The translations under genes and the position numbers were made by a program. A DNA stretch of 64,000 nt from an uncultured Acidobacterium sp. (GTDB lineage: Bacteria; Acidobacteriota; Vicinamibacteria; Vicinamibacterales; UBA2999). This document shows positions 1-64,000 of the stretch, one piece after another. A model generated the notes under the pieces. That model did not search any database, was not told the DNA's origin, and saw only the letters and a list, made by a program, of their open reading frames with translations. Each line of letters begins with the position of its first letter. Position 1 is the first letter of the stretch. The stretch spans positions 10,933-74,932 of the forward strand of contig CAZVLS010000016.1 in the NCBI GenBank assembly GCA_964628295.1, given 5' to 3'.

Positions 1-166
1 CGCTCTGCCCCTTGTTTCCGATGGCCGAGGGCAAAACGGTAGCCGCGACATCGCGGAGCACGAAGATCTGATCGGCTGATAGCTCTTGTGCCTCGAGCGG
101 CACACGCATCAAGGGCAGCCCCGCGGCGGCGGTGGCCAGGGTTTGAAGCGCTTGTCGTCGTTTCAT
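1..166 (-). CDS. Partial CDS (N-terminal 55 codons) of a secreted protein with a twin-arginine (Tat)-type signal peptide; the rest lies beyond the window edge
   Basis: Own reading of the reverse strand: ATG at 166-164, open to position 1, MKRRQALQTLATAAAGLPLMRVPLEAQELSADQIF... The RRxxLxxLA n-region plus Ala-rich h-region is Tat-like. It is absent from the ORF track because it has no stop inside the window. Confidence 0.45.
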   Translation of the reverse strand, partial: MKRRQALQTLATAAAGLPLMRVPLEAQELSADQIFVLRDVAATVLPSAIGNKGQS

Positions 167-171
167 CCCGA

Positions 172-194
172 GATCCCTGATCCCTAATCCCTAA
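172..194. repeat. Heptamer tandem array gatccct-gatccct-aatccct-aa (reverse complement TTAGGGA-TTAGGGA-TCAGGGA) filling the whole spacer between the purM stop and the next minus-strand start
   Basis: Read directly. The period is 7 and the purM stop codon (191-193) lies inside the last unit. AGGGA sits 7 nt upstream of the ATG at 166. Confidence 0.8.
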
Positions 195-1216
195 ACGTAC
201 TGAACTTCCGGCTCGCCTTTAATGATGTCGCCGATCACGACGCTGTTGGCTTCACCAGCATCCAGCAGGGCCTTGCGGACGGCGTCGACATCACCCGCAG
301 CGGTCACGAGGATCATGCCGATGCCCATGTTCAGCGAGCGGCGCAGATCGTATTCGGGGACGCGGCCGGATTCTCCGAGCCAACGGAACAGCGTCGGGAC
401 GCGCCACGACGTGCGGTTGACGCGAGCGGCGGTGCCGGCCGGCAACACGCGTGGCAGGTTATCGGTGATGCCGCCGCCGGTGATGTGAGCCATGCCCTTG
501 ATCTTGCCGCCCGGCAACAGCGGCTTGATCACCGGCAGGTAAGAACGGTGAGTGCGCAGGAACGCTTCGCCAACAGTCTCGCCAAGGTCGGGCACGTGAC
601 TGTCGACAGTCAGCTTGAGTTCTTCGAACGCGATCTTGCGGGCCAGCGAATAGCCGTTGGTGTGGAGTCCGCTCGAAGGCAGGCCGATCAACACGTCGCC
701 GGGGGCGATCGCACGTCCGTCGATGATCTTCGCGCGGTCGACGGCGCCGACAATGAAGCCAGCCACGTCGTATTCACCGTCTGCATAAAAACCCGGCATC
801 TCGGCGGTCTCGCCACCGAGCAGCGCGCAGCCATTGTCCGAGCACGCGCGCGCGAGACCTTCGACGATCTGCTCGGCGATATCGGGTGACAGGCGGCCGG
901 TCGCGAGGTAGTCAAAGAAGAACAACGGCGTGGCGCCCTGGACCAGGATGTCGTTGACGCAGTGGTTCACGAGATCGGCGCCGATGGTGCGGTGCCGGTT
1001 GGTCATGAAGGCGATCTTCAGCTTGGTGCCGACGCCGTCGGCGCTCGAGACGAGGACGGGTTCCTGGTAAGCGGCGGTGTCGAGCTTGAACAAGCCGCCG
1101 AACGACCCGATGTCCGACAGTACGCCAGGAGTGAACGTGCCCTTCGCCAGCTTCTTGATGCGGCGAACGGTTTCATTGCCGGCATCGATGTCGACGCCCG
1201 AGGACTTGTAATCCAT
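191..1216 (-). CDS. purM: Phosphoribosylformylglycinamidine cyclo-ligase (AIR synthetase)
   Basis: 341-aa ORF. MDYKSSGVDIDAGN N-terminus, SADGVGTKL and GGETAEMPG motifs are typical of PurM. It lies in a pur gene cluster. Confidence 0.95.
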   Translation of the reverse strand: MDYKSSGVDIDAGNETVRRIKKLAKGTFTPGVLSDIGSFGGLFKLDTAAYQEPVLVSSADGVGTKLKIAFMTNRHRTIGADLVNHCVNDILVQGATPLFFFDYLATGRLSPDIAEQIVEGLARACSDNGCALLGGETAEMPGFYADGEYDVAGFIVGAVDRAKIIDGRAIAPGDVLIGLPSSGLHTNGYSLARKIAFEELKLTVDSHVPDLGETVGEAFLRTHRSYLPVIKPLLPGGKIKGMAHITGGGITDNLPRVLPAGTAARVNRTSWRVPTLFRWLGESGRVPEYDLRRSLNMGIGMILVTAAGDVDAVRKALLDAGEANSVVIGDIIKGEPEVQYV

Positions 1217-1251
1217 GAGATCTACCGGAACCGCCGTAGGGCCGTCGTGTC

Positions 1252-1274
1252 GGGCCGTTCCGATGGAACGGCCC
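1252..1274 (-). terminator. Perfect 10-bp stem hairpin (gggccgttcc / ggaacggccc, 3-nt loop) downstream of the HEAT-repeat gene; no U-run
   Basis: The inverted repeat was read directly. It lies in the 112-nt gap between the stop at 1329 and the purM start at 1216. Confidence 0.3.
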
Positions 1275-1328
1275 CACTTGCTGCGCAGAGGTTGCTGGTC
1301 GTGTTACGCATTCGGCCGATTCGCTTGG

Positions 1329-2567
1329 TTAGAAGTCTAGCTTGTTGATCAAGAGCTCGCAGAGTTTTCTGATCGGCGATCCGTCTGGCGCGGCCCAGTA
1401 CTCCTTGCGAATCGCGACGAAGAATCGCTCCTCTTCAAGATCTTCCTCGAGCATGTCGAACGCTTCGGCCACCAGCCCCACGGCCGCGTCCAGGTCGCTC
1501 CGGGTCTGCAATGATTTGAGGAGCAGCGGCGTGTTGCGAAGCGCGACCAGGCCGACCGCAAGGGTGACCGGGGCTCGCAATGGATCGCGCGACGGGAGGC
1601 CGACGTCGAAGAGGATCCGTAGCGCCTCGTCATTGCCCTTCTGGGCGATCTGGCCCAGGCCGGCCGACGCGCTGCGCACCAGGTCCTGGTAGCCGGGATT
1701 GGTGTCGGCGAAGGTGAGGGTTTTTTCCAGATACCCGATATGCGCCGAGCAGTTGGTGCCAAGCAGACAAATGGCCGCGGCGATCGACGGCTGGTTCTCC
1801 TTCGGCGCGGTCTGCTGCAAACCGGCAAGCGTATTCAACGACGCCTTGTCGCCGATCTTGCCAAGCGCAATCGCGGCATCGTCTTGAAGCGGTCCGTCGA
1901 TCTTCGAGATTTCTGTGAGCTTGGCCACCGACGACGCGAGCCTGTAGTCGCCGAGCGCCTCGATCACCGTGCTGCGGAAGAAATCCATGCCGCGGCCGGC
2001 GTCACGGGTCAGCGCCTCCGAGATCTTAGGAGCCTCGGGTGACTTGACGCCGCTCGCGTACGCCGCGAGCGCGCGCACGAGCGCCGGCCGCACGAACTCG
2101 CCCTCTTCCTTATCGAGTGACCTGAAGATCTTCGCCTGAAGCCGCGGCACGGGGTGGTGCTCGAAATACGCGTAGGCGACTTCGCGCAGCCGGTCGTTGG
2201 GCGAATCGAGCGTGCTTTCCATCACGTCCTCGATGCGCGGATCGGAGTATCCCGTCAGCAGGATCAGGGCGCGAAACCGGACAAAGCCATCCGCGTGTTC
2301 ATTTACGGCCTGCAACAGGGCGGGAACGGTCTGCGCCGCTGGCGCGCGCCGTATGGTTCGGCCCGCGGCCATGCGGGTCTGGTAGTCGAGATCAGCGAGC
2401 TTGTCGATCGCTGCTCTGATCTGTTCAGGAGATGCAGTCGTGGGGCCGCGCTCTTGAGCCACGGAAAGCACAGACAGGTCAGCCGCCGACGGCACAGAAA
2501 CCTCAGAGGTAAATGCAATTGCCGCGAACAGCGCGCCAAAGAACAGCTTCTGATTCATCTGTGTCAT
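1329..2567 (-). CDS. Secreted HEAT/PBS-lyase-like repeat protein (function unknown)
   Basis: 412-aa ORF with a hydrophobic N-terminus (KLFFGALFAAIAFTS). It contains recurring ~30-aa helical units (DYQTRMAAGRTIRRA, DGFVRFRALILLTGY, NDRLREVAYAYFEHH, FRSTVIEALGDY). Confidence 0.55.
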   Translation of the reverse strand: MTQMNQKLFFGALFAAIAFTSEVSVPSAADLSVLSVAQERGPTTASPEQIRAAIDKLADLDYQTRMAAGRTIRRAPAAQTVPALLQAVNEHADGFVRFRALILLTGYSDPRIEDVMESTLDSPNDRLREVAYAYFEHHPVPRLQAKIFRSLDKEEGEFVRPALVRALAAYASGVKSPEAPKISEALTRDAGRGMDFFRSTVIEALGDYRLASSVAKLTEISKIDGPLQDDAAIALGKIGDKASLNTLAGLQQTAPKENQPSIAAAICLLGTNCSAHIGYLEKTLTFADTNPGYQDLVRSASAGLGQIAQKGNDEALRILFDVGLPSRDPLRAPVTLAVGLVALRNTPLLLKSLQTRSDLDAAVGLVAEAFDMLEEDLEEERFFVAIRKEYWAAPDGSPIRKLCELLINKLDF

Positions 2568-2605
2568 CTGCCTTCTGCGGCTACTGAATCTGTGCCACCT
2601 GGGGC

Positions 2606-4054
2606 CTAGCCGACGGTTTCAGGCTCTTCCTCCGGGAGTGGTTCTCGCTTGCCGTCCATCTTCAACGACAGCTGCAAGTAGCCACTTTCATCGCGAGGAA
2701 ACGCCACCGGGTAATTGCCGGTGTAGCACGAGGTGCAATACGAAGCGCTCTTGCTCTTCACGGACGACAGCAGGCCGCCAAGGCTCAAGTAGCCCAGCGT
2801 ATCGGCACCGACGTACTTGCGGATCTCTTCCTGCGTGTGCGTCGCGGCGATCAATTCGCGCCGGCGGGGAGTGTCCACGCCGTAGAAGCAGGGCGACACG
2901 GTCGGCGGGCAGCTGATGCGCAAGTGCACCTCGGCGGCGCCGGCCGCCCGCACCATCTTCACGATCTTGCGGCTTGTCGTTCCGCGCACCAGCGAATCGT
3001 CGATCAGGACCACGCGGCGGCCTTCGATGATGCTGCGCACCGTATTGAGCTTGACCTTCACGCCAAAGTGACGAATCGACTGCGCCGGCTCGATGAACGT
3101 GCGGCCCACGTAGTGATTGCGTATCAGCCCCATGCGCAGCGGAATCTTTGATTCCTCCGAGTAACCAATCGCAGCGCAGACGCCGGAGTCGGGAATGGGT
3201 ACCACGACATCGGCCGGCACGCCGGTTTCACGGGCGAGCTCGCGGCCGAGATTGGTGCGGACTTCGTTGACGCTCTGGCCGAATACGTCGCTGTCGGGCC
3301 GCGCAAAGTAGACGTGCTCGAACACACAGTGCGAGAGCGGCGCCGGAGGGAACGGCTTGATCGACCGCAAGCCGTGCGGGCCGATGATCAGCACTTCGCC
3401 TGGCTCCACATCACGCACATAGGAGAAGCCGATCAAATCGAGCGCGCAGGTCTCCGACGTCACGGCCCAGGAGTCGCCGAGGCGGCCAAGCGCCAGCGGC
3501 CGGAAGCCGTGCGGGTCTCGCGCGGCGATCAACGAATTCCTGGTGATGAGCGCGAACGAGAACGCACCGGTCAGCTGGGTGATCGACTCGACCAGCGCGT
3601 CTTCAATGGATCCCGCCTGTGATCGCGCATACAGGTGCAGCACGACCTCGGTGTCGCTGTTGGTCTGGAAGATCGATCCGGCGCGGACCAGGCGATCGCG
3701 CACTTCGTTGGCGTTGACGATGTTGCCGTTGTGGCAGATGCCGACCTGGCCGTGGACGCAGTCGATCAGAATCGGCTGCGCGTTCGAGAGCTTGCTGTCA
3801 CCGGCGGTCGAGTAGCGTGTGTGTCCTATTGCCAGGGTGCCCGTCAGGGTTGCCAGCGTGGCTTCGTCGAAGATCTCGTTGACGTAGCCCATCTGCTTGA
3901 CGAGGCGAATCCGCTCACCGTCCGCCGACGCGATGCCTGCGCTTTCCTGCCCGCGGTGCTGCAGCGCATAGAGCCCGAGGTAGGTCAGCTTCGAAGCTTC
4001 GGGGTGCCCGTAGACACCGAAGACACCGCATTCGTCCTTGAATTTGTCGAGCAT
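2606..4054 (-). CDS. purF: Amidophosphoribosyltransferase
   Basis: 482 aa. An Ntn Cys follows a short propeptide (MLDKFKDE-CGVFGV). PRTase motif VVLIDDSLVRGTTS. Confidence 0.95.
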   Translation of the reverse strand: MLDKFKDECGVFGVYGHPEASKLTYLGLYALQHRGQESAGIASADGERIRLVKQMGYVNEIFDEATLATLTGTLAIGHTRYSTAGDSKLSNAQPILIDCVHGQVGICHNGNIVNANEVRDRLVRAGSIFQTNSDTEVVLHLYARSQAGSIEDALVESITQLTGAFSFALITRNSLIAARDPHGFRPLALGRLGDSWAVTSETCALDLIGFSYVRDVEPGEVLIIGPHGLRSIKPFPPAPLSHCVFEHVYFARPDSDVFGQSVNEVRTNLGRELARETGVPADVVVPIPDSGVCAAIGYSEESKIPLRMGLIRNHYVGRTFIEPAQSIRHFGVKVKLNTVRSIIEGRRVVLIDDSLVRGTTSRKIVKMVRAAGAAEVHLRISCPPTVSPCFYGVDTPRRRELIAATHTQEEIRKYVGADTLGYLSLGGLLSSVKSKSASYCTSCYTGNYPVAFPRDESGYLQLSLKMDGKREPLPEEEPETVG

Positions 4055-4068
4055 TCGCAGGTTCCTGG

Positions 4069-6330
4069 TTACGAGTTACTGGTTCCCGGTTGCCGTCGCA
4101 TTTTCTTCTCAATGGCCGTCGCCCACGCAGCTTCCGCATCGGCCACTGCGCTGTCGACTACGAGCTGTCCATTCACGCTCAGGCGGATGCGATCGCCGCC
4201 GACGCGTCCAATCTCGCTGACCGTGATCTCGGCGGCCTTCGCGGCCGCGATGACGGTATCAAGATGCCGGCTCGGCACCGACACCACGATGCGGGAGGCC
4301 GACTCGCCGAACAGCGTCGCGTTGATCTCGAGCGCGCTTGGCGGGTTGGCCGACGGCTGGTCCGTGACCGCGGTGACGTTGGCGGTCACGCCGAGGCCGC
4401 CGCTATCGAACGTGCATTCCGCGATCGCGATCGCGAGGCCGCCCTCGGAACAATCGTGCGCCGATTCCACGCAGCCGTCGCGAATCAGCTTGATGATCAG
4501 CGACTGGAGGGCCTTCTCGCGCTTGAGGTCGAGGACCGGCGCGCGGCCCGCGACCAGGTTGTGCATGGTGGCGAGGTATTCGCTGCCACCGATCTCGCCG
4601 AGATTATCGCCGAGCAACACCACCGCGGACCCGTCGGTCTTGAACACACGCGTCGTTGTCTTCGAGGCATCGTCCAGCAGACCGACCACGCCGAGAACCG
4701 GTGTCGGGAAGATCGCGCGACCTTCGGTTTCGTTGTAGAGGCTGACGTTGCCGCCCGTAATCGGCGCGTCCAGTGCACGGCAAGCATCGCCGATGCCGCG
4801 GACGGCCTCGCCGATCTGCCACATGATCTCGGGCCGTTCCGGATTGCCGAAGTTGAGGTTGTTGGTGGCGCCGATCGGTTCGCCGCCGGCGCACGCAACG
4901 TTGCGTGACGCTTCGGCGACCGCCAGCTTCGCGCCCTGATAAGGATCGAGATAACAGAAGCGACCGTTGCCGTCGACTGACACGGCGAGACCCCTCGTCG
5001 AGTCCTTCACGCGAACCACCGCTGCCGACATGCCGGGCTGCGCGATGGTGTTGGTGCCAACGCTGTGGTCGTACTGGCGGTAGGCCCATCGCTTGCTGGC
5101 GATGGTGGGCACCGCGATCAGCGTATCGAACGCCCGCTGGGCCGTTGGCGCGGTGCCAAGATCCGCCAGCGGCAGCTGCTGGACACGCTCCTGCCATTCC
5201 GGCACTTTCATCGGCCGGTTGTAGACCGGCGCTTCATCCGTGAGCGCGCGATTCGGCACATCGGCGACCTGCGTCCCGCGCTCCATGATCTTCAGGCGCG
5301 ATCCTTCGGTGACCTCGCCGACCTTGACCGCGTGGAGATCCCACTTGTCGAATACTGCTTCGACTTCGTGCTCGCGCCCGCGCTCGACAACCAGCAGCAT
5401 GCGCTCCTGCGACTCGGACAGCATGATCTCGTAGGGGATCATGCCGGTCTCGCGCTGCGGAACGTGCATCACGTCCACCGTCATGCCGACGCCGCCGCGC
5501 GATCCCATTTCCGATGTCGCACACGTGAAGCCCGCGGCCCCCATGTCCTGGATGCCGACGACGGCGCCCGTCTTCATGACTTCGAGACAGGCTTCCATCA
5601 ACAGCTTTTCCATGAACGGATCGCCGACCTGCACCGCAGGGCGCTTCTCCGCCGACTTCTCGTCGAACTCCGCCGACGCCATGGTCGCGCCGTGGATGCC
5701 GTCACGGCCGGTCTTGGCACCGACGTAGAACACCGGATTGCCAACGCCCTTTGCGGCGCCCTTGACGATGTCGTCCTTGCGGGCGATGCCGAGGCACAGG
5801 ACGTTGACGAGCGGGTTGCCCGAATACATCTCGTCGAACACGATCTCGCCGCCGACAGTCGGGATACCGATGCTGTTGCCGTAACCGCCAACGCCGGCGA
5901 CCACGCCTTCAAAGATGCGACGGGCCAGCGGCGTCTCGAGCGAACCGAAGCGAAGCGCGTTCAGCAGCGCGATCGGCCGGGCGCCCATCGTGAAGATGTC
6001 GCGGATGATGCCGCCCACGCCGGTCGCTGCGCCCTGGTAGGGCTCGATGAACGACGGGTGATTGTGCGACTCGATCTTGAAGACGGCACACAAGCCATCG
6101 CCGATGTCGACGGCGCCGGCGTTTTCGCCAGGACCCTGCACGACGCGCGGACCGGTGGTCGGCAGCGTCTTGAGGTGCACACGAGAGCTCTTGTAGCTGC
6201 AGTGCTCCGACCACATCACGGAGAACAAGCCGAGTTCGAGCAGGTTGGGCTCGCGGCCCATCAACTGCAGGATGCGTTCGTACTCATCCGGCTTGATGCC
6301 GTGGCGTTCAAGGACAGCGGAATCGATCAT
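4069..6330 (-). CDS. purL: Phosphoribosylformylglycinamidine synthase subunit II
   Basis: 753 aa. The [21 protein letters not shown] motif and duplicated AIRS-like halves are present. It overlaps purQ by 4 nt. Confidence 0.95.
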
Positions 6331-7058
6331 GTCAGGTTCGGAACTGCGGATTTACTGCTTGAAGAAACGCTGGCCAGCGATTTCACCACAGAGGCCAGCA
6401 CCACCCGGCCGTCAGCGCTACCGAGCTGCAGCTCCGCCGCGCGCTCGGGATGCGGCATCAGGCCGACGACATTGCGATTGCGATTGCAGATACCGGCGAT
6501 GCTGTTCAGCGAGCCGTTGGGATTCCACTCGGCGCCGACGTCTCCCGCGGCGCTGGCATAGCGGAACACCACCTGCCGGTTCGCCTCGATGTCCGCAAGC
6601 ACGTCGGGCGGCGCGTAGTAGTTGCCTTCGCCGTGCGCGATGGGCAGGCTCAACACCTGCCTGGATGCGCACGCCGCGGTAAACGGCGTGTCGGTCTGCT
6701 CGACGCGGACCGGGACCAGCTTAGAGACGAACTTGATGCGATCGTTCCTGACCATCGCCCCGGGCAACATCCCGGCCTCGAGCAGGATCTGGAAACCGTT
6801 ACAGATACCCAGCACCGGACCACCGCGCTCGGCGAACGATTTCACCGCCGCCATGATCGGCGAGAAGCGCGCAATCGCACCCGTGCGCATGTAGTCGCCG
6901 TGCGCGAAGCCGCCGGGCAGAATCACGGCGTCGGCGCTCTTCAGGTCCGTGTCCTTGTGCCAGATCAGCTCGGCCTGTTCACCGACGACGCGCGAGGCGG
7001 CGTAGAAGGCGTCGTAATCCGAGTTCGACCCTGGAAAAACGACAACAGCAAATTTCAT
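6327..7058 (-). CDS. purQ: Phosphoribosylformylglycinamidine synthase subunit I (glutaminase)
   Basis: 243 aa. Class I GATase nucleophile elbow GICNGFQ and MPHPER His/Glu motif. Confidence 0.95.
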
Positions 7059-7060
7059 TG

Positions 7061-7088
7061 TTCCCGGCTCCCGGCTCCCGGCCTCCGA
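7061..7088. repeat. Heptamer array ttcccgg-ctcccgg-ctcccgg-cctccga (reverse complement TCGGAGG-CCGGGAG-CCGGGAG-CCGGGAA) filling the purS-purQ intercistronic spacer
   Basis: Read directly. On the coding (minus) strand it places GGAGG/GGGAG/GGGAA Shine-Dalgarno-like blocks 2-23 nt upstream of the purQ ATG (7058). Confidence 0.8.
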
Positions 7089-7092
7089 CCCA

Positions 7093-7335
7093 TTACTGCA
7101 AGACCTCGACGCGGTAACTCTCGATCACCGGGTTGGCGAGCAGCTTGTCCGCCATTTCGGTCACGCGCGCCTTGGCGGTCGCGGCGTCGGTGTCGGCGAG
7201 CTCGACCTCGAAGAACTTGCCCTGGCGAACATCCTTCACGTCGTTGTAGCCGAGCGTCACCAGCGCTTCAGCGACGACATGGCCTTGTGGATCGAATACA
7301 GACGGCTTCAGGGTTACGTAAACTCGCGCCTTCAT
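7093..7335 (-). CDS. purS: Phosphoribosylformylglycinamidine synthase subunit PurS
   Basis: 80 aa. Its size and its position between purB and purQ fit PurS, as does [14 protein letters not shown]. Confidence 0.85.
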
Positions 7336-7348
7336 CGCTTCCTGTTCC

Positions 7349-7368
7349 GGGAGGACTGAAGTCCTCCC
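7349..7368 (-). other. Intercistronic hairpin (gggaggac / gtcctccc, 4-nt loop) immediately after the purB stop and upstream of the purS RBS
   Basis: Perfect 8-bp inverted repeat read directly. Confidence 0.3.
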
Positions 7369-8657
<1,289 letters not shown>

Positions 8658-8661
<4 letters not shown>

Positions 8662-9926
8662 AGCGCTAGTTGCTCCTTCGTGACTTGCAATCCATTGACG
8701 TTGCCAAGCACCGTCACCGCGAGCGACCCGTTGGTGAAGAAGCGATCGGCCAGCTTGAGGACATCATCGGCGCTGACCCGTTCGATCGCCGCCAGCATGT
8801 CGTCAAGGCTGAAAGTGTGCTCGCGGTACATCTCCTGCCGCGCCAGGTGAGACATGCGGCTCGAGGTGCTCTCGAGGCCAAGCATCAAGGAACCTTTCAG
8901 ATGGTCCTTCGCGCGACGCAGCTCCACAGGATCGAGTCCGCCCGCCTTCATCTGGCGAATCTCGGCGACCACGACATCGATCAGCTCGGCAACCGCGTCG
9001 TTGGCGCAGCCGGCGTAAATGCTGAGCGCGCCGGCGTCCTGGTAGGCGGACAGACCTGAGAACACCGAATACGCAAGGCCGCGCTTTTCGCGCACGTTCT
9101 GAAACAGGCGCGAGCTCATTGAACCGCCGAGCGTGGTGTTGAGCGCATATCCCGCGTAGCGATCCGGATCATGCTGCGGCAACGCTTCCGTGCCGAACAC
9201 GATGTGGCTCTGCTCCAGATCCTTCTTGCGGACCTGGATGACCGGAGCCACAACCGGCGCCGACGAATTCGCCTCGGGACCGGTGTGCGGCGCGTTCTCG
9301 AGCGCCTTTTCGAGCAGTTCCTGCACGCGTCCGTGCTCGAGGTTGCCGACCGCGACCACCACGAAGTTCGAGGCGCAGTAGGTCTGGCCGAAATATTCCG
9401 TGAGGATCTTCCGGTTCAGGCCGGTGACGCTGGACGGCGTGCCGAGAATCGGACGGCCGAGCGGGTGATTCAGCCAGAACCCTTCCGCGAACAGTTCGTG
9501 GACCAGATCGTCGGGTGTGTCCTCGACCATCTTGATCTCTTCGAGAATGACCTTCTTTTCCCGCTCGATGTCGTCTTCGGCGAACAGCGGGTTGCAGATC
9601 AGGTCCGCGAGGATGTCGACGGCGAGCGGCAGGTGCTCGTCGAGCACCTTCAAGTAATAGCCGGCGTATTCCTTGGATGTGAACGCGTCGATCTGGCCGC
9701 CGATGGAATCGACCTGCTGGGCGATTTCTTCCGCGTTCCGCGTCGGCGTGCCCTTGAACAGCATGTGCTCAACGAAGTGCGCGATGCCCGGATGCTCGTC
9801 GGGTTCGTGTCGCGATCCGCGCGTGAGCCAGATGCCGACGGCGACCGAGCGCACGTGTGGCATCCGCTCGGTGGCGAGGCGGACACCGTTGGCTAGCACG
9901 GTTCGGCGGATATTCGGTTCGGTCAC
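8658..9926 (-). CDS. M16 family (pitrilysin/insulinase-like) zinc peptidase
   Basis: 422 aa. Inverted zincin motif HFVEHMLFKGT (HxxEH). 4-nt overlap with purB. Confidence 0.85.
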
Positions 9927-9972
9927 GTGGGCCGCTGATCTGAGGGCGATCAGCCTTCAAATCATATCAAAC

Positions 9973-9996
9973 GCCAGGGCCGCAGATGACGCAGAT
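9973..9996. repeat. Copy 1 of a dispersed ~23-nt element GCCAGGGCCRCAGAWRRCRCAGA (internally 9-nt periodic on CAGA)
   Basis: gccagggccgcagatgacgcagat has 1 mismatch to the copy at 27737. It ends 19 nt upstream of the proposed SNF2 start codon. Confidence 0.8.
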
Positions 9997-10014
9997 TCGC
10001 TAAACTCAGGCGCG

Positions 10015-12867
10015 GTGACGCCCTTCCATTCCAAGTTCTGGGCATACGAGCTGACCCGGCGCGCCCCGGCTGACTCCATGGATCGGCTGGCCACCGCTCT
10101 CGTAGACGCTCAGGTCGACCTCAATCCTCATCAGATCGATGCCGCGCTCTTCGCCTTTCGATCACCGCTGTCAAAAGGCGTGCTGTTGGCTGACGAGGTG
10201 GGACTCGGCAAGACGATTGAGGCCGGGCTGGTGCTCGCCCAGAAGTGGGCCGAGCGGCGCCGGCGGCTGCTGGTCGTCACGCCATCCAATCTCCGCAAGC
10301 AGTGGCACCAGGAATTGAGCGACAAGTTCTTCCTCCCTTGCTCGATCGTTGAGTCCAAGCCCTACAACGAGGACGTCAAGCAGGGGCGGTTCAGGCCCTT
10401 CGAGCGCGACTCCATCGTCATTTGCTCGTATCAGTTCGCCCGCAACAAGGCCGCCGACATCAACGCCGTGCCCTGGGACTTGGTCGTGATGGACGAGGCG
10501 CACCGCCTCCGCAACGTCTACAAGCCCGGCAACGTGATTGCCAACACGCTGAAGCAGGCGCTGGCGCATGCGCCGAAGCTGCTGCTGACGGCCACACCGC
10601 TTCAGAATTCGCTCCTCGAGCTGTTCGGGCTGGTCAGCATCCTGGACGAGCAGGTGTTCGGAGACGTGCAGAGCTTTCGCGATCAGTATCTGCGCCTTGA
10701 CGAACAGCAGGTATTCCGAACACTAAAGAACCGCTTGAGGCCGGTGTGCCAGCGCACGCTTCGACGCCAGGTGACGGCTTACATCTCGTATACCCGGCGG
10801 CTGCCTCTCGTAGAGGAATTCACGCCGGCGCAGGCTGAGGACCACCTCTACTACGCGGTGTCCGACTACCTGTGCCGCCCCAACCTCCAGGCGCTGCCCT
10901 CCAGCCAGCGCGCGCTGATGACGCTGGTTCTTCGCAAGCTACTCGCCTCGTCTACGTTCGCGATCGCCGGCGCGCTCGAAACACTGATCAGGCGGTTGCG
11001 CGCGAAGATCCAGAAGCACGAGCCTGTGGAGCCGCTCAGCGAAGAGATGGAGCGTGACTTCGAGGGGCTGACCGAAGTTGCCGACGAGTGGGAGGAAGAC
11101 CCGGGCCCTCCGCTGTCGGACGCCGACCGTGCGGCCCTCGAGCGCGAGATCGCGGATCTGGAGGAATTTCGCAACCTCGCCACGTCGATCACGCACAACG
11201 CCAAAGGACAGGCGCTGCTGAAGGCGCTCGGCGTTGGCATGGCAAAGGCGGCCGAACTGGGCGCTGCCGAGAAGGCCATTGTCTTTACCGAATCGCGAAA
11301 GACTCAGGAATACCTGCTTCGCATCCTCGCCGACAGTCCCTGGAAAGACGGCATTGTCCTGTTCAACGGCTCGAACACCGACGAGGGGTCGAGAGCCATC
11401 TTCGCGGAGTGGAAGACACGGCACGAAGGCACCGATCGGGTCACCGGCTCGAAGACCGCCGACATGCGCTCGGCACTGGTCGAATATTTCCGCGAGCGCG
11501 GTCAGATCATGATCGCCACCGAAGCCGCCGCCGAGGGCATCAACCTGCAGTTCTGTTCGCTGGTCGTCAACTACGACCTGCCATGGAATCCGCAGCGCAT
11601 CGAACAGCGCATCGGCCGGTGCCATCGCTACGGCCAGAAACACGACGTCGTCGTCTTGAACTTCCTCAATCGGAGCAACGCCGCCGACCAGCGCGTGTTT
11701 CAGTTGCTCTCGGAGAAGTTCCGGCTGTTCGACGGCGTGTTCGGCGCCAGCGACGAGGTCCTTGGCGCCATTGAGTCCGGCGTTGATCTCGAAAAGCGCA
11801 TTGCCGGCATCTATCAGACCTGCCGCAAGCCGGACGAGATCAAGCAGGCCTTCGATCAGTTACAGCTCGAGCTCACCTCCGAGATCGAAGAGACGCTCAG
11901 CGCCGCGCGCCAGAACCTGCTCGAGACTTTTGACGATGAGGTGCGGGAGAAGCTGAAGATCAGGGATGCGGCATCGAAGTCGTCGCTCGGCCGATACGAG
12001 CGGCTGCTGATGGACATCACCAGACACGAGCTTCGCGACCACGCGCGATTCGTTGATGACAGCACGTTCGAGCTGCAGACCATTCCGAGTGCCGGCGCGG
12101 GTGTGCCCCTCGGACTTTATGAACTCCCCCGCAGATCCGGCAACGCGCATTTCTACCGGCTGAACCACCCACTTGCCGACCTTGTCGTGCAGCAGGCCAA
12201 GGCGCGGACTTTGAACAGCGGTGATCCTGTTGACGTTGCGTTCGACCTCACGAGCTACGCGGGGAAGGTGTCGGCGGTCGAGCCGTTGCGAGGTCAGGGG
12301 GGATGGCTGCGTGTGACATCCGTTGCCATCGAATCAATGGATCAGGCGGAGGATCACCTGCTGGTCGCGGCAACCACCGACGCCGGTGAGCCGGTCGACG
12401 GGGATATTGCGCGCCGATTATTCAGCCTTCCGGCAGCGGTCGGCGGGCACCTGCCTCTTGGTGGAGACATCTCTGCCCTCGAGCGGCTGGCGGCAGGACA
12501 GCAGTCGAAGATTCAGGAGAAGATTTCATCGGCCAACCTGGAACTGTTCGAAGCAGAGTCAGACAAGCTCGATGGTTGGGCGGACGACTTGAAGCTCGGA
12601 CTCGAGCGGGACATCAAGGAACTGGACAAGCAGATCAAGGAAGCGCGGAAGGCTGCGACGGTCACGACCTCACTTGAAGCCAAGCTTGCGGCCCAGAAGC
12701 GGATGAAGGCCATTGAGGCGGAACGCAACACCAGGCGGCGTTCGCTCTTCGACGCCCAGGACGAAATCGATCGCAAGCGCGGCGAACTGATCGCGCAGAT
12801 TGAAGGTAAGCTTGGCCAACGAATCACATCCGAACATTTGTTCACGATTCGCTGGAGAGTTGTGTAA
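10015..12867 (+). CDS. SNF2-family (SF2) helicase/translocase with a ~300-aa unassigned C-terminal region ending in a long coiled coil
   Basis: Walker A ADEVGLGKTIEAG, DEAH box VVMDEAHRLRN, Helicase_C motif VI QRIGRCHRYGQ. The track ORF starts at 9673 but overlaps the M16 gene. I prefer the in-frame GTG at 10015 (VTPFHSKFWAYELTRR...); the alternative is ATG at 10078. Confidence 0.85.
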   Translation: MTPFHSKFWAYELTRRAPADSMDRLATALVDAQVDLNPHQIDAALFAFRSPLSKGVLLADEVGLGKTIEAGLVLAQKWAERRRRLLVVTPSNLRKQWHQELSDKFFLPCSIVESKPYNEDVKQGRFRPFERDSIVICSYQFARNKAADINAVPWDLVVMDEAHRLRNVYKPGNVIANTLKQALAHAPKLLLTATPLQNSLLELFGLVSILDEQVFGDVQSFRDQYLRLDEQQVFRTLKNRLRPVCQRTLRRQVTAYISYTRRLPLVEEFTPAQAEDHLYYAVSDYLCRPNLQALPSSQRALMTLVLRKLLASSTFAIAGALETLIRRLRAKIQKHEPVEPLSEEMERDFEGLTEVADEWEEDPGPPLSDADRAALEREIADLEEFRNLATSITHNAKGQALLKALGVGMAKAAELGAAEKAIVFTESRKTQEYLLRILADSPWKDGIVLFNGSNTDEGSRAIFAEWKTRHEGTDRVTGSKTADMRSALVEYFRERGQIMIATEAAAEGINLQFCSLVVNYDLPWNPQRIEQRIGRCHRYGQKHDVVVLNFLNRSNAADQRVFQLLSEKFRLFDGVFGASDEVLGAIESGVDLEKRIAGIYQTCRKPDEIKQAFDQLQLELTSEIEETLSAARQNLLETFDDEVREKLKIRDAASKSSLGRYERLLMDITRHELRDHARFVDDSTFELQTIPSAGAGVPLGLYELPRRSGNAHFYRLNHPLADLVVQQAKARTLNSGDPVDVAFDLTSYAGKVSAVEPLRGQGGWLRVTSVAIESMDQAEDHLLVAATTDAGEPVDGDIARRLFSLPAAVGGHLPLGGDISALERLAAGQQSKIQEKISSANLELFEAESDKLDGWADDLKLGLERDIKELDKQIKEARKAATVTTSLEAKLAAQKRMKAIEAERNTRRRSLFDAQDEIDRKRGELIAQIEGKLGQRITSEHLFTIRWRVV

Positions 12868-12933
12868 GCCAGGGCCACAGATGGCGCAGAGTTCTTAGCC
12901 AGGGCCGCAGAAAGCACAGATAGCTCAGATTCA
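12868..12933. repeat. Two tandem copies (30-nt spacing) of the GCCAGGGCCRCAGA... element, filling the entire SNF2-mod intergenic spacer
   Basis: gccagggccacagatggcgcaga (12868) and gccagggccgcagaaagcacagatagctcaga (12898). CAGA recurs at 12878, 12887, 12908, 12917 and 12926 (period 9). Confidence 0.8.
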
Positions 12934-14550
12934 ATGACCAAGAAACAAAAGCTCGAGCTCACGTGGATCGGCAAGGAGCATCGTCCTCGCCTCGAGCCGC
13001 GCATCCTGCTCGAGGATCCGGCGAAGGCGTATCACGCGAAGCATCGCGTCACCGACCACGACATCTTCGACAACCGGTTGATCTTCGGCGATAACTTACT
13101 GGCGCTGAAAGCGCTCGAGCAGGAGTTCACGGGGAAGGTGAAGTGCATCTTCATCGATCCTCCGTACAACACCGGCAGTGCGTTTGAGCACTACGACGAT
13201 GGACTGGAGCATTCGATCTGGTTGTCGATGATGCGCGACAGGCTGGAGTTGCTGAGGAGGCTCCTCAGAGAAGACGGCTCGCTGTGGATAACCGTCGACG
13301 ACAACGAAGCGCACTACCTCAAAGTGGTCTGCGACGAACTCCTAGGACGCGCGAACTTTGTTGCCACTTTCGCTTGGGAGAAGGACCAGGGGCGGCGGAA
13401 CGACACTGATGTCTCCTCCGCTTACGACCACATCCTTCTCTATGCGCGGGATCGAGCGATTTGGAGAAAGACGAGAAACCTACTTCCTAGGACCGAGGAG
13501 CAGAAAAGAAGATATCGGAATCCGGACAACGATCCGCGAGGTCCTTGGTTGCAGGGCGACAATGGAACCGCAAAAAGCGGTGGCGAAAGTGCTCGGTTTG
13601 AGATCACCCTGCCTTCGGGCCGAGTAGTGGTTCCACCTAAGGGCAACTATTGGCGTTTTTCGCCGGCATCATTCGAAGAAGCACGGGCGGAAGGCCGAGT
13701 CTACTTCGGTGCTGATGGCGATGGTATGCCTCTGATCAAGCGGTATATCACCGACGTTCAAGACGGTGTCGTTCCCAGAACCTGGTGGCCTGCGAGCGAG
13801 GTTGGTTCCAACCAGGATGCTAAACGCGACCATCTGCGCAAGCTCCTTCCGGAGATCGAACCGTTTGCGACGCCGAAACCAGAAACACTAATCTCACGAA
13901 TTCTGGAGATCTCGACCGGTCCCGGAGACCTCGTGCTCGACTCTTTCGCAGGGTCGGGTACGACTGCTGCCGTGGCGCACAAGCTCGGGCGAAAGTGGAT
14001 CACGGTCGAAGTGCGCGATCACTGCCACACGCACCTCATCCCTCGACTCAAGAAGGTCGTAGACGGCGACGACCCGGGCGGCGTGACCGAATCGACTGGG
14101 TGGAAGGGGGGCGGCGGATTCCGCTACTACAAGCTCGCGCCGTCGCTGCTCGAGCGCGACAAGTGGGGCAACTGGGTGATCAACAGGGAATACAACGCCG
14201 CCATGCTCGCCGAGGCGTTGTGCAAGCTCGAGGGCTTCACCTATCAGCCGAGCGACAGCATTTCGTGGCAGCACGGCCACTCGACCGAGCGCGACTTCAT
14301 CTACGTGACCACCCAGACGCTGACCGAAGAACAGTTGCGGCAGTTGAGCGACGATGTGGGAGCGGAGCGAACGCTGCTGGTGCTGTGCACGGCGTTTCGC
14401 GGCAAGGCGGACGCGTTTGCCAATCTGACTATCAAGAAGATCCCCAAGACCGTGCTGTCGCGCTGCGAATGGGGCCGCGACGACTACTCGCTCGAGGTGC
14501 AGAACCTCGCGCCGGCGCCGCCGAAGGCCGGGCAGCAGGGACTGTTCTGA
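12934..14550 (+). CDS. mod: Type III-like DNA methyltransferase (Mod; beta-class N6-adenine/N4-cytosine MTase)
   Basis: 538 aa. Motif IV DPPY at aa 75-78 precedes the AdoMet motif I LDSFAGSGTTAAVA, with a variable middle (TRD-like) region. This is the motif order of type III Mod / N6_N4_Mtase proteins. Confidence 0.9.
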   Translation: MTKKQKLELTWIGKEHRPRLEPRILLEDPAKAYHAKHRVTDHDIFDNRLIFGDNLLALKALEQEFTGKVKCIFIDPPYNTGSAFEHYDDGLEHSIWLSMMRDRLELLRRLLREDGSLWITVDDNEAHYLKVVCDELLGRANFVATFAWEKDQGRRNDTDVSSAYDHILLYARDRAIWRKTRNLLPRTEEQKRRYRNPDNDPRGPWLQGDNGTAKSGGESARFEITLPSGRVVVPPKGNYWRFSPASFEEARAEGRVYFGADGDGMPLIKRYITDVQDGVVPRTWWPASEVGSNQDAKRDHLRKLLPEIEPFATPKPETLISRILEISTGPGDLVLDSFAGSGTTAAVAHKLGRKWITVEVRDHCHTHLIPRLKKVVDGDDPGGVTESTGWKGGGGFRYYKLAPSLLERDKWGNWVINREYNAAMLAEALCKLEGFTYQPSDSISWQHGHSTERDFIYVTTQTLTEEQLRQLSDDVGAERTLLVLCTAFRGKADAFANLTIKKIPKTVLSRCEWGRDDYSLEVQNLAPAPPKAGQQGLF

Positions 14551-14572
14551 TCAGGGACTAGGGACTAAGGAG
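14551..14572. repeat. Heptamer array tcaggga-ctaggga-ctaagga-g directly after the mod stop
   Basis: Read directly. It shares TCAGGGACT with the array at 59386 and the unit with the array at 172-194. Confidence 0.75.
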
Positions 14573-14756
14573 TTTGATCCCAGGGCTTCTGCCAGGGTTT
14601 CAGCGGCCGGCGGGCGCCGACGATCTGCACGTAAAGGTGCTGCGCCTGCACGAGTTGGCGAAGCTTTTCTTCTAACGGGGCGGCGCGGCGAGATTGCCGG
14701 AGGGCCGCTTTACCGCGTCGCAGGCGCGAGATGAGCTGCGGCGGGACATCTGCCAT
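14565..14756 (-). CDS. Possible small Arg-rich helical protein (63 aa), 3 nt downstream of the NTase gene; may be non-coding
   Basis: Track ORF MADVPPQLISRLRRGKAALRQSRRAAPLEEKLRQL... The spacing suggests translational coupling, but no recognisable domain is present. Confidence 0.3.
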   Translation of the reverse strand: MADVPPQLISRLRRGKAALRQSRRAAPLEEKLRQLVQAQHLYVQIVGARRPLKPWQKPWDQTP

Positions 14757-14759
14757 GCG

Positions 14760-15254
14760 CTACCAAGATAGCGCATGCTTCGCGAGGATGTCATCGAGGA
14801 GCGTCTGATCGACGACGGCGGCCTCGCGCAACCGCAGGGCCCGCTCCTTACGGACCGAGTTGTTCGCCGGCGGCTGCAGCCAGGTCGCAATCAGGTACTC
14901 CGGCCGGACGACGCGGACGGGAACGCCGTCGACGTCGAGAGTCGCGGCCCGCTCCACTGCCTCCTCATGCAGCAGGTTCGGCGCCGGCACAAACTGCACC
15001 GGAATGTCGCTGATGAAGATGTGGCTGCCCTCCTCTCGATACCCGTTGCGCCGTGCCCAGTCATAAAGCGGCCCCACGTCGACGAGCGATCCCGGCGGCG
15101 CATCGAGCAGGACGAGCACGTCGACATCAAAGGTCGCGACCGCCTCGTCCCAGAACATTTGGGCAATGGCGCCGAACACGGCGTAATCACGCACGATGCC
15201 TTGCCGCTTCAGCTCGGCGAAGGCGGCCAGCACGTCCTTGAACCTGGGAAACAT
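14760..15254 (-). CDS. Minimal nucleotidyltransferase-fold (Pol-beta/MNT superfamily) protein
   Basis: 164 aa. FGAIAQMFWDEAVATFDVDVLV fits G[SA]-x(n)-DxD, with a downstream acidic SDIPV strand. No HEPN-like partner is recognisable. Confidence 0.55.
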   Translation of the reverse strand: MFPRFKDVLAAFAELKRQGIVRDYAVFGAIAQMFWDEAVATFDVDVLVLLDAPPGSLVDVGPLYDWARRNGYREEGSHIFISDIPVQFVPAPNLLHEEAVERAATLDVDGVPVRVVRPEYLIATWLQPPANNSVRKERALRLREAAVVDQTLLDDILAKHALSW

Positions 15255-15312
15255 CGAGTCAGCTCAGTTGAACATCATCTCAAACATAGAGTTCGGGACC
15301 GATACCCGGCAG

Positions 15313-16437
15313 CTAGCCGTCGACCAGGGTGAACGGATCCACATTGGTCGGCGGCTCCCAGGCCGCCTGGAACAGCTTCTTGAGCTTCGCTGACGCAAGG
15401 TAATATCGGCCTCGCTTCTCGCCGTGCGCCACGAGCAGTCCTGCTTCGACCATCGCCTTCAGGTCGCGGCTCGCGGTCAGTTCGGAGATCTCCGCGCTCT
15501 TGCGATACAGCGGATTTCTGACCTTGTAGCCGATGGCCGCGTCGCTCAAGGCGGGCAACATGCGATCCGGCATCTGCTTCTCGTTCAGAAGCGCCTCGAG
15601 CGCGTCCCAGAGCCGCTGGTAGATTCGGCTCCACTGCACGAGCCACGTCGCCTGGTGATAGTGCGCGGTGAGGCAGAAGCGAAGCCACGGCCGCGCATCG
15701 CGTTCGGGATGCCACGCCCCGCCGCCGACGGCACCGAGCACGTCGTAGTACGGCTGCTGATTGCGTCCCAGATACTCCTCGATGCTCGAGAACGCCGGGG
15801 CCAGGATCTGCTCGCGCGCCAGGACCAGCGTCTGCAGGCAGCGGCCCATTCGGCCGTTGCCGTCCGAGAACGGATGAATCATCACCAGGTTGAGATGCGC
15901 CATGGCTGCGCGCACGATGATCGGCGCCGACGTTGACGCGTTCAGCTCGTCGACCAGCTCGCGCATCAGCTCGTTCACCTGTGACTCGGGCGGGCCTTCG
16001 TACACGGTTTCACCGGTGATCTCATTGCGAACGTAGATCGGGCCCGGACGCCACTTGCCAGGGTGCTTGACGAGCTCGTGGTGCAGCATCATGAAGTGCA
16101 GGCTGCGAATCAGGTCTCGCGAGTAGGAGAAGTGCGGGTCGTCGGCGAGCTGGAGGACGTAGGTCATGGCGTTCTGGTAGCCCGTGACCGCGAGCCAGGC
16201 ATCACTCCCCGCATCCAGCGGCTCCTCGTTGTCGACCGCCGCAATCGCATCGTCTACCGTGACATGGATGCCTTCGATGCTGTTGGAGCCTTGCACGGCG
16301 CGGGCCTGAACCATGCGGCGAATGCTGCCGGTCCAGCGGCGTGACGCCACGGCGTAGCTCAAAGTCGTCCGAACCTCATCTATTCGGGCTACTACCGCCA
16401 GCTCCGCCTCGTTTAACTCTGGTGTTTTGAACAACAT
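15313..16437 (-). CDS. Fic-domain protein (AMPylase family) with an N-terminal inhibitory-helix motif and a C-terminal wHTH-like tail
   Basis: 374 aa. Fic core HPFSDGNGRMGR (HxFx[DE]GNGRxxR). SNSIEG matches [ST]xxxE[GN]. Confidence 0.9.
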   Translation of the reverse strand: MLFKTPELNEAELAVVARIDEVRTTLSYAVASRRWTGSIRRMVQARAVQGSNSIEGIHVTVDDAIAAVDNEEPLDAGSDAWLAVTGYQNAMTYVLQLADDPHFSYSRDLIRSLHFMMLHHELVKHPGKWRPGPIYVRNEITGETVYEGPPESQVNELMRELVDELNASTSAPIIVRAAMAHLNLVMIHPFSDGNGRMGRCLQTLVLAREQILAPAFSSIEEYLGRNQQPYYDVLGAVGGGAWHPERDARPWLRFCLTAHYHQATWLVQWSRIYQRLWDALEALLNEKQMPDRMLPALSDAAIGYKVRNPLYRKSAEISELTASRDLKAMVEAGLLVAHGEKRGRYYLASAKLKKLFQAAWEPPTNVDPFTLVDG

Positions 16438-16534
16438 ACGAAAATCATGTTAGTCATATCGTAAAGATAATTATTAATTGTCACTGTGCTCGAATGCATC
16501 GGCCGCGTGGTCCTGAGGTATTGTCGGCACACGC
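16438..16534. promoter_or_regulatory. AT-rich divergent intergenic region between fic (-) and res (+); probable promoter/operator region
   Basis: The conspicuously AT-rich stretch tcatgttagtcatatcgtaaagataattattaattgtcactg sits in an otherwise GC-rich window and contains the palindromic core ataattat. No confident -35/-10 pair could be assigned. Confidence 0.35.
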
Positions 16535-19198
16535 ATGCACCGGCAGGTATCCGCAGTCGCCAACCGTTTGAGCCTGCGGCCGCCGCAGCGCCGCTCACTG
16601 GAAATCCTGGACCGCGTTATTGAGCTCGCGGCGCCATCGAAAGACGCTGACCTGCCCTCGACCCTGGCCGCTGTTCGGGCCGAGTTCGAAAGCGTCACGG
16701 ACTTCGAGCGCGATTTCCCCTCCCTCTGTTTCGCGCTGGCGACCGGCGTGGGCAAGACGCGCCTCATGGGCGCGTTCGTCGCCTATCTTCGGCTGGCGCA
16801 CGGCATTCAGAACTTCTTCGTGCTGGCGCCGAACCTCACGATCTACAACAAGCTGATCGCCGATTTCACGCCGGGCACGCCGAAGTACGTGTTCAAGGGC
16901 ATAGCCGAATTTGCGACCGAGCCGCCGCAGGTGATCACCGGCGAGAACTACGACCAGACGCTGCTGGACCAGCTCACCTCGTGCCGCATCAACATCTTCA
17001 ACATCTCGAAGATCAACTCCGAGGTTCGCGGCGGCAAGTCGCCGCGCATCAAGCGGCTGTCTGAATACATCGGGGAAAGCTATTTCGAGTACCTCGCGAA
17101 TCTTCCTGATCTGGTCCTGTTGATGGACGAGTCGCATCGCTATCGCGCGTCGGCAGGCGTGAAGGCGATCAACGAGCTGCGTCCCATCCTCGGGCTGGAG
17201 TTGACGGCGACGCCGTTCGTCGAGGGTGGCGGCAAGAAGGGCGTCACGCGTTTCAAGAACATCGCCTATTCGTACCCATTGGCGCACGCGATTGCAGACG
17301 GCTTCGTGAAGAGTCCCGCGGTCGTTACGAGACGCGACTTCGTGGCGGCGGGACAGGCACCGGAGGTAATCGAAAAGCTGAAGCTCGAAGACGGCATTCA
17401 CCTTCACGAAGGCCTGAAGGTCGATCTGGACACCTATCATCGCGAAAGCGGGTTGCCCAAGGTCAAGCCATTCGTCCTGGTGATCGCGCGCGACACGACG
17501 CACGCTGCCGCCATCAAGTCGCTGGTTGAATCCGACGGGTTTTTCGAGGGCCGTTACCGGGGCAAGGTGCTGCAGGTCGACTCGAGCAGCACGAGCGGGT
17601 CGGAAGGCGACGAAGTCGTCGAGCGGCTGCTTCGTGTCGAGCACGCCGACGAGCCGACCGAGATCGTGATTCACGTCAACATGCTGAAAGAGGGATGGGA
17701 CGTCACCAACCTCTTCACCATCGTGCCGCTGCGCGCCGCGAATGCAAGGACGCTCATCGAGCAGAGCATCGGCCGCGGACTGCGCCTGCCGTTCGGCGAG
17801 CGCACCGGGCAGGCTCCGCTCGACCGGCTGAGCATCGTCGCCCACGACCGGTTTCAGGAGATCGTCGACGACTGCAACGCCGCAGACTCCCCGATCAAGA
17901 TCACGGCAATCGAAATCGATGGCGCCGATCTCACGCGCAGAACCGTCACCGTGACCTCCGCCCCGTCGTTCCTGGAGCGGCTCGGTGTGACCGACATTCA
18001 GTCCACACCGGGCTTTCCAGCCGCGGCGCCCGTATTTACGGACCCGAAGGCGGTGGCGGTGGCCCAGAGCACGTTGCGCGCCATCGAGACCCTCGCCAGC
18101 GACATCGCCGCCGTCCCCGGTTCGGCGTCGTTGGCCGAGCCCCAAGTGCAGGCGCGGCTGGTCGAGAGCGTCCAGGATTCCATCAGTGGCCAGTTGACGC
18201 TCGAGGGAGTCACAGCGGTAGATATTCCGGCCATTGTCGCGGCCACGTGTGCGGAAGTCGTGCGCGGCACCATCGACATCCCTCGTGTATCCGTGACGCC
18301 GATCGGCGCGGTTCAGACCGGATTCAACCGCTTCGAGCTCGACACGCGCGCGTGGAACTACCAGCCACTGACGGAGGAATTGTTCATCAAGCAGCTTCAA
18401 AGCGGTGACGTGTCATACGTCACGCTCGGCGCCGTGGGCATCGTCGAGCCGCGGCTGGAGAACTACATCGTGGCCGGGCTCGTGGATTTCGATGATGTGG
18501 CATACGACGAACACGCGGACTTGCTCTATGACCTTGCAACGCAGGCCGTCAACCATTTCCGGTCCTACCTGAAGTCGGATGACGACCTGGTGCGTGTCCT
18601 CAAGGCCTACCAGCGCCCGATCGCCATCAATATTCACGCGCAGATGCACGAGCCCGGCCACTACTGGGAGAAGGTCGAGGGCTACCACGCGGAGGTCCGC
18701 GCCGGCTTCACGCCGTTGCTGAAGCAGAGTGCGTTTTCGGTAGACGCCGACAGGCCGATCGAAGACTTCAGGCAGGAGCCCGCCGACAAATCGCGCATTC
18801 AGCGCGTGCTGTATGGCGGCTTCAAGAATTGTCTGTACCGAACACAGCGATTTCAGGCCAACAACGAGCGCAAGCTCGCCATCATCCTGGATCGGGACGC
18901 CGTGCGCTGGTTCAAACCTCTCAAGGATCAGTTTCAGATCTATTACCGTGAGGGGACGTCGCAACCGCAATACATCCCGGACTTCGCGGCCGAAACCACG
19001 TCAGCCATGTGGATCATCGAGTCCAAAGCACGTAATCAATTGACGGCACCGGACGTCCTGGCGAAACACGAGGCAGCGAAGTTGTGGTGCGAGCGTGCCA
19101 ACACCCACGCGCCGAAGCCGTGGCGCTACGCACTGATCCCGGAAGATGTCGTGGACGAGAACATGAGCCTGGATTACCTGCTGAAACAGCACGCCTGA
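16535..19198 (+). CDS. res: Type III restriction enzyme Res subunit (SF2 helicase + C-terminal PD-(D/E)xK nuclease)
   Basis: 887 aa. Motif I ALATGVGKTRL, motif II LLMDESHRY, motif VI QSIGRGLRLP, and C-terminal IPDF-x12-IIESK. Confidence 0.85.
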   Translation: MHRQVSAVANRLSLRPPQRRSLEILDRVIELAAPSKDADLPSTLAAVRAEFESVTDFERDFPSLCFALATGVGKTRLMGAFVAYLRLAHGIQNFFVLAPNLTIYNKLIADFTPGTPKYVFKGIAEFATEPPQVITGENYDQTLLDQLTSCRINIFNISKINSEVRGGKSPRIKRLSEYIGESYFEYLANLPDLVLLMDESHRYRASAGVKAINELRPILGLELTATPFVEGGGKKGVTRFKNIAYSYPLAHAIADGFVKSPAVVTRRDFVAAGQAPEVIEKLKLEDGIHLHEGLKVDLDTYHRESGLPKVKPFVLVIARDTTHAAAIKSLVESDGFFEGRYRGKVLQVDSSSTSGSEGDEVVERLLRVEHADEPTEIVIHVNMLKEGWDVTNLFTIVPLRAANARTLIEQSIGRGLRLPFGERTGQAPLDRLSIVAHDRFQEIVDDCNAADSPIKITAIEIDGADLTRRTVTVTSAPSFLERLGVTDIQSTPGFPAAAPVFTDPKAVAVAQSTLRAIETLASDIAAVPGSASLAEPQVQARLVESVQDSISGQLTLEGVTAVDIPAIVAATCAEVVRGTIDIPRVSVTPIGAVQTGFNRFELDTRAWNYQPLTEELFIKQLQSGDVSYVTLGAVGIVEPRLENYIVAGLVDFDDVAYDEHADLLYDLATQAVNHFRSYLKSDDDLVRVLKAYQRPIAINIHAQMHEPGHYWEKVEGYHAEVRAGFTPLLKQSAFSVDADRPIEDFRQEPADKSRIQRVLYGGFKNCLYRTQRFQANNERKLAIILDRDAVRWFKPLKDQFQIYYREGTSQPQYIPDFAAETTSAMWIIESKARNQLTAPDVLAKHEAAKLWCERANTHAPKPWRYALIPEDVVDENMSLDYLLKQHA

Positions 19199-19244
19199 GC
19201 CGTTTCCCGACCGGGTTGCACATTACCGGTCAGGAGAAGCTGAC

Positions 19245-19916
19245 ATGTCGACGACCACTCATGTTCGTCAGCACAACAGCGTGCTGGCCGCCGCGGAGAA
19301 ACGAACACTCATCTGGATCGCTCAGCGCCTGCCGCGCTGGATCAACTCTGACCACCTCTCTGCATTGGGCCTGCTGGCCATGGCCGGCGCGGGCGCTTCG
19401 TTCGTTGTCGCACAGTCGGATCCTGTTGCAGGAGCGTCACTTGTGGTGCTGTGCCTGGCGCTCAACTGGTTCGGCGACAGCCTCGACGGCACCGTGGCAC
19501 GCGTGCGCGCCCAGCAACGGCCACGCTACGGCTATTACGTCGACCACGTCATCGACCTGGCCGGCACGGCGATGCTCTTTGCCGGCCTTGCGGCGTCCGG
19601 GTTCATGTCGCCGCTGATCGCCACGCTCGTGGTGGCGGCGTTCTTTCTGGTATCGGCCGAGGCCTACCTGGCGACCCACTCGAGGGGCGTCTTCAAGATG
19701 TCCTTCATCGGCGTTGGGCCCACCGAACTTCGGATTCTGCTGGCAGCCGGCGCACTGGCGCTCATCAAGACGCCGCTGGTTGACGTGCCGGGACTCGGCC
19801 CCGTCCTGCTCTGGAACCTCGCCGGCGTCATCGGGTCAATCGGACTCGTGGCGACCTTCCTGATCACGTCGGCCGGCAACGTCCGCGCGCTCTACATCGA
19901 GGAGACAAGGCGATGA
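19245..19916 (+). CDS. CDP-alcohol phosphatidyltransferase family protein
   Basis: 223 aa, polytopic. GDSLDGTVARVRAQQRPRYGYYVDHVIDL closely matches D-x2-DG-x2-AR...G-x3-D-x3-D. Confidence 0.8.
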   Translation: MSTTTHVRQHNSVLAAAEKRTLIWIAQRLPRWINSDHLSALGLLAMAGAGASFVVAQSDPVAGASLVVLCLALNWFGDSLDGTVARVRAQQRPRYGYYVDHVIDLAGTAMLFAGLAASGFMSPLIATLVVAAFFLVSAEAYLATHSRGVFKMSFIGVGPTELRILLAAGALALIKTPLVDVPGLGPVLLWNLAGVIGSIGLVATFLITSAGNVRALYIEETRR

Positions 19917-21133
19917 CGGCCAGATTCGCTCGATTCGCGGCCAGCGGAGCGACTGGCTTGGTCGTTCAGATCGCCTCCGTCTCGGCACTTCTCGATCTCG
20001 GCGTGCACTACCTCCTCGCGACCGGAATCGCCGTGGAGGCGGCGATCATTGCGAACTTCTTCTTCCACCACCATTGGACGTGGAAGGACAGGAAGCTCCA
20101 GAAGATGAATGTCACGCTGCTGGAGCGCCTGCTGCGCTACAACGTCCTGACATCGGTCACGTCGGTCTTCGGCGGCATCTTTCTCTCGGCGTACTTCGTG
20201 GAAGCCACCGGCCTGCACCCGATTGTGGCGAACATCCTGAGCATCGCCGCGCTGTCGGCGATCAACTTCATCAGCGCGGACCGGCTGGTCTTCAAGACCG
20301 GCGTGGTTATGGCGGTGCTGGGCACTGCGGGCACCGCGCAGGCGAGTGGTGATGCGACGCTGCAGCCGAAGACGGTTCGCGCGTTCAACACCTATGCCGC
20401 GACGGTCGAAGCGCGCCGCGGGCGCGAGCTGTCGGCGAACCAGCCGTTCCTCGAAATAGAACGGCAGCCGGCCGTGCAGCTGTCACGCACCCTGGCGGCA
20501 CTCAAGCGCGGTGAGGTGATCGTATCCACGGCGGTCTCTCACGACGTGAGCGAGGTGCCGGTCGATGGCGGACTGATCAATCACTGGCGCGGCTCCATCT
20601 TCGTGCCGAAGGTGAGGCTCGACTACCTGCTCAAGGTCCTCCAGGCTCCGCAGAGCGATCAGCACAAGCAGGAAGACGTCGTCAGCTCTCGCGTGGTGCC
20701 ACGCGGGCCAGACGCCCAGAAGCTGTATCTGCGCGTCAAGCGCACCAGGATCGTCACCGTCGTCTACGACACCGAGTACGACGTGACTTACAAGAGGCTG
20801 GCGCCCGATCGCGCGATCAGCAACAGCTTCTCGACGAAGATCGTCGAGATCGAAGACGCGGGCACCCCGCGCGAGCGAGCCATGCCGGAAGGCGAGGATC
20901 ACGGCTATATGTGGCGTCTCAACTCGTACTGGCGCTACAAGCAGCTTGAAGACGGGGTCCTGGTCGAAGTGGAGTCATTGTCGCTGAGCCGAGACTTGCC
21001 GGCGATCATTGGACCGCTGATCAGGCCAATCGTCACCAGTACTGCACGAGAATCGATTACCCGGACGCTGTCGGCGCTGCGGGCGCGCTTCCAGAGCCGA
21101 TCCGACGAACATGGAGGTTCGTCGCTACAATGA
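19913..21133 (+). CDS. GtrA-like membrane domain fused to a ~270-aa soluble domain (possibly START/SRPBCC-like)
   Basis: 406 aa. The N-terminal four-TM region with ANFFFHHHWTWKDR is typical of the GtrA family. The C-terminal fold assignment is a guess from its alternating beta-rich pattern. 4-nt overlap with the upstream gene. Confidence 0.6.
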   Translation: MTARFARFAASGATGLVVQIASVSALLDLGVHYLLATGIAVEAAIIANFFFHHHWTWKDRKLQKMNVTLLERLLRYNVLTSVTSVFGGIFLSAYFVEATGLHPIVANILSIAALSAINFISADRLVFKTGVVMAVLGTAGTAQASGDATLQPKTVRAFNTYAATVEARRGRELSANQPFLEIERQPAVQLSRTLAALKRGEVIVSTAVSHDVSEVPVDGGLINHWRGSIFVPKVRLDYLLKVLQAPQSDQHKQEDVVSSRVVPRGPDAQKLYLRVKRTRIVTVVYDTEYDVTYKRLAPDRAISNSFSTKIVEIEDAGTPRERAMPEGEDHGYMWRLNSYWRYKQLEDGVLVEVESLSLSRDLPAIIGPLIRPIVTSTARESITRTLSALRARFQSRSDEHGGSSLQ

Positions 21134-22208
21134 GAGGGTGAAGACGGACCTGGCTGGACTGGAACTCTCCGAACTCGAGGAGTTCGTCCAAGCCCTCGGA
21201 CACAAGAAGTTTCACGCGCGGCAGATCTACCAATGGATCTGGAAGCGTGGCGTCACCGATTTCGCGTCAATGACGAACCTCAGCCGCGAGCTGCAGGCGG
21301 CGCTTCAAGAGAAGGCGACGATTTCGCTGCCCGAAGTCGAGCAGCACGCCGTTTCAGAGGACGGCACGCAGAAGTTTGCGCTGCGCCTCGCCGACGGCCG
21401 CAAGATCGAAGCGGTCTTCATCCCCGACACTCCGAAGCAGACGTTTTGCGTGTCGACGCAGGTCGGCTGCGCGATGGGGTGCGCCTTCTGCCTCACGGGC
21501 AAGATGGGATTGATCCGTCACCTGACCGCGGCCGAGATTGCCGGCCAGGTGCGGCTGCTGGCGCGATCAACCAACCTGCTCGACAAGCCGTTCAACATCG
21601 TCCTGATGGGCATGGGTGAGCCGCTGCAGAACTACGACAACACCATGAAGGCGATGCGGATGCTGAACCAGAAGGAAGGGTTCGACATGCATCCGAAGCG
21701 CGTCACGTTGTCGACCGTGGGCCTGGTGCCGCAAATGGACAGGCTTGCCCAGGAAGAACTGATGCCGAACCTCGCGGTGTCGCTGCACGCCGCTACCGAG
21801 GAAACCCGTGCCGCCATCGTCCCCGTCAACAAGAAGTACACCATGCAGGACGTGGTCGACGCCTGCAAGCGCTTCCCGCTGTCGAAGCGGCGCCGCATCA
21901 TGTTCGAGTACGTGATGCTGGCGGGCGTGAACGATTCGGATGCTGACGCACGCAAGCTGGTCAAGGTGCTCTCGGGCGTGAAAGCCAAGGTCAACCTGCT
22001 GCCGTTGAATGCGGCACCGGGCATCCCGTTTGAGCGGCCATCCGATGAACGCATCAACAAGTTTGCGAAGATCCTCGCCGACCGCGGATTGATGGTGTCG
22101 GTGAGGAAGAGCCGCGGCCGCGATATTCGCGCAGCGTGCGGGCAGTTGATCGTCGAAGGGCAGGGCGCGCGACGTTCCGCGGCTCAGAAGCTTGCGGCGG
22201 AACTGTGA
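21111..22208 (+). CDS. rlmN: 23S rRNA/tRNA (adenine-C2)-methyltransferase, radical SAM
   Basis: 365 aa. FHARQIYQWIWKRG N-terminal domain and radical-SAM cluster GCAMGCAFC (CxxxCxxC). The start is uncertain (ATG 21111 or GTG 21138). Confidence 0.9.
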   Translation: MEVRRYNERVKTDLAGLELSELEEFVQALGHKKFHARQIYQWIWKRGVTDFASMTNLSRELQAALQEKATISLPEVEQHAVSEDGTQKFALRLADGRKIEAVFIPDTPKQTFCVSTQVGCAMGCAFCLTGKMGLIRHLTAAEIAGQVRLLARSTNLLDKPFNIVLMGMGEPLQNYDNTMKAMRMLNQKEGFDMHPKRVTLSTVGLVPQMDRLAQEELMPNLAVSLHAATEETRAAIVPVNKKYTMQDVVDACKRFPLSKRRRIMFEYVMLAGVNDSDADARKLVKVLSGVKAKVNLLPLNAAPGIPFERPSDERINKFAKILADRGLMVSVRKSRGRDIRAACGQLIVEGQGARRSAAQKLAAEL

Positions 22209-22212
22209 GCGC

Positions 22213-22252
22213 GGTTCCAGGGGTGCCAATGGTTCCAAGGGTTCCATGGGTT
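22213..22252. repeat. Nonamer array ggttccagg-ggtgccaat-ggttccaag-ggttccatg-ggtt spanning the rlmN/esterase junction
   Basis: Read directly. The unit GGTKCCNNN is the same type as at 28622-28696. It encodes the VPGVPMVPRVPWV n-region of the lipoprotein signal peptide. Confidence 0.7.
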
Positions 22253-23413
22253 TTGTTCTTGCCGATGCTGCTGGTTCTCGGTTGCGCGACTGAGCCGCAA
22301 TCGTGGTCGGAACTGCAGAAGCAGTTACCCGGTCTTGCCGACGCCGCGCAACGTGACGCGGCGATCGAGCAGTTCATCGCGCGCAAGGGCGGTACGCCGA
22401 TCATCGAGAACCAGACGCGGCTGATCTTCCCGGTCAAGGACAAGGACGGGCTGCAGCCGCGCGTGGTCGGCGATTTCAACGCGTGGGCCGTGACGCCGCA
22501 GGGTTACGACACGACCATCGGCACCACCACCCGCATCGAAGGATCGAGCTGGGCGTTTGTCGAGGGCAAGTCCTACACCAACGCGCGCCTCGAGTACGGA
22601 TTCCTCTACGACAAGGAATACGCCACCGATCCGCTGAATCCGCGGACGGTGCAAGCGTTTGCCGGTCCGCGGTCGGAGATCCGGATGCCGTTCTTCGTCG
22701 CGCAGCCGGAGGTCGATGAACTGGGATCGGCACCGAAGGGTGAGCTGATCGCGGAGACGTTTGTGTCGCGCTCGCTCGCCGGATCGCGACGCGTCTGGTA
22801 TTACGTGCCGCCCGGTTACGCCGCCGCCACCGATGCGTTGTATCCGGTCGTGTATGTGCTCGACGGCGCGAACTACGTCGAGAAGATGGACGTGCCGAAA
22901 GTGCTCGATCACCTGATCGCGAACAAGACGATCCCGCCGGTGATCGCGGTGTTCTCTGAACCAGCCGATCGGCAGGAGGAATACTCGCGCAGCCCAAGGT
23001 GGCGCGCGTTCATCGCGAATGAGCTGGTGCCTGCGGTCGACAAGCGATTCCGCACCTTCCCCACTCCCGATCACCGCGTGATTCTTGGCAGTTCGCTGGC
23101 CGCGTATGGGGCCGTCGACCTCGCCGTCGCCGCACCATCGGTATTCGGACTGTGCGCTGCGATGGCGCCACCGGTGCAGGCTGCCACCGTGGTCTCCAAC
23201 CAGGCCGCCGCGCGTTCGGCAGTAGTGTCGATCAAGTTCTTCGTGATGGGCGGCGTCTACGACTCGATGATCGATGGCGCGCGGCTGCTCCGCACGACGC
23301 TCGACGAGTACCAGGCGCCGGTCAGTTACCTGGAAGTGTCCGAGGGGCACAACACGAATACGTTCCGCGGGCATCTCGATGATGCCCTCAAAGCTCTCCT
23401 GCCCGCGCAGTAG
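22229..23413 (+). CDS. Putative esterase (enterochelin-esterase-like alpha/beta hydrolase) lipoprotein
   Basis: RRVWYYVPPGY...YPVVYVLDG resembles the 'putative esterase' family. Signal peptide MVPRVPWVLFLPMLLVLGC has a lipobox-like VLGC. The track ORF starts at 22136, inside rlmN; I prefer ATG 22229. Confidence 0.65.
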   Translation: MVPRVPWVLFLPMLLVLGCATEPQSWSELQKQLPGLADAAQRDAAIEQFIARKGGTPIIENQTRLIFPVKDKDGLQPRVVGDFNAWAVTPQGYDTTIGTTTRIEGSSWAFVEGKSYTNARLEYGFLYDKEYATDPLNPRTVQAFAGPRSEIRMPFFVAQPEVDELGSAPKGELIAETFVSRSLAGSRRVWYYVPPGYAAATDALYPVVYVLDGANYVEKMDVPKVLDHLIANKTIPPVIAVFSEPADRQEEYSRSPRWRAFIANELVPAVDKRFRTFPTPDHRVILGSSLAAYGAVDLAVAAPSVFGLCAAMAPPVQAATVVSNQAAARSAVVSIKFFVMGGVYDSMIDGARLLRTTLDEYQAPVSYLEVSEGHNTNTFRGHLDDALKALLPAQ

Positions 23414-24707
23414 CCAGCGCCTTCCTGCCAATGTCTCGACGGTACTGCATGCCATCGAACTTGATCTTGCTCGCCGCTTCGTACGCACGGGCGATCGCGA
23501 TCTCGTAGGACGCGGCCATCGCCATCACGGTGAGCACTCGCCCACCCGACGTCACGAGGTCGCTGCCCTTCTGCTTCACGCCGGCGAAGAAGACCTGGAC
23601 GTCGGGACAATCACGCGCGACATCATCGAGGCCGTGAATCACATCGCCGGACCGCACGTCTCCGGGATAGCCGTGCGCCGCGAGCACGACGCCGACGGCC
23701 GCTAACCGGGAGCCGGGAGCCGGGAGCGGGGCGCCGGACAGACCGGTTCCCGGTTCCCGGGTCCTGGCCGAAGCAGCGGCGAGCAGCGGCGCAAGCGGCC
23801 CGAGCAACGGCAGCACGACTTGCGCTTCGGGATCGCCGAAGCGCACGTTGAACTCGATCACCTTCGGGCCGGCGGGAGTCAGCATCAGGCCGCAATACAG
23901 AAATCCGCGAAACGGATTTCCCTCCGAAGCCATACCCTTCAGCACCGGCTGCACGATCGTCGACTCAACCTGCTGCTGCAGCACCGGTGTCAGCAAAGGG
24001 CTCGGTGAGAAGGCGCCCATGCCGCCGGTGTTCGGTCCTTCGTCATTGTCGAAGATGCGCTTGTGATCCTGCGCAGACAGCAGCGGAACGTAATGCTCGC
24101 CGTTGGCGACGACGAAGAACGAGACTTCGGGACCGGTGAGCAGTTCCTCGAGCACGACCCTCGATCCGGCGTCGCCAAAGCTCTTGTCCACCATGGCGGC
24201 GTTCACGGCGGTTTCGGCCGTGGCTCGATCCGGCGCGACCACGACCCCCTTGCCGGCGGCCAGACCGTCAGCCTTCACCACCAGTGCGTCGCCAAATTCA
24301 CCCGATCGTATGGCGTCGATGGCCTGGGCGGCCGACGTGCACACCCGGTATTTCGCGGTGGGCACGTTGTGGCGCTGCATGAAGTCTTTTGCGAACGCCT
24401 TGCTGGTTTCGAGCTGGGCGGCGGCCTTGGTTGGGCCAAACACCGGGCGGCCCTCGGCCTCGAACCGGTCCGCCAAGCCGTTGCCAAGCGGCGCTTCGGG
24501 TCCAACGACGGTCAGATCGATGCGTTCCTGGTCGACGAGCCGAATCACCGCTTCGGTGTCCAATATGTCGACGGATTTGGTGGCTATTTGGCGGCCGATG
24601 CCCGGATTGCCGGGGGCGCAAATCACGTGGCTGACGCCGGGTTCGTCGGAAAGCTTCCAAGCCAGGGCGTGCTCGCGCGCGCCGGAGCCGAGGACCAGAA
24701 TTCGCAT
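23388..24707 (-). CDS. purD: Phosphoribosylamine-glycine ligase
   Basis: 439 aa. MRILVLGSGAREHALAWKL N-terminus, ATP-grasp core, GGRVL near the C-terminus. Confidence 0.95.
   Translation of the reverse strand: MRILVLGSGAREHALAWKLSDEPGVSHVICAPGNPGIGRQIATKSVDILDTEAVIRLVDQERIDLTVVGPEAPLGNGLADRFEAEGRPVFGPTKAAAQLETSKAFAKDFMQRHNVPTAKYRVCTSAAQAIDAIRSGEFGDALVVKADGLAAGKGVVVAPDRATAETAVNAAMVDKSFGDAGSRVVLEELLTGPEVSFFVVANGEHYVPLLSAQDHKRIFDNDEGPNTGGMGAFSPSPLLTPVLQQQVESTIVQPVLKGMASEGNPFRGFLYCGLMLTPAGPKVIEFNVRFGDPEAQVVLPLLGPLAPLLAAASARTREPGTGLSGAPLPAPGSRLAAVGVVLAAHGYPGDVRSGDVIHGLDDVARDCPDVQVFFAGVKQKGSDLVTSGGRVLTVMAMAASYEIAIARAYEAASKIKFDGMQYRRDIGRKALATARAGEL
23703..23763. repeat. Inverted heptamer arrays (aaccggg-agccggg-agccggg-ag ... 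accggtt-cccggtt-cccgggtcc) inside the purD coding sequence
   Basis: Read directly. The left arm CCGGGAG units and right arm TTCCCGG units can pair. They are translated in-frame as ...TREPGTGLSGAPLPAPGSRL... Confidence 0.75.
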
Positions 24708-24787
24708 TGGCGGTAAACCCTAGAATCTAAAAGGCTTATTTGAACAGATCAGGCTTCTAGGGATGTGATAGCCTAACATACTTGGCC

Positions 24788-24835
24788 CCACACCGATTGG
24801 AGCCAGAGTCAGGATGATCTGGCGGTCTGGTGTGG
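24788..24835 (+). other. Nested hairpin in the rpsU 5' region (ccacacc...ggtgtgg enclosing ccaga...tctgg)
   Basis: The inverted repeats were read directly, about 50 nt upstream of the rpsU ATG. Confidence 0.25.
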
Positions 24836-24886
24836 TGATGATCTATTGATCTGCCAAAAACCTACCGGGAAGGGGGTGACTACGAG

Positions 24887-25084
24887 ATGGCCGAAGTGAA
24901 ATTGCAAGAGGGTGAGTCGATCGAAAGCGCGTTGCGCAGATTCAAGCGCAAGGTGCAGCAGGAAGACATCATCAAGGACATCAAGAAGCACTCCTTCTAC
25001 TTGAAGCCGGGCGACAAGCGCCGCGCAAAGCAGGCGTTGGCCCGGAAGCGCAATCGCAAGAAGATGCGCCGAGAGACGGAATAA
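24887..25084 (+). CDS. rpsU: 30S ribosomal protein S21
   Basis: 65 aa. MAEVKLQEGESIESALRRFKRKVQQEDIIKDIKKHSFYLKPGDKRR is a typical S21. RBS gggggtga lies upstream. Confidence 0.95.
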   Translation: MAEVKLQEGESIESALRRFKRKVQQEDIIKDIKKHSFYLKPGDKRRAKQALARKRNRKKMRRETE

Positions 25085-25153
25085 CTGCCAAGTGCCTGTG
25101 GTAGATTACGGGCACTTTATGTGCGCGCGGAGCGCGCAGCAAGAGAAGCTGTC

Positions 25154-25186
25154 AACGGCCAAGGGCACTGTCCTTGGCCGTTTTGT
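25154..25186 (+). terminator. Rho-independent terminator after rpsU
   Basis: Perfect 11-bp stem aacggccaagg / ccttggccgtt with a 7-nt loop, followed by ttttgt. It is preceded by two further hairpins (25090-25117, 25122-25138). Confidence 0.6.
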
Positions 25187-25216
25187 AGGGATTTACGACC
25201 GCAGGGGACCTAGCGA

Positions 25217-25555
25217 ATGGAAATCGTCGAACGCACCGTAAGCGATGTGACCGTGCTCGACCTCAAGGGCAAGATGACCCTGGGCGAGGGCGACGAGTTG
25301 TTGAAGGACAAGATCAACAGCTTGCTGGCAGCCGGCAAGAAGAAGCTGTTGCTGAACCTCGAAGCTGTTCCTTACATCGACAGCGCGGGCCTCGGCGAAG
25401 TGGTTCGGACGTACACGACGGTCAGCCGCCAGGGCGGCAGCCTGAAGCTCCTGAACCTGACGAAGCGAATCGAAGATCTCCTGTCGATCACCAAGCTCCT
25501 GACGGTGTTCGATACGTTCGATTCCGAGGCGGAAGCGATCAAGAGCTACAAGTAA
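25217..25555 (+). CDS. STAS-domain protein (anti-sigma-factor antagonist, SpoIIAA-like)
   Basis: 112 aa. VLDLKGKMTLGEGDELL...LNLEAVPYIDSAGLGEVV is the canonical STAS pattern, including the phosphorylatable DSAG serine. Confidence 0.85.
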   Translation: MEIVERTVSDVTVLDLKGKMTLGEGDELLKDKINSLLAAGKKKLLLNLEAVPYIDSAGLGEVVRTYTTVSRQGGSLKLLNLTKRIEDLLSITKLLTVFDTFDSEAEAIKSYK

Positions 25556-25566
25556 GGCACTAGTCA

Positions 25567-26463
25567 GTGGCGACTCGGTCAACGGCGGCGAGCCTGTTCG
25601 TATCGCTGCGACCGGATCAGTGGACCAAGAACCTCATTGTCTTTGCCGCGCTGATTTTCGCCGTCAAATTGCTCGATCCGGCCGCCCTGGCGAATGCCTC
25701 GGCGGCCTTTTTGATTTTTTGCGCGTTGTCAGGCGCCGTGTACCTGATCAACGACGTGTCGGATCGCGAGCAGGATCGCCTGCATCCGATCAAGAAGATG
25801 CGGCCGATCGCGGCCGGCGACATCTCCCCAGGCACGGCGCTGACGTTCGCGATGGTGTTGAGCGTGGCCGCATTGGCCGCGTCGTTCGCGCTGCGGCCGG
25901 CCTTCGGGGTGGCGGCGGCGGCGTACCTGGCGTTGTTCGTCGTCTACACCCGGTCGCTGAAACACCTCGTCATCCTCGACGTGATGACGATCGCCATCGG
26001 CTTCGTGCTGCGGGCGGTGGCGGGAGGACTGGTAATCGACGTGCACATCAGCAATTGGCTGCTGGTCTGCACGATGCTCGGCGCGTTGTTCCTCGGCCTG
26101 GCCAAGCGGCGTCACGAAATGACGCTGCTCGCTGAAGGGGCCAAGGGGCACCGCCGCATTTTGGAGGAGTACGATCCGTACTTGCTCGATCAGATGATTG
26201 GTGTGGTGGCCGCGTCAACGATGGTCGCCTACATCATTTACTGCGCGAGCCCCGAAACGCGCGCGTATTTCGGCACCGAGTGGATGGTGCTGACGACGCC
26301 GTTTCCGATCTACGGGCTGTTCCGGTACCTGTATCTCGTCCATCGCAAGTCGGGCGGGGGCAGTCCATCGGACATGCTGATCGGCGACCGGCCGTTGCTG
26401 GCGTGCGTGCTGTTGTGGGGCGTCACCGCAATCGCGATCATCTATCGGCCGTTCGGATCGTAA
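25567..26463 (+). CDS. UbiA-superfamily prenyl-phosphate phosphoribosyltransferase (decaprenyl-phosphate phosphoribosyltransferase-like)
   Basis: 298 aa, polytopic. RPDQWTKNLIVFAALIFA and NDVSDREQDRLHPIKKMRPIAAG resemble DPPR synthase (Rv3806c-type) proteins. Confidence 0.75.
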   Translation: MATRSTAASLFVSLRPDQWTKNLIVFAALIFAVKLLDPAALANASAAFLIFCALSGAVYLINDVSDREQDRLHPIKKMRPIAAGDISPGTALTFAMVLSVAALAASFALRPAFGVAAAAYLALFVVYTRSLKHLVILDVMTIAIGFVLRAVAGGLVIDVHISNWLLVCTMLGALFLGLAKRRHEMTLLAEGAKGHRRILEEYDPYLLDQMIGVVAASTMVAYIIYCASPETRAYFGTEWMVLTTPFPIYGLFRYLYLVHRKSGGGSPSDMLIGDRPLLACVLLWGVTAIAIIYRPFGS

Positions 26464-26470
26464 GAAGTAT

Positions 26471-27769
26471 TTGGCACGATCCAAGGTAGCAATCGTCAAG
26501 ACGTCGCCGGCGACGGTCCGCAAGGACACGCACGCGGTGATGAACCTGGCCGGGTATCAGGACGTCCTCGCGAAGGATGCCGACACCGCGCTCAAGGTCA
26601 ACATCTCCTGGCATTTCTTCTTCCCGGGCTCGTCCACCACGCCCTGGCAGCTCGACGGCGTCATCGCCGCGATGAAGACGGATGGCTACGATCCGGATCT
26701 CATTCACGCCTGCCACAACCGCACCGTCGTCATCGACGCGCATCTCGGCGAAGCCGAGAACAAGCAGTTGCCGGTGGTCCAGGCGCACGGCCTGCGCAAC
26801 ATCCATCTCTATGAAGGCGACGAGCCGTGGATCAACGTCCGCGACGCCGTCGGCTCGGAGCTGGCCGACAAGTTCCTCTGCCTGAACGACGTCTATCCGG
26901 ACGGGTTCATGATCCCCAAGCGCTTCATCGGCGAGAACATCCTGCACCTGCCGACGGTGAAGACGCACGTGTTCACCACCACCACCGGCGCGATGAAGAA
27001 TGCGTTCGGTGGTCTGTTGAACGAGAAGCGCCACTGGACGCATCCGGTGATCCACGAGACGCTCGTCGATCTGCTGATGATCCAGAAGAAGATCCATCGC
27101 GGCGTGTTCGCGGTGATGGACGGCACGTTTGCCGGCGACGGCCCGGGGCCGCGCTGCATGGTGCCGCACGTGAAGAACGTGATGCTCGCCAGCTCCGACC
27201 AGGTCGCCATCGACGCGGTCGCGGCCAAGCTGATGGGCATGGACCCGATGTCGATCAAGTTCATCCGCATGGCCCACGACCTGGGCCTCGGGTGCGGCGA
27301 TCCGCGCGACATCGAGATCGTCGGCGATGTCGAGGCGGCGAAGGAGAACTGGCAGTTCACCGGCCCGTTCAAGAAGATGACCTTCGCCTCGAAGATGCAG
27401 CACTACATCTACTGGGGCCCGCTGAAGAAGCCGATCGAATGGTCACTGAAGACCGTGCTCGCCCCCTGGGCGTACATGGCCAGCGTCGTGTACCACGACA
27501 GCATCTGGTATCCGATGAACGCGGAGCGCAACATCAAGCGCGTGCTCGACAGCCCCTGGGGCCGGCTGTTCGAGAACTGGGAACGGCTCACCCCTGATGA
27601 AAACGGATTCCCGGACGTCGGCGAAGCGTCGGCGACCGTCACGCGTGCCGGCATGCACGCCTTCAAACAATCACTGGGCATTCTCGGCACGTGCATCAAG
27701 GAAGCACCCGAGTTCGGCCTCAGAAAGCGCCGAGTCGCCAGGGCCGCAGATGGCGCAGATCACATTTGA
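26471..27769 (+). CDS. DUF362 domain-containing protein
   Basis: 432 aa. VAIVKT...LKVNISW...LPTVKTHVFTTTTGAMKNAFGGLL matches my memory of DUF362. TTG start. The 3' end runs into repeat copy 27737. Confidence 0.7.
   Translation: MARSKVAIVKTSPATVRKDTHAVMNLAGYQDVLAKDADTALKVNISWHFFFPGSSTTPWQLDGVIAAMKTDGYDPDLIHACHNRTVVIDAHLGEAENKQLPVVQAHGLRNIHLYEGDEPWINVRDAVGSELADKFLCLNDVYPDGFMIPKRFIGENILHLPTVKTHVFTTTTGAMKNAFGGLLNEKRHWTHPVIHETLVDLLMIQKKIHRGVFAVMDGTFAGDGPGPRCMVPHVKNVMLASSDQVAIDAVAAKLMGMDPMSIKFIRMAHDLGLGCGDPRDIEIVGDVEAAKENWQFTGPFKKMTFASKMQHYIYWGPLKKPIEWSLKTVLAPWAYMASVVYHDSIWYPMNAERNIKRVLDSPWGRLFENWERLTPDENGFPDVGEASATVTRAGMHAFKQSLGILGTCIKEAPEFGLRKRRVARAADGADHI
27737..27760. repeat. Copy 4 of the dispersed GCCAGGGCCRCAGA... 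element
   Basis: gccagggccgcagatggcgcagat. It supplies the last codons (ARAADGADHI*) of the DUF362 gene and ends 25 nt upstream of the next start codon. Confidence 0.8.
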
Positions 27770-27784
27770 TCAAAAGGACATGAG

Positions 27785-28921
27785 ATGAGCGAGTTCACTA
27801 TCCGCTCGGAGTCGGTCGACGTCGAGCAGATCATGAAGCAGATCCGGCAGCGCATCCTCGAGAAGCGCGGGCAGGACTACACGGAAGATCAGATCCGCGA
27901 ACTGGCGTCGGTCCGTCTCGAGAAGTTCCTCGACCCGAAGAACCTGCGTTCCGATCTCCTCGATCAGTTCCGCAAGAGCCGTCCGGCCGTGGAGCCGGCT
28001 GACATCCAGCCGCCGAAGATCCAGCCGCCCTACGTGTTCGACGATCAGACGCTGTTTGCGTCGCACCGCGGGTTCATGCGCTTCATGCGCAAGCTGCTCA
28101 ACCCGCTGCTCAAGCTGATGTTCAACCCCAACACGCTGAACCAGGTCCTGCATACGCAGGCGCAGTTCAACGTCGACATGCTGAAGCGAGAGGCGCGCCG
28201 GTCGGTCGAACAACGCCAGCTCGAACGCTCGCGCGGGGAATGGAACGCGCTCTACTACGAGGTGCTGCACAACATCGTGCTCGAGACCACGCGCATGGGC
28301 ATCGAGGTGCAGAACCAGCGCATGAAGATCGAGTCGCTGTCGAGCCGCCTCGATTTCAGCGAGCGCCGCGTGCGCGCGCTCGAGGGCGTCGTGCAGTACC
28401 GCCCCGAAGCGGTGCGCGGGAGCGACCGTGACGAAGACCGGCATCACGGCGCGCAGGGTCCCCAAGGTGCACAGGGTGCACAGGGTGCGCAAAGTGCACA
28501 GGGTGCTGCCGGTTTCGAAGGGTTCGTGCCGAGCAGCGGGCAACCTGGCCAGGGTCAAGGTGATGGCTCAGGCCGGCGCCGGCGTCGGCGTCGCCGCGGG
28601 CGGCGCGGAGGGCAGAACCAGGGTGCCGAAGGTGCCACCGGCGCCTTTGGTGCCTCAGGTGCTCCGGGCGCGCAGAGTGCGCCGGGCGCACATGGCGTTT
28701 CCGAAGACGGATTCGAAGACGCGGATGGCGACGAGAGCGGCGAGGAGTTCGATCCGAACGATCCGGGCGCCGAAGCGCAGGAAGCTCTCGAGGGGCGGGC
28801 GGCGCAAGAGTTCGCCGAACCCGCGCCACACGCACCACAGTCACACCCGGCACCAGAGGCACCGCAGTCACCCGACGTGGCTGAGGCACCCAAGGCACCC
28901 GGCTCCGACGACGCCCAGTGA
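27785..28921 (+). CDS. Hypothetical protein: conserved-looking helical/coiled-coil N-terminal ~200 aa plus a disordered Gly/Ala/Gln, poly-Arg and acidic C-terminal half
   Basis: 378 aa. N-terminus MSEFTIRSESVDVEQIMKQIRQRILEKRG. C-terminal half contains AQGPQGAQGAQGAQSAQGAAG, RRRRRRRRGRRGG and GAEGATGAFGASGAPGAQSAPGAHG. 4-nt overlap with the next gene. Confidence 0.6.
   Translation: MSEFTIRSESVDVEQIMKQIRQRILEKRGQDYTEDQIRELASVRLEKFLDPKNLRSDLLDQFRKSRPAVEPADIQPPKIQPPYVFDDQTLFASHRGFMRFMRKLLNPLLKLMFNPNTLNQVLHTQAQFNVDMLKREARRSVEQRQLERSRGEWNALYYEVLHNIVLETTRMGIEVQNQRMKIESLSSRLDFSERRVRALEGVVQYRPEAVRGSDRDEDRHHGAQGPQGAQGAQGAQSAQGAAGFEGFVPSSGQPGQGQGDGSGRRRRRRRRGRRGGQNQGAEGATGAFGASGAPGAQSAPGAHGVSEDGFEDADGDESGEEFDPNDPGAEAQEALEGRAAQEFAEPAPHAPQSHPAPEAPQSPDVAEAPKAPGSDDAQ
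28451..28513. repeat. Seven tandem nonamers (gcgcagggt ccccaaggt gcacagggt gcacagggt gcgcaaagt gcacagggt gctgccggt), in-frame
   Basis: Read directly. Encodes (A/P)Q(G/S) triplets. Confidence 0.8.
28622..28696. repeat. Eight tandem nonamers of type GGYGCNNNN (ggtgccgaa ggtgccacc ggcgccttt ggtgcctca ggtgctccg ggcgcgcag agtgcgccg ggcgcacat), in-frame
   Basis: Read directly. Encodes the G-A-x triplet run GAEGATGAFGASGAPGAQSAPGAHG. Confidence 0.75.
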
Positions 28922-30603
28922 AAGTCGCCGTCGTCGTACAACGGTATGGCGCCGACATCAACGGCGGCGCCGAGCAGCACGCGCGTTATGTCGCCGAGCA
29001 CCTGGTCAAGCACGTCCAGGTCGAGGTGCTGACGACGTGCGCGCATCGCGACTACATTTCGTGGAAGAACGAGCTGCCGGCAGGCAAGGAAATGGTGAAC
29101 GGCATCGCCGTGCATCGCTTCCCTGTCGCCGTCGAGCGCAATCCCGTCGAGTTCGCGAAGTGGTCGACGAAGGTCTTCAGCGAGCAGCACTCGCTCCGCG
29201 ATGAGCTGGCGTGGCTCGACTCCGAAGGGCCCAGAAGCCCGGCGCTGATCGACCACATCACCAAGCACGAAGCCGACTACGACTTCTTCATCTTCTTCAG
29301 CTTCCGCTATCACCACTCGTTCCACGGCTGTCGCGCGGTTGCCTCGAAGGCGATCCTCGTGCCGACGGCCGAGCGTGACGGCGCGCTCGGGCTCGGCATC
29401 TATCCGCCGGTGTTCAGAGGCGTGCGCGCGTTCATGTACAACTCGTTCGAAGAGCGGGCGTTGATCCAGACGGTCTCCAACAACCAGTCGGTGCCCAGCG
29501 TGGTCGTTGGCATCGGCTCGGAGATTCCGGAGCGCTCGAACGCCGGGCGGTTCCGGCAGAAGTTCGAGATGCGCGACCGCTTGGCGATCTACGTCGGGCG
29601 CATCGACGAGAACAAGGGCTGCGTCGAGCTGTTCGAATTCTTTGAACACTACAGCGCGTCGCTCGTAGACGGCATGCACCTCGTGCTGATCGGCACACCG
29701 CATGTGCCGATCCCCAAGCATCCAAAGATTCACCACCTGGGCTTCCTCGAGGACCAGGACAAGTACGACGCGATGGCCGCGGCCGAATTGCTGATCATGC
29801 CGTCGTACCTCGAGAGCCTGTCGATGGTGGCACTCGAGGCGTGGGCCATGGGCAAGCCGGTCCTCGCCAATGCCAAGTGCGATGTGCTGCAGGGGCAGTG
29901 CATTCGCAGCAATGCCGGACTGTTCTACGAGAACTATCCGGAGTTTGCGGCAACGATGCGCGCGATCGACACCACGCCAAGCTTGCAGGCGGCCCTCGGC
30001 CGCAATGGGCGCACCTTTTTCGAGCGCCACTACGCCTGGCCGGTGATCGAGAAGAAGTATGTCGACATGCTCAACCGGCTGTCGCAGGAGCCGGCGCCGA
30101 AGATCATGGAGCCGATGCCTGGCTGGTTCAGCCGCCGGCGCAAGTCGCTGCCACCGGCGGATGACGTCGTGAAGCAACTGCCGGCCGGACCGTATCGAGA
30201 GCAGGCCAGCAGGCCAACGGGCCAGCAGGCCAACCGGCACGCTGGGCAGTCGTCCGCCGGAACGCCACACGCGGCTGCGAGCGGACCCCCCCGCGACTCG
30301 TCGGCACGCCACAGCCAGCAGCGGCCGGCACGGCCTGACCACCGGCATCAGTCACAAGGCAGGCCTCAGCGCGCCGATCAGCGAAATGACAAGCGGCACG
30401 ATCAGCGTCGTGACCAGAAGCGCGATGATCGTCAGCCTGCAGAGGCGAGCCAGAATCGTCCGCCCAGCGACGCCCCTGCCCAGGCCAAACCCCGGCCTGA
30501 GGGACAGGGCTCACGGGATCAACGGCCGCGCGATCAGCGACGCGGGCGTCCGCATCGCCGCGGACGGCGGCCGGGTGGCGGCGGGGGCGGCGGCGCGCGC
30601 TGA
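28918..30603 (+). CDS. GT4-family glycosyltransferase (type A paralog) with a ~165-aa basic, disordered C-terminal tail
   Basis: 561 aa. E-x7-E motif ESLSMVALE. N-terminus MKVAVVVQRYGADINGGAEQH is paralogous to the ORF at 32939. The tail ends RRGRPHRRGRRPGGGGGGGAR. Confidence 0.8.
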   Translation: MKVAVVVQRYGADINGGAEQHARYVAEHLVKHVQVEVLTTCAHRDYISWKNELPAGKEMVNGIAVHRFPVAVERNPVEFAKWSTKVFSEQHSLRDELAWLDSEGPRSPALIDHITKHEADYDFFIFFSFRYHHSFHGCRAVASKAILVPTAERDGALGLGIYPPVFRGVRAFMYNSFEERALIQTVSNNQSVPSVVVGIGSEIPERSNAGRFRQKFEMRDRLAIYVGRIDENKGCVELFEFFEHYSASLVDGMHLVLIGTPHVPIPKHPKIHHLGFLEDQDKYDAMAAAELLIMPSYLESLSMVALEAWAMGKPVLANAKCDVLQGQCIRSNAGLFYENYPEFAATMRAIDTTPSLQAALGRNGRTFFERHYAWPVIEKKYVDMLNRLSQEPAPKIMEPMPGWFSRRRKSLPPADDVVKQLPAGPYREQASRPTGQQANRHAGQSSAGTPHAAASGPPRDSSARHSQQRPARPDHRHQSQGRPQRADQRNDKRHDQRRDQKRDDRQPAEASQNRPPSDAPAQAKPRPEGQGSRDQRPRDQRRGRPHRRGRRPGGGGGGGAR

Positions 30604-30605
30604 CC

Positions 30606-31853
30606 ATGCCTGTCGCGATTCACCAGGTACTCGCGACCCTCGGGTATGGCGACGCCATCGGTCACGAGGTGCTGGGCATCCAGCGCGTGTTGCGCGGTGC
30701 CGGCTATGACTCGGAGATCTTCGTCCAGACGGCGGATCCGCGTCTCGAGCACCTGACGCTCGACTATCGCGACCTGACGGACGCGAGCCATCCCGACAAC
30801 ATCCTGATCCATCACTTTTCGATCGGCTCGCGCGCGTCGAGAATGGCGTACGCGCTGCCCGACCGAATGGCGCTGATCTACCACAACATCACGCCGCCGG
30901 AATTCTTCGTCGACGTGAACAAGGAATTGGTGCGTCTCTGCTTCAGGGGACGCCGTGAGCTTGAACTCTACAAGTCACGCTGTGACCTCGCGCTCGGCGA
31001 CTCGGAATACAACCGGCAGGAGCTCGAGGCGCTTGGCTTCGCGCCAACCGGTGTGCTCGACGTGGTCCCAGGCTTCGATCATCTCAAGGGACCGGCCGAC
31101 TTCACGTTCGCCGGCGCGTTCGATGACGACTGGGTCAACCTCATCTTCGTCGGCCGCGTGATCCCGAACAAGCGGATCGAGGACGTGATCCGCTTCTTCC
31201 ACGCCTACAAGACGTTTTTCAATCCTCGCTCTCGCCTGCTGCTGGTCGGTGCGCACTCGGGATTCGAGCGCTACCTCACGATGCTGCACAACTTCATCGC
31301 TGAGATTGGCGCCCGCGACGTGCACCTGATCGGTCACGTCACTAACGAAGAACTCACTGCTTACTACGAGCTGGCCGATGCGTTCGTCTGTGCCAGCGAG
31401 CACGAGGGTTTCTGCGTGCCGCTGGTCGAAGCCTTCCATATGGGCGTGCCGGTGCTCGCGTTTGCGGCAACCGCGGTGCCATCAACCATGGATGGCGCCG
31501 GCGTGCTCTACACCAGCAAGGATCCAATGCACGTGGCCGGATTGATCAACGCGATCGTTGATGATCCGGAGGTGTCCCGGAAGATCGTCGAGGGTCAATA
31601 CCAGGCGCTCGAGCGGCTGGACGCGAAGGATTTTGCCGGCACGCTGCTGCATCACATGGATCGACTGCAGGCATCGCCGCGCCGCGAGCATCCACCGGTC
31701 GCGTTTGATTTCTGGGACCAGGTCGAGCGCGCCGAAGACTACGACGAGATCAAGTCGTACCGCCCCGCCGCATTCCAGGCCCTGCCTCCCGAACCGCCGG
31801 GAACCGGGAACCGGGAGCCGGGAACCGGGAACCGGGAACCGGGAACCGCATGA
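30606..31853 (+). CDS. GT4-family glycosyltransferase (type B paralog)
   Basis: 415 aa. E-x7-E motif EGFCVPLVE. Paralogous to the ORF at 31850. The C-terminus PGTGNREPGTGNREPGTA is encoded by the heptamer array. Confidence 0.8.
   Translation: MPVAIHQVLATLGYGDAIGHEVLGIQRVLRGAGYDSEIFVQTADPRLEHLTLDYRDLTDASHPDNILIHHFSIGSRASRMAYALPDRMALIYHNITPPEFFVDVNKELVRLCFRGRRELELYKSRCDLALGDSEYNRQELEALGFAPTGVLDVVPGFDHLKGPADFTFAGAFDDDWVNLIFVGRVIPNKRIEDVIRFFHAYKTFFNPRSRLLLVGAHSGFERYLTMLHNFIAEIGARDVHLIGHVTNEELTAYYELADAFVCASEHEGFCVPLVEAFHMGVPVLAFAATAVPSTMDGAGVLYTSKDPMHVAGLINAIVDDPEVSRKIVEGQYQALERLDAKDFAGTLLHHMDRLQASPRREHPPVAFDFWDQVERAEDYDEIKSYRPAAFQALPPEPPGTGNREPGTGNREPGTA
31797..31845. repeat. Near-perfect tandem heptamer array: 7 x CCGGGAA (third unit CCGGGAG) ending 4 nt before the ATGA stop/start overlap of two GT genes
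   Basis: Counted directly: units at 31797, 31804, 31811, 31818, 31825, 31832 and 31839. Confidence 0.9.
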
Positions 31854-32911
31854 TCGTGAATCAGTGGGTTCCGGCTGCGCACAAGGGAGACGCCATCGGA
31901 GACTCGGCGAGGCGCGTGCGGGGCTTGCTGCGCGAGATGGGACACCAGTCCGATCTCTACGCGATGACGATGGATGACGACCTGCGGGGCGACGTGATTC
32001 CGTGGACGGATTCAAGCGCCAGCCGTGGCGATCTCACGATCTTTCACTTCGCGCTCGTGTCGCCGATGACCTCGGAATTCGCCAGGCTGAAGACCGGCCG
32101 CGTGTTGCAGTATCACAACGTCACGCCGGCGCATTTCTTCGCCGGTTATGACGCTGCGGTCTACCGGCTGGCCATGCTCGGCCGCGAAGACTTGAAGAGG
32201 CTCGTTGGCAACACCGACATGGCGCTGGGCGATTCCGAATACAACCGCCAGGAACTGGAAGACCTCGGCTTCAGCAACACCGGTGTCTTTCCGATCGCGG
32301 TCGACACCGAACGCATCACGGCGGCGCCCCGGCGGCCGGCGCTCGAGAAGATTCTCGCGGAAGAAGGCTGGCTGAACTTCCTGTTTGTCGGGCGCATTGC
32401 CCCGAACAAGAAGATCGAAGATCACATCAAGCTGGCCGAGCACTACAAGCGCTACGTCGACGAGCAGTATCGCTTCATCTTCGTGGGCAAGACGGATGCG
32501 ATGCCGATGTATTACGCGTCGATCCGCGCCATGCTCGAACGCTACCGGATGCCGCAGGGACGCTTCATCTTCACGGGCCCGGTTCCGGACGTCGAGCTGG
32601 CGACCTATTACCGGACGGCCAGCGTCTATATTTCGCTCTCCGAGCATGAGGGCTTCTGCGTGCCCCTGCTGGAAGCCATGGCTGCCGACGTCCCGGTGCT
32701 CGCGTACGGAACGACGGCAGTGCCGGACACGCTTGGCGGCGCGGGCGTGCAGTTTGCGCCGAAGGACCTGGAGTATGCGGCGGAGCTCCTTGGCGAGCTC
32801 GCCTACAACGACACCCTGCGGCAGCAGGTCATTGCCGGGCAGCGCGCCCGGCTCGCCGATTTCGGCGACGACCGCATCCGCAGGGAACTTGACAAGCTGA
32901 CATCCTTATGA
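31850..32911 (+). CDS. GT4-family glycosyltransferase (type B' paralog)
   Basis: 353 aa. E-x7-E motif EGFCVPLLE. The ATG overlaps the upstream TGA (ATGA). Confidence 0.8.
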   Translation: MIVNQWVPAAHKGDAIGDSARRVRGLLREMGHQSDLYAMTMDDDLRGDVIPWTDSSASRGDLTIFHFALVSPMTSEFARLKTGRVLQYHNVTPAHFFAGYDAAVYRLAMLGREDLKRLVGNTDMALGDSEYNRQELEDLGFSNTGVFPIAVDTERITAAPRRPALEKILAEEGWLNFLFVGRIAPNKKIEDHIKLAEHYKRYVDEQYRFIFVGKTDAMPMYYASIRAMLERYRMPQGRFIFTGPVPDVELATYYRTASVYISLSEHEGFCVPLLEAMAADVPVLAYGTTAVPDTLGGAGVQFAPKDLEYAAELLGELAYNDTLRQQVIAGQRARLADFGDDRIRRELDKLTSL

Positions 32912-32938
32912 GGCTGACATCGCAATGAGGCTAACCCT

Positions 32939-34177
32939 GTGAAGATCGCGTTCATCGTTCAGCGTTACGGCGCTGAGATTCTCGGCGGCTCCGAATATCA
33001 CTGCCGCCTGATCGCCGAACGCCTGGCCCTCAAGCACGACGTCGAGGTATTGACGACGTGCGCGCAGGACTACATCACCTGGGAGAACCACTATCCCGAG
33101 GGCAGCGACCGCATTCGCGGCGTGACGGTGCGCCGCTTCAAGAACTCGCGGACCCGGGACATCACGACCTTCAACCAGTACTCCGACTGGATCTTTCACC
33201 ACGAGCACACCCGTGAAGACGAGCTGTCGTGGCTCGAACAGCAGGGCCCGTGGTGCCCGCCGCTCCTCGACTACCTGCAGAAGCACCACCGTCAGTACGA
33301 CGCGTTGATCTTCTTCACGTATCTCTACGCGCCGACCGTGCTCGGCCTCGACATCGACCCGTCGCGCAGCATCCTGGTGCCGACCGCGCACAACGAGCCG
33401 GCGATCCATCTCGGGATCTACAAGGAGATGTTCAAGAAGGCCTCGGCGGTCGCATTCAACACCGAGGTCGAGAAGAACTTCCTGAAGACGACGTTCGAGT
33501 TCAAGTCGATCGCGGAAGAGACCGTGGGCTGCGGCGTCGACCTGTTGAACGACCAGGCGCAGCCGGATGATCCCGAGCCGGAGGACGAGGAAGAGATTCA
33601 CAAGCGGCTGGCGCCGCATCTGCGGGCACGCGGCGCCCAGTTCCGCCGGCGGCATCGGCTGCAGGGACAGTTTCTGCTCTACGGCGGCCGCATCGACGCC
33701 GGCAAGGGCTGCGAGGAGCTGATCGAGTACTTCACCAGCTACAAGGAGCAGGGCGGCGACGCGCAGCTCGCGCTGATGGGCGTGAAGGTCATGCAGTTGC
33801 CCGAGGTGCCGTGGGTTCGCTTTGCGGGCCTGCTCTCCGAACGCGAGCGACTGCAGGCGCTGGAGGCGGCGACGATCGTCGTGGTGCCTTCGCCGCTCGA
33901 GAGCCTGTCACTGCTGGCACTGGAAGCGATGGCGGTCGGCACGCCGGTGCTGTGCAACGCGCGCGCGGATGTACTGGTCGAGCATTGCCACAAGAGCAAC
34001 GCCGGCCTCTACTACCAGGATCGCGATGAGTTCGTCGAATGCACCAAGCTGCTGCTCGCCGACGAGCGGCTCCGCGACCGCATGGGCAGGAACGGCAAGG
34101 AATACATCAAGCGCAACTATCGCTGGGATGTGATCATGTCGAAGTACGACAAGCTCATCGGGGCGCTGCGACGATGA
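32939..34177 (+). CDS. GT4-family glycosyltransferase (type A' paralog)
   Basis: 412 aa. E-x7-E motif ESLSLLALE. N-terminus MKIAFIVQRYGAEILGGSEYH parallels the ORF at 28918. Confidence 0.8.
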   Translation: MKIAFIVQRYGAEILGGSEYHCRLIAERLALKHDVEVLTTCAQDYITWENHYPEGSDRIRGVTVRRFKNSRTRDITTFNQYSDWIFHHEHTREDELSWLEQQGPWCPPLLDYLQKHHRQYDALIFFTYLYAPTVLGLDIDPSRSILVPTAHNEPAIHLGIYKEMFKKASAVAFNTEVEKNFLKTTFEFKSIAEETVGCGVDLLNDQAQPDDPEPEDEEEIHKRLAPHLRARGAQFRRRHRLQGQFLLYGGRIDAGKGCEELIEYFTSYKEQGGDAQLALMGVKVMQLPEVPWVRFAGLLSERERLQALEAATIVVVPSPLESLSLLALEAMAVGTPVLCNARADVLVEHCHKSNAGLYYQDRDEFVECTKLLLADERLRDRMGRNGKEYIKRNYRWDVIMSKYDKLIGALRR

Positions 34178-34262
34178 AGTTTCACGTTCTAAGTTTCAAG
34201 TTTCAAGTTGAGTTTGAGTTGAGTTTGAGTTGAGTTGAGAGATTCAAGTTGAAGTTAATAGT
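34177..34262. repeat. AT-rich degenerate tandem repeat block (agtttca / agttgag / tttgag / ttgag units)
   Basis: aagtttcacgttctaagtttcaagtttcaagttgagtttgagttgagtttgagttgagttgagagattcaagttgaagtt. This is the lowest-GC stretch I saw in the window. It lies between the GT operon stop and the next start. Confidence 0.8.
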
Positions 34263-35403
34263 TATCGGACTCTTGCTGTTGCAGTTTGGACCGCGGGCGC
34301 CGCTGGCGCCTGCGGAAACGTTGCTTGAGCCGGCGACCCTGAAGGCGATTCGAGAGCAGGTGCCACAAAGCAACGTCGCTTCGATCGTCGTCGGCTCGGC
34401 TCCGGGCGGCGAGATCATCGTGAGCTGCGTGCGAGGCCAGTGCGAGACGGCGGCGCGCGCGTTGCGAAAACTGAATGCGTTGGTGGCCGCCAAAGCGATC
34501 GAGCAGCCCACGCGCAGCATTCGGATCTCCTCAGCAGTCAACGAGGCCACGGATCGCGGAACCACGGCGGTGATTCATGTCGCCGAGAAAGCCGACGGCG
34601 CCCCGCGTGTCGTGCGAGGTCTCTGGGCGACGGCGGGTGTCGGGGACGAAGCTGCGGAGGTGTTTGCCAGCTATCTGATGCCAGGAATCGGCGCGCAACC
34701 TTACACAAACCTCGGGCAACTTGGGCTCGATCCCCTCGGTATTCCGACGACCACCATCGTCGCAAACTCCACCATGTCGAGTGACGCGCCGGCGTCGATC
34801 ATTGCGGCAACGGCGTACTTTCTGGCCACGCTGCCCAATGCGGGAGCAGAGGCGTTGCTCTCGCATTTGACCGTTGGTGCACATGCCCGACTTGCCGAGG
34901 ACGGCCGCAAGGCGGTGGCGCAGATGGGCAATCAGCAGCGCGCCAGCGCCGAGGTGCTGATCATGTTCGGACAGGCGATCGAGCGGGAACAGCGGCGCAT
35001 GCGATCGTTCGAGCGATTCATGCCACAGCCGGTCGACCCGATGCTGCGCAGCCGCATCGCCGACATGGAACAAGGTATCACCAGCGTGTGGACGAGCATG
35101 GGTATCACCAGCTCGCCATTCGTGCCGGCAGCCAAACGAATTCGCGGACGCGGCGGCGAAGACCTCCGGGTCCCGTCGAGGGTCGGTGGCGGTCCGATCA
35201 CGGCGATCGCGCCACCGACAGCCTTCCTGACCTACACGGACGTCGACGTCATCCTCTACGAGCTCGCCAACTTCATCGACGGCAAGCGATCGATCAGCGA
35301 CATTCGTGATGCGGTGTCGGCAGAGTTCCGACCATTGCCGATTTCGTCGGTGACCGACTATTTCGATCGACTCGCCAAGTCCGGCGCGATTGCCATTAAG
35401 TAA
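34249..35403 (+). CDS. Hypothetical secreted protein with a C-terminal wHTH-like module
   Basis: 384 aa, TTG start, hydrophobic N-terminus MKLIVIGLLLLQ. The C-terminus ...LYELANFIDGKRSISDIRDAVSAEF... has no assignable catalytic motif. Confidence 0.45.
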   Translation: MKLIVIGLLLLQFGPRAPLAPAETLLEPATLKAIREQVPQSNVASIVVGSAPGGEIIVSCVRGQCETAARALRKLNALVAAKAIEQPTRSIRISSAVNEATDRGTTAVIHVAEKADGAPRVVRGLWATAGVGDEAAEVFASYLMPGIGAQPYTNLGQLGLDPLGIPTTTIVANSTMSSDAPASIIAATAYFLATLPNAGAEALLSHLTVGAHARLAEDGRKAVAQMGNQQRASAEVLIMFGQAIEREQRRMRSFERFMPQPVDPMLRSRIADMEQGITSVWTSMGITSSPFVPAAKRIRGRGGEDLRVPSRVGGGPITAIAPPTAFLTYTDVDVILYELANFIDGKRSISDIRDAVSAEFRPLPISSVTDYFDRLAKSGAIAIK

Positions 35404-35418
35404 TCAGTGGAGACGACC

Positions 35419-36486
35419 ATGAAGCGCGTCCTGATCCCGGTAGTACTGGCGGTGTTCGCGGCGACCACGGTTCCGGCCCAGCAGGCCAAACCGATCGTCT
35501 ACGTGCTCTCGACCGGCGGCACGATCGCCGGATCAGGCTCGTCCTCGACGGACCTGTCGAACTACAAGCCGGGATCGATCCTCGGGGAACAACTCGTCAA
35601 GGCGGTCCCGCAGATCGCGCAGATCGCGGACGTACGCGTCGAGCAGATCGTCAACGTGCGCAGCTCCGACATCACCATCGACAACTGGCTGACGCTGAAC
35701 AAGCGCATTCACGCCATCCTCAAGGAGACGCCGGCGGTGGCCGGCTTCGTGATCACCTCTGGCACCAACACGCTCGAGGAGACTTCTTACTTCCTCAACC
35801 TGACGGTGCGATCGGACAAGCCGGTGGTGCTGGTCGGCTCGATGCGCCCTGCGACCGCGATCAGCGCGGACGGCCCGCTGAACCTGCTCAACGCGGTGAA
35901 GACCGCGATTGCGCCTGAGTCTCGCGGCAAAGGCGGCCTGATCGTCATGAACGACGAGGTCAACGCCGCCCGCGACACCACCAAGACCAACACGCTGCGC
36001 GTGGAAACGTTCAAGGCACCTGAGCTTGGCATCCTCGGCTACGTCGACGAGGACAGGGTCGCCTACTACCGCGCCACCACGAAGCGTCACACGCTGAATT
36101 CGGAGTTCGATGTGACGGCGCTGACGACGTTACCGAAGGTGACGATCCTCTACTCGTACATCGAGCCGGATGCGTCCCTGATCGATGCCGCGATCAAGGG
36201 CGGAGCGAAAGGCATTGTCTTCGCCGGTACCGGCAACGGCACGCTGACGATTGGCGAAGCGAACCTCGTGAAGCAGATCAACACCATGCCGGCCGCGAGC
36301 CGCCCTGCGCTGGTGCGGTCGAGCCGCGTCGGTAACGGCCGCGTGACGCCGACCGCCGAATTCGACGCGATGGACATCGTGCCGTCAGACACGCTGACAC
36401 CGCAGAAGGCGCGCATCCTCCTGATGCTGGCCCTGACAAAGACCAGCGATCAGAAGGAACTGCGTCGCATCTTCTCGGAATACTAG
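35419..36486 (+). CDS. ansB: Periplasmic type II L-asparaginase homologue
   Basis: Collinear with my memory of E. coli AnsB: VLSTGGTIAG (Thr nucleophile), SNYKPG (Tyr), VGSMRPATAISADGPLNL, RDTTKTNT (Lys), LTPQKARILLMLALT. The HGTDT box reads SGTNT here. I prefer ATG 35419 (GGAG 6 nt upstream) over the track start 35407. Confidence 0.85.
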   Translation: MKRVLIPVVLAVFAATTVPAQQAKPIVYVLSTGGTIAGSGSSSTDLSNYKPGSILGEQLVKAVPQIAQIADVRVEQIVNVRSSDITIDNWLTLNKRIHAILKETPAVAGFVITSGTNTLEETSYFLNLTVRSDKPVVLVGSMRPATAISADGPLNLLNAVKTAIAPESRGKGGLIVMNDEVNAARDTTKTNTLRVETFKAPELGILGYVDEDRVAYYRATTKRHTLNSEFDVTALTTLPKVTILYSYIEPDASLIDAAIKGGAKGIVFAGTGNGTLTIGEANLVKQINTMPAASRPALVRSSRVGNGRVTPTAEFDAMDIVPSDTLTPQKARILLMLALTKTSDQKELRRIFSEY

Positions 36487-36490
36487 GCCC

Positions 36491-39166
36491 TTACTGCTGC
36501 TGCGCGGTGGTGGTGGCCGGGGCCGGTGACAAGGGGCCGTTCAGCAGCGCGTTGAACACCATCTTGAAGGTGCCATGCGTCTGGTCACGGTGCTGCGGCC
36601 GATAGCCAATCAGCACCACCTTGCCGGCGCCGTACTTCACTGACACGGCCGCCGCCTTCTTCGCGATCACGCTCTCACCGAGCAACCAGCCGCTCTGCAG
36701 GATGTCCCGTTCGATGTAGGTCGTCAGGATCTCGACGTCCTGGCTGCGATCCTGGCCAACCACTTCGTAGACCTGGCCCCCAGCCATGAACAGCGCCAGG
36801 CCCTCCGCGGGCATGCCGTAGGCGAGCGGGTTGGTGTTGTTGAACGTGACGCGGAGCGTCGAACCCGGCGACCAGAACGTCTTTGACGGCAAGTTGTTGA
36901 CGATGTTGCGGACCGGAAGCCCGAAGCGCTGGATCGGCAGGTCACCCGCATTGGCGAAGGTCAGCAGCGTGCCGCCCTTCTGCACGAAGTCCTGTAACGC
37001 CTTCACGCCTTCCGCGCCGAAACCGCTTCGGAACTCAGCCGGGGTATTGTCGGGACCGCCAAAACCGCCACCACCGCCGCCTTGGCCCGCCGGGGGGCGC
37101 TCGCCGGTCATGCCCGCGATCGAGTCAGCCGGCAGGATGATCGAGTCGTACTTCGCATTGAGGTTGCCGGCCTTGATTTCGGCATCCATGAGCGGCTTCG
37201 AGGTCACGTTGAACTGCTCGAACATCAACCGCGTCCAACCCTCGTCCATGTTGCCACCGCCGTAGCGCTGCAGCATCGCGATGCGCGGCTTGCGAAGGGC
37301 ATACGCACCGGTCGTGACCGGTGTCTTGAGCGCGACGAAGTCCACGCCGGTCTGCTGCGCGATCGCGGCGACATCTCCGCCGGCGACGAGGAAATCGCCG
37401 ATCTTCACATTGCCGTCGGCCGACGCCTGGCTGGCGCGGCGAACCGCGACGCCCTTGTCGAGCAGCAGGAATGCGGCGCGGAAGCTATCGTTCATGCGGC
37501 CGTCGAGCACGTATCCATTCGGTGCGCTCGCCGTGACTGCACCCACCATCGGCACCTTCGCGGTGAGCTTCGTCAGGTCGGCTGTGATCTTCTCGCCGAT
37601 CGGGTCGCTGCGCACGCCCATGAACTCACCGAACGTATCGGTGGACATGTCGTACGGGCGGATCGGATTGCCTTCGAGATCGCGCGTGTAGGTGTTGTCG
37701 GGATAGAAGGTACGTCCGAGCATCCATCGCACCAGGCCCTGTTTTGGTTGCGCCATCGAGACGATGAACGATCCCGGGCCATAGACACGGCCCTCGACGA
37801 TCAACTGGCCTTTGGTCTGGTGCACTTCAACACCGGAATCCATCAGCATGTTCACGAGCTTCTTCACGGTCTGCTTGTCGTGCTGATCGGCGGCGATCGC
37901 GTAGGCCTTCACCGGCTGCGTGAGGCCACGCTCGCTCTGACGCGAGGTCTTCAGGTACATGTTCGTGAGCAGCGTCTCGCGATTCCGAGCAGAAAGATCA
38001 ACGATCGACCAGGCGACGATCTTCTGGTTCTCGACGATGTCGCGCACACGCCACCAGCCGCCTGGCCACAAACTCGGCATCGTCGTCTGTGACTGGTACT
38101 CAGGCAGACCGCGAGTGCCGCCGCGCAGCTGGTCCGGATGCTGGAACAGGGGCGTCGCCAGGCGGGCACTGGCGGATTCATTGAGCATGCCGGCAATGTT
38201 GTGGAACGGCGTGATCCAGTGGAAGCCCATATGGCCCCAGCCCGAATAAATGGCCGCGCCGATTACGCCCGTCTTGCCGGCGGCCTCGAGCTTGGTGCCC
38301 ATGTGGCCGCCGAACCAGGTGATCTCGCGCCACACGAGCGGATCGCCATCGGGACGGATCGGTTCGGCGTACGGCGGGATGAACAGTCGCGCATTGCCGC
38401 TGCCCATCTGGTGATGATCCATGTAGGCCTGCGGCAGCCAGTCGCGATACATCAACTTGCCGATGTGCTGCGACTCGGGAAGATTCAGCGCAAAGCCATC
38501 GCGGTTGTTGTCGTGTCCTGAGTACTTCTGGTACAGCCACGGCAGGTTCGACGCTTCGTGTTCGGTGCCGACGTATTTCATGTACCAGTCGGCGATCATT
38601 TGCGAGCCGTCCGGGTTGATCGACGGCAGCACGATGCTGATCACCTGGTCGAGGTTGCGCATCGCTTCCTCGTCGGTGCGCGACAGGCTGTCGTAGACGA
38701 ACTCCGCGGCCGTCTGCGATGCCGCGACTTCGTTCGAATGCAATCCGAAGCTCTGAATCGTGACGGCCTTGCCGTCGGTCACGAGCTTCTTCACGTCGGC
38801 CTCAGGCAGGCCGCGCGGATCGGCGAGCCTGGCGTTGATCTGCCGTAACTGCTCGAGGCGCGCCAGGTTGGCCGGCGAGGAGATGAAGAGCGCAATGAAG
38901 GGCCGGCCTTCGCTCGACTTGCCGAGCTCAACGAGCTTGACGCGGTTGGAGCTCCTGGCGAGCAGCTGGTAGTACTCGTGGAGCTTGTCCCAGTTGGCGA
39001 GCTTGCGATCGGCTCCCATCTGGAAGCCGAAGAATTTTTCAGGACTGGTCAGCGCCGGCGTTTGCGCGCCAACGCGCTCGGGCGAGATCGCTGCGCCCGT
39101 CACGAGGAGCGCGAGCAGGACGGTCAAGGCACGTGTGGAGCGTAGTCTGGCTTTCATGGCCAGCAT
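36491..39166 (-). CDS. Secreted M14-family metallocarboxypeptidase-like protein (large, multi-domain)
   Basis: 891 aa with a signal peptide. HSNEVAASQ fits the M14 HxxE zinc motif. The long C-terminal extension is unassigned. Confidence 0.7.
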   Translation of the reverse strand: MLAMKARLRSTRALTVLLALLVTGAAISPERVGAQTPALTSPEKFFGFQMGADRKLANWDKLHEYYQLLARSSNRVKLVELGKSSEGRPFIALFISSPANLARLEQLRQINARLADPRGLPEADVKKLVTDGKAVTIQSFGLHSNEVAASQTAAEFVYDSLSRTDEEAMRNLDQVISIVLPSINPDGSQMIADWYMKYVGTEHEASNLPWLYQKYSGHDNNRDGFALNLPESQHIGKLMYRDWLPQAYMDHHQMGSGNARLFIPPYAEPIRPDGDPLVWREITWFGGHMGTKLEAAGKTGVIGAAIYSGWGHMGFHWITPFHNIAGMLNESASARLATPLFQHPDQLRGGTRGLPEYQSQTTMPSLWPGGWWRVRDIVENQKIVAWSIVDLSARNRETLLTNMYLKTSRQSERGLTQPVKAYAIAADQHDKQTVKKLVNMLMDSGVEVHQTKGQLIVEGRVYGPGSFIVSMAQPKQGLVRWMLGRTFYPDNTYTRDLEGNPIRPYDMSTDTFGEFMGVRSDPIGEKITADLTKLTAKVPMVGAVTASAPNGYVLDGRMNDSFRAAFLLLDKGVAVRRASQASADGNVKIGDFLVAGGDVAAIAQQTGVDFVALKTPVTTGAYALRKPRIAMLQRYGGGNMDEGWTRLMFEQFNVTSKPLMDAEIKAGNLNAKYDSIILPADSIAGMTGERPPAGQGGGGGGFGGPDNTPAEFRSGFGAEGVKALQDFVQKGGTLLTFANAGDLPIQRFGLPVRNIVNNLPSKTFWSPGSTLRVTFNNTNPLAYGMPAEGLALFMAGGQVYEVVGQDRSQDVEILTTYIERDILQSGWLLGESVIAKKAAAVSVKYGAGKVVLIGYRPQHRDQTHGTFKMVFNALLNGPLSPAPATTTAQQQ

Positions 39167-39199
39167 CTTACCCGCTGGCCCGCTCCCACTTCGATAGGA

Positions 39200-40633
39200 C
39201 TATCTCGCAATATCCATTCGCGGATCGAGTGTTCCGAGGACTGCGCGCAATCGCAGGCGGGCGACAGCCGCATCGACGAGCACTTGAATACGGCGGCTCT
39301 CGGCGCTTAACAGGCCGCTTTCAGCCGTGACCACGTCAAGGTTGTTGGACAGGCCCTTTTCATAGCGCATCCTGGCGACCTCCACTTCCTGGCGGCTGAC
39401 GTCGACAGCCGTCTGCGCCGCGATCACCTGGCGCTGCAGCCGGCCCTGATCCCTCAGCGTCCGGCGCACATCGTCTCGAATCTGGCGCTCGAGCGTCGAC
39501 ACCTCGCGGCGTCGGCGGTTGCGTTCGATCATGGCGTTCTGAAAGTCCACCTGTTGCGCGGTGCGATCGACCGGCATCGCAATCGTAAAGAACGTGGCGA
39601 ACTGGAAGCGATCCAGTCCGAAGCTATCGGTGAATGACTGCGACGTGCCGCGTCTCGTCAGGGCAAAGTTGACGTCCACCTGCGGCAGCAGCTGGTTCCT
39701 GGCCCACGACACCTGGCCCTCGGCATCCACGCCGGCCTCGGCGCGCCCGCGCAGATCGAGTCGCTTCTGCATGGCCAGCGAGATTGCCGCATCTTCGTCC
39801 ATCGGCTCGATATCGACGTTCGGCACGGCCGCGTCAACGGTGATGTTCTCGCCAGGCTGACGTCCCAGCAGGAACAGCAACCGGTCGCGGGCGTCCTCGG
39901 ATGCCGACTGCGCGTCGAACAACTGGATCTCGGCCTGGGCCACGAGCTGCTGCGCGCGCAAGACGTCCAACTGCGACACCAGGCCCGCGGTCAACTTCGC
40001 TTCGGACGCATCGCGGAGCGTCATGGAGCGCGCCACGCTCTGTTTGGCCACCGCGACGAACGCCTGTTGCGCGACGACTCCGTAATAGGCGCTGGCCACC
40101 TCGATCGACACCTGCTGTTCGGCCATGGTGCGCTGGCGAGCCGCGTCGGCCTGGCGCAGTTCGGCACTGGTCAGCGAGCGTCGCGCCACACTGCGTCCCA
40201 GCCCGCGCAGCAAGGGCTGACTGAGGGTCAGCGTCGTGTCGGCGTTGTAGAACAGGATGTCGCCTTCCCCGGTGGCCGGTGATCCCGGAATCTGCGCAGT
40301 TGACGTGCCTACACCCAGGCGCAACTCGGTGCCGGTCGTCAGGCGCTGTGTCAGGTCGAGGCGGTAGTTCTGGCTGCTGACATCGGTCTGCCCGAACGAG
40401 CCGTTGATGTTCGGCACGATCTTCGGGCGGAACGAGCTGCGCGCGAGCCGGACACTCAACTCTGCCTGCGCGGTGAAGTCCTGCTGATCGACGAGGCGAT
40501 CGTTCTTCGACAGCGCTTCGTCAACGGCCTGCGCCAACGAGAGCGTTTGCACGGGCGCCGGCGATTGCGCCGCTGCGGTGCCGGCCGTCATGGCCAACAA
40601 TCCCAGGATACCCAGGAGGGGTCGTCTATTCAT
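39200..40633 (-). CDS. TolC-family outer-membrane efflux protein
   Basis: Signal peptide MNRRPLLGILGLLAMTAGTAAAQ. Two OEP-like halves are rich in coiled helices (AELRQADAARQ..., LDVLRAQQLVAQAE...). I prefer ATG 40633 (GAGG 7 nt upstream) over the track start 40663. Confidence 0.8.
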   Translation of the reverse strand: MNRRPLLGILGLLAMTAGTAAAQSPAPVQTLSLAQAVDEALSKNDRLVDQQDFTAQAELSVRLARSSFRPKIVPNINGSFGQTDVSSQNYRLDLTQRLTTGTELRLGVGTSTAQIPGSPATGEGDILFYNADTTLTLSQPLLRGLGRSVARRSLTSAELRQADAARQRTMAEQQVSIEVASAYYGVVAQQAFVAVAKQSVARSMTLRDASEAKLTAGLVSQLDVLRAQQLVAQAEIQLFDAQSASEDARDRLLFLLGRQPGENITVDAAVPNVDIEPMDEDAAISLAMQKRLDLRGRAEAGVDAEGQVSWARNQLLPQVDVNFALTRRGTSQSFTDSFGLDRFQFATFFTIAMPVDRTAQQVDFQNAMIERNRRRREVSTLERQIRDDVRRTLRDQGRLQRQVIAAQTAVDVSRQEVEVARMRYEKGLSNNLDVVTAESGLLSAESRRIQVLVDAAVARLRLRAVLGTLDPRMDIAR

Positions 40634-40653
40634 TTGGGGGCCTCGCGGAACAG

Positions 40654-42816
40654 CTACTGGCACTGAAGACGCGGCAGCAGCCCGTCGATCTGGGCTATGT
40701 AGTTGCGCGCGTTTCCAGACTCATTCAGGTCGGGATTGATGCCGATCATCGTGACGTAACTCTTCTTCGCCGCCTTCAGCACGTCACAAGATGGCCGGGA
40801 GTTGTAGAGATCTCGATTCACGTTACCCAGGAGAAAATGCGCGATCGGATCCTTGGGGGCGTGCTTCAGCGCGCGTTCGCAGTACTGGCGCGCCTTCAAT
40901 GGGTTCGCCACTCGCTGTTCGGAGATGCAAAGACCGAGGAAGCCCGCGCTTCGCAGGCTGTCGTATGCACCCTGGCGATCCGCGTGCCGGCGACTGCCGA
41001 TGCCCATACCGATGAAATGGAACGCGAGCTTCGAACCAAGGCCGGTCGAGAAATTCGTCAAGTCGAGAAACGTGCGGTAGTCCTCGCGAGCGAGCAGCCA
41101 GAATGGGTGCGCACGGCTCTTATCGGACTGGATCGCCGCCAGTTGCCGGCGCGCGTCAGCTCGCCACAGGTAAGCCTGCGCGTTTGAGGAGTCGAGCGCG
41201 ATGGCGCGATCGGCGGCATCGATCGCCTGTTGCCATGCGGCCTTGTCCCAGTAGGCACGCGACAGCATGGAATACAGGTCGTCGTTGTCGGCGTCGAGGC
41301 GAATGGCCTCAGTCAGCATGCGAATCGCTTCGTCCGGGTCGCCGCGCTCGATCAGCGCGGCGGCGCACTGCGAGCGCGACTCGACGTGGGTGGGATCGAG
41401 CGCCATTGCTTTCTGGAATGACGCGACAGCGCCGTCATAGTCGAGCAGCAGCTGCTGCGCCTGCCCGAGGTTGTAGGCTGCGACCACGAAGGTTGGATCC
41501 TCTTTCAGGGCGCGCTCGAACAAGGCCGCCGCGCGACGCAGATCCGCTTCACTCTGCTTGCGTTCGGTCGGCACCAGGTTCATCAGGCTCAGCGACGAGC
41601 GGCGCGTGAACAACAGCTTCTCGCCTTGCTCATTCAGGTCGAGTGCGGGCTTCTTGGGCTGGCGCGCGTAGCGGATGCGGATCGATACGGCAGAGTCGCG
41701 GCCAGGGGCGATCATGATCTCCTTGCGATCCGGCTCGTAACCTGACTTGACCCCCTGGAACTCATGCAGTCCGCTCGTGAGGCTCGGTACCACGAGCGGC
41801 TTACCGCGCTGCACGGTGCCGATCAGCCGGCCATCGATGTAGACGTCAACACCGTCCATGTTCACTTCGATCACGGCGGTGCCAAGCATCGACGGCGGCA
41901 GCGGCTCGGCGTTCGAGCATCCTGAACCGACGCCCAATAGCATTTCGGGCTCGTAGTCGCCGCGGGCGGTCGGCGTCTGCGACAGCTGACGCTCCCGCGC
42001 GTAGCGACGCACGTTCGACCGCACGTACTCAATCAGCTCATCGGCGGTGATGCGCCCATCACAGGGATCGTTGTCGGAGTTGCCTTCGAACGCCTGCACC
42101 AGGTAGTAGGTGAAGAGCCCGTATCCAGTCGAGAGGTTCGCGTCCTCAAAGCTCTGTTCGCGCTCGGTGGTGGCCGTGAGCGTCAGGAACGACGATGGCA
42201 GCGCGGTGAACTGCGCCTCCATGGATTCGTTGGTGGTCTCGGCGTTGATCTTGCCGGAGTGACACGCATCGGTCAGCAACACCTTCCAACCGGCAGTGAC
42301 CTTGTTTGCGAGGACGTCACCGAGGGCGGTCATCGGATAGGCGGTCTCAGCCAGTCGCGCAGGGTCGACATCCCACGGTGCGAGGTAGCCTTTGCCGTTC
42401 TCTACGAATCCGTGGCCGGCGAAATACACCACCACGCGATCGTTGGGCTGGGCGACCGACGGCAGCCACGTCTCGATCTCGAAACGGACACGTTCGAGCG
42501 TGGCGTCGGCGCCGCGCAGGAAGTGGACGTTCTCGGCGGGGAACGCGCCGCCGTTCTGGCTGATCAGGACGCGGTAGATGGCCTCGGCATCTGATTCGGG
42601 AAACTTCAGCTGCTTATTGGCCTCGAGGTTCCTGTAATTCGAGACCCCGACGATCAGCGCGTAGCCGCGCGGAACGCCCTTGGGCAACGGCGCCTCCGGC
42701 TTCTTGGCGAGGACCAGGTCGCGTGGGGCCTGTCCGCCGGACTGCTGACCGGCAGCCGTCAATGCGGATACCGCGATCGCAACCACCGACAACAAGAGAC
42801 GAAGCACTCGCTTCAT
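40654..42816 (-). CDS. Secreted caspase-like (peptidase C14) protein with PEGA-like and TPR domains
   Basis: 720 aa with a signal peptide. His/Cys dyad YFAGHG ... LLTDACHSG. PEGA-like VDVYIDGRLIGT...GLHEFQGVKSGYEP. C-terminal TPR-like repeats. Confidence 0.85.
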   Translation of the reverse strand: MKRVLRLLLSVVAIAVSALTAAGQQSGGQAPRDLVLAKKPEAPLPKGVPRGYALIVGVSNYRNLEANKQLKFPESDAEAIYRVLISQNGGAFPAENVHFLRGADATLERVRFEIETWLPSVAQPNDRVVVYFAGHGFVENGKGYLAPWDVDPARLAETAYPMTALGDVLANKVTAGWKVLLTDACHSGKINAETTNESMEAQFTALPSSFLTLTATTEREQSFEDANLSTGYGLFTYYLVQAFEGNSDNDPCDGRITADELIEYVRSNVRRYARERQLSQTPTARGDYEPEMLLGVGSGCSNAEPLPPSMLGTAVIEVNMDGVDVYIDGRLIGTVQRGKPLVVPSLTSGLHEFQGVKSGYEPDRKEIMIAPGRDSAVSIRIRYARQPKKPALDLNEQGEKLLFTRRSSLSLMNLVPTERKQSEADLRRAAALFERALKEDPTFVVAAYNLGQAQQLLLDYDGAVASFQKAMALDPTHVESRSQCAAALIERGDPDEAIRMLTEAIRLDADNDDLYSMLSRAYWDKAAWQQAIDAADRAIALDSSNAQAYLWRADARRQLAAIQSDKSRAHPFWLLAREDYRTFLDLTNFSTGLGSKLAFHFIGMGIGSRRHADRQGAYDSLRSAGFLGLCISEQRVANPLKARQYCERALKHAPKDPIAHFLLGNVNRDLYNSRPSCDVLKAAKKSYVTMIGINPDLNESGNARNYIAQIDGLLPRLQCQ

Positions 42817-44720
42817 GGCTCATGCCTCAACACAAAGCTGACGGACACCGCCTTGCCGAGCTCAGACTTGTTCACAACGTAGTTGGCCTGAATGAGATTG
42901 CCGGCCTTGACGGCCGCCTTCGAGTCCCTGCTGAAGCTCAAGTCACGCGATGCGATCGAGCCCTGAAGTTCGCTGACCGCTGATGCCGTGAGCGTCTCGG
43001 ACCTGGTGACCGGCTTGCTGAAGCCGGGCAGCGCCTGCATCGGCTCGCGGCTGAAGAACACGAACAGGTTCTCGGCGCCTGGATTCGAATCAAACTCAAA
43101 CCATCCATCGTCCGGCACCATGTACTCGTCGGATTTCCTCACCCGATTCCGGCCACCGTTGATCTCGGGGCTTGGGAACAGCACGGACCAGCGGCCACTG
43201 GAACCCTGCTGAACAACGTAGAGATAGCCATCGACGTTGGACTCGAACGACAGACGGACCTTGTCACCGGCGCGGAAGGTCGCCGAGGCGATATCCACGT
43301 CCGCCTCGTGGCCGTCCTTCGTTTGCTGCGTAATGCGATAGCGCAAGCCGGTGTTCGGGGCATCCGCCGACCCGCTCGCGGTGGCATAGAACATCTCGCG
43401 TCCACTCGCGGCGGCAACAGGCGCCGGTGCGACAGCGGTGGTAGCGGGCGGCGTGGCTGGGGCAGAGTTCGGCTTCGGCGGTTCCGCTTTCACGGCCGGC
43501 GCAGCGGCCGTCTCTCGCTTCTCCTCGGTCGCGGCCGGCTGGCTGATCGGTGGCGTTGCGACGGACGACGCCGGCAGGGACGGCGGCGATGCTGGCGGAG
43601 TCGTGTCAGCCGCCGCAATCGTCGAGGGCTCTGCCTGTGCTCGACCGGACATCATCGCGTAGCCGGCAGCACCAATCACCCCGAGCGCGAGCACGGCGGC
43701 CGCAGGCACGAGCCACGGTCTGGCCGGTGCGGCTGGTTGCGAAGACCGGGCTGGTGTGGCTGCGGGAACCGACTTCGTCGGAACGCCCTGGTTGGGCCAG
43801 CCACCGGTAGCGATGTTGCTCGGCGACGACTGAATGACCGTCTGCTGACCCGCCATGGTGTCGTGCGCGGCGGATGAGGCAAGGCGGTCGCGCGAATTGG
43901 CGAGGAATGCGGTGAGCGCATCACGCATCTCTCGCGCCGTCTGATACCGCTCGTCGGCGTTCTTGGCCATCGCGCGCGCGATGATCTTCTCGATCTCCGG
44001 GAAGGCGCGGCTCCACTGCGCGTTCATCGGCGGCACCGGATCCTGGATCACCTTGATGATGATGGTGCTGATCGTGTCGCCATCGAACGGCTTGCGGCCG
44101 CTGCACATCTCGTAGGCCATGGTGCCGGTCGAATAGATGTCGGTGCGGCCGTCGACCTTTTCACCACGCAACTGTTCGGGCGACGCGTAGTGCAGCGTCC
44201 CGAGGATCGTGCCGGTGACGGTGCGTGAATCGACCTGTGTCATGCGCGCCAGGCCGAAGTCGACGATCTTGATGTTGCCGTTCGCCAGTACGCGAATGTT
44301 GGCCGGCTTGATGTCGCGATGAATGACGCCTTTGGCGTGCGCGTGTTCCAGGGCCTCGAGGATCTGGATCAGTATCCTGACACGCTGCTCGAACGGAAGC
44401 TCGCCGCGCCAGAGTGCCTGCGCGAGGTCTTCACCTTCGAGGTACTCCATCACCACGTATGCGCCGCCCTCGATCTCGCCGGCCTCGTGGACAGTGACGA
44501 TGTGAGGATGATGGAGTCGCGCGCAGGCCTGGGCTTCATCAACCAGGCGCTGCAGATAGACGGGATCAGAAATATCTGGGCGGACGGTCTTGACCGCGAC
44601 CAGGCGCTTCAGTGTCGGGTCGGTCGCCTTGTAGACCGCACCCATCCCACCAGCGCCGAGCACAGACTCGACGACAAATCGACCGATGTGAGAGGGGACG
44701 TGATCCGCTGATTCCGACAT
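42813..44720 (-). CDS. Transmembrane Ser/Thr protein kinase with an extracytoplasmic DUF4384-like domain
   Basis: 635 aa. VAVK, HRDIKPANI, DFGLA, YASPEQ. Pro/Ala-rich linker and TM segment LVPAAAVLALGVIGAAGYAMM. C-terminal GDKVRLSFESNVDGYLYVVQQGSSGRWSVLFP. 4-nt overlap with the caspase gene. Confidence 0.9.
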   Translation of the reverse strand: MSESADHVPSHIGRFVVESVLGAGGMGAVYKATDPTLKRLVAVKTVRPDISDPVYLQRLVDEAQACARLHHPHIVTVHEAGEIEGGAYVVMEYLEGEDLAQALWRGELPFEQRVRILIQILEALEHAHAKGVIHRDIKPANIRVLANGNIKIVDFGLARMTQVDSRTVTGTILGTLHYASPEQLRGEKVDGRTDIYSTGTMAYEMCSGRKPFDGDTISTIIIKVIQDPVPPMNAQWSRAFPEIEKIIARAMAKNADERYQTAREMRDALTAFLANSRDRLASSAAHDTMAGQQTVIQSSPSNIATGGWPNQGVPTKSVPAATPARSSQPAAPARPWLVPAAAVLALGVIGAAGYAMMSGRAQAEPSTIAAADTTPPASPPSLPASSVATPPISQPAATEEKRETAAAPAVKAEPPKPNSAPATPPATTAVAPAPVAAASGREMFYATASGSADAPNTGLRYRITQQTKDGHEADVDIASATFRAGDKVRLSFESNVDGYLYVVQQGSSGRWSVLFPSPEINGGRNRVRKSDEYMVPDDGWFEFDSNPGAENLFVFFSREPMQALPGFSKPVTRSETLTASAVSELQGSIASRDLSFSRDSKAAVKAGNLIQANYVVNKSELGKAVSVSFVLRHEP

Positions 44721-44750
44721 GGTGCCAGCGGAATTATACGGGCCGCTCAG

Positions 44751-45392
44751 CTAGCGCGCATCCCCCATAAGCGTCTGCAGATCTGCGGTGAGCTTCTCGA
44801 TTTCGTGCGGCAATGTGGCGTTGTAGACGCCGCGCAGGTGCCCGTCACGATCGACCAGCAAGACCTTCTCGGTGTGCAGGAACTGTTCCCCGGCTGGCAC
44901 TTCCGGGTCAATCCGGCCGTCGTCGGCAAAGTACGAGGTGCGCGCGAGTGCATAGATCTGCTCCGCGTCACCCGTCACCAGTTTCCAGGTGTCGTTCTCG
45001 ATACCGCGCAGTTCGGCGAACGCCGCCAACGTCGCGGGCGTGTCCTGCTGCGGCGCAACCGAGTACGAGACCAGCAACGCCTCCGGGCGGCCGCTGATGG
45101 CGGTCTGAACCTTCTTCAGCTGCGTGATCATCGACGGGCATACCCCGGCACAGTGGGTGTAAATGAACGAGGCCACGTGCACTCGACCAAGAAGGTCCGC
45201 GCGCGTGATTGGCGTCCCACCCTGAGTGACGAGCGAGAAATCGGCGATGCGATGATCGACGGCGCGCGTCCAGCGCGGCGACAGATCGGCGCTGTCGTAG
45301 AAGGGAAGTGATGGCGTGGTCTTGACCGCATCCATCACCAGCATTGCCCCCACCGCAACCGTCGCAGCCACGAACATCAACAGGCGGGTCAT
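44751..45392 (-). CDS. SCO1/SenC-family copper chaperone / thiol-disulfide protein
   Basis: Thioredoxin-like fold with the CxxxC motif FIYTHCAGVCP. I prefer the ATG at 45392, which forms an ATGA overlap with the upstream stop, over the track start 45416. Confidence 0.85.
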   Translation of the reverse strand: MTRLLMFVAATVAVGAMLVMDAVKTTPSLPFYDSADLSPRWTRAVDHRIADFSLVTQGGTPITRADLLGRVHVASFIYTHCAGVCPSMITQLKKVQTAISGRPEALLVSYSVAPQQDTPATLAAFAELRGIENDTWKLVTGDAEQIYALARTSYFADDGRIDPEVPAGEQFLHTEKVLLVDRDGHLRGVYNATLPHEIEKLTADLQTLMGDAR

Positions 45393-45646
45393 CGTGACTC
45401 CTTTACCGGGGCGCACGGCCTGGCGTTGATCGCGCCATAGCGGCGGCCGTTCTTCATTTCGTAGTTGATGTAGAGCTCACCGTCTTCCGTCCACGCCTGC
45501 TGCAGGCCTTCCTCGCGTCCGTTGTAGAAGTGACGGACTTCGAAAGGCCTGCCGCTGGCATAGAAGGTGCGCCGCTCCTCGAGGAGCGGCGTGGTCGCCG
45601 CAGGCGTCGTCGCGGCGAACATCAGCGCGATCGCCACGATCTTCAC
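45389..45646 (-). CDS. Small exported MORN/YwqK-like repeat protein
   Basis: 85 aa with a signal-like N-terminus. The repeat flavour ...HFYNGREEGLQQAWTEDGELYINYEMKNGRRYG resembles MORN-variant repeats. ATGA overlaps at both ends. Confidence 0.45.
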   Translation of the reverse strand: MKIVAIALMFAATTPAATTPLLEERRTFYASGRPFEVRHFYNGREEGLQQAWTEDGELYINYEMKNGRRYGAINARPCAPVKESR

Positions 45647-46473
45647 TGCACGGTCCCCGAGGTGCCGCGGTAGCAGCCGGAGATGTACGGCACCGCGCTG
45701 GTCGTGTGGTAATGGTAGATCCCGCTCGCGAAATCCGCGGTCACCGACGTGTGGCCGTTGCAGCCATCCAGGTTGGTCGGCGTGCTGCCATCGCTGTCGA
45801 TCGGTCCATAGACCGGGAAGCCGTCAAGCAGTACGCCGATCAGACGGCTGCGGCTCGATGCCGTGATCGACAGCGGCTCGAAGTGGTAGTGGTACTGGTT
45901 GTTCGGGTTCGGGTGACCGTTGTACCTGTCGAACGACACGATCTCGCTGGTCAGCGGCTGGCGTCCCGCCGCGTACTGGTTGTAGAAGACCACGCCATTG
46001 ACCGAGATGCCAATGGGTCCAAGCGGCGTATCGCTGGTGCTGGCCGCGGCCGCAGGAGTTGTCGAGATCCGGAATGTCAGGTTCTGCGTGGCGATCGAGT
46101 GCGGGTTCACCTGCATACCCGAATGCGGCGCCTCGTAGTTGGCACTGCTCGTTCCCCAGTACGGGCTCTTGTGATCGGGCGTGTCGCTGGTCCGGATCAC
46201 CGCGGTCGTACCGTCGAAAGTCACGGACACGCCGTTGCCGGAGAACTTCGAGAACATCGCCTGCGTGCTGGTCGTGGTTGACGTCGACGTGGTCGGCGTC
46301 GTCGGGGTCGTCGGCGCAGTCGTGGTGGTGGTGGTCGTAGTCGTGGTCGTAGCGGTGGTCGCTGTGGTCGTCGGCGCCGTGGGGCTCGACGTCGAGGCGT
46401 CCGCCTTGCTGCAGGCCATGACACCGGCGGCGATCAGGGCGATCCCGGCGGCCGCACACATGTGATGTCTCAT
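45643..46473 (-). CDS. YHYH-domain secreted protein with a poly-Thr linker
   Basis: 276 aa. QYHYHFEP and IYHYHTTS motifs. A lipoprotein-like N-terminus (IAAGVMAC) is followed by a Thr/Pro-rich low-complexity linker (about 46246-46395). Confidence 0.7.
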   Translation of the reverse strand: MRHHMCAAAGIALIAAGVMACSKADASTSSPTAPTTTATTATTTTTTTTTTTAPTTPTTPTTSTSTTTSTQAMFSKFSGNGVSVTFDGTTAVIRTSDTPDHKSPYWGTSSANYEAPHSGMQVNPHSIATQNLTFRISTTPAAAASTSDTPLGPIGISVNGVVFYNQYAAGRQPLTSEIVSFDRYNGHPNPNNQYHYHFEPLSITASSRSRLIGVLLDGFPVYGPIDSDGSTPTNLDGCNGHTSVTADFASGIYHYHTTSAVPYISGCYRGTSGTVQ

Positions 46474-46571
46474 TTCGTCCTCCTGGGATATGAGACTGCG
46501 CGGGTGTTAAGCCATCCTTCAGGGGACCCCGGAGATTTGTAAAGCAACGGTAAAAGTCTCCCTTTTTCGCC

Positions 46572-47327
46572 ATGGGCGAACTACATTCGGCCTACCACGC
46601 AATGGAGTCCACTCGACTGCTGCTCGTCGAAGACGATGAGAAGTTCTGCCGGCTGCTGAGGGATTACCTGACGCCGCTCGGCTACGACGTGGAGATTACG
46701 CACGATGGCCGAGACGGCCTGGTGCGGGCGCAGACCGGCGGTCATGCCGCGGTCATTCTCGATGTCATGCTCCCCGGCATGGGCGGGTTCGACATCCTGC
46801 GCGAGCTGCGGCGCACTTCACACGTGCCGGTCTTGATGTTGACGGCGCTTGGCGACGAGGTAGATCGGATTGCCGGGCTCGAGATCGGTGCCGACGATTA
46901 CCTGCCGAAGACCTTCTCAACGCGTGAACTGCTGGCGCGACTTCGATCGGTGCTGCGACGATCCGCGATTACGACAGCGGCCAGGCAGGATTCCAAGGCG
47001 GCACCGTTGTCTCTCGGTCCGCTGTGGATGGATCCAGCCGCACGCACGGCGACGCTCGATGACTCGCCGCTCTCCCTGACGAAGGTGGAGTTCGATCTGC
47101 TGCTTGCGCTCGTCGAAGCGCCAGGCCGGGTACGGTCGCGCGAGCAACTGCTGCTGGCCGCCGCCGATCGAGACTTTGAAGCCTTCGACCGATCCATCGA
47201 TGTGCACATCTCGTCGGTGCGAAAGAAACTGGGTGACGATCCGAAGGCGCCGCGATGGATCGAGACGATTCGCGGCATCGGCTATCGCATGCTGCACCCA
47301 TCCAGGCCTGGCGGAGACACGGCGTGA
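46572..47327 (+). CDS. OmpR-family response regulator
   Basis: REC domain (LLLVEDDEKF...ILDVMLPGMGG) and winged-helix output (VEFDLLLAL...IETIRGIGYRM). The start may be ATG 46602. Confidence 0.9.
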   Translation: MGELHSAYHAMESTRLLLVEDDEKFCRLLRDYLTPLGYDVEITHDGRDGLVRAQTGGHAAVILDVMLPGMGGFDILRELRRTSHVPVLMLTALGDEVDRIAGLEIGADDYLPKTFSTRELLARLRSVLRRSAITTAARQDSKAAPLSLGPLWMDPAARTATLDDSPLSLTKVEFDLLLALVEAPGRVRSREQLLLAAADRDFEAFDRSIDVHISSVRKKLGDDPKAPRWIETIRGIGYRMLHPSRPGGDTA

Positions 47328-48823
47328 TCTCGCACCTGCGTCGCTCGCTCGGTGCACGGATCCTGGTGCTCGCGATCGTCAACCTCGCGTTGCTGGTCGC
47401 AATCGGTCTTGCGGCTTCGGGTGTCCGGGTGCCCCGAAGCCTGCCACAGCTGGTGATGCAGTCCGCTGAACCACGACTGCAGGATGTCGCCCGTCGCATC
47501 GCACTCGACCTCGAGCGGGCAACACCGGGCGAGGCGGACTCCATCCTCGAGCGGTACGCGAGTGAATACCGGACGCGATTCATGCTCGTCAAGAACGATG
47601 GCACTCGCCTCGCGGGAGAGTCTCTCGAGATTCCCGAAGGCGTCCGCCAGACGCTGGCCGGCCCTCCGCCACGCGGCCCTGAAGAGCGCGCGGTCCGCTT
47701 CGCGCCTCCAGGGGGCGTGCCCCGTCCGCCCCCTGAGCGGCCCGGCCCTCCGGTTGGACCGCGCGACGGTCGCACCGGCTTGCGGATGCCCCAAACGCCG
47801 GCGCACCTGGTTCCGGCGGCCACCGGGCCTCGCTTCTGGATCGTCCTTCGACTGCCGATCCGTTTCGCTGGCGCGACAGACATCACACCCGGGAGCTTGC
47901 TGGTCGTTCCGTACGGGTTCTTCACCGATTCGCTGTTGTTCCCGCTGCGGACGATCTTGTGGGGATTGGTAGCCCTGACGGTCACCGTGTTGTGCTGGTG
48001 GCCGCTGCTCCGGTCGATCACCAAGAGCCTTGGCCGCATGGAACACGCCACCAGCGAGATCGCGCTCGGCAAGTTCGACACGAAAATTGGCGTCGACCGC
48101 ACGGACGAGATCGGGCGCCTGTCCTCGTCTATCGAAGAGATGTCGGGCCGTCTTGGCGTGATGGTCTCCGGCCAGAAGCGGTTTCTTGGCGACACCGCGC
48201 ACGAGTTGCGGTCGCCAATTGGCCGCATGCAGATTGCGCTCGAGATCCTCGAGAACCGGGTCGCGGAGCCCGAGCGCGCGTACATCGGCGATCTCAAGGA
48301 AGACGTCGACGCGCTGAGAAAGCTGACCGACGAACTACTGCAGTACGCGCGCGCGGAGTTGCGCGAGCGCGGCCGGCTGCTCGAAGGCGTGCCGCTACTT
48401 CCGCTGGTCGAACGCGTGATTGCCAAGGAGGGCAACGGCGCGACCGTCACGTCGATGATCGACGAGCGGACCGTCGTCAACGCCGATCCAGGATTGCTCG
48501 AACGAGCGCTCTCCAACGTGGTTCGCAACGCCGCGACGTATGCCGGCGCCGCCGGTCCCATTCACATCAGCGCCTCTGAGGATCGCGGCGAGGTGGTGGT
48601 GTCGATCGCGGACCAGGGACCGGGCGTGGCTCCGGAATCGTTGCAGCGGCTATTCGAGCCGTTCTATCGGGAAGACGAGGCGCGCAATCGCAAGACGGGC
48701 GGCGTCGGTCTTGGACTGGCGATCGTAAGGAGCGCTGTAGAGGCGTGCGGCGGCTCGGTGACCTGTCACCTGCGTTCACCGAACGGGCTGGAAGTCAGGA
48801 TCGTCCTGCAATCCGCCCGGTAG
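47324..48823 (+). CDS. Sensor histidine kinase (TM-periplasmic Pro/Arg-rich loop-HAMP-HisKA-HATPase)
   Basis: H-box FLGDTAHELRSPI and G-box GGVGLGLAIV. The GTG at 47324 overlaps the RR stop (GTGA). The track start 47255 would overlap the RR gene by 73 nt. Confidence 0.85.
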   Translation: MISHLRRSLGARILVLAIVNLALLVAIGLAASGVRVPRSLPQLVMQSAEPRLQDVARRIALDLERATPGEADSILERYASEYRTRFMLVKNDGTRLAGESLEIPEGVRQTLAGPPPRGPEERAVRFAPPGGVPRPPPERPGPPVGPRDGRTGLRMPQTPAHLVPAATGPRFWIVLRLPIRFAGATDITPGSLLVVPYGFFTDSLLFPLRTILWGLVALTVTVLCWWPLLRSITKSLGRMEHATSEIALGKFDTKIGVDRTDEIGRLSSSIEEMSGRLGVMVSGQKRFLGDTAHELRSPIGRMQIALEILENRVAEPERAYIGDLKEDVDALRKLTDELLQYARAELRERGRLLEGVPLLPLVERVIAKEGNGATVTSMIDERTVVNADPGLLERALSNVVRNAATYAGAAGPIHISASEDRGEVVVSIADQGPGVAPESLQRLFEPFYREDEARNRKTGGVGLGLAIVRSAVEACGGSVTCHLRSPNGLEVRIVLQSAR

Positions 48824-48831
48824 AAGTAGCC

Positions 48832-48853
48832 AGGCGGGTCTAAAGGCCCGCCT
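48832..48853. terminator. Hairpin between convergent genes (aggcggg / cccgcct, 8-nt loop); possible bidirectional terminator
   Basis: Inverted repeat read directly in the 38-nt convergent gap. Confidence 0.4.
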
Positions 48854-48861
48854 CTGCAAAG

Positions 48862-50331
48862 CTATTCGATTTCCATCGGCTCGAGTTCGTCGCCGTTTTC
48901 GCTGCCGTTCGGATCCGGCTCGCTGGTGCCGGCCGACGCCTTCTTGCGCCGCGGCCGGATGTCGTACCGCTTGATCATTTCATTCAGCGTCGTCGGCTTG
49001 ATCCGCAGCAGTTCCGCCGCGCGCTTCTGGACGCCCCCGGCGGCTTCGAGCGCCGATTCGATCCACTGCCGTTCGTAAGCGACCGTGACGTCCTTCAGCG
49101 AAATGCCGTCGGCCGGCATCACGACGTGCGGAATCTGGAACGCCGGATTGCGGCGGACGTGATCGGGGATCAGTTCGGTGCCGATCCGCGTGCCGGTGCA
49201 CAGCACGACCGCTCGCTCGATGACGTTCTCGAGCTCGCGCACGTTACCCGGCCAGTCGTATTCCATCAGCAGATCGAGCGCTTCGGGCGCGATCTCGATA
49301 TTGCGCCGCTCGTTTTCCTGGCTGTATTTCTCGAGGAAATGCTGCACCAGCAGCGGCACATCGTCCCGGCGCTCGCGCAACGCCGGCAGCGACAGATTGA
49401 CGACGTTCAGACGATAGAACAGGTCCTCGCGGAACCGTCCTTCCTCCATCTCCGTCTTCAGGTCGACGTTGGTCGCCGCGATGATACGGACGTCGACCTT
49501 GATCGTCTCCATCCCGCCAAGGCGCATGAACTCGCGTTCCTGCATGACGCGCAGCAGCTTGGCCTGCGTCTCCATGGGCACATTGCCGATCTCGTCGAAG
49601 AAGATGCTGCCCTTGTCGGCAAGGTCGAACATGCCCTTCTTCGGGTAGACGGCGCCGGTAAACGCGCCTTTCACGTGACCGAACAGGGTGGATTCGAGCA
49701 GGTCCGGCGGCAGGTTGCCCGAGTTCACGGCCACGAACGACTTATCGCTGCGCGCCGAGTTGCTGTGAATCGCGCGGGCGACGAGTTCCTTGCCGGTGCC
49801 GCTTTCGCCTGTGATGAGTATGGTGCTGCGGCTCGGCGCCGCCTGGATGATCAGGTCGAACACCTGCTTCATGCGGCTGCTCTTGCCGATGATGCCCGAG
49901 AACTTGTGGTAGCGCGCCTGCAGGTTCTGGCGCAGCGTCACATTCTCATTCACCAGTTGCCGCCGCTCGATCGCGTTCTGCAGCACCACCAGCACTTCGT
50001 CGTTCTTGAACGGCTTGGTGATGTAGTCGAACGCGCCCTTCTTCATGGCCGCGATCGCGCTCTCCATGGAGGCGTAGGCGGTCACCATCACGACCGGCAG
50101 ATCCTCGTCGTGCTTCTTCAGCTCTTCGAGCACCTGCAGCCCGTCAATGCCGGGCATCATCACGTCGGTGATGACGGCGTCGAACGGCAGGGAACGCGCC
50201 AGGTCCAGGCCTTCCTGCCCCGTCGAGGCCAGGCGAACGCTGTAGCCCTCGCGCTCCAGCAGGGTGCCCAGAATGTCCCGCATCACTTCTTCGTCGTCGA
50301 TGACGAGTACCGCCGCGTTGTTCTTACGCAT
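48862..50331 (-). CDS. Sigma-54-dependent response regulator (NtrC family)
   Basis: 489 aa. REC domain, AAA+ Walker A GESGTGKE, GAFTGA motif (KGAFTGAV), C-terminal Fis-type HTH. Confidence 0.9.
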   Translation of the reverse strand: MRKNNAAVLVIDDEEVMRDILGTLLEREGYSVRLASTGQEGLDLARSLPFDAVITDVMMPGIDGLQVLEELKKHDEDLPVVMVTAYASMESAIAAMKKGAFDYITKPFKNDEVLVVLQNAIERRQLVNENVTLRQNLQARYHKFSGIIGKSSRMKQVFDLIIQAAPSRSTILITGESGTGKELVARAIHSNSARSDKSFVAVNSGNLPPDLLESTLFGHVKGAFTGAVYPKKGMFDLADKGSIFFDEIGNVPMETQAKLLRVMQEREFMRLGGMETIKVDVRIIAATNVDLKTEMEEGRFREDLFYRLNVVNLSLPALRERRDDVPLLVQHFLEKYSQENERRNIEIAPEALDLLMEYDWPGNVRELENVIERAVVLCTGTRIGTELIPDHVRRNPAFQIPHVVMPADGISLKDVTVAYERQWIESALEAAGGVQKRAAELLRIKPTTLNEMIKRYDIRPRRKKASAGTSEPDPNGSENGDELEPMEIE

Positions 50332-53300
50332 TACACACCCGTGTTCTCGCCGGCGGCAACACGCCGTGGCGAATCGTCGGTCACGCCGCGCTCGGCACTG
50401 GCAAAACGAAGTTCAAATCGCGTGCCCTTGCCCGGCGTGCTGTCACACTGAATCGTGGCTTCGTGCTCACGCACGATGCCGTAGGTGATCGACAGGCCGA
50501 GGCCGGTGCCCTGGCCCATCGGTTTGGTCGTGAAGAACGGATCGTAGATTCGCGCCAGGTGCTCGGCTGGTATGCCGTTGCCGGTATCAGACACCTCGGC
50601 GACCACTTCCGTGCCGTCGAGCCTGGTCGCAATCGTCAGCCAGCCACCGCTCGCCATCGCGTCGCGCGCGTTGAGGAACAGGTTCAGGAACACCTGCTGC
50701 AGCTTGAACTCGAAGCCCACGATGTTCACCGGCTCCGGGTGCAGCTCGCGGCGAATCTTGACGCTGCCCTTCTCGAACTGGTGCTCGAGCAGCGACAACA
50801 CGTCGCCAATCACCTGGTTGACATCGACGATGGCGCGCTCGGATTGTTCCGCGGCGTTGGGCCGCGACAGGTTGAGGAGGCCGTTGACGATGCGCGCGGC
50901 CCGGAACGTCTGCTTCTCGATCTTCTCGAGCAGCGGTGTTCGCGGGTCCGACGGATCGGCGTTCTCGAGCAGCATCTGCGTGTAGCTGGAGATGCCGGTC
51001 AGCGGCGTGTTGACCTCGTGCGCCACGCCCGCGGCGAGCAGGCCGAGCGATGCCATCTTTTCCGAGATGCGCAGCTGCTCTTCCATCTGCGAGCGTTCGG
51101 TGATGTCTTCGAGAATCACGATCGTGGCGGCGGCAGGCGCCGACGGCGCCGACGCCATTGCCGCCATCGACTGCAGCGGCACGGTGGTGATGTTGACGAG
51201 CAGATCCTGTCCGTCGCGGTCGCCGCGGGCCCGCATCGGCACCCGGAACGCGGTGTAGCCGTTCGGATGGTCGCGGCGGATGCTCTGCAGTAACTCGACG
51301 ACGGCGGCGTCGAACATGCCGTCAACTCGACGGCCAACCGCTGCGGAACGGGCCAGGCCGTACAGCTTTTCGAGCGACGCGTTCCAGCGAATCACCTGGT
51401 CGTTTGGCCCGATGACCAGCAGGCCGTCATCCAACGACTCCAGGATGTTCTCGTTGAAGGCGTGGAGGCGATCGAGCTCGGACGCCTTGAGGTGCAACTG
51501 GCGATAGAGCCTGCCGTTCTCGATGGCGCTCGCCGCCTGCGCCGCAACCGCGGTGACCAGCGCGGTGTCTTCGGTGCTCAACGGCTCGCCGCTCGCGCGA
51601 CGGCCGAGCGCGAGGACGGCAATGGCCGCGTCCTTGGCGACGCACGGCACGAAATAGTAGATGCCGTTGTCGCGCCAGTACTCGATCTCTTCGGCGGTGA
51701 AGCGCGTGGCAGCCAGCGGATCGTCGAGCCGCACGGTGTTGCCGCTGTGCAGGCGCGAGCCAATGCCCGAGGCTCCCGACAGCTTCGGCGGCGCATTCTC
51801 GAAGCCTTCGTGACTCAACGACTCGAAGTCGCCCGCGTCGGTCGCGAGCAGGAACGACATGCGATCGAGCTCGATGGTTTCGCGAACGCGCGTCACCAGG
51901 CGATCCGACAGGCGATTGAGGTCGAGGTCGCTGTTCAGTTCGCGCGCGAAGCCGACCAGCGCGCGTCGATAGTCATAGCGATCACGATAGAAGGCGCGAT
52001 CGATCGCCTTCTGCAAGCCATCCTTCACCGGCTTGGCGAGCAGGATGACGACCACCGTGGCGAGGAACGCGATGATCCAGCGGTGATCGGTCTCGCCTTC
52101 GACACTGAGGTAACCGCCGGAAGCGCGAAGGATCAGCACATAGATCGCGACGATGGCGGCGACCGCGGATGTGTAGATCAGCAGGCGCTTGAGGATGATC
52201 TCGACGTCCATCAAGCGGTAGCGAATGATGGCCGACGCAAAGGCGAGCGGGATGAAGCCGAGCGGAATCGCGCTCAAGCCCATCGGGATCGACGGATCGG
52301 CGCCAAGCGCAAATGGGATTGCGTATCCGAGGGCGAACGGCAGCGCGCCGAGCGCCGTGCCCCACACGATCCAGCGCAACTGGCGCTTGACCGTGACCGA
52401 TCGCGCGCGTGACAGCGCGCGCAGCAGGATGGCCAGCCCCGCGGTGAAGTAGACCGCGAGGTAGATGTACTCGAGGCGATCGAGCAGCGAAATGACGCGA
52501 ACGAAATATTCTGGATCGAGTCCCGACCGCAGGACCGCGAGCGCGCGCGTTGAAGCGAGCACCGCACCGGGCAGATACAACGCGGGCAGCCAGCGCGCCA
52601 GCAGTGCCGAGTAACCCGGCATGTGCGGACGCTCTGGAAACACGAGGGCGAAGTGCAGGAACAGCGGCGGCAGCACCATCAGGGCCAGCGCGTCGCCCCA
52701 GTAGAAGACCCAGTCAACGCGATCGAGGCGGCCGCTGAACGAGAAGGTGAAGAGGCCGAAGAACGCGACCGACAGCCAGAAGAAGTGCAGCGTGGCCTGA
52801 TCGGTCGGACGCCGCGCCCGCACGGCGGCACCAACGAGCAGCGTGAAGATTCCGACCGCCGCGAGCACGTAATAGAACAGGCCCGCACCACTGGGCATCG
52901 GCGCAAGCGACACGTTGGCCAACTCGCGGGAACCCAGTCGCAGCAGCGTGTAGGTGTGACGATCGCCGGGGCGCGCGGCGTGTTGAATGGCCAGCACGTC
53001 GGCCCGGCCTTCAATCGGCTGGTTGTCGATCGCGATCAGGATGTCGCCGGTGCGAACCCCGGCGCGGCTCGCGGCGGACGGCGCGGAGATCTCGGCGGCC
53101 ACCACCCCGACGGCGCGCTCAACCCACAGCACCCCGTCTTCGACTTCCCAGGAGGTCGCACGCGACACGACGTTGGCCAGGCCGAGCGCCAACAGGCCGA
53201 GCGTCACCGCGACGGGCAGCGCAGTCTGCCTCCATTCGCGCCACCAGGAGTCCCGGGTGCTCGGGGACATTGGCGTCAGTGGGCCTGAGTCAGTTAACAA
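50331..53300 (-). CDS. Multi-domain sensor histidine kinase: N-terminal PDZ, polytopic membrane region, GAF, PAS, HisKA, HATPase
   Basis: 989 aa, TTG start. PDZ-like GVRTGDILIAIDNQPIEGRADV, about 9 TM segments, H-box GVAHEVNTPL, G-box GTGLGLSI. 1-nt TAATG overlap with the NtrC-type gene. Confidence 0.85.
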   Translation of the reverse strand: MLTDSGPLTPMSPSTRDSWWREWRQTALPVAVTLGLLALGLANVVSRATSWEVEDGVLWVERAVGVVAAEISAPSAASRAGVRTGDILIAIDNQPIEGRADVLAIQHAARPGDRHTYTLLRLGSRELANVSLAPMPSGAGLFYYVLAAVGIFTLLVGAAVRARRPTDQATLHFFWLSVAFFGLFTFSFSGRLDRVDWVFYWGDALALMVLPPLFLHFALVFPERPHMPGYSALLARWLPALYLPGAVLASTRALAVLRSGLDPEYFVRVISLLDRLEYIYLAVYFTAGLAILLRALSRARSVTVKRQLRWIVWGTALGALPFALGYAIPFALGADPSIPMGLSAIPLGFIPLAFASAIIRYRLMDVEIILKRLLIYTSAVAAIVAIYVLILRASGGYLSVEGETDHRWIIAFLATVVVILLAKPVKDGLQKAIDRAFYRDRYDYRRALVGFARELNSDLDLNRLSDRLVTRVRETIELDRMSFLLATDAGDFESLSHEGFENAPPKLSGASGIGSRLHSGNTVRLDDPLAATRFTAEEIEYWRDNGIYYFVPCVAKDAAIAVLALGRRASGEPLSTEDTALVTAVAAQAASAIENGRLYRQLHLKASELDRLHAFNENILESLDDGLLVIGPNDQVIRWNASLEKLYGLARSAAVGRRVDGMFDAAVVELLQSIRRDHPNGYTAFRVPMRARGDRDGQDLLVNITTVPLQSMAAMASAPSAPAAATIVILEDITERSQMEEQLRISEKMASLGLLAAGVAHEVNTPLTGISSYTQMLLENADPSDPRTPLLEKIEKQTFRAARIVNGLLNLSRPNAAEQSERAIVDVNQVIGDVLSLLEHQFEKGSVKIRRELHPEPVNIVGFEFKLQQVFLNLFLNARDAMASGGWLTIATRLDGTEVVAEVSDTGNGIPAEHLARIYDPFFTTKPMGQGTGLGLSITYGIVREHEATIQCDSTPGKGTRFELRFASAERGVTDDSPRRVAAGENTGV

Positions 53301-53508
53301 GGCAGATCGATCCGAGGGAAACAGAGCAAACGGTATACCGTCAGCCGTGCAGAGATGGCTGCCCTAAATACCTTTAAAATCAACAGCTTGAGTCTGAACA
53401 ACCGGCCTAAACGGGCCGCTGATCCAAAGATCGGACTGAACAGATCCAATTTCCAGTATGTGCCGCAAAGGCACAGATGGCAGCGAATATTTGCGCCTAG
53501 AGCGTGGG

Positions 53509-55398
53509 CTAGAACTTGACCGTCAAACCGCCGACCAGGCGCTTCGGCGGCCGAACCACGAGGAGCTCGTCGTAGACCGAGGTGTTGGTGAGCGATTCGT
53601 GGAACAGATTGCGGACCCCGACCAGCATCTCCCACTGGGAAGCCCGGAAGTTCATGAACGGGAGGGATTGGGTCACGCGCAGATCGAAGCGCGCGCCAAA
53701 CGCGGGGGCCTCGTCGGCGCGGGTCGACGTCGCAAACGCGCTGTTCAACTTGTAAAGCACCACCACCCGCGTGGCCGAGTACGGAATCTCCGTTTCGAGC
53801 GACGTGGTCACGTCGTGGATCCGTTCACGATTCGCGCGCACGGCCGACGGCACCCACTTGGTGAGGACGGCGAATTCAACCGGCGCCGCGCGATCGATCC
53901 AGTCGGCGGTCGACAGCGAGTAATCCACCGAGCCGCGAATGAAGTCGGCGAGTTCGTGCGTCAGCGACACGCCGAATCCGCGCACGACCGCATCACCGAC
54001 GGCGCCGACGTAGTAGTGGCCGGTCGCCGACGGATTGCTGTCGAAGCGGCGCAGGCCGAACACCGTGACGGTTTGATCGTTGATGCGCTGCTCGAATCCG
54101 CGCACGCCGAGCGTGGCGCCGTTCATCACGCGCTGCACGCCGACTTCGTAATTCAACGTCGACTGCGGACGGAGCGACGCCTTGGAGAGTGGCGAGAAGG
54201 TGCGCTGCGGCGGCAGGTATGCGGCCGTGGCCGGGGGAATGAATTCCTCGGCGCCCGGGGCGCTTGCTTCGCGCGACGCGGACACGCGGAGGTTCCAGTC
54301 CTTCGAGGGCGAAATCGTCGCCGCCAGTCTCGGACTGAGCATAGTGGCGCTGTCGAGATAGTCGTAGCGGGCGTAGTGGGCGCCGATATCGACCGCCACA
54401 TAACGCGAGATGCGCCATTCGTCGTAGGCAAACACCGAGCCCACGTTGCGCGCGGTGTCGGTCACCGAACTGAGGGCTGCCGTGTTGCCGCCTTCGTAGC
54501 GCTGGAGGCTGTACGACATGCCGAACTGGTAGCGATGCGGGACCTGCGCCTTGACGACGTAATTGCCGGCCAGCATCCAGGAGCTCAGGTCGCTGTTGTT
54601 CAATGCGGCGCGAACGTTCCAGTCGCCGTGCGAACCGACCGGCGCGCCGACCGAGAAGAAGGCGACGCTGTTGGTGCGGTCCATCTGCAGCAACTGCATC
54701 GGGCTATCGAAGGCGCCGGTGGTGAGCAGATTGACCTGGCCACCAAGCGAGAGATCGCTGAACAATGCGGTCGCAGCACGCGCCGACGTGCCCACGGCAC
54801 TACCCACGGCGCGACCGATGAACTGGAATGAATCCGTGATGAACCAGTCGTCATCCTTCGGGATGCCGGCGAGCGTTTGCGTGTCACGCAATACGCCGCG
54901 CTTCAGGTGACGGAGGCGCCACGCCAGTTCGCTCTCATTGCGTTCGTTCCCCGAGGTCGATACCGGAGCGGGCGCGGCGCCTGCTGCGGCGACGGCGGCT
55001 TCGGTGATACGCGGCGCGTTGGCGCTGCCCTCCCGCCGCAACGTGAACGACGAAGCGCTCCGCGTTGACGGCCGCACGTTCACCATCGCGCTGCGGGCCG
55101 CGAGGAAGCCGGCGAGGTGCACGCGAACCAGGTACGGACCCGGCGGAAGTTGCTTCAAGGAATAGGCGCCGGTCTTGTCCGACACGGCGAATGCGGTGGC
55201 CCCACCAAGGGCCGACACCACCGCGCCATCAAGCGGCTTGCCGAGCTCGTCCGTGACGCGGCCTTCAATTAGGCCGGTCTCGGCAGCGGCGACTTTCGTG
55301 ACGGGTTCGAACTTGAGGCCTTGCGCGTGAACAGAGGTCGAGTGCAATGCCAGGAGGCACAGCGCGACTGGGGCGAGCAGGCGACTGGGGGTCAGCAT
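53509..55398 (-). CDS. Outer-membrane beta-barrel protein with an N-terminal CarboxypepD_reg-like domain (TonB-dependent-receptor-like)
   Basis: 629 aa with a signal peptide. GRVTDELGKPLDGAVVSALG carboxypeptidase-regulatory-like fold. Alternating beta-strand pattern and C-terminal ...GGLTVKF. Confidence 0.7.
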   Translation of the reverse strand: MLTPSRLLAPVALCLLALHSTSVHAQGLKFEPVTKVAAAETGLIEGRVTDELGKPLDGAVVSALGGATAFAVSDKTGAYSLKQLPPGPYLVRVHLAGFLAARSAMVNVRPSTRSASSFTLRREGSANAPRITEAAVAAAGAAPAPVSTSGNERNESELAWRLRHLKRGVLRDTQTLAGIPKDDDWFITDSFQFIGRAVGSAVGTSARAATALFSDLSLGGQVNLLTTGAFDSPMQLLQMDRTNSVAFFSVGAPVGSHGDWNVRAALNNSDLSSWMLAGNYVVKAQVPHRYQFGMSYSLQRYEGGNTAALSSVTDTARNVGSVFAYDEWRISRYVAVDIGAHYARYDYLDSATMLSPRLAATISPSKDWNLRVSASREASAPGAEEFIPPATAAYLPPQRTFSPLSKASLRPQSTLNYEVGVQRVMNGATLGVRGFEQRINDQTVTVFGLRRFDSNPSATGHYYVGAVGDAVVRGFGVSLTHELADFIRGSVDYSLSTADWIDRAAPVEFAVLTKWVPSAVRANRERIHDVTTSLETEIPYSATRVVVLYKLNSAFATSTRADEAPAFGARFDLRVTQSLPFMNFRASQWEMLVGVRNLFHESLTNTSVYDELLVVRPPKRLVGGLTVKF

Positions 55399-55448
55399 GT
55401 AGCTTGCCGCGCTTCCGGCGCGGCGGGCTTCCTTACTGCTTTAGACGC

Positions 55449-55472
55449 CGCCTACCCCAAGAGGGGTAGGCG
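55449..55472 (-). terminator. Perfect 10-bp hairpin cgcctacccc / ggggtaggcg (4-nt loop) downstream of the gene at 55564
   Basis: Inverted repeat read directly. No U-run follows. Confidence 0.35.
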
Positions 55473-55563
55473 CGTCGGACTCAGTCTACGCCTGTAACGG
55501 GACGCTGTCTAACGGCCGGATGGGCTGGCCGCCGCCCCCGCCTTCTGGGGGCTCCGGCCGGGC

Positions 55564-56580
55564 TTAGCCCTTGACCGTGAACTTGATGTCCTGTGACAGA
55601 ACCTTGTTGTTGTTCGCCTTGTCCGTGATCTTCACGTTGAGGCGATAGCTGCCCTCGCCGAATGACGCCAGCGGAACCTCGATGCCACCGGGCACGGGGA
55701 ACTTCGCGGGGTCGAACTGCGGCGGCAGGTTGGCGGCGCTGACGTTCTGCGGGCTCGTCTTGTTGAAGAACTTCTCGCCCGTGCCTTCGGCCTTGTGGAA
55801 TTCGTATTCGAGCGCCAGGTTCGGCTTGCCGGTCGAATCGAGACCCGCGTTGTAGACCTGGAAGAAGATCGACAGTGCTTCGCTCTTCTTGAACTCCATG
55901 TCGCCGGCGGGAACCATTTCCTGCATGCCGAACGCGAACGGACGCTCGCGCGCTTCGTCAGCGGTGGGCGGCGCGGTCAGCATGTTGACCTTGTCGGCGA
56001 CGAGGATCGTGCTGGTCGCGAGTTCACCGTTGTAGAAGTCCGGCACGGTGACCGACGTCTTCAGCACACCGATCTTCGCCACGCTGTTCTTCGGCGCCTT
56101 CTCGGCCAGGCGTTCCTTGAAGCCGATGTAGACGTCATACGTGCCGGCCGGGGCCATGAACACGCGATTGAGCTTCACGGCGTCGCCGGCAAGCTGCGCG
56201 GCGGGCACGAAGTGCACGTCATCCCACGGGTACTCGACCTTCTTCGCCTTCGGATCCGGCTTCGCGGCCGGATTGACGACGCGCACGTAGAGCACGCTGT
56301 CGGTCTTCGGGGCGTTGTTGACGCTCAGCACGAACGGGACGAAAGTGCGCTGATCCTGCGACTTCATGAAGAAGGGATCCAGCGTCATGGTGATGTCGGT
56401 CGGCGCCGGCTGTCCGGCCATGATGCCGTCGACGAGCTTCACCATCTGCTCGATTTCCTGCTGTTCCTGCTTGTTCCGCTTCTTGTTGTCCGGTTTCGGT
56501 GCCGTCTGCGCTGCCGCGAACGTTGCCGAGAACATCAGCGCGACCACCAGGGCCACTGCACGCCGAATTGCCATCATCAA
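55564..56580 (-). CDS. Hypothetical secreted beta-rich protein
   Basis: 338 aa with a signal peptide (AVALVVALMFSATFAAAQ) and a Lys/Gln-rich segment. No motif recognised. Confidence 0.5.
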   Translation of the reverse strand: MMMAIRRAVALVVALMFSATFAAAQTAPKPDNKKRNKQEQQEIEQMVKLVDGIMAGQPAPTDITMTLDPFFMKSQDQRTFVPFVLSVNNAPKTDSVLYVRVVNPAAKPDPKAKKVEYPWDDVHFVPAAQLAGDAVKLNRVFMAPAGTYDVYIGFKERLAEKAPKNSVAKIGVLKTSVTVPDFYNGELATSTILVADKVNMLTAPPTADEARERPFAFGMQEMVPAGDMEFKKSEALSIFFQVYNAGLDSTGKPNLALEYEFHKAEGTGEKFFNKTSPQNVSAANLPPQFDPAKFPVPGGIEVPLASFGEGSYRLNVKITDKANNNKVLSQDIKFTVKG

Positions 56581-56787
56581 ACTCCCCTTAAACCTCTGTT
56601 AGTTGCCAGCTGTCAGCAATCGGCCGTCAGCCTTGATCCAATGGATCATAGGGGTCGGACCGAGGGCAAGTCAATCGGTCTAAATAGTTGCAACGGCAGA
56701 GGCTTAGCCTCATCCGGAGCGTTACATGTGGTGATATCTTTCATCTGAGCTTTCGGTGGCATCTGCGGCTATAACTTCAGGAAGCGC

Positions 56788-59380
<2,593 letters not shown>

Positions 59381-59381
59381 C

Positions 59382-59414
59382 GGGCTCAGGGACTCAGGGG
59401 CTTGAGGGCTTAGC
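59382..59414. repeat. Degenerate GGG-initiated tandem units (gggctca gggactca ggggcttga gggcttagc) filling the eno-gpmA spacer
   Basis: Read directly. Shares TCAGGGACT with the array at 14551. Confidence 0.7.
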
Positions 59415-59420
59415 AAAGAC

Positions 59421-60167
59421 ATGTACAAAGTCGTCCTGCTGCGTCACGGCGAATCGACCTGGAACAAAGAGAATCGTTTCACCGGGTGGACGGACGTCAG
59501 TCTCAGCGACAAGGGCCGGGAGGAAGCGCGCGCGGCAGGGCGGCTGCTGAAGGCCGAAGGCTTCAGCTTCGACTTCGTCTACACCTCGCTGTTGAAGCGC
59601 GCGATCTGGACCAGCATCCTCGCGCTCGATGAACTCGATCAGCTCTGGTTACCCGTGGAACGCAGCTGGCGCCTGAACGAACGCCACTATGGCGCGCTGC
59701 AAGGCTTGAACAAGGCAGAGACCGCCGCGAAGCACGGCGACGACCAGGTCAAGATCTGGCGCCGCGCGTTTGCGATCGCGCCGCCACCGCTCGCTGTCGA
59801 TGATGAGCGGCATCCGGCAAGGGATCCGCGATACGCAGGCCTGCCTGCCAACGACCTGCCACTGACCGAATCACTCAAGGACACCATCGCGCGCTTCCTG
59901 CCCTACTGGCACGAATCGATCGCGCCGCGCATCCGATCGGGATCGCGCGTGATGATCGCCGCGCACGGCAACTCGCTGCGAGCGCTTGTGAAGTTCCTGG
60001 ATGGCGTCTCAGACGATGCGATCGTGGAGTTGAACATCCCGACCGGCATTCCACTGGTCTACGAACTCGACGCAGACCTCAAGCCGATCAAGAGCTACTA
60101 CCTGGGCGATCCCGAGGCCGCGAAGACGGCCGCGGCCGCCGTTGCCAAACAGGGCAAGAGCGGGTAG
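59421..60167 (+). CDS. gpmA: 2,3-bisphosphoglycerate-dependent phosphoglycerate mutase
   Basis: 248 aa. [18 protein letters not shown] (RHGE catalytic motif) and [10 protein letters not shown]. Confidence 0.95.
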
Positions 60168-60251
60168 TCCGACAGGTCCTGCTCAACCGTAGTCCGGCCC
60201 TCTGTCATCCGCCCAAGTTACAGAAAAAGCACAACTTATAGCGTTCGGGCC

Positions 60252-60280
60252 TTGACACAACCCCAAGGACTTCCTAGAAT
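60252..60280 (+). promoter_or_regulatory. Near-consensus sigma-70-type promoter TTGACA-17 nt-TAGAAT
   Basis: ttgaca (60252-60257), 17-nt spacer, tagaat (60275-60280). It would yield a ~210-nt leader before the ATG at 60498. Confidence 0.4.
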
Positions 60281-60497
60281 GGCGGCGATTTTCCCAAAAG
60301 ATTCGCCCGCCTGATGACGATTCGCGCCGATGTGCTGCCAACCGCCCGGGGGGTGCTGCATCGGCCGCTGCCGAGGGTCCCAGCCGCTTGGCGCAAATTG
60401 CCCCGCCGGAGCGGAGCAACTAGCTATTCGGGCACCTGCGAAGTGTGCCCATTCCTGTGCGCACCAGCGCGCGGGAACAAACGGAGGGAGCCGTCCT

Positions 60498-60815
60498 ATG
60501 GATGACGTCGTAAACCGGTTCGCCCGCGAGCTGGCCGACTCCATTGCCGCAGCCGTATCGGAGAGCGCGGAAGTCGAGGCGTGCCGCGAGCGAGCACGCG
60601 CCGCCGGCTACGAGATGAAAGTGAACCTCGAGGCCGTGGTCGGTTTCGTCAACCGCGGACAGCCCCAGGGCGAGAACGCGGAGACCGCCAAGGCCGCCGT
60701 GTCGAAGGCCCTTGTGCCTCGCAAGCCGTTCGAGATGACCGTTAACGATCGGCGCTTCCTCCGGTCGCTGCGCATCGCGGCCGAAGAAGCCAAAGTCGAA
60801 GAAAGTAGCCAGTAA
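60498..60815 (+). CDS. Hypothetical small protein (105 aa)
   Basis: ATG at 60498 is preceded by ggaggga (60484-60490). MDDVVNRFARELADSIAAAV... The track ORF start 60330 adds an implausible Cys/Pro/Gly-rich extension. Confidence 0.45.
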   Translation: MDDVVNRFARELADSIAAAVSESAEVEACRERARAAGYEMKVNLEAVVGFVNRGQPQGENAETAKAAVSKALVPRKPFEMTVNDRRFLRSLRIAAEEAKVEESSQ

Positions 60816-60880
60816 CCGGCAGCCGGTAGCCAGAAAAACCGGTGGCCTTTCTGGCTACCGGCTACTGGCTGCTGGCTACT
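60804..60880. repeat. Long imperfect hairpin built from opposed heptamer arrays (gtagcca-gtaaccg-gcagccg-gtagcca ... gctaccg-gctactg-gctgctg-gctacta)
   Basis: Perfect 14-bp inner stem ccggtagccagaaa (60823-60836) / tttctggctaccgg (60848-60861). Outer 9-bp stem agtagccag / ctggctact. It starts within the last codons of the upstream ORF. Confidence 0.75.
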
Positions 60881-60891
60881 AAAATCGACCC

Positions 60892-62438
<1,547 letters not shown>

Positions 62439-62442
<4 letters not shown>

Positions 62443-63287
62443 CGGGGCACGGGGAGCGCGGAGCGGGGGGCGACACGCTGCTGAGCGTGCGAAACCTGCG
62501 CACGACGTTCGGGCCGCTGGTTGCCGTCAACGACGTGTCGTTCGAGATCCGCAAGGGCGAGACGCTCGGGCTGGTCGGCGAATCGGGCAGCGGCAAGTCG
62601 GTCACGGCATTCTCGATCATTCGCCTGGTGCAGGAGCCCGGCGAGGTGGTCGGCGGCAGCGTGCACTTCCAGGGGAAGGAGCTCCTGTCGCTTCCGGAAG
62701 ACGAGATGCGCAGGGTGCGCGGCGCCGGCATCGGCTTCGTGTTCCAGGAGCCCATGGCGGCGCTGAATCCGGTGATGCGTATTGGCGCTCACATCGCGGA
62801 AGCACTGACGGTGCATGGCCTGGCGTCCCGGGCCGACGCGCGCACGCGCGCCATCGAGCTGCTGCGCGCGGTTCGCATTGTCGATCCCGAGAAGCGCGTT
62901 GATGACTACCCGCACCAATTGTCCGGCGGCATGCGGCAACGCGTCATGCTGGCGATCGCGCTGGCGTGCAAGCCGCCGCTGGTGATTGCCGACGAACCCA
63001 CGACCGCGCTCGACGTGACGGTGCAGGCGCAAGTCCTGGAGCTGCTGCGCGACATGAAGCGCCAGTTCGACCTGTCGTTGCTGCTCATCACGCACGACTT
63101 CGGCGTGATCGCGGAGATGGCCGATCGCGTCGCCGTGATGTATCGCGGCAGGATCGTCGAAGAAGCGCCGGTGCGCGACATCTTCAGAAACCCGCAACAT
63201 CCGTACACCAAGGGGCTCCTCGCATCGATTCCGGGAGGTGAACCCGGCACGCGTCTCAAGGGTGTGACCGCGGAGGCCAATTGGTAG
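62439..63287 (+). CDS. Oligopeptide/dipeptide ABC transporter ATP-binding protein (OppD/DppD-like)
   Basis: Walker A GESGSGKS, signature LSGGMRQRV, Walker [16 protein letters not shown] start overlaps the upstream stop. Confidence 0.9.
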
Positions 63288-64000
63288 CGCCGCTCGTTGA
63301 GGTCAGGAACCTCGTCAAGCACTTCGAGCGCGGTGGAGGCCTGTTCCGCGAGAAGACCGTCGTGCGCGCCGTCGATGACGTCAGCTTCAGCGTGGATGAG
63401 GGCGAGACGTTTGCGCTGGTCGGTGAGTCCGGCAGCGGCAAGAGCACGACCGGGCGATGCATGCTGCGACTGATCGAACCGACCTCGGGCTCGGTGTCGT
63501 TCCGCGGCGAGGACGTGCTTGGGTATTCGAGTACCCGGATGCGCGCGGCGCGGCGGGACATGCAGATGGTGTTCCAGGATCCGTATTCGTCGCTCAACCC
63601 GCGAATGCGCGCATCAACCATCGTCGAAGAGCCGCTGGTCATTCATGACATTGGCTCGAAGGCCGAGCGCCGCGATCGGGTCGCGGACCTGTTCCGCCTG
63701 GTCGGCCTCGATCCCGCGCACCTCGATCGCTACCCGCATGAATTCAGCGGCGGTCAACGGCAGCGCATTGGCCTGGCGCGCGCGCTGGCGCTCAATCCAT
63801 CCTTCATCATCGCGGACGAGCCGGTGTCGGCGCTCGACGTGTCGATCCAGGCGCAGGTCATCAATTTGCTGATGGATCTGCAACAGCAGCTCCATCTCAC
63901 TTACCTGTTCATCGCCCACGACTTGCGGCTGGTTCGGCACATTTCGAGCCGCGTGGCGGTGATGTACCTGGGACGAATCGTGGAGATGGGACGTACTACG
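63281..64000 (+). CDS. Oligopeptide/dipeptide ABC transporter ATP-binding protein (OppF/DppF-like), 3'-truncated by the window edge
   Basis: Own translation: (TTG 63281) [19 protein letters not shown]...GESGSGKST...[15 protein letters not shown]...[12 protein letters not shown], open to position 64000. Not in the track because it has no stop. The track ORF 63519-63872 is in another frame. Confidence 0.85.

Follow-up and report, generated by a model that had tools for sequence, protein, structure and literature searches.

Heptanucleotide-class tandem arrays at gene boundaries of an uncultured Vicinamibacterales bacterium, most likely of local slippage origin

The short tandem arrays in this 64-kb window of a soil acidobacterium (the window is the whole stretch of DNA analysed) belong to the heptanucleotide class of long simple-sequence repeats, with units mostly of 7 nt and less often of 8–9 nt. 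They most likely originated from local slipped-strand mispairing (probability about 0.7). The sequence-only reading had listed arrays at 14–15 loci, and the repeats described were present at 15 of 15 coordinates (Table 1). The array pattern is genuine and greatly exceeds chance.

Arrays were strongly over-represented. Our own period scan found eight period-7 arrays and five period-9 arrays in the window, with 0.2 expected for each in third-order Markov simulations. Period 7 was dominant across 160 related Vicinamibacterales loci. In the window and these loci together (1.795 Mb), 92 period-7 arrays were counted, compared with ~5.7 in the Markov null. Enrichment at gene junctions, a check suggested earlier, was examined on these 1.8 Mb: gene edges make up 15% of bases and hold 70 of the 92 period-7 arrays (P = 6e-39). 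The related loci share synteny around a single gene, and array counts therefore sample the same hot-spot junctions repeatedly; when the two hot-spot junctions were excluded, gene edges still held 33 of 45 arrays. Periods 6, 9 and 12 were mostly internal coding. Genes were called with a home-made codon log-odds caller, and Pfam was used on the window genes. The median distance of an array was 6 nt from the preceding stop codon and 24 nt from the next start. On the sense strand, 29 arrays across the order were G-rich and 35 C-rich. This absence of strand bias fits a process at the DNA level.

The probability that the pattern reflects chance, GC-rich genome composition or faulty assembly is close to nil. 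Some listed loci are indeed weak: 9973 has two units, 59382 has irregular units and was reported neither by TRF nor by our period scan, and 58484 has 2.4 units. Nevertheless, chance and assembly artefacts are ruled out by the Markov nulls and by recurrence in the 160 related loci, which were independently assembled, with long-read assemblies among them.

Eleven listed loci are at gene boundaries and account for 11 of the 48 junctions in the window (about a quarter). The other four are inside genes. Arrays also supply C-terminal residues or stops, as had been noted, at 27737 (~10 codons and TGA), 31797 (~18 codons), 172 (TAG) and 60804 (TAA). The minus-strand gene starting at ATG 166 has a twin-arginine-like start, MKRRQAL.

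Table 1. Repeat features of the window with their positions and gene context
Feature	Position	Strand	Context
TAGGGAT TAGGGAT CAGGGAT CTCGGG array, four GGG tracts	167..194	-	Occupies entire 24-nt spacer from TAG (contained in array) of gene 191..1216(-) to ATG (166) of next minus-strand gene
GCCGGGA x3 (sense strand)	7062..7082	-	Between stop and ATG: 10 nt past TAA of gene 7093..7335(-), 3 nt ahead of ATG of gene 6327..7058(-)
23-nt motif copy CCAGGGCCGCAGATGACGCAGAT (only two 9-nt units)	9974..9996	+	Divergent intergenic (promoter) region, 19 nt 5' of GTG start (10015) of SNF2 helicase gene
Two 23-nt motif copies, ~six degenerate 9-nt GCRCAGANN units in all	12868..12930	+	Spacer-filling, helicase gene TAA to DNA methylase gene ATG (12934)
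CAGGGAC TAGGGAC TAAGGAG array	14551..14573	+	Convergent intergenic region, directly adjoining TGA of gene 12934..14550
GGTTCCAAG x4.4 (9 nt)	22213..22252	+	Stop-to-start spacer, rlmN stop (22208) upstream, esterase gene start (22253/22265) downstream
Opposed arrays CCGGGAG x4.6 / CCGGTTC x3.1	23706-23737 / 23743-23764	.	In frame inside purD (23388..24707, minus strand)
Exact 23-nt motif copy	27738..27760	+	Codes last ~10 codons of DUF362 gene (TGA stop 27767-27769); 25 nt 5' of ATG 27785
CAGGGTGCA x5.9, in-frame coding (GAQ)n	28454..28506	+	Disordered tail, gene 27785..28921
GGTGCCNNN x4.6, in-frame coding (GAX)n	28622..28662	+	Disordered tail, gene 27785..28921
CCGGGAA x7.4, longest array, with G4 motif	31797..31848	+	Codes C-terminal tail PGTGNREPGTGNREPGTA (~18 codons) of glycosyltransferase 30606..31853; ends 2 nt ahead of next glycosyltransferase ATG (ATGA overlap)
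AAGTTTC x4.7 then AGTTGAGTTTG x2.8	34177..34239	+	Stop-to-start spacer, TGA of gene 32939..34177 upstream, TTG start 34249 downstream
TCCCGGC x2.4	58487..58510	+	Inside enolase gene
Irregular CTCAGGGA-type units (7-9 nt), four G tracts	59381..59413	+	Stop-to-ATG spacer, enolase TAA (59380) upstream, gpmA ATG (59421) downstream
Opposed arrays GTAGCCA GTAACCG GCAGCCG GTAGCCAG / CTGGCTA CCGGCTA CTGGCTG CTGGCTAC	60804..60880	+	~33-bp stem; 5' arm contains upstream gene's TAA stop (60813-60815); next ATG at 60892

The repeats at 28451 and 28622 differ from the boundary arrays: they code for repeated tripeptides within the disordered tail of a protein. The (GAQ)n repeat and its counterpart in the relative L001 were exactly one 9-nt unit apart. 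The purD and enolase arrays are heptamer insertions that keep the frame and lie in surface loops of the enzymes. In purD, the arrays fall into the variable loop linking the GARS_A domain to GARS_C; this loop is 7–9 residues longer than in solved PurD structures; TTCCCGG of the second arm is the reverse complement of CCGGGAA. In enolase, the array coincides with an eight-residue loop insertion (PDSGSRLP; six residues compared with a second structure) that is missing from solved enolases.

The suggested comparison across relatives for gain, loss and unit number showed turnover: in the closest relatives, arrays were missing or differed by whole units. L001 and L081 (95% amino-acid identity) carry no array at 31797 or 34177. 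The array at 31797 is a 48-nt insertion relative to both, and the conserved CCGGAGCCGG in the LPPEP tail is where the arrays at this junction start. The array at 34177 is a 65-nt insertion relative to L081. Its AAGTTnn unit matches the first codons of the downstream gene (AAG TTA CTA GTT), and in the array-less L001, L081 and L083 the stop and start are at most 4 nt apart. At the rlmN/esterase junction, the relative L003 has no array, and its start codon overlaps the stop (ATGA). In the 8.5-kb alignments of the window, L001 and L081, the arrays accounted for the largest indels, which measured 48 nt, 65 nt and 9 nt (one unit). Clades at 80–88% identity had the unit family in common, with differing copy numbers. 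Moreover, the reading frame was preserved. Among 31 GT1 tails that were expanded (spacer >60 nt) and had no upstream stop, 28 ended exactly at the stop/start overlap, while one third was expected (P = 6e-11). The overlap is kept because total array lengths stay in frame. Selection acts on the frame of these tails and not on their sequence.

The origin of the units was traceable to unique flanking sequence. There were 67 canonical units among the 92 period-7 arrays, and the array heptamers were not unusually frequent as single copies. As the units are traceable to local sequence, the lineage-specific generating mechanism considered by the sequence-only reading is not needed. The pattern itself is lineage-wide, with period 7 dominant across the 160 related loci. 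From these data, we infer that the mechanisms are slippage and template switching and that the arrays have no dedicated function. Replication slippage would act on short quasi-repeats pre-existing in the local sequence. Arrays would last only where a change of length is tolerated, that is, in intercistronic spacers and in the last codons of dispensable C-terminal tails. Enzyme surface loops may occasionally tolerate them if the total length is a multiple of three. Once started, units would mutate and re-expand, which would leave related species with related units in different numbers at one junction; the closest relatives may carry no array there. Where inverted partner arrays exist, the arms would be kept complementary, probably by intrastrand template switching and possibly with selection, and long stem-loops would result. 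A G-rich subset (GGGANNN) has four or more G tracts, as in the quadruplex-forming repeats of Xanthomonas and Nostoc.

Slippage alone leaves the preference for 7 over 5, 8, 10 or 11 unaccounted for; a polymerase-contact idea for period 7 has been published as a hypothesis only (PMC4692102, PMC4679880). Further results count against local slippage. One unit, CCGGGAR, recurs at 7062, purD, 31797 and enolase, which are four independent sites within 64 kb, and units containing GGG or CCC make up 40% compared with 21% of intergenic heptamers (P = 3e-5).

Arrays, inverted pairs above all, might instead be selected cis-acting RNA or DNA structures (stem-loops, G-quadruplexes) at operon junctions. These would define the 3' ends of transcripts or their stability, or couple translation of the downstream cistron to structure-unwinding ribosomes finishing the upstream ORF. 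We regard this as unlikely, but a function for strong hairpins at expanded junctions is possible, as is the functional spacer architecture proposed by the sequence-only reading. Two opposed arrays had been read as hairpins. With a dG of -58.4 kcal/mol (z -11.5), the pair at 60804–60880 forms a very stable hairpin, and no inverted repeat in the window is stronger, but the fold of the purD pair is weak and not significant (z -1.6). Of 49 expanded spacers at the GT1>GT2 junction, 14 (~30%) folded with z < -3, and the ORF upstream usually continues through the structure as far as the ATGA overlap; the median z was -1.6, however, and most arrays are single and fold no better than shuffles. Within a clade the arms remain complementary, although clades differ in their unit; this could mean selection for structure, but template switching could maintain the complementarity as well. 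The window contains five G4 motifs (0.3 expected), four of which are arrays, and similar repeats have been reported to be transcribed and to fold into G4 in vitro (Rehm 2015, PMC4692102). On the other hand, G-rich arrays show no sense/antisense bias across the order, and the closest relatives lack arrays at the same junctions with the genes intact. No T-run was found 3' of the 60804–60880 stem, and terminator-like sites were not enriched.

It is quite improbable that a sequence-specific process dispersed some of the families, namely the 23-nt motif CCAGGGCCGCAGATGGCGCAGAT and the arrays of CCGGGAR, or that these are maintained as binding sites. They would then be small dispersed elements or sites of a DNA- or RNA-binding protein, with the tandem form reflecting multimeric binding. 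The loci previously assigned to a 9-nt family, GCRCAGRNN, do carry repeats, but they are copies of one dispersed 23-nt motif. Its four copies in the window (0 expected; for this genome, counts rest on 64 kb only) are all on the + strand, at three junctions, and end 13–25 nt 5' of a start codon. The motif is also found in sense orientation 5' of other genes in the relatives L004 and L006, and a GCAGAT core has periods 7, 8 and 9 in different genomes. The motif's sense-strand occurrence at three junctions is not readily explained by independent local seeding. The CCGGGAR sites include two housekeeping genes, and the heptamer is uncommon as a single copy. Against spreading, the 9-nt unit at 27737 is ancestral, with one unit in L001, two in the window and three in L003 at the orthologous site, as local expansion predicts. 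The CCGGGAR arrays may have a common seed: the GT1 tail carried Pro-Glu-Pro codons (CCG GAG CCG) ancestrally, and the PurD loop protein sequences of relatives have a conserved SPEP/SDEP. Neither flanking target duplications nor an associated transposase were seen, and the downstream genes have no functional link to each other.

Local slippage also agrees with the known repeat classes. The arrays are neither CRISPR nor REP/BIME, as had been stated, and Rfam gave no match. REP/BIME elements are likewise extragenic, at 3' ends or between cistrons, and stem-loop capable. REPs, however, are imperfect palindromes of 20–40 nt in near-identical dispersed copies, whereas the stems here consist of tandem 7-nt units, and a second copy of the 60804 hairpin was absent from the window and the related loci. 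The STRR heptamers of heterocystous cyanobacteria and TAACTGA of Beggiatoaceae (MacGregor 2015, PMC4679880) are similar in being intergenic, often a few nt from a start codon, with some at gene ends or in genes (e.g. purC) and with strain-specific gain and loss. There, one or three fixed units are used per genome, in contrast to many units here, and none of the STRR and TAACTGA sequences were present.

The repeat class is not undescribed. Heptanucleotide long simple-sequence repeats (Mrázek 2007; Rehm 2015, PMC4692102) likewise adjoin the stop of the preceding gene, form inverted pairs, include G-rich GGGA units and arrays with four G tracts, and turn over between relatives. A match to a catalogued repeat family, which the sequence-only reading had named as a refutation, applies in part: the correspondence is at class level and does not extend to any catalogued unit sequence. 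The closest likeness in detail is to GGGAATC/GGGANTN of Xanthomonas and GGGGA(C/T)T of Nostoc PCC 7120 (Rehm et al. 2015, PMC4692102). Those heptamers are ~90% intergenic, between aligned ORFs and close to the upstream stop, with many inverted pairs and species-variable copy number. Units here also begin with GGGA (GGGAACC, GGGAGCC, GGGATTA, GGGACTA). The arrays are alike in their 2–7 units, their mostly intergenic position between co-oriented ORFs, G4 potential, occasional intragenic copies and length and sequence differences among related species. They differ in belonging to another phylum (Acidobacteriota) and in lacking a single dominant unit, with several families within the window alone. 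Position 6 is usually C and not T, many arrays are not G-rich (AAGTTTC, CTGGCTA, AATTCCT), 8- and 9-nt units occur, and the G4s are predicted motifs only.

The LSSR5-11 class (Mrázek, Guo & Shah 2007), as far as it is summarised in PMC4679880 and PMC4692102, agrees in several respects. Heptanucleotides are its most abundant 5–11-nt units in many bacteria, it is found in free-living bacteria with large genomes, units that are not a multiple of three are kept out of coding sequence, and it is ascribed to a general tendency of polymerase slippage to expand repeats. In a 2014 survey (PMC4060949), Acidobacteria, represented by four genera and no Vicinamibacterales, had a median heptamer score of 0. 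Hence, Vicinamibacterales appears to be a newly documented heptamer-rich lineage.

The observation is borne out: short tandem arrays of 7-nt or 9-nt units are present at all 15 loci at which the sequence-only reading had placed them. The weakest are 9973 (two 9-nt units) and 58484 (2.4 units); 59382, with irregular 7–9-nt units, is also weak and was absent from both the TRF and the period-scan output. In the window, which has a G+C content of 63%, the period scan found 8 period-7 and 5 period-9 arrays, with 0.2 expected for each in third-order Markov simulations.

Tandem arrays in the window: TRF starts, units, placement and overlapping G-quadruplex motifs
Locus	TRF array (period)	Unit or sequence	Placement	G3+N1-7 x4 motif
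172	173 (7)	TAG-GGAT TAGGGAT CAGGGAT CTCGGG-ATG (167-194, minus strand)	whole spacer between genes; stop codon within array	167-191(-)
7061	7062 (7)	GCCGGGA x3	TAA before, ATG after
9973
12868	12908 (9)		immediately after stop
14551	14553 (7)		immediately after stop
22213	22213 (9)		immediately after stop
23703	23706, 23743 (7)	two opposed CCGGGAR arrays	inside purD, loop between GARS_A and GARS_C domains	23708-23731
27737			encodes final 10-18 codons of gene
28451	28454 (9)	(GAQ)n and (GAX)n, in frame (with 28622)	disordered C-terminal tail of gene 27785-28921
28622	28622 (9)	(GAQ)n and (GAX)n, in frame (with 28451)	disordered C-terminal tail of gene 27785-28921
31797	31797 (7)	CCGGGAA x7.4 copies	encodes final 10-18 codons of gene	31799-31822
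34177	34177 (7)		immediately after stop
58484	58494 (7)		enolase, at loop insertion PDSGSRLP
59382			immediately after stop	59382-59408
60804	60851 (7)		stop codon within array

The gene map (49 genes, 92% coding) was drawn from third-position G+C first and then with a caller that uses codon log-odds learned from long ORFs. Stops are exact, and starts are approximate because the caller is home-made. Pfam confirmed purD, rlmN, an esterase, two GT4 glycosyltransferases, a DUF362 protein, an SNF2 helicase and a DNA methylase. The glycosyltransferase gene GT2 (31850-32911) has relatives at 91–95% amino-acid identity in metagenome-assembled genomes, mostly labelled Vicinamibacterales or Acidobacteriota, and the synteny around it is kept among them. 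Around this gene we collected 80 genome loci and 80 metagenome loci (1.73 Mb in total, 1.795 Mb with the window). An exact-protein look-up of the window's glycosyltransferase found no record, and the metagenome scan contained no strains closer than 95% amino-acid identity.

In the window and these 160 loci, which like all order-wide counts represent loci syntenic around one gene and not an unbiased genome sample, 92 period-7 arrays were found in 1.8 Mb, versus about 5.7 under the Markov null. The null gave about 5–9 arrays for each period. Edges, meaning intergenic sequence plus 45 nt at either gene end, make up 15% of bases. At our threshold, 70 period-7 arrays lay at edges and 22 were internal (P = 6e-39 for the concentration at edges). 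The edge and internal counts were 18 and 5 for period 8, 21 and 43 for period 9, 6 and 39 for period 6, and 6 and 51 for period 12, with almost no arrays of periods 4, 5, 10 and 11. Units that are not a multiple of three are mostly outside coding sequence, and multiples of three are tolerated inside. Of the 22 period-7 arrays counted as internal, ten actually belong to long ORF tails at one junction, and with the two hot-spot junctions left out, 33 of 45 period-7 arrays are still at edges. The median distance was 6 nt from the upstream stop to the array and 24 nt from the array to the next start. The 92 arrays comprise 67 canonical units, and GGG- or CCC-containing units account for 40%, versus 21% in intergenic heptamers (P = 3e-5). 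Self-complementary tetranucleotides, which could stabilise slipped hairpins, were not enriched in the units (46% vs 46%).

Within the window, 11 of the 15 loci sit at gene boundaries, out of 48 junctions; the other four are inside genes. The arrays do reach into gene ends as claimed, supplying final codons at two loci and stop codons at two others. At the left edge, a minus-strand gene running off the window begins at 164-166 (-) with a twin-arginine-like signal, MKRRQALQTLATAAAGLP, and the TAGGGAT array forms the complete 24-nt spacer upstream of it. The repeats at 28451 and 28622 are ordinary tripeptide coding repeats, one of which differs from L001, a related locus, by exactly one 9-nt unit. 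Their gene is the first in a glycosyltransferase (exopolysaccharide-like) cluster extending to about 36486; its conserved N-terminal domain (about 215 aa) lacks a Pfam match, and its tail also holds a GRRRRRRRRGRRGG stretch. The PurD loop is 7–9 residues longer than in solved PurD structures, and in L006 the same loop holds another heptamer array, CCCCGAT x4, at which the contig ends. The enolase insertion is absent from solved enolases: it adds 8 residues with respect to the best-matching structure and 6 with respect to the second. Two further repeats were seen. A GTC-rich tract of period 3/9/18 (46271-46361) lies within or beside gene 45643..46257(-). Gene 28918-30603 contains an 8/16-nt repeat, AGCAGGCC (30200-30238), of which 12 nt are missing in L003.

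Relatives were compared for gain, loss and unit number, as proposed. The junction at 27737 holds one 9-nt unit in L001, two in the window and three in L003, and arrays can be absent at 95% identity. Clades at 80–88% identity have a common unit family with differing copy numbers. In 8.5-kb alignments, the largest indels relative to L001 and L081 were the arrays; between L001 and L081 themselves, there was no indel of at least 3 nt. The junction of the glycosyltransferase genes GT1 (30606-31853) and GT2 is a hot spot. From the conserved '...ALP' of GT1 to the GT2 ATG, the spacer ranges from ~6 to >200 nt among relatives and often holds lineage-specific heptamer or 9-mer arrays, frequently a G-rich arm followed by its complement. 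In the closest relatives, L001 and L081 (95% identity), this junction lacks an array. In the window, the array inserts 48 nt, a length divisible by 3 and not by 7, and begins at a conserved CCGGAGCCGG-like sequence (LPPEP tail). At 34177, the array is a 65-nt insertion relative to L081, and its unit AAGTTnn shows homology to the codons with which the next gene opens (AAG TTA CTA GTT, K-L-L-V). In L087, the array at this junction continues directly into the gene start, and in array-less relatives the stop and start overlap or are 4 nt apart. These unit origins, indels and copy numbers show local birth, expansion and decay of the arrays. This fits slipped-strand mispairing, which we infer to be the most likely cause.

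What selection acts on is the overall length, and with it the frame and the overlap of stop and start, not the repeat sequence. This follows from the expanded GT1 tails (spacer >60 nt), of which there were 50 including the window. In 31 of the 50, no in-frame stop occurred upstream. The GT1 ORF stayed open to a stop overlapping the GT2 start (ATGA and similar) in 28 of these 31, GT1 and GT2 were fused in three and none was in the third frame, where one third each would be expected (P = 6e-11). In L070, L071 and L131, no stop precedes the GT2 frame, and so GT1 and GT2 are read through the arrays as a single fused ORF.

That the arrays have a regulatory role as hairpins or G-quadruplexes seems unlikely to us, with evidence pointing both ways. 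Two opposed arrays had been read as hairpins. The pair at 60804-60880 deserves the name, as the strongest inverted repeat in the window (stem ~33 bp, dG -58.4 kcal/mol, z -11.5); the pair in purD has no significant fold stability (z -1.6). Order-wide, an inverted partner lies no more than 200 nt away for at least 28 of 109 edge arrays; template switching or selection may keep such arms complementary. Hairpins at the GT1>GT2 junction are common and not the rule: a fold with z < -3 is seen in 14 of 49 expanded junctions, at a median z of -1.6 for the whole set. Single arrays fold no better than shuffled sequence. In L084, a near-perfect palindrome of ~134 nt (~3870-4003, dG -134.6 kcal/mol, z -19) fills this junction where other genomes have heptamer arrays. 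Intrinsic terminators were rejected: terminator-like sites are not enriched near 55–64 kb, and no T-run follows the large hairpin at 60804-60880. The window has five G3+N1-7 x4 motifs versus 0.3 expected, and four of them are arrays; the sole motif outside tandem arrays is at 47720-47748 (-). Read on the sense strand, the ten single intergenic arrays of the window are all G-rich. Order-wide, the two orientations are balanced (29 G-rich, 35 C-rich), so a general strand-specific RNA role was dropped and Shine-Dalgarno or CsrA-type GGA elements were rejected.

Another reading, an improbable one in our view, is that some families are dispersed or serve as binding sites. It draws on the 9-nt GCRCAGRNN family, which is a dispersed 23-nt motif, CCAGGGCCGCAGATGGCGCAGAT. 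Four copies with 0–3 mismatches occur in the window versus none expected, all on the plus strand and ending 13–25 nt upstream of a start codon; in L004 and L006, related copies stand upstream of other genes in sense orientation. The motif precedes both an SNF2/ResIII helicase gene and the N6/N4 DNA methylase gene after it (10015-14550), which may be a restriction- or defence-type pair. Within 64 kb, the 7-nt family CCGGGAR appears at four sites, and housekeeping enzymes account for two. Descent from a common Pro-Glu-Pro seed (CCG GAG CCG) might explain this recurrence. That array units are simply common heptamers was rejected; single-copy CCGGGAA and CCGGGAG occur 4–10 times each, near the median. 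A combined reading is hardly more probable. Here, paired inverted heptamer arrays at Vicinamibacterales operon junctions would be maintained as hairpins crossed by the ribosome, best exemplified by GT1>GT2 (30606-32911), where the upstream ORF stays open through both arms and its end overlaps the next start codon. Ribosomes translating the upstream gene would have to unwind the hairpin before the second cistron could be translated. Gain or loss of a 7-nt unit would shift the frame, so that expression of exopolysaccharide genes in a soil bacterium could be switched in a heritable and tunable way, and a dedicated recognition or spreading process would account for units recurring in a genome-specific manner (CCGGGAR, the 23-nt GCAGAT motif).

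Most likely in our view, heptamer-class SSRs arise and turn over locally by slippage at gene edges that tolerate them, and selection preserves the frame (probability about 0.7). Arrays start from short quasi-repeats at stop/start overlaps and then expand into C-terminal tails, even into enzyme loops. Between species they turn over, with selection retaining the reading frame and the stop/start overlap. Vicinamibacterales (Acidobacteriota), a major and mostly uncultured soil lineage, joins the bacteria known to be rich in heptameric tandem repeats, and the syntenic dataset offers a comparative view of how arrays arise. No new kind of genetic system is revealed, and the data bear on the preference for a 7-nt unit length in unrelated phyla. 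For annotation, the effect of the arrays is that predicted ends and starts of genes are extended or displaced. For assembly, several metagenome-assembled genomes have arrays at true contig ends (L006 34-65, L008 26-102, L119 1-19), which suggests that short-read assemblies are broken by arrays, possibly through copy number varying within populations; this only hints at the heterogeneity typical of phase-variable contingency SSRs, in which reversible gain or loss of units inside a population switches the adjacent gene.

The sequence-only reading did not recognise the arrays as a described repeat class; the view that they form an undescribed one finds no support. Their anatomy matches the heptanucleotide repeat class point for point. 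Head-to-tail 5–11-nt units beyond chance (in the window and the whole dataset), the coding-frame dependence of unit length, and copy-number and presence/absence variation between related genomes were all observed here and are traits of long simple-sequence repeats of 5–11-nt unit (LSSR5-11). The exclusion of two other classes stands. CRISPR repeats are ~23–50 nt with unique spacers of similar length, and the units here are 7–9 nt and contiguous. REP/BIME consist of a 20–40-nt imperfect palindromic unit in many near-identical dispersed copies; here, a single array-built long inverted repeat (60795-60889) has no further copy and the other arrays are direct. Rfam 15 gave no match in the window at the gathering threshold.

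The short tandemly repeated repetitive heptamers (STRR) of cyanobacteria are reported by Mazel et al. 1990 to have the units CCCCAGT, TTGGTCA and CAACAGT. Neither these nor the TAACTGA of Beggiatoaceae occur among the TRF consensus units or in our unit catalogue. TAACTGA arrays lie just upstream of start codons, one within purC (MacGregor 2015; PMC4679880). Heptanucleotides were described as the most abundant 5–11-nt long SSR class in many bacteria, and polymerase slippage was put forward in connection with this (Mrázek et al. 2007, summarised in PMC4679880 and PMC4692102). A 2014 survey gave Acidobacteria (four genera) a score of 0 for heptamer repeats (PMC4060949), a 2025 cross-kingdom STR survey mentions neither heptamers nor Acidobacteria (PMC12699852), and our literature search found no published account of Vicinamibacterales repeats. 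For this lineage the record thus appears to be new; the type of repeat is a known one.

A close counterpart is Xanthomonas, with ~185 G-rich GGGANTN arrays per genome (Rehm et al. 2015; PMC4692102). These are 89–93% intergenic, mostly between aligned ORFs, and 7–11% intragenic, at a mean of 28 nt from the upstream ORF and with four units preferred; 70–75 convergent (inverted) pairs occur per genome, and lengths differ in sister species (PMC4692102). With respect to the GGGANTN consensus (positions 1–4 and 6 conserved), GGGATTA at locus 172 fits, GGGAACC, GGGAGCC and GGGACTA share GGGA, with position 6 being C or T/A, and the AAGTTTC, CTGGCTA and GGTTCCAAG arrays fall outside. Unlike the known heptamer-repeat systems, the arrays described here belong to another phylum, have no one dominant unit in the window and the related loci, and mix in 8- and 9-nt units. 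Like the Xanthomonas repeats, they are intergenic, between aligned ORFs and nearer the upstream ORF, with frequent inverted pairs, and window arrays share the sequence motif of at least four G3 tracts with short loops.

Follow-up and report, generated by a model that had tools for sequence, protein, structure and literature searches.

The window, by which we mean the whole 64-kb stretch of DNA analysed in this work, contains two adjacent paralogous glycosyltransferase genes, GT1 and GT2, whose junction is occupied by a heptanucleotide tandem repeat (Table 1). In the TRF analysis of the window this array had period 7, 7.4 copies, 95% matches and the highest score of all repeats. Direct reading gives two CCGGGAA units, one CCGGGAG and four more CCGGGAA, followed by CCGC and then by the ATGA, where the stop codon of GT1 and the start codon of GT2 overlap. 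Both observations agree with a preliminary description of this DNA, which had reported an array of seven heptamers ending 4 nt before the overlap. Translated in the GT1 frame, the array reads PGTGNREPGTGNREPGT, a low-complexity PGTGNRE repeat. The conservation of GT1 runs to ...RPAAFQALPPEP, at residue ~397, and does not include the ~18 C-terminal residues that the array encodes. GT1 is identical to P0121, a protein from an NCBI genome; exact look-ups in the contig index gave no match for P0121 or for the GT1 and GT2 of the window. When up to one mismatch was allowed, (CCGGGAR)2 matched 12 times in the window, compared to 0.22 matches expected from shuffled sequences.

Table 1. Positions of the junction features and of the other CCGGGAR arrays in the window
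Feature	Position	Strand	Remarks
GT1, GT4-family glycosyltransferase, 415 aa	30606..31853	+	Pfam PF00534, PF13692 (Glycos_transf_1)
Heptanucleotide array (CCGGGAA)x7.4	31797..31848	+	unit 3 is CCGGGAG; TRF score 97
ATGA stop/start overlap	31850..31853	+	putative translational-coupling junction; constant while the filler varies
GT2, paralogous GT4 / Glycos_transf_1 glycosyltransferase, 353 aa	31850..32911	+	start codon overlaps the GT1 stop
CCGGGAG CCGGGAG CCGGGAA, purS-purQ spacer	7061..7081	-	3 nt between its end and the purQ ATG
CCGGGAR inverted pair inside purD	23706..23764		(CCGGGAG)x3 on + strand, (CCGGGAA)x2-3 on - strand
CCGGGAR x2.4 inside enolase, Enolase_N-Enolase_C linker	58494..58511	-	

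The array is placed such that a change in the number of its units alters the GT1/GT2 reading frame. According to the preliminary description, gain of one unit would remove the GT1 stop and fuse the two proteins, and loss of one unit would extend GT1 to position 31977 and uncouple the overlap. Scripted alleles reproduced both predictions, the first as a 770-aa GT1-GT2 fusion, the second as a 454-aa GT1 that stops at the end of ORF 31558-31977, and the script also found the GT2 frame open back to the TGA at 31706-31708, as had been claimed. Deletion of two units gives a fusion of 763 aa and addition of two units a GT1 of 461 aa. With three units fewer or three units more GT1 is 408 or 422 aa long, respectively, and the ATGA overlap is retained.

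Heptamer arrays in the window and in Vicinamibacterales

CCGGGAR arrays are found at four loci in the 64 kb, and three of these are at housekeeping genes (purS/purQ spacer, purD and enolase), thus the repeat is not concentrated in surface genes; the warning of the preliminary description that heptamer arrays also occur at housekeeping genes was justified. The inverted pair of purD lies in the GARS_A-GARS_C linker, is translated in frame, and is predicted to form a modest hairpin (z = -1.6); the purD gene of a relative (L002) does not have it. The unit count differs at every locus, and the four copies share no common flanks, terminal motif or target-site duplication. Six more period-7 arrays, built of other units, occupy gene junctions in the window. 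The window arrays are mainly between co-directional ORFs and near stop or start codons, as are those at 167-194, 7061-7081, 14553-14571, 31797-31848, 34177-34239 and 60805-60880, two of which are CCGGGAR arrays. Inverted heptamer pairs occur at 23706-23764 and 60805-60880, as well as in the relatives L021 and L030.

A census of repeat periods (TRF score at least 40, 0.97 Mb from 164 loci, Markov control) detected 68 period-7 arrays. After exclusion of the GT1-GT2 junction there were 28 arrays of period 7, 2 of period 6 and 9 of period 8, with 0.3 in the Markov control; period 7 is the dominant non-triplet repeat over about 160 related Vicinamibacterales loci. The other 40 of the 68 arrays fall within one site of ~50 nt, the GT1-GT2 junction, which makes this junction a hot spot. 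Such a concentration is not obviously explained by pure neutrality and hints at a function or a targeting mechanism. The glycosyltransferase cluster is a conserved syntenic core locus beside purD and rpsU in more than 150 species. In other species the junction array is often made of units that are not rich in G (AATTTGG, AAATGCA, GGCTTAA, GCGTGCT), some relatives have their junction array on the opposite strand, and in other relatives the site is filled by REP-like translated motifs (FDSAR..ASLAQDKP). In the finished genome of the cultured Luteitalea sp. TBR-22 the junction contains (CGGGAGT)x10.3, located at 610,535-610,614 of AP024452.2 (11185-11264 of locus L164), and there are five more period-7 arrays in 21 kb.

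Unit number and reading frame among relatives

Arrays are present at the matching site in the separate assemblies L163, L001, L002 and L006. Between L163 and the window there are 29 substitutions in 3,949 nt and a single indel, which measures 21 nt and falls inside the array. The comparison of related strains, which the preliminary description had proposed, thus revealed a variation in unit number, 7 in the window vs. 4 in a near-identical strain, and since the unit number varies at this level, single-unit slips would fuse or uncouple GT1 and GT2. The five GT1 members of the cluster with at least 90% identity are 408 or 415 aa long. No difference in tract length other than a multiple of 3 nt was seen in close strains, where MAG and consensus data represent majority alleles only; variants with one unit more or less could exist at low frequency, which is a reservation against describing the array as tolerated. 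The metagenome scan, with one relative above 90% among the matches listed, provides breadth, not strain depth.

The array is dispensable. L001 is 94.3% identical to the window without any indel in 4,509 nt, and 96% identical at the amino acid level, but its array is degenerate, differing at 15 of 56 positions compared to 5.4% elsewhere. L003/P0002 (94-95% aa identity) has no array (the tail is ...PPEPQP) and keeps the ATGA organisation, and in several species the junction is reduced to a minimal 'CC ATGA'. The tract is therefore not maintained across strains, and its length and sequence vary among close relatives at a conserved position. In some relatives this junction is occupied by a palindrome of the form (CCGGGAR)n-loop-(YTCCCGG)n. 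In the 84-99% range L021 has both arms and L004 the reverse-complement arm alone, whereas the window, L002, L006 and L163 have only the forward (left) arm.

We surveyed 159 orthologous GT1-GT2 junctions; they come from phylogenetically related species, hence the counts are not independent. About 40 of them contain heptamer arrays, with unrelated units, and in none are GT1 and GT2 fused. An NTGA overlap was found in 99 and TGATG in many others. The junction length equals 2 mod 3 in 129 of the 159 loci, and in 84 of the 112 in which the filler is at least 20 nt long. Where the junction has a period-7 array of at least 21 nt, GT1 is terminated no later than the GT2 start in all cases (38/38); termination is on the overlap in 27 of these and earlier in the remaining 11, among them the manually corrected L047. 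The apparent fusion in L047 was an artefact of anchor extension, as GT1 stops at a TGA, downstream of which lies an intergenic heptamer palindrome of 150 nt.

The GT1 orthologs vary in length between 394 and 439 aa. Their tails, determined for 120 orthologs, range from 4 to 46 aa, with a mode of 14 aa (~4 units) for the array-type tails; the tail of the window GT1 is 22 aa. The clustering at 14 aa fits the requirement of a G-quadruplex, as in Xanthomonas (PMC4692102), and as such would point to functional constraint rather than to tolerance.

Natural fusions were searched for by using the +1 allele as query in a homology search of 5.8 billion proteins. The search returned few long proteins (626-959 aa); those with both glycosyltransferases were 737-796 aa long, and all were singletons. 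In the three GT1-GT2 fusions whose sequence was inspected across the join (P0138, P0139 and P0140) GT1 is out of frame already before the junction, in two of them upstream of the FDFW motif and in P0139 in the last ~10 GT1 codons. We rejected slippage in the array as the source of these natural fusions because the GT1 frame is lost upstream of the junction and not at the array; the probable cause is long-read indel errors or sporadic mutation. The search found no array-mediated GT1-GT2 fusion among the homologues.

Possible explanations of the junction array

The reading we favour, and consider reasonably likely, is that the tract is a tolerated, slippage-prone heptanucleotide microsatellite, a member of a lineage-wide period-7 class, and not a dedicated switch. 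Arrays of this class would collect at weakly constrained spots such as intercistronic junctions, C-terminal tails and interdomain linkers; that of GT1, sitting in the non-conserved C-terminal tail, would be translated as a dispensable peptide. It probably descends from the (CCGGGAR)n-loop-(YTCCCGG)n palindrome, or is its surviving and expanded left arm. Replication slippage would cause the unit number to drift, and selection would keep only those lengths that end GT1 on the ATGA starting GT2, which would explain why the observed length changes are multiples of 3 nt, e.g. 21 nt. The constraint may be translational coupling, which is suggested by the stop/start overlaps and by the lack of an obvious Shine-Dalgarno sequence of its own before GT2 in the array-less relatives. 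Single-unit slips would generate, at low frequency, a GT1-GT2 fusion or an uncoupled GT1 longer by about 40 aa; these products would be deleterious by-products and not a maintained ON/OFF state.

A further-reaching interpretation, which appears rather unlikely to us, is that Vicinamibacterales possess a system of heptamer arrays in active turnover, with species-specific units and often in palindromic pairs. A specific mechanism would produce the arrays or direct them to intercistronic junctions and interdomain linkers, and those that are translated would be kept in frame. The GT1-GT2 junction would then serve as a conserved site of landing or birth and help to set the GT1:GT2 expression ratio, and the expanded 7-unit allele of the window would in addition yield GT1-GT2 fusion variants at a biologically meaningful rate.

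It is unlikely, in our view, that the G-rich tract is a functional cis-element acting on DNA or mRNA as a G-quadruplex, a half or whole stem-loop, or an array of protein-binding sites. As has been proposed for the GGGAATC, GGGGAYT and TAACTGA repeats of other phyla, it would modulate intercistronic expression, the stability of the mRNA or the initiation of GT2. The array matches the G3-N4 x>=4 quadruplex motif (GGG every 7 nt, seven tracts on the sense strand), and heptamer arrays account for three of the five such motifs in the window. The preference for ~4 units, at which the array-type tails cluster, equals the minimum for a G-quadruplex, and the same preference, together with G-quadruplex formation in vitro, was reported for the Xanthomonas and Nostoc repeats (PMC4692102). 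Further points in favour are the hot-spot character of the junction in many species, the distance of 4 nt between the end of the array and the GT2 start, and the very strong folding of the inverted-pair versions (z = -8 to -10), the two-arm junction of L021 forming a hairpin of -72 kcal/mol (z = -9.8). However, with the gquad energies of ViennaRNA ordinary Watson-Crick pairing was preferred over the quadruplex, and the window array alone had no significant RNA fold (z = -0.96 and -1.7), i.e. no stem-loop of the REP/BIME kind. No Rfam match was obtained at gathering thresholds for the whole window, the units of other species are often not G-rich or are on the opposite strand, close relatives have no array (L003) or a degenerate one (L001), and Rehm et al. 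saw no regulatory role for their own repeats (PMC4692102).

Two related mechanisms were rejected. A repeated Shine-Dalgarno sequence (GGGAG/GGGAA every 7 nt before the GT2 and purQ starts) cannot be a general explanation because the units of other species have no Shine-Dalgarno-like core, some are on the opposite strand, and the array-less relatives have no Shine-Dalgarno sequence. Programmed -1 ribosomal frameshifting was discarded by inspection, as the unit does not follow the X XXY YYZ slippery pattern.

The array could also be the footprint of a mobile palindromic element of the REP/MITE type that has lost one arm, an origin which would be compatible with the microsatellite explanation and which we regard as distinctly unlikely. 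The coexistence of both-arm, right-arm-only and left-arm-only states at one junction among 84-99% relatives, the two-arm copy in the window purD that is absent from L002, and the REP-like translated motifs at the site in other relatives agree with such an origin. On the other hand, the window copies lack shared flanks, terminal motif and target-site duplication, unit number differs from locus to locus, and species-specific units at one site fit in-situ birth followed by concerted evolution better than transposition.

According to the preliminary description the array was a candidate phase-variation or fusion switch. Developed into a true contingency locus, this model has reversible single-unit changes that would toggle GT1-GT2 between separate, fused and uncoupled states to produce a selected glycan heterogeneity. 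We find this improbable, the data supporting a switch only weakly. The part that stood was the frame arithmetic and the change in unit number between near-identical strains; moreover, the genes encode glycosyltransferases, the length and purity of the array are unusual within its family, and a 7-bp SSR drives hmw1A phase variation in H. influenzae (PMC8262952, PMC12721329). The other observations argue against a dedicated switch: a difference of three units is the only variation seen, none of the 159 junctions is fused, GT1 ends at or before the GT2 start in every array junction, the homologues include no array-mediated fusion, the five cluster members are all 408 or 415 aa, and the same CCGGGAR repeat occurs in purD, enolase and the pur operon. 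The cluster is a core locus and not a variable island. Relatives of 94-96% identity lack the array or have a degenerate one, their gene organisation being unchanged, an observation that the preliminary description itself had named as evidence against a switch.

An assembly or sequencing artefact is a negligible possibility: although the sequence is MAG-derived and repeats are prone to mis-assembly, the 49-nt array is shorter than the read length, independent ENA, JGI, Logan and NCBI assemblies carry arrays at the site, and a finished isolate genome (Luteitalea sp. TBR-22) has the same feature.

Comparison with known repeats and implications

It is interesting to compare the junction array with the G-rich heptameric SSR families of Xanthomonas (GGGAATC) and Nostoc (GGGGAYT), which adjoin housekeeping genes and were therefore considered unlikely to be phase-variable (Rehm et al. 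2015, PMC4692102). The window unit, written as GGGAACC, differs from the Xanthomonas unit by one base, and both are 7-nt units with a GGG tract. Here as there, many dispersed loci lie mostly between co-directional ORFs near stop or start codons, inverted pairs are frequent, the mode is ~4 units with outliers, and length and sequence vary strongly among close relatives at conserved positions. Unlike in those families, the array described here is translated in an ORF tail, sits at an overlapping stop/start and has a conserved frame, one genome has several unrelated units and different species have different units at one site, the host belongs to Acidobacteriota (Vicinamibacterales), and ViennaRNA does not favour the putative quadruplex.

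In Geobacter metallireducens four-heptamer elements (GGACCGG/GGGACCG) occupy 49 intergenic and intragenic loci, and their function was guessed to be regulatory (Aklujkar et al. 2009, PMC2700814). The GC-rich unit is nearly identical (GGAACCG here, CGGGACC in L038), ~4 tandem units are typical, and intragenic copies exist in both cases. The Geobacter element was, however, described as a fixed, BLAST-matched four-unit element, and the report on it gives no reading-frame analysis, comparison of strains or hot spot at a junction.

Tetranucleotide repeats are frameshift switches in LOS glycosyltransferase genes. In Haemophilus influenzae, 7-bp repeats upstream of hmw1A/hmw2A are SSR contingency loci (PMC8262952, PMC12721329). 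Our array resembles contingency loci in being a slippage-prone short tandem repeat with a non-3n unit in or near a surface-related gene, where a change in unit number would alter expression. It differs from them in that those show ON/OFF alleles among isolates and tracts maintained at specific genes, while the tract described here is dispensable and was seen in in-frame states only, and its repeat is also found at housekeeping genes; the hmw repeats, furthermore, act in the 5' UTR or promoter and not by frameshift.

REP/BIME elements are intercistronic palindromes of enterobacteria. They share with the arrays the location between co-transcribed genes, the species specificity, and the hairpins of the relatives' two-arm versions and of window 60805-60880, but the window array has neither a partner arm nor a significant fold and is made of tandem heptamers. 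The cyanobacterial STRR heptamers and the TAACTGA direct repeats of Beggiatoaceae, Cyanobacteria and Bacteroidetes (PMC4679880) are likewise tandem, intergenic, often just before start codons and characteristic of lineages; their units are different, and TAACTGA, which holds stop codons, is essentially untranslated and forms no in-frame coding arrays. As in Borg elements (PMC9879509), fast-evolving repeats are translated into a low-complexity, probably disordered peptide, but in-ORF units of Borgs are divisible by 3, whereas our array has a 7-nt unit, and the 3n constraint applies to its total length only.

If the explanation we favour is true, it carries a warning for annotation: where heptamer arrays abound in the genomes of a lineage, a perfect non-triplet repeat at a glycosyltransferase junction would not be sufficient to call a contingency locus. 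The array would represent a microsatellite under selection with a 7-nt unit and a 3n total length, in which the stop/start overlap is preserved while the filler turns over, to the extent of unrelated units in different species. The bacterial excess of heptameric SSRs, described in Xanthomonas, Nostoc and Geobacter, now extends to an abundant soil phylum and to unusual sites, as arrays are tolerated within the purD and enolase linkers. The cultured Luteitalea sp. TBR-22, with its 10-unit array at the GT1-GT2 junction, offers experimental access to the period-7 preference and to the function of the arrays.

Frame arithmetic at the GT1-GT2 overlap

The top-scoring tandem repeat of the window, as identified by TRF, lies in the tail of the first (GT1) of two paralogous glycosyltransferase genes, where the stop codon of GT1 overlaps the start codon of GT2 in the tetranucleotide ATGA (31850-31853). 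TRF and reading of the sequence both confirmed the place that the preliminary description had given for this array. The units run CCGGGAA, CCGGGAA, CCGGGAG and four times CCGGGAA, followed by CCGC and then by the ATGA. The window contains 12 matches to the double unit (CCGGGAR)2, whereas dinucleotide shuffles would give 0.22.

The frame outcomes were computed by a script, which added or removed array units. One unit more or two units less would create GT1-GT2 fusions of 770 and 763 aa, respectively, whereas one unit less or two units more would extend GT1 to 454 and 461 aa. With three units added (422 aa) or removed (408 aa) the ATGA overlap is retained. The earlier bookkeeping, in which a gain of 7 nt fuses the two genes and a loss of 7 nt extends GT1, was thus reproduced.

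The hypothetical +1 fusion, used as a query against 5.8 billion proteins, found a few long proteins (626-959 aa). The homologous proteins spanning both glycosyltransferases (P0138, P0139, P0140 and P0204, 737-796 aa) are all singletons. In the first three, whose sequences were followed across the join, GT1 is already out of frame ahead of the junction: the shift is upstream of the FDFW motif in two of them and within the final ~10 codons of GT1 in P0139. These proteins thus represent frameshifts elsewhere, probably long-read errors, rather than slippage of the array. In this GC-rich genome nearly any frameshift near the junction gives a fusion, thus the prediction of a fusion is not special to the array. 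Single-unit slips of the array were not seen in any consensus sequence.

Features of the window and of homologous loci (coordinates refer to the window unless a locus is named)
Feature	Coordinates	Strand	Remarks
(TAGGGAT)x3 array	167-194		Contains purM stop TAG; extends to next ATG
CCGGGAG x3	7061-7081	minus	Occupies purS-purQ spacer; last base 3 nt before purQ ATG
Array of other heptamer unit	14553-14571		Gene junction
CCGGGAR inverted pair	23706-23764		Within purD (23388-24707, minus strand), GARS_A/GARS_C linker
GT1	30606-31853		415 aa; Glycos_transf_1 / Glyco_trans_1_4 domains
Heptamer array	31797-31848		TRF: period 7, 7.4 copies, 95% matches, score 97
GT2	31850-32911		353 aa; Glycos_transf_1 / Glyco_trans_1_4 domains
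AT-rich composite repeat	34177-34239		AAGTTTC x4.7, then AGTTGAGTTTG x2.8; begins on GT3 stop codon
CCGGCTC x2.4	58494-58511		Reverse complement of CCGGGAR-type unit; enolase (57974-59380), Enolase_N/Enolase_C linker
GTAGCCA-type heptamer palindromic pair	60805-60880		Between 161-aa ORF and methylmalonyl-CoA mutase
Period-7 arrays of L164	447-475, 3166-3241, 4471-4574, 11185-11264 (L164)
REP-like insert	5182-5244 (L007); 5188-5242 (L008)		Also in GT1 tails of P0016, P0022, P0024, P0027, others

The junction in strains and relatives

GT1 homologues are labelled Vicinamibacterales (Acidobacteriota), and the GT1 of the window is identical to P0121, a protein of an NCBI genome. From purD the genes run on through rpsU, a STAS protein, a UbiA-type decaprenyl-phosphate phosphoribosyltransferase-like gene, DUF362, a collagen-like protein and four GT4 genes to asparaginase. 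Synteny extends over the purD-to-GT4 part both in a 92% relative and in the isolate Luteitalea sp. TBR-22. Rather than a variable island, this cluster is part of the conserved core. The cluster (25567-34177), with its UbiA match (NF008977, 305 bits) and a collagen-like G-X-Y repeat protein at 27785-28921, may serve to make an envelope glycan or glycoprotein.

When L163, the Logan assembly of SRR23217745, was compared with positions 29757-33726 of the window, 29 substitutions were found over 3,949 nt, and the sole indel was a 21-nt deletion within the array, leaving four units instead of seven, a GT1 of 408 aa and the ATGA overlap. Locus L001 (94.3% nucleotide identity) has no indel across 4,509 nt and a tract of equal length. 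Its tract differs at 15 of 56 positions vs. 5.4% elsewhere, thus the tract either evolves about five times faster or was re-homogenised in the lineage of the window. The array is not needed for the gene organisation: in L003/P0002 (94-95% at the amino acid level) it is absent (...PPEPQP), yet the ATGA arrangement is unchanged. In a set of 120 orthologs, the tail that follows the conserved ...AL(P) motif varies between 4 and 46 aa; array-type tails typically have 14 aa (about four units), the 22 aa of the window being near the top. Of the palindrome (CCGGGAR)n / (YTCCCGG)n, the L021 junction has the two arms, L004 only the reverse arm, and the window, L002, L006 and L163 only the forward arm, which suggests that the window tract is an expanded half-element.

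For a wider comparison the conserved GT1 end (...ALPPE) and the GT2 start served as anchors in 159 loci. The filler between them ranged from -7 to 924 nt (at most 212 nt in the 82 closest loci), 'CC ATGA' being the minimal state. Period-7 arrays are present at about 40 of the 159 junctions, with units unrelated between species (GGGAACC, GGGACCC, GGGAACA, GGATCCC, GGCTTAA, AATTTGG, AAATGCA, GCGTGCT, CCAATCC, CGGGAGT and others), and many of them are inverted pairs with very strong folds (z = -9.8 in L021, -8.1 in L030). Filler length was congruent to 2 mod 3 in 129/159 loci, and in 84 of the 112 with at least 20 nt of filler. The GT1 stop overlaps the GT2 start (NTGA) in 99 loci and comes earlier, often as TGATG, in 46; in eleven loci GT1 runs on past the GT2 start by 4-217 nt, the larger values coming from distant loci with imprecise anchors. 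At junctions with a period-7 array of at least 21 nt GT1 always stops at or before the GT2 start (38/38), and a GT1-GT2 fusion at the junction was found in none of the 159 loci. The 'fusion' scripted for L047 was an artefact, its GT1 ends at TGA. The frame relation at the junction is conserved despite the turnover of the filler.

Several relatives carry at this junction a REP-like insert, translated as PFDSAR..ASLAQDKP and sometimes accompanied by heptamer arms (P0042, P0099). The tblastn matches of GT1 span 1.7-1.9 kb in L010, L040, L047, L067 and L073, about 500-650 nt over expectation, which suggests insertions or frameshifts inside GT1.

Heptamer arrays in the lineage and in other bacteria

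The caveat that similar arrays occur at housekeeping genes proved justified, CCGGGAR units being present also in the purS-purQ spacer, purD and enolase. The purD pair is translated in frame (..REPGTG..PAPGSRL..) and is missing, as a 10-aa gap, from the 83% identical purD of L002; the enolase-linker heptamers encode ..DSGSRLPY... Both pur-operon junctions listed in the table are filled by heptamer arrays. At the position of the composite repeat that follows GT3, L005, L006, L008, L021, L068 and L069 have different period-7/14 arrays. The GTAGCCA-type palindrome (hairpin of -57 kcal/mol, z = -9.9) resembles a terminator or REP element.

A TRF census (score at least 40) of 0.97 Mb in 164 loci from about 160 relatives detected 68 arrays of period 7, two of period 6 and nine of period 8. 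Without the GT1-GT2 junction 28 period-7 arrays remained, against 0.3 in the Markov control. The finished genome of Luteitalea sp. TBR-22 (L164, AP024452.2) has six period-7 arrays within 21 kb, among them CCGGGCA x10.9 and, where GT1 meets GT2, a (CGGGAGT)4 block in duplicate. This isolate offers a culturable system for heptamer-array experiments.

In the literature searched we found no earlier description of heptamer arrays for Vicinamibacterales. Bacterial over-representation of heptameric SSRs was noted in 2007 (cited in PMC4692102), and the GGGAATC repeats of Xanthomonas and GGGGAYT repeats of Nostoc are among the closest described systems (PMC4692102). The Xanthomonas repeats occupy 186 and 183 loci with 2-26 units (mode four), are about 90% intergenic, near the stop of the upstream ORF, and form 70-75 inverted pairs; their length differs between species, and the authors deemed phase variation unlikely (PMC4692102). 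Geobacter metallireducens has GGACCGG x4 elements in 49 places, between and inside genes (PMC2700814), and the TAACTGA repeats of Beggiatoaceae are another near system (PMC4679880). A genuine phase-variable 7-bp SSR lies upstream of hmw1A in H. influenzae, where it acts on the transcript level and has many tract lengths among isolates (PMC8262952, PMC12721329). Unlike the described heptamer repeats, the window tract is translated, in frame, at an overlapping stop/start; other differences are the several unit families within one genome, the arrays within linkers of housekeeping enzymes and the re-use of one junction by many species.

Interpretation of the tract

The best-supported reading, which we consider probable, is that the array is a tolerated, slippage-prone and frame-filtered microsatellite rather than a dedicated switch. 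The tract belongs to a lineage-wide class of heptanucleotide microsatellites, and would be tolerated because of its location in a GT1 tail free of sequence constraint, where it is translated as PGTGNRE repeats. Single-unit slips would arise at some rate, and selection would keep the lengths at which the GT1 stop falls on the start codon of GT2. The constraint on frame would most simply be translational coupling, since overlapping stop/start codons are prevalent and array-less relatives have no SD-like sequence.

It seems unlikely that the array is itself functional, as a G-quadruplex, a stem-loop arm or a protein-binding site. The tract does contain a G3N4 motif, relatives have a mode of about four units and the GT1-GT2 junction is a hot spot, but ViennaRNA does not prefer the G4, the array by itself has no significant fold, units in other species are often not G-rich and close relatives are array-less. 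The phase-variation switch proposed in the preliminary description stands as far as the frame arithmetic and the mutability of the tract are concerned, but a dedicated switch at GT1-GT2 is not supported, and we think it very improbable. The points most deserving attention are the hot spot at the junction and the period-7 bias.
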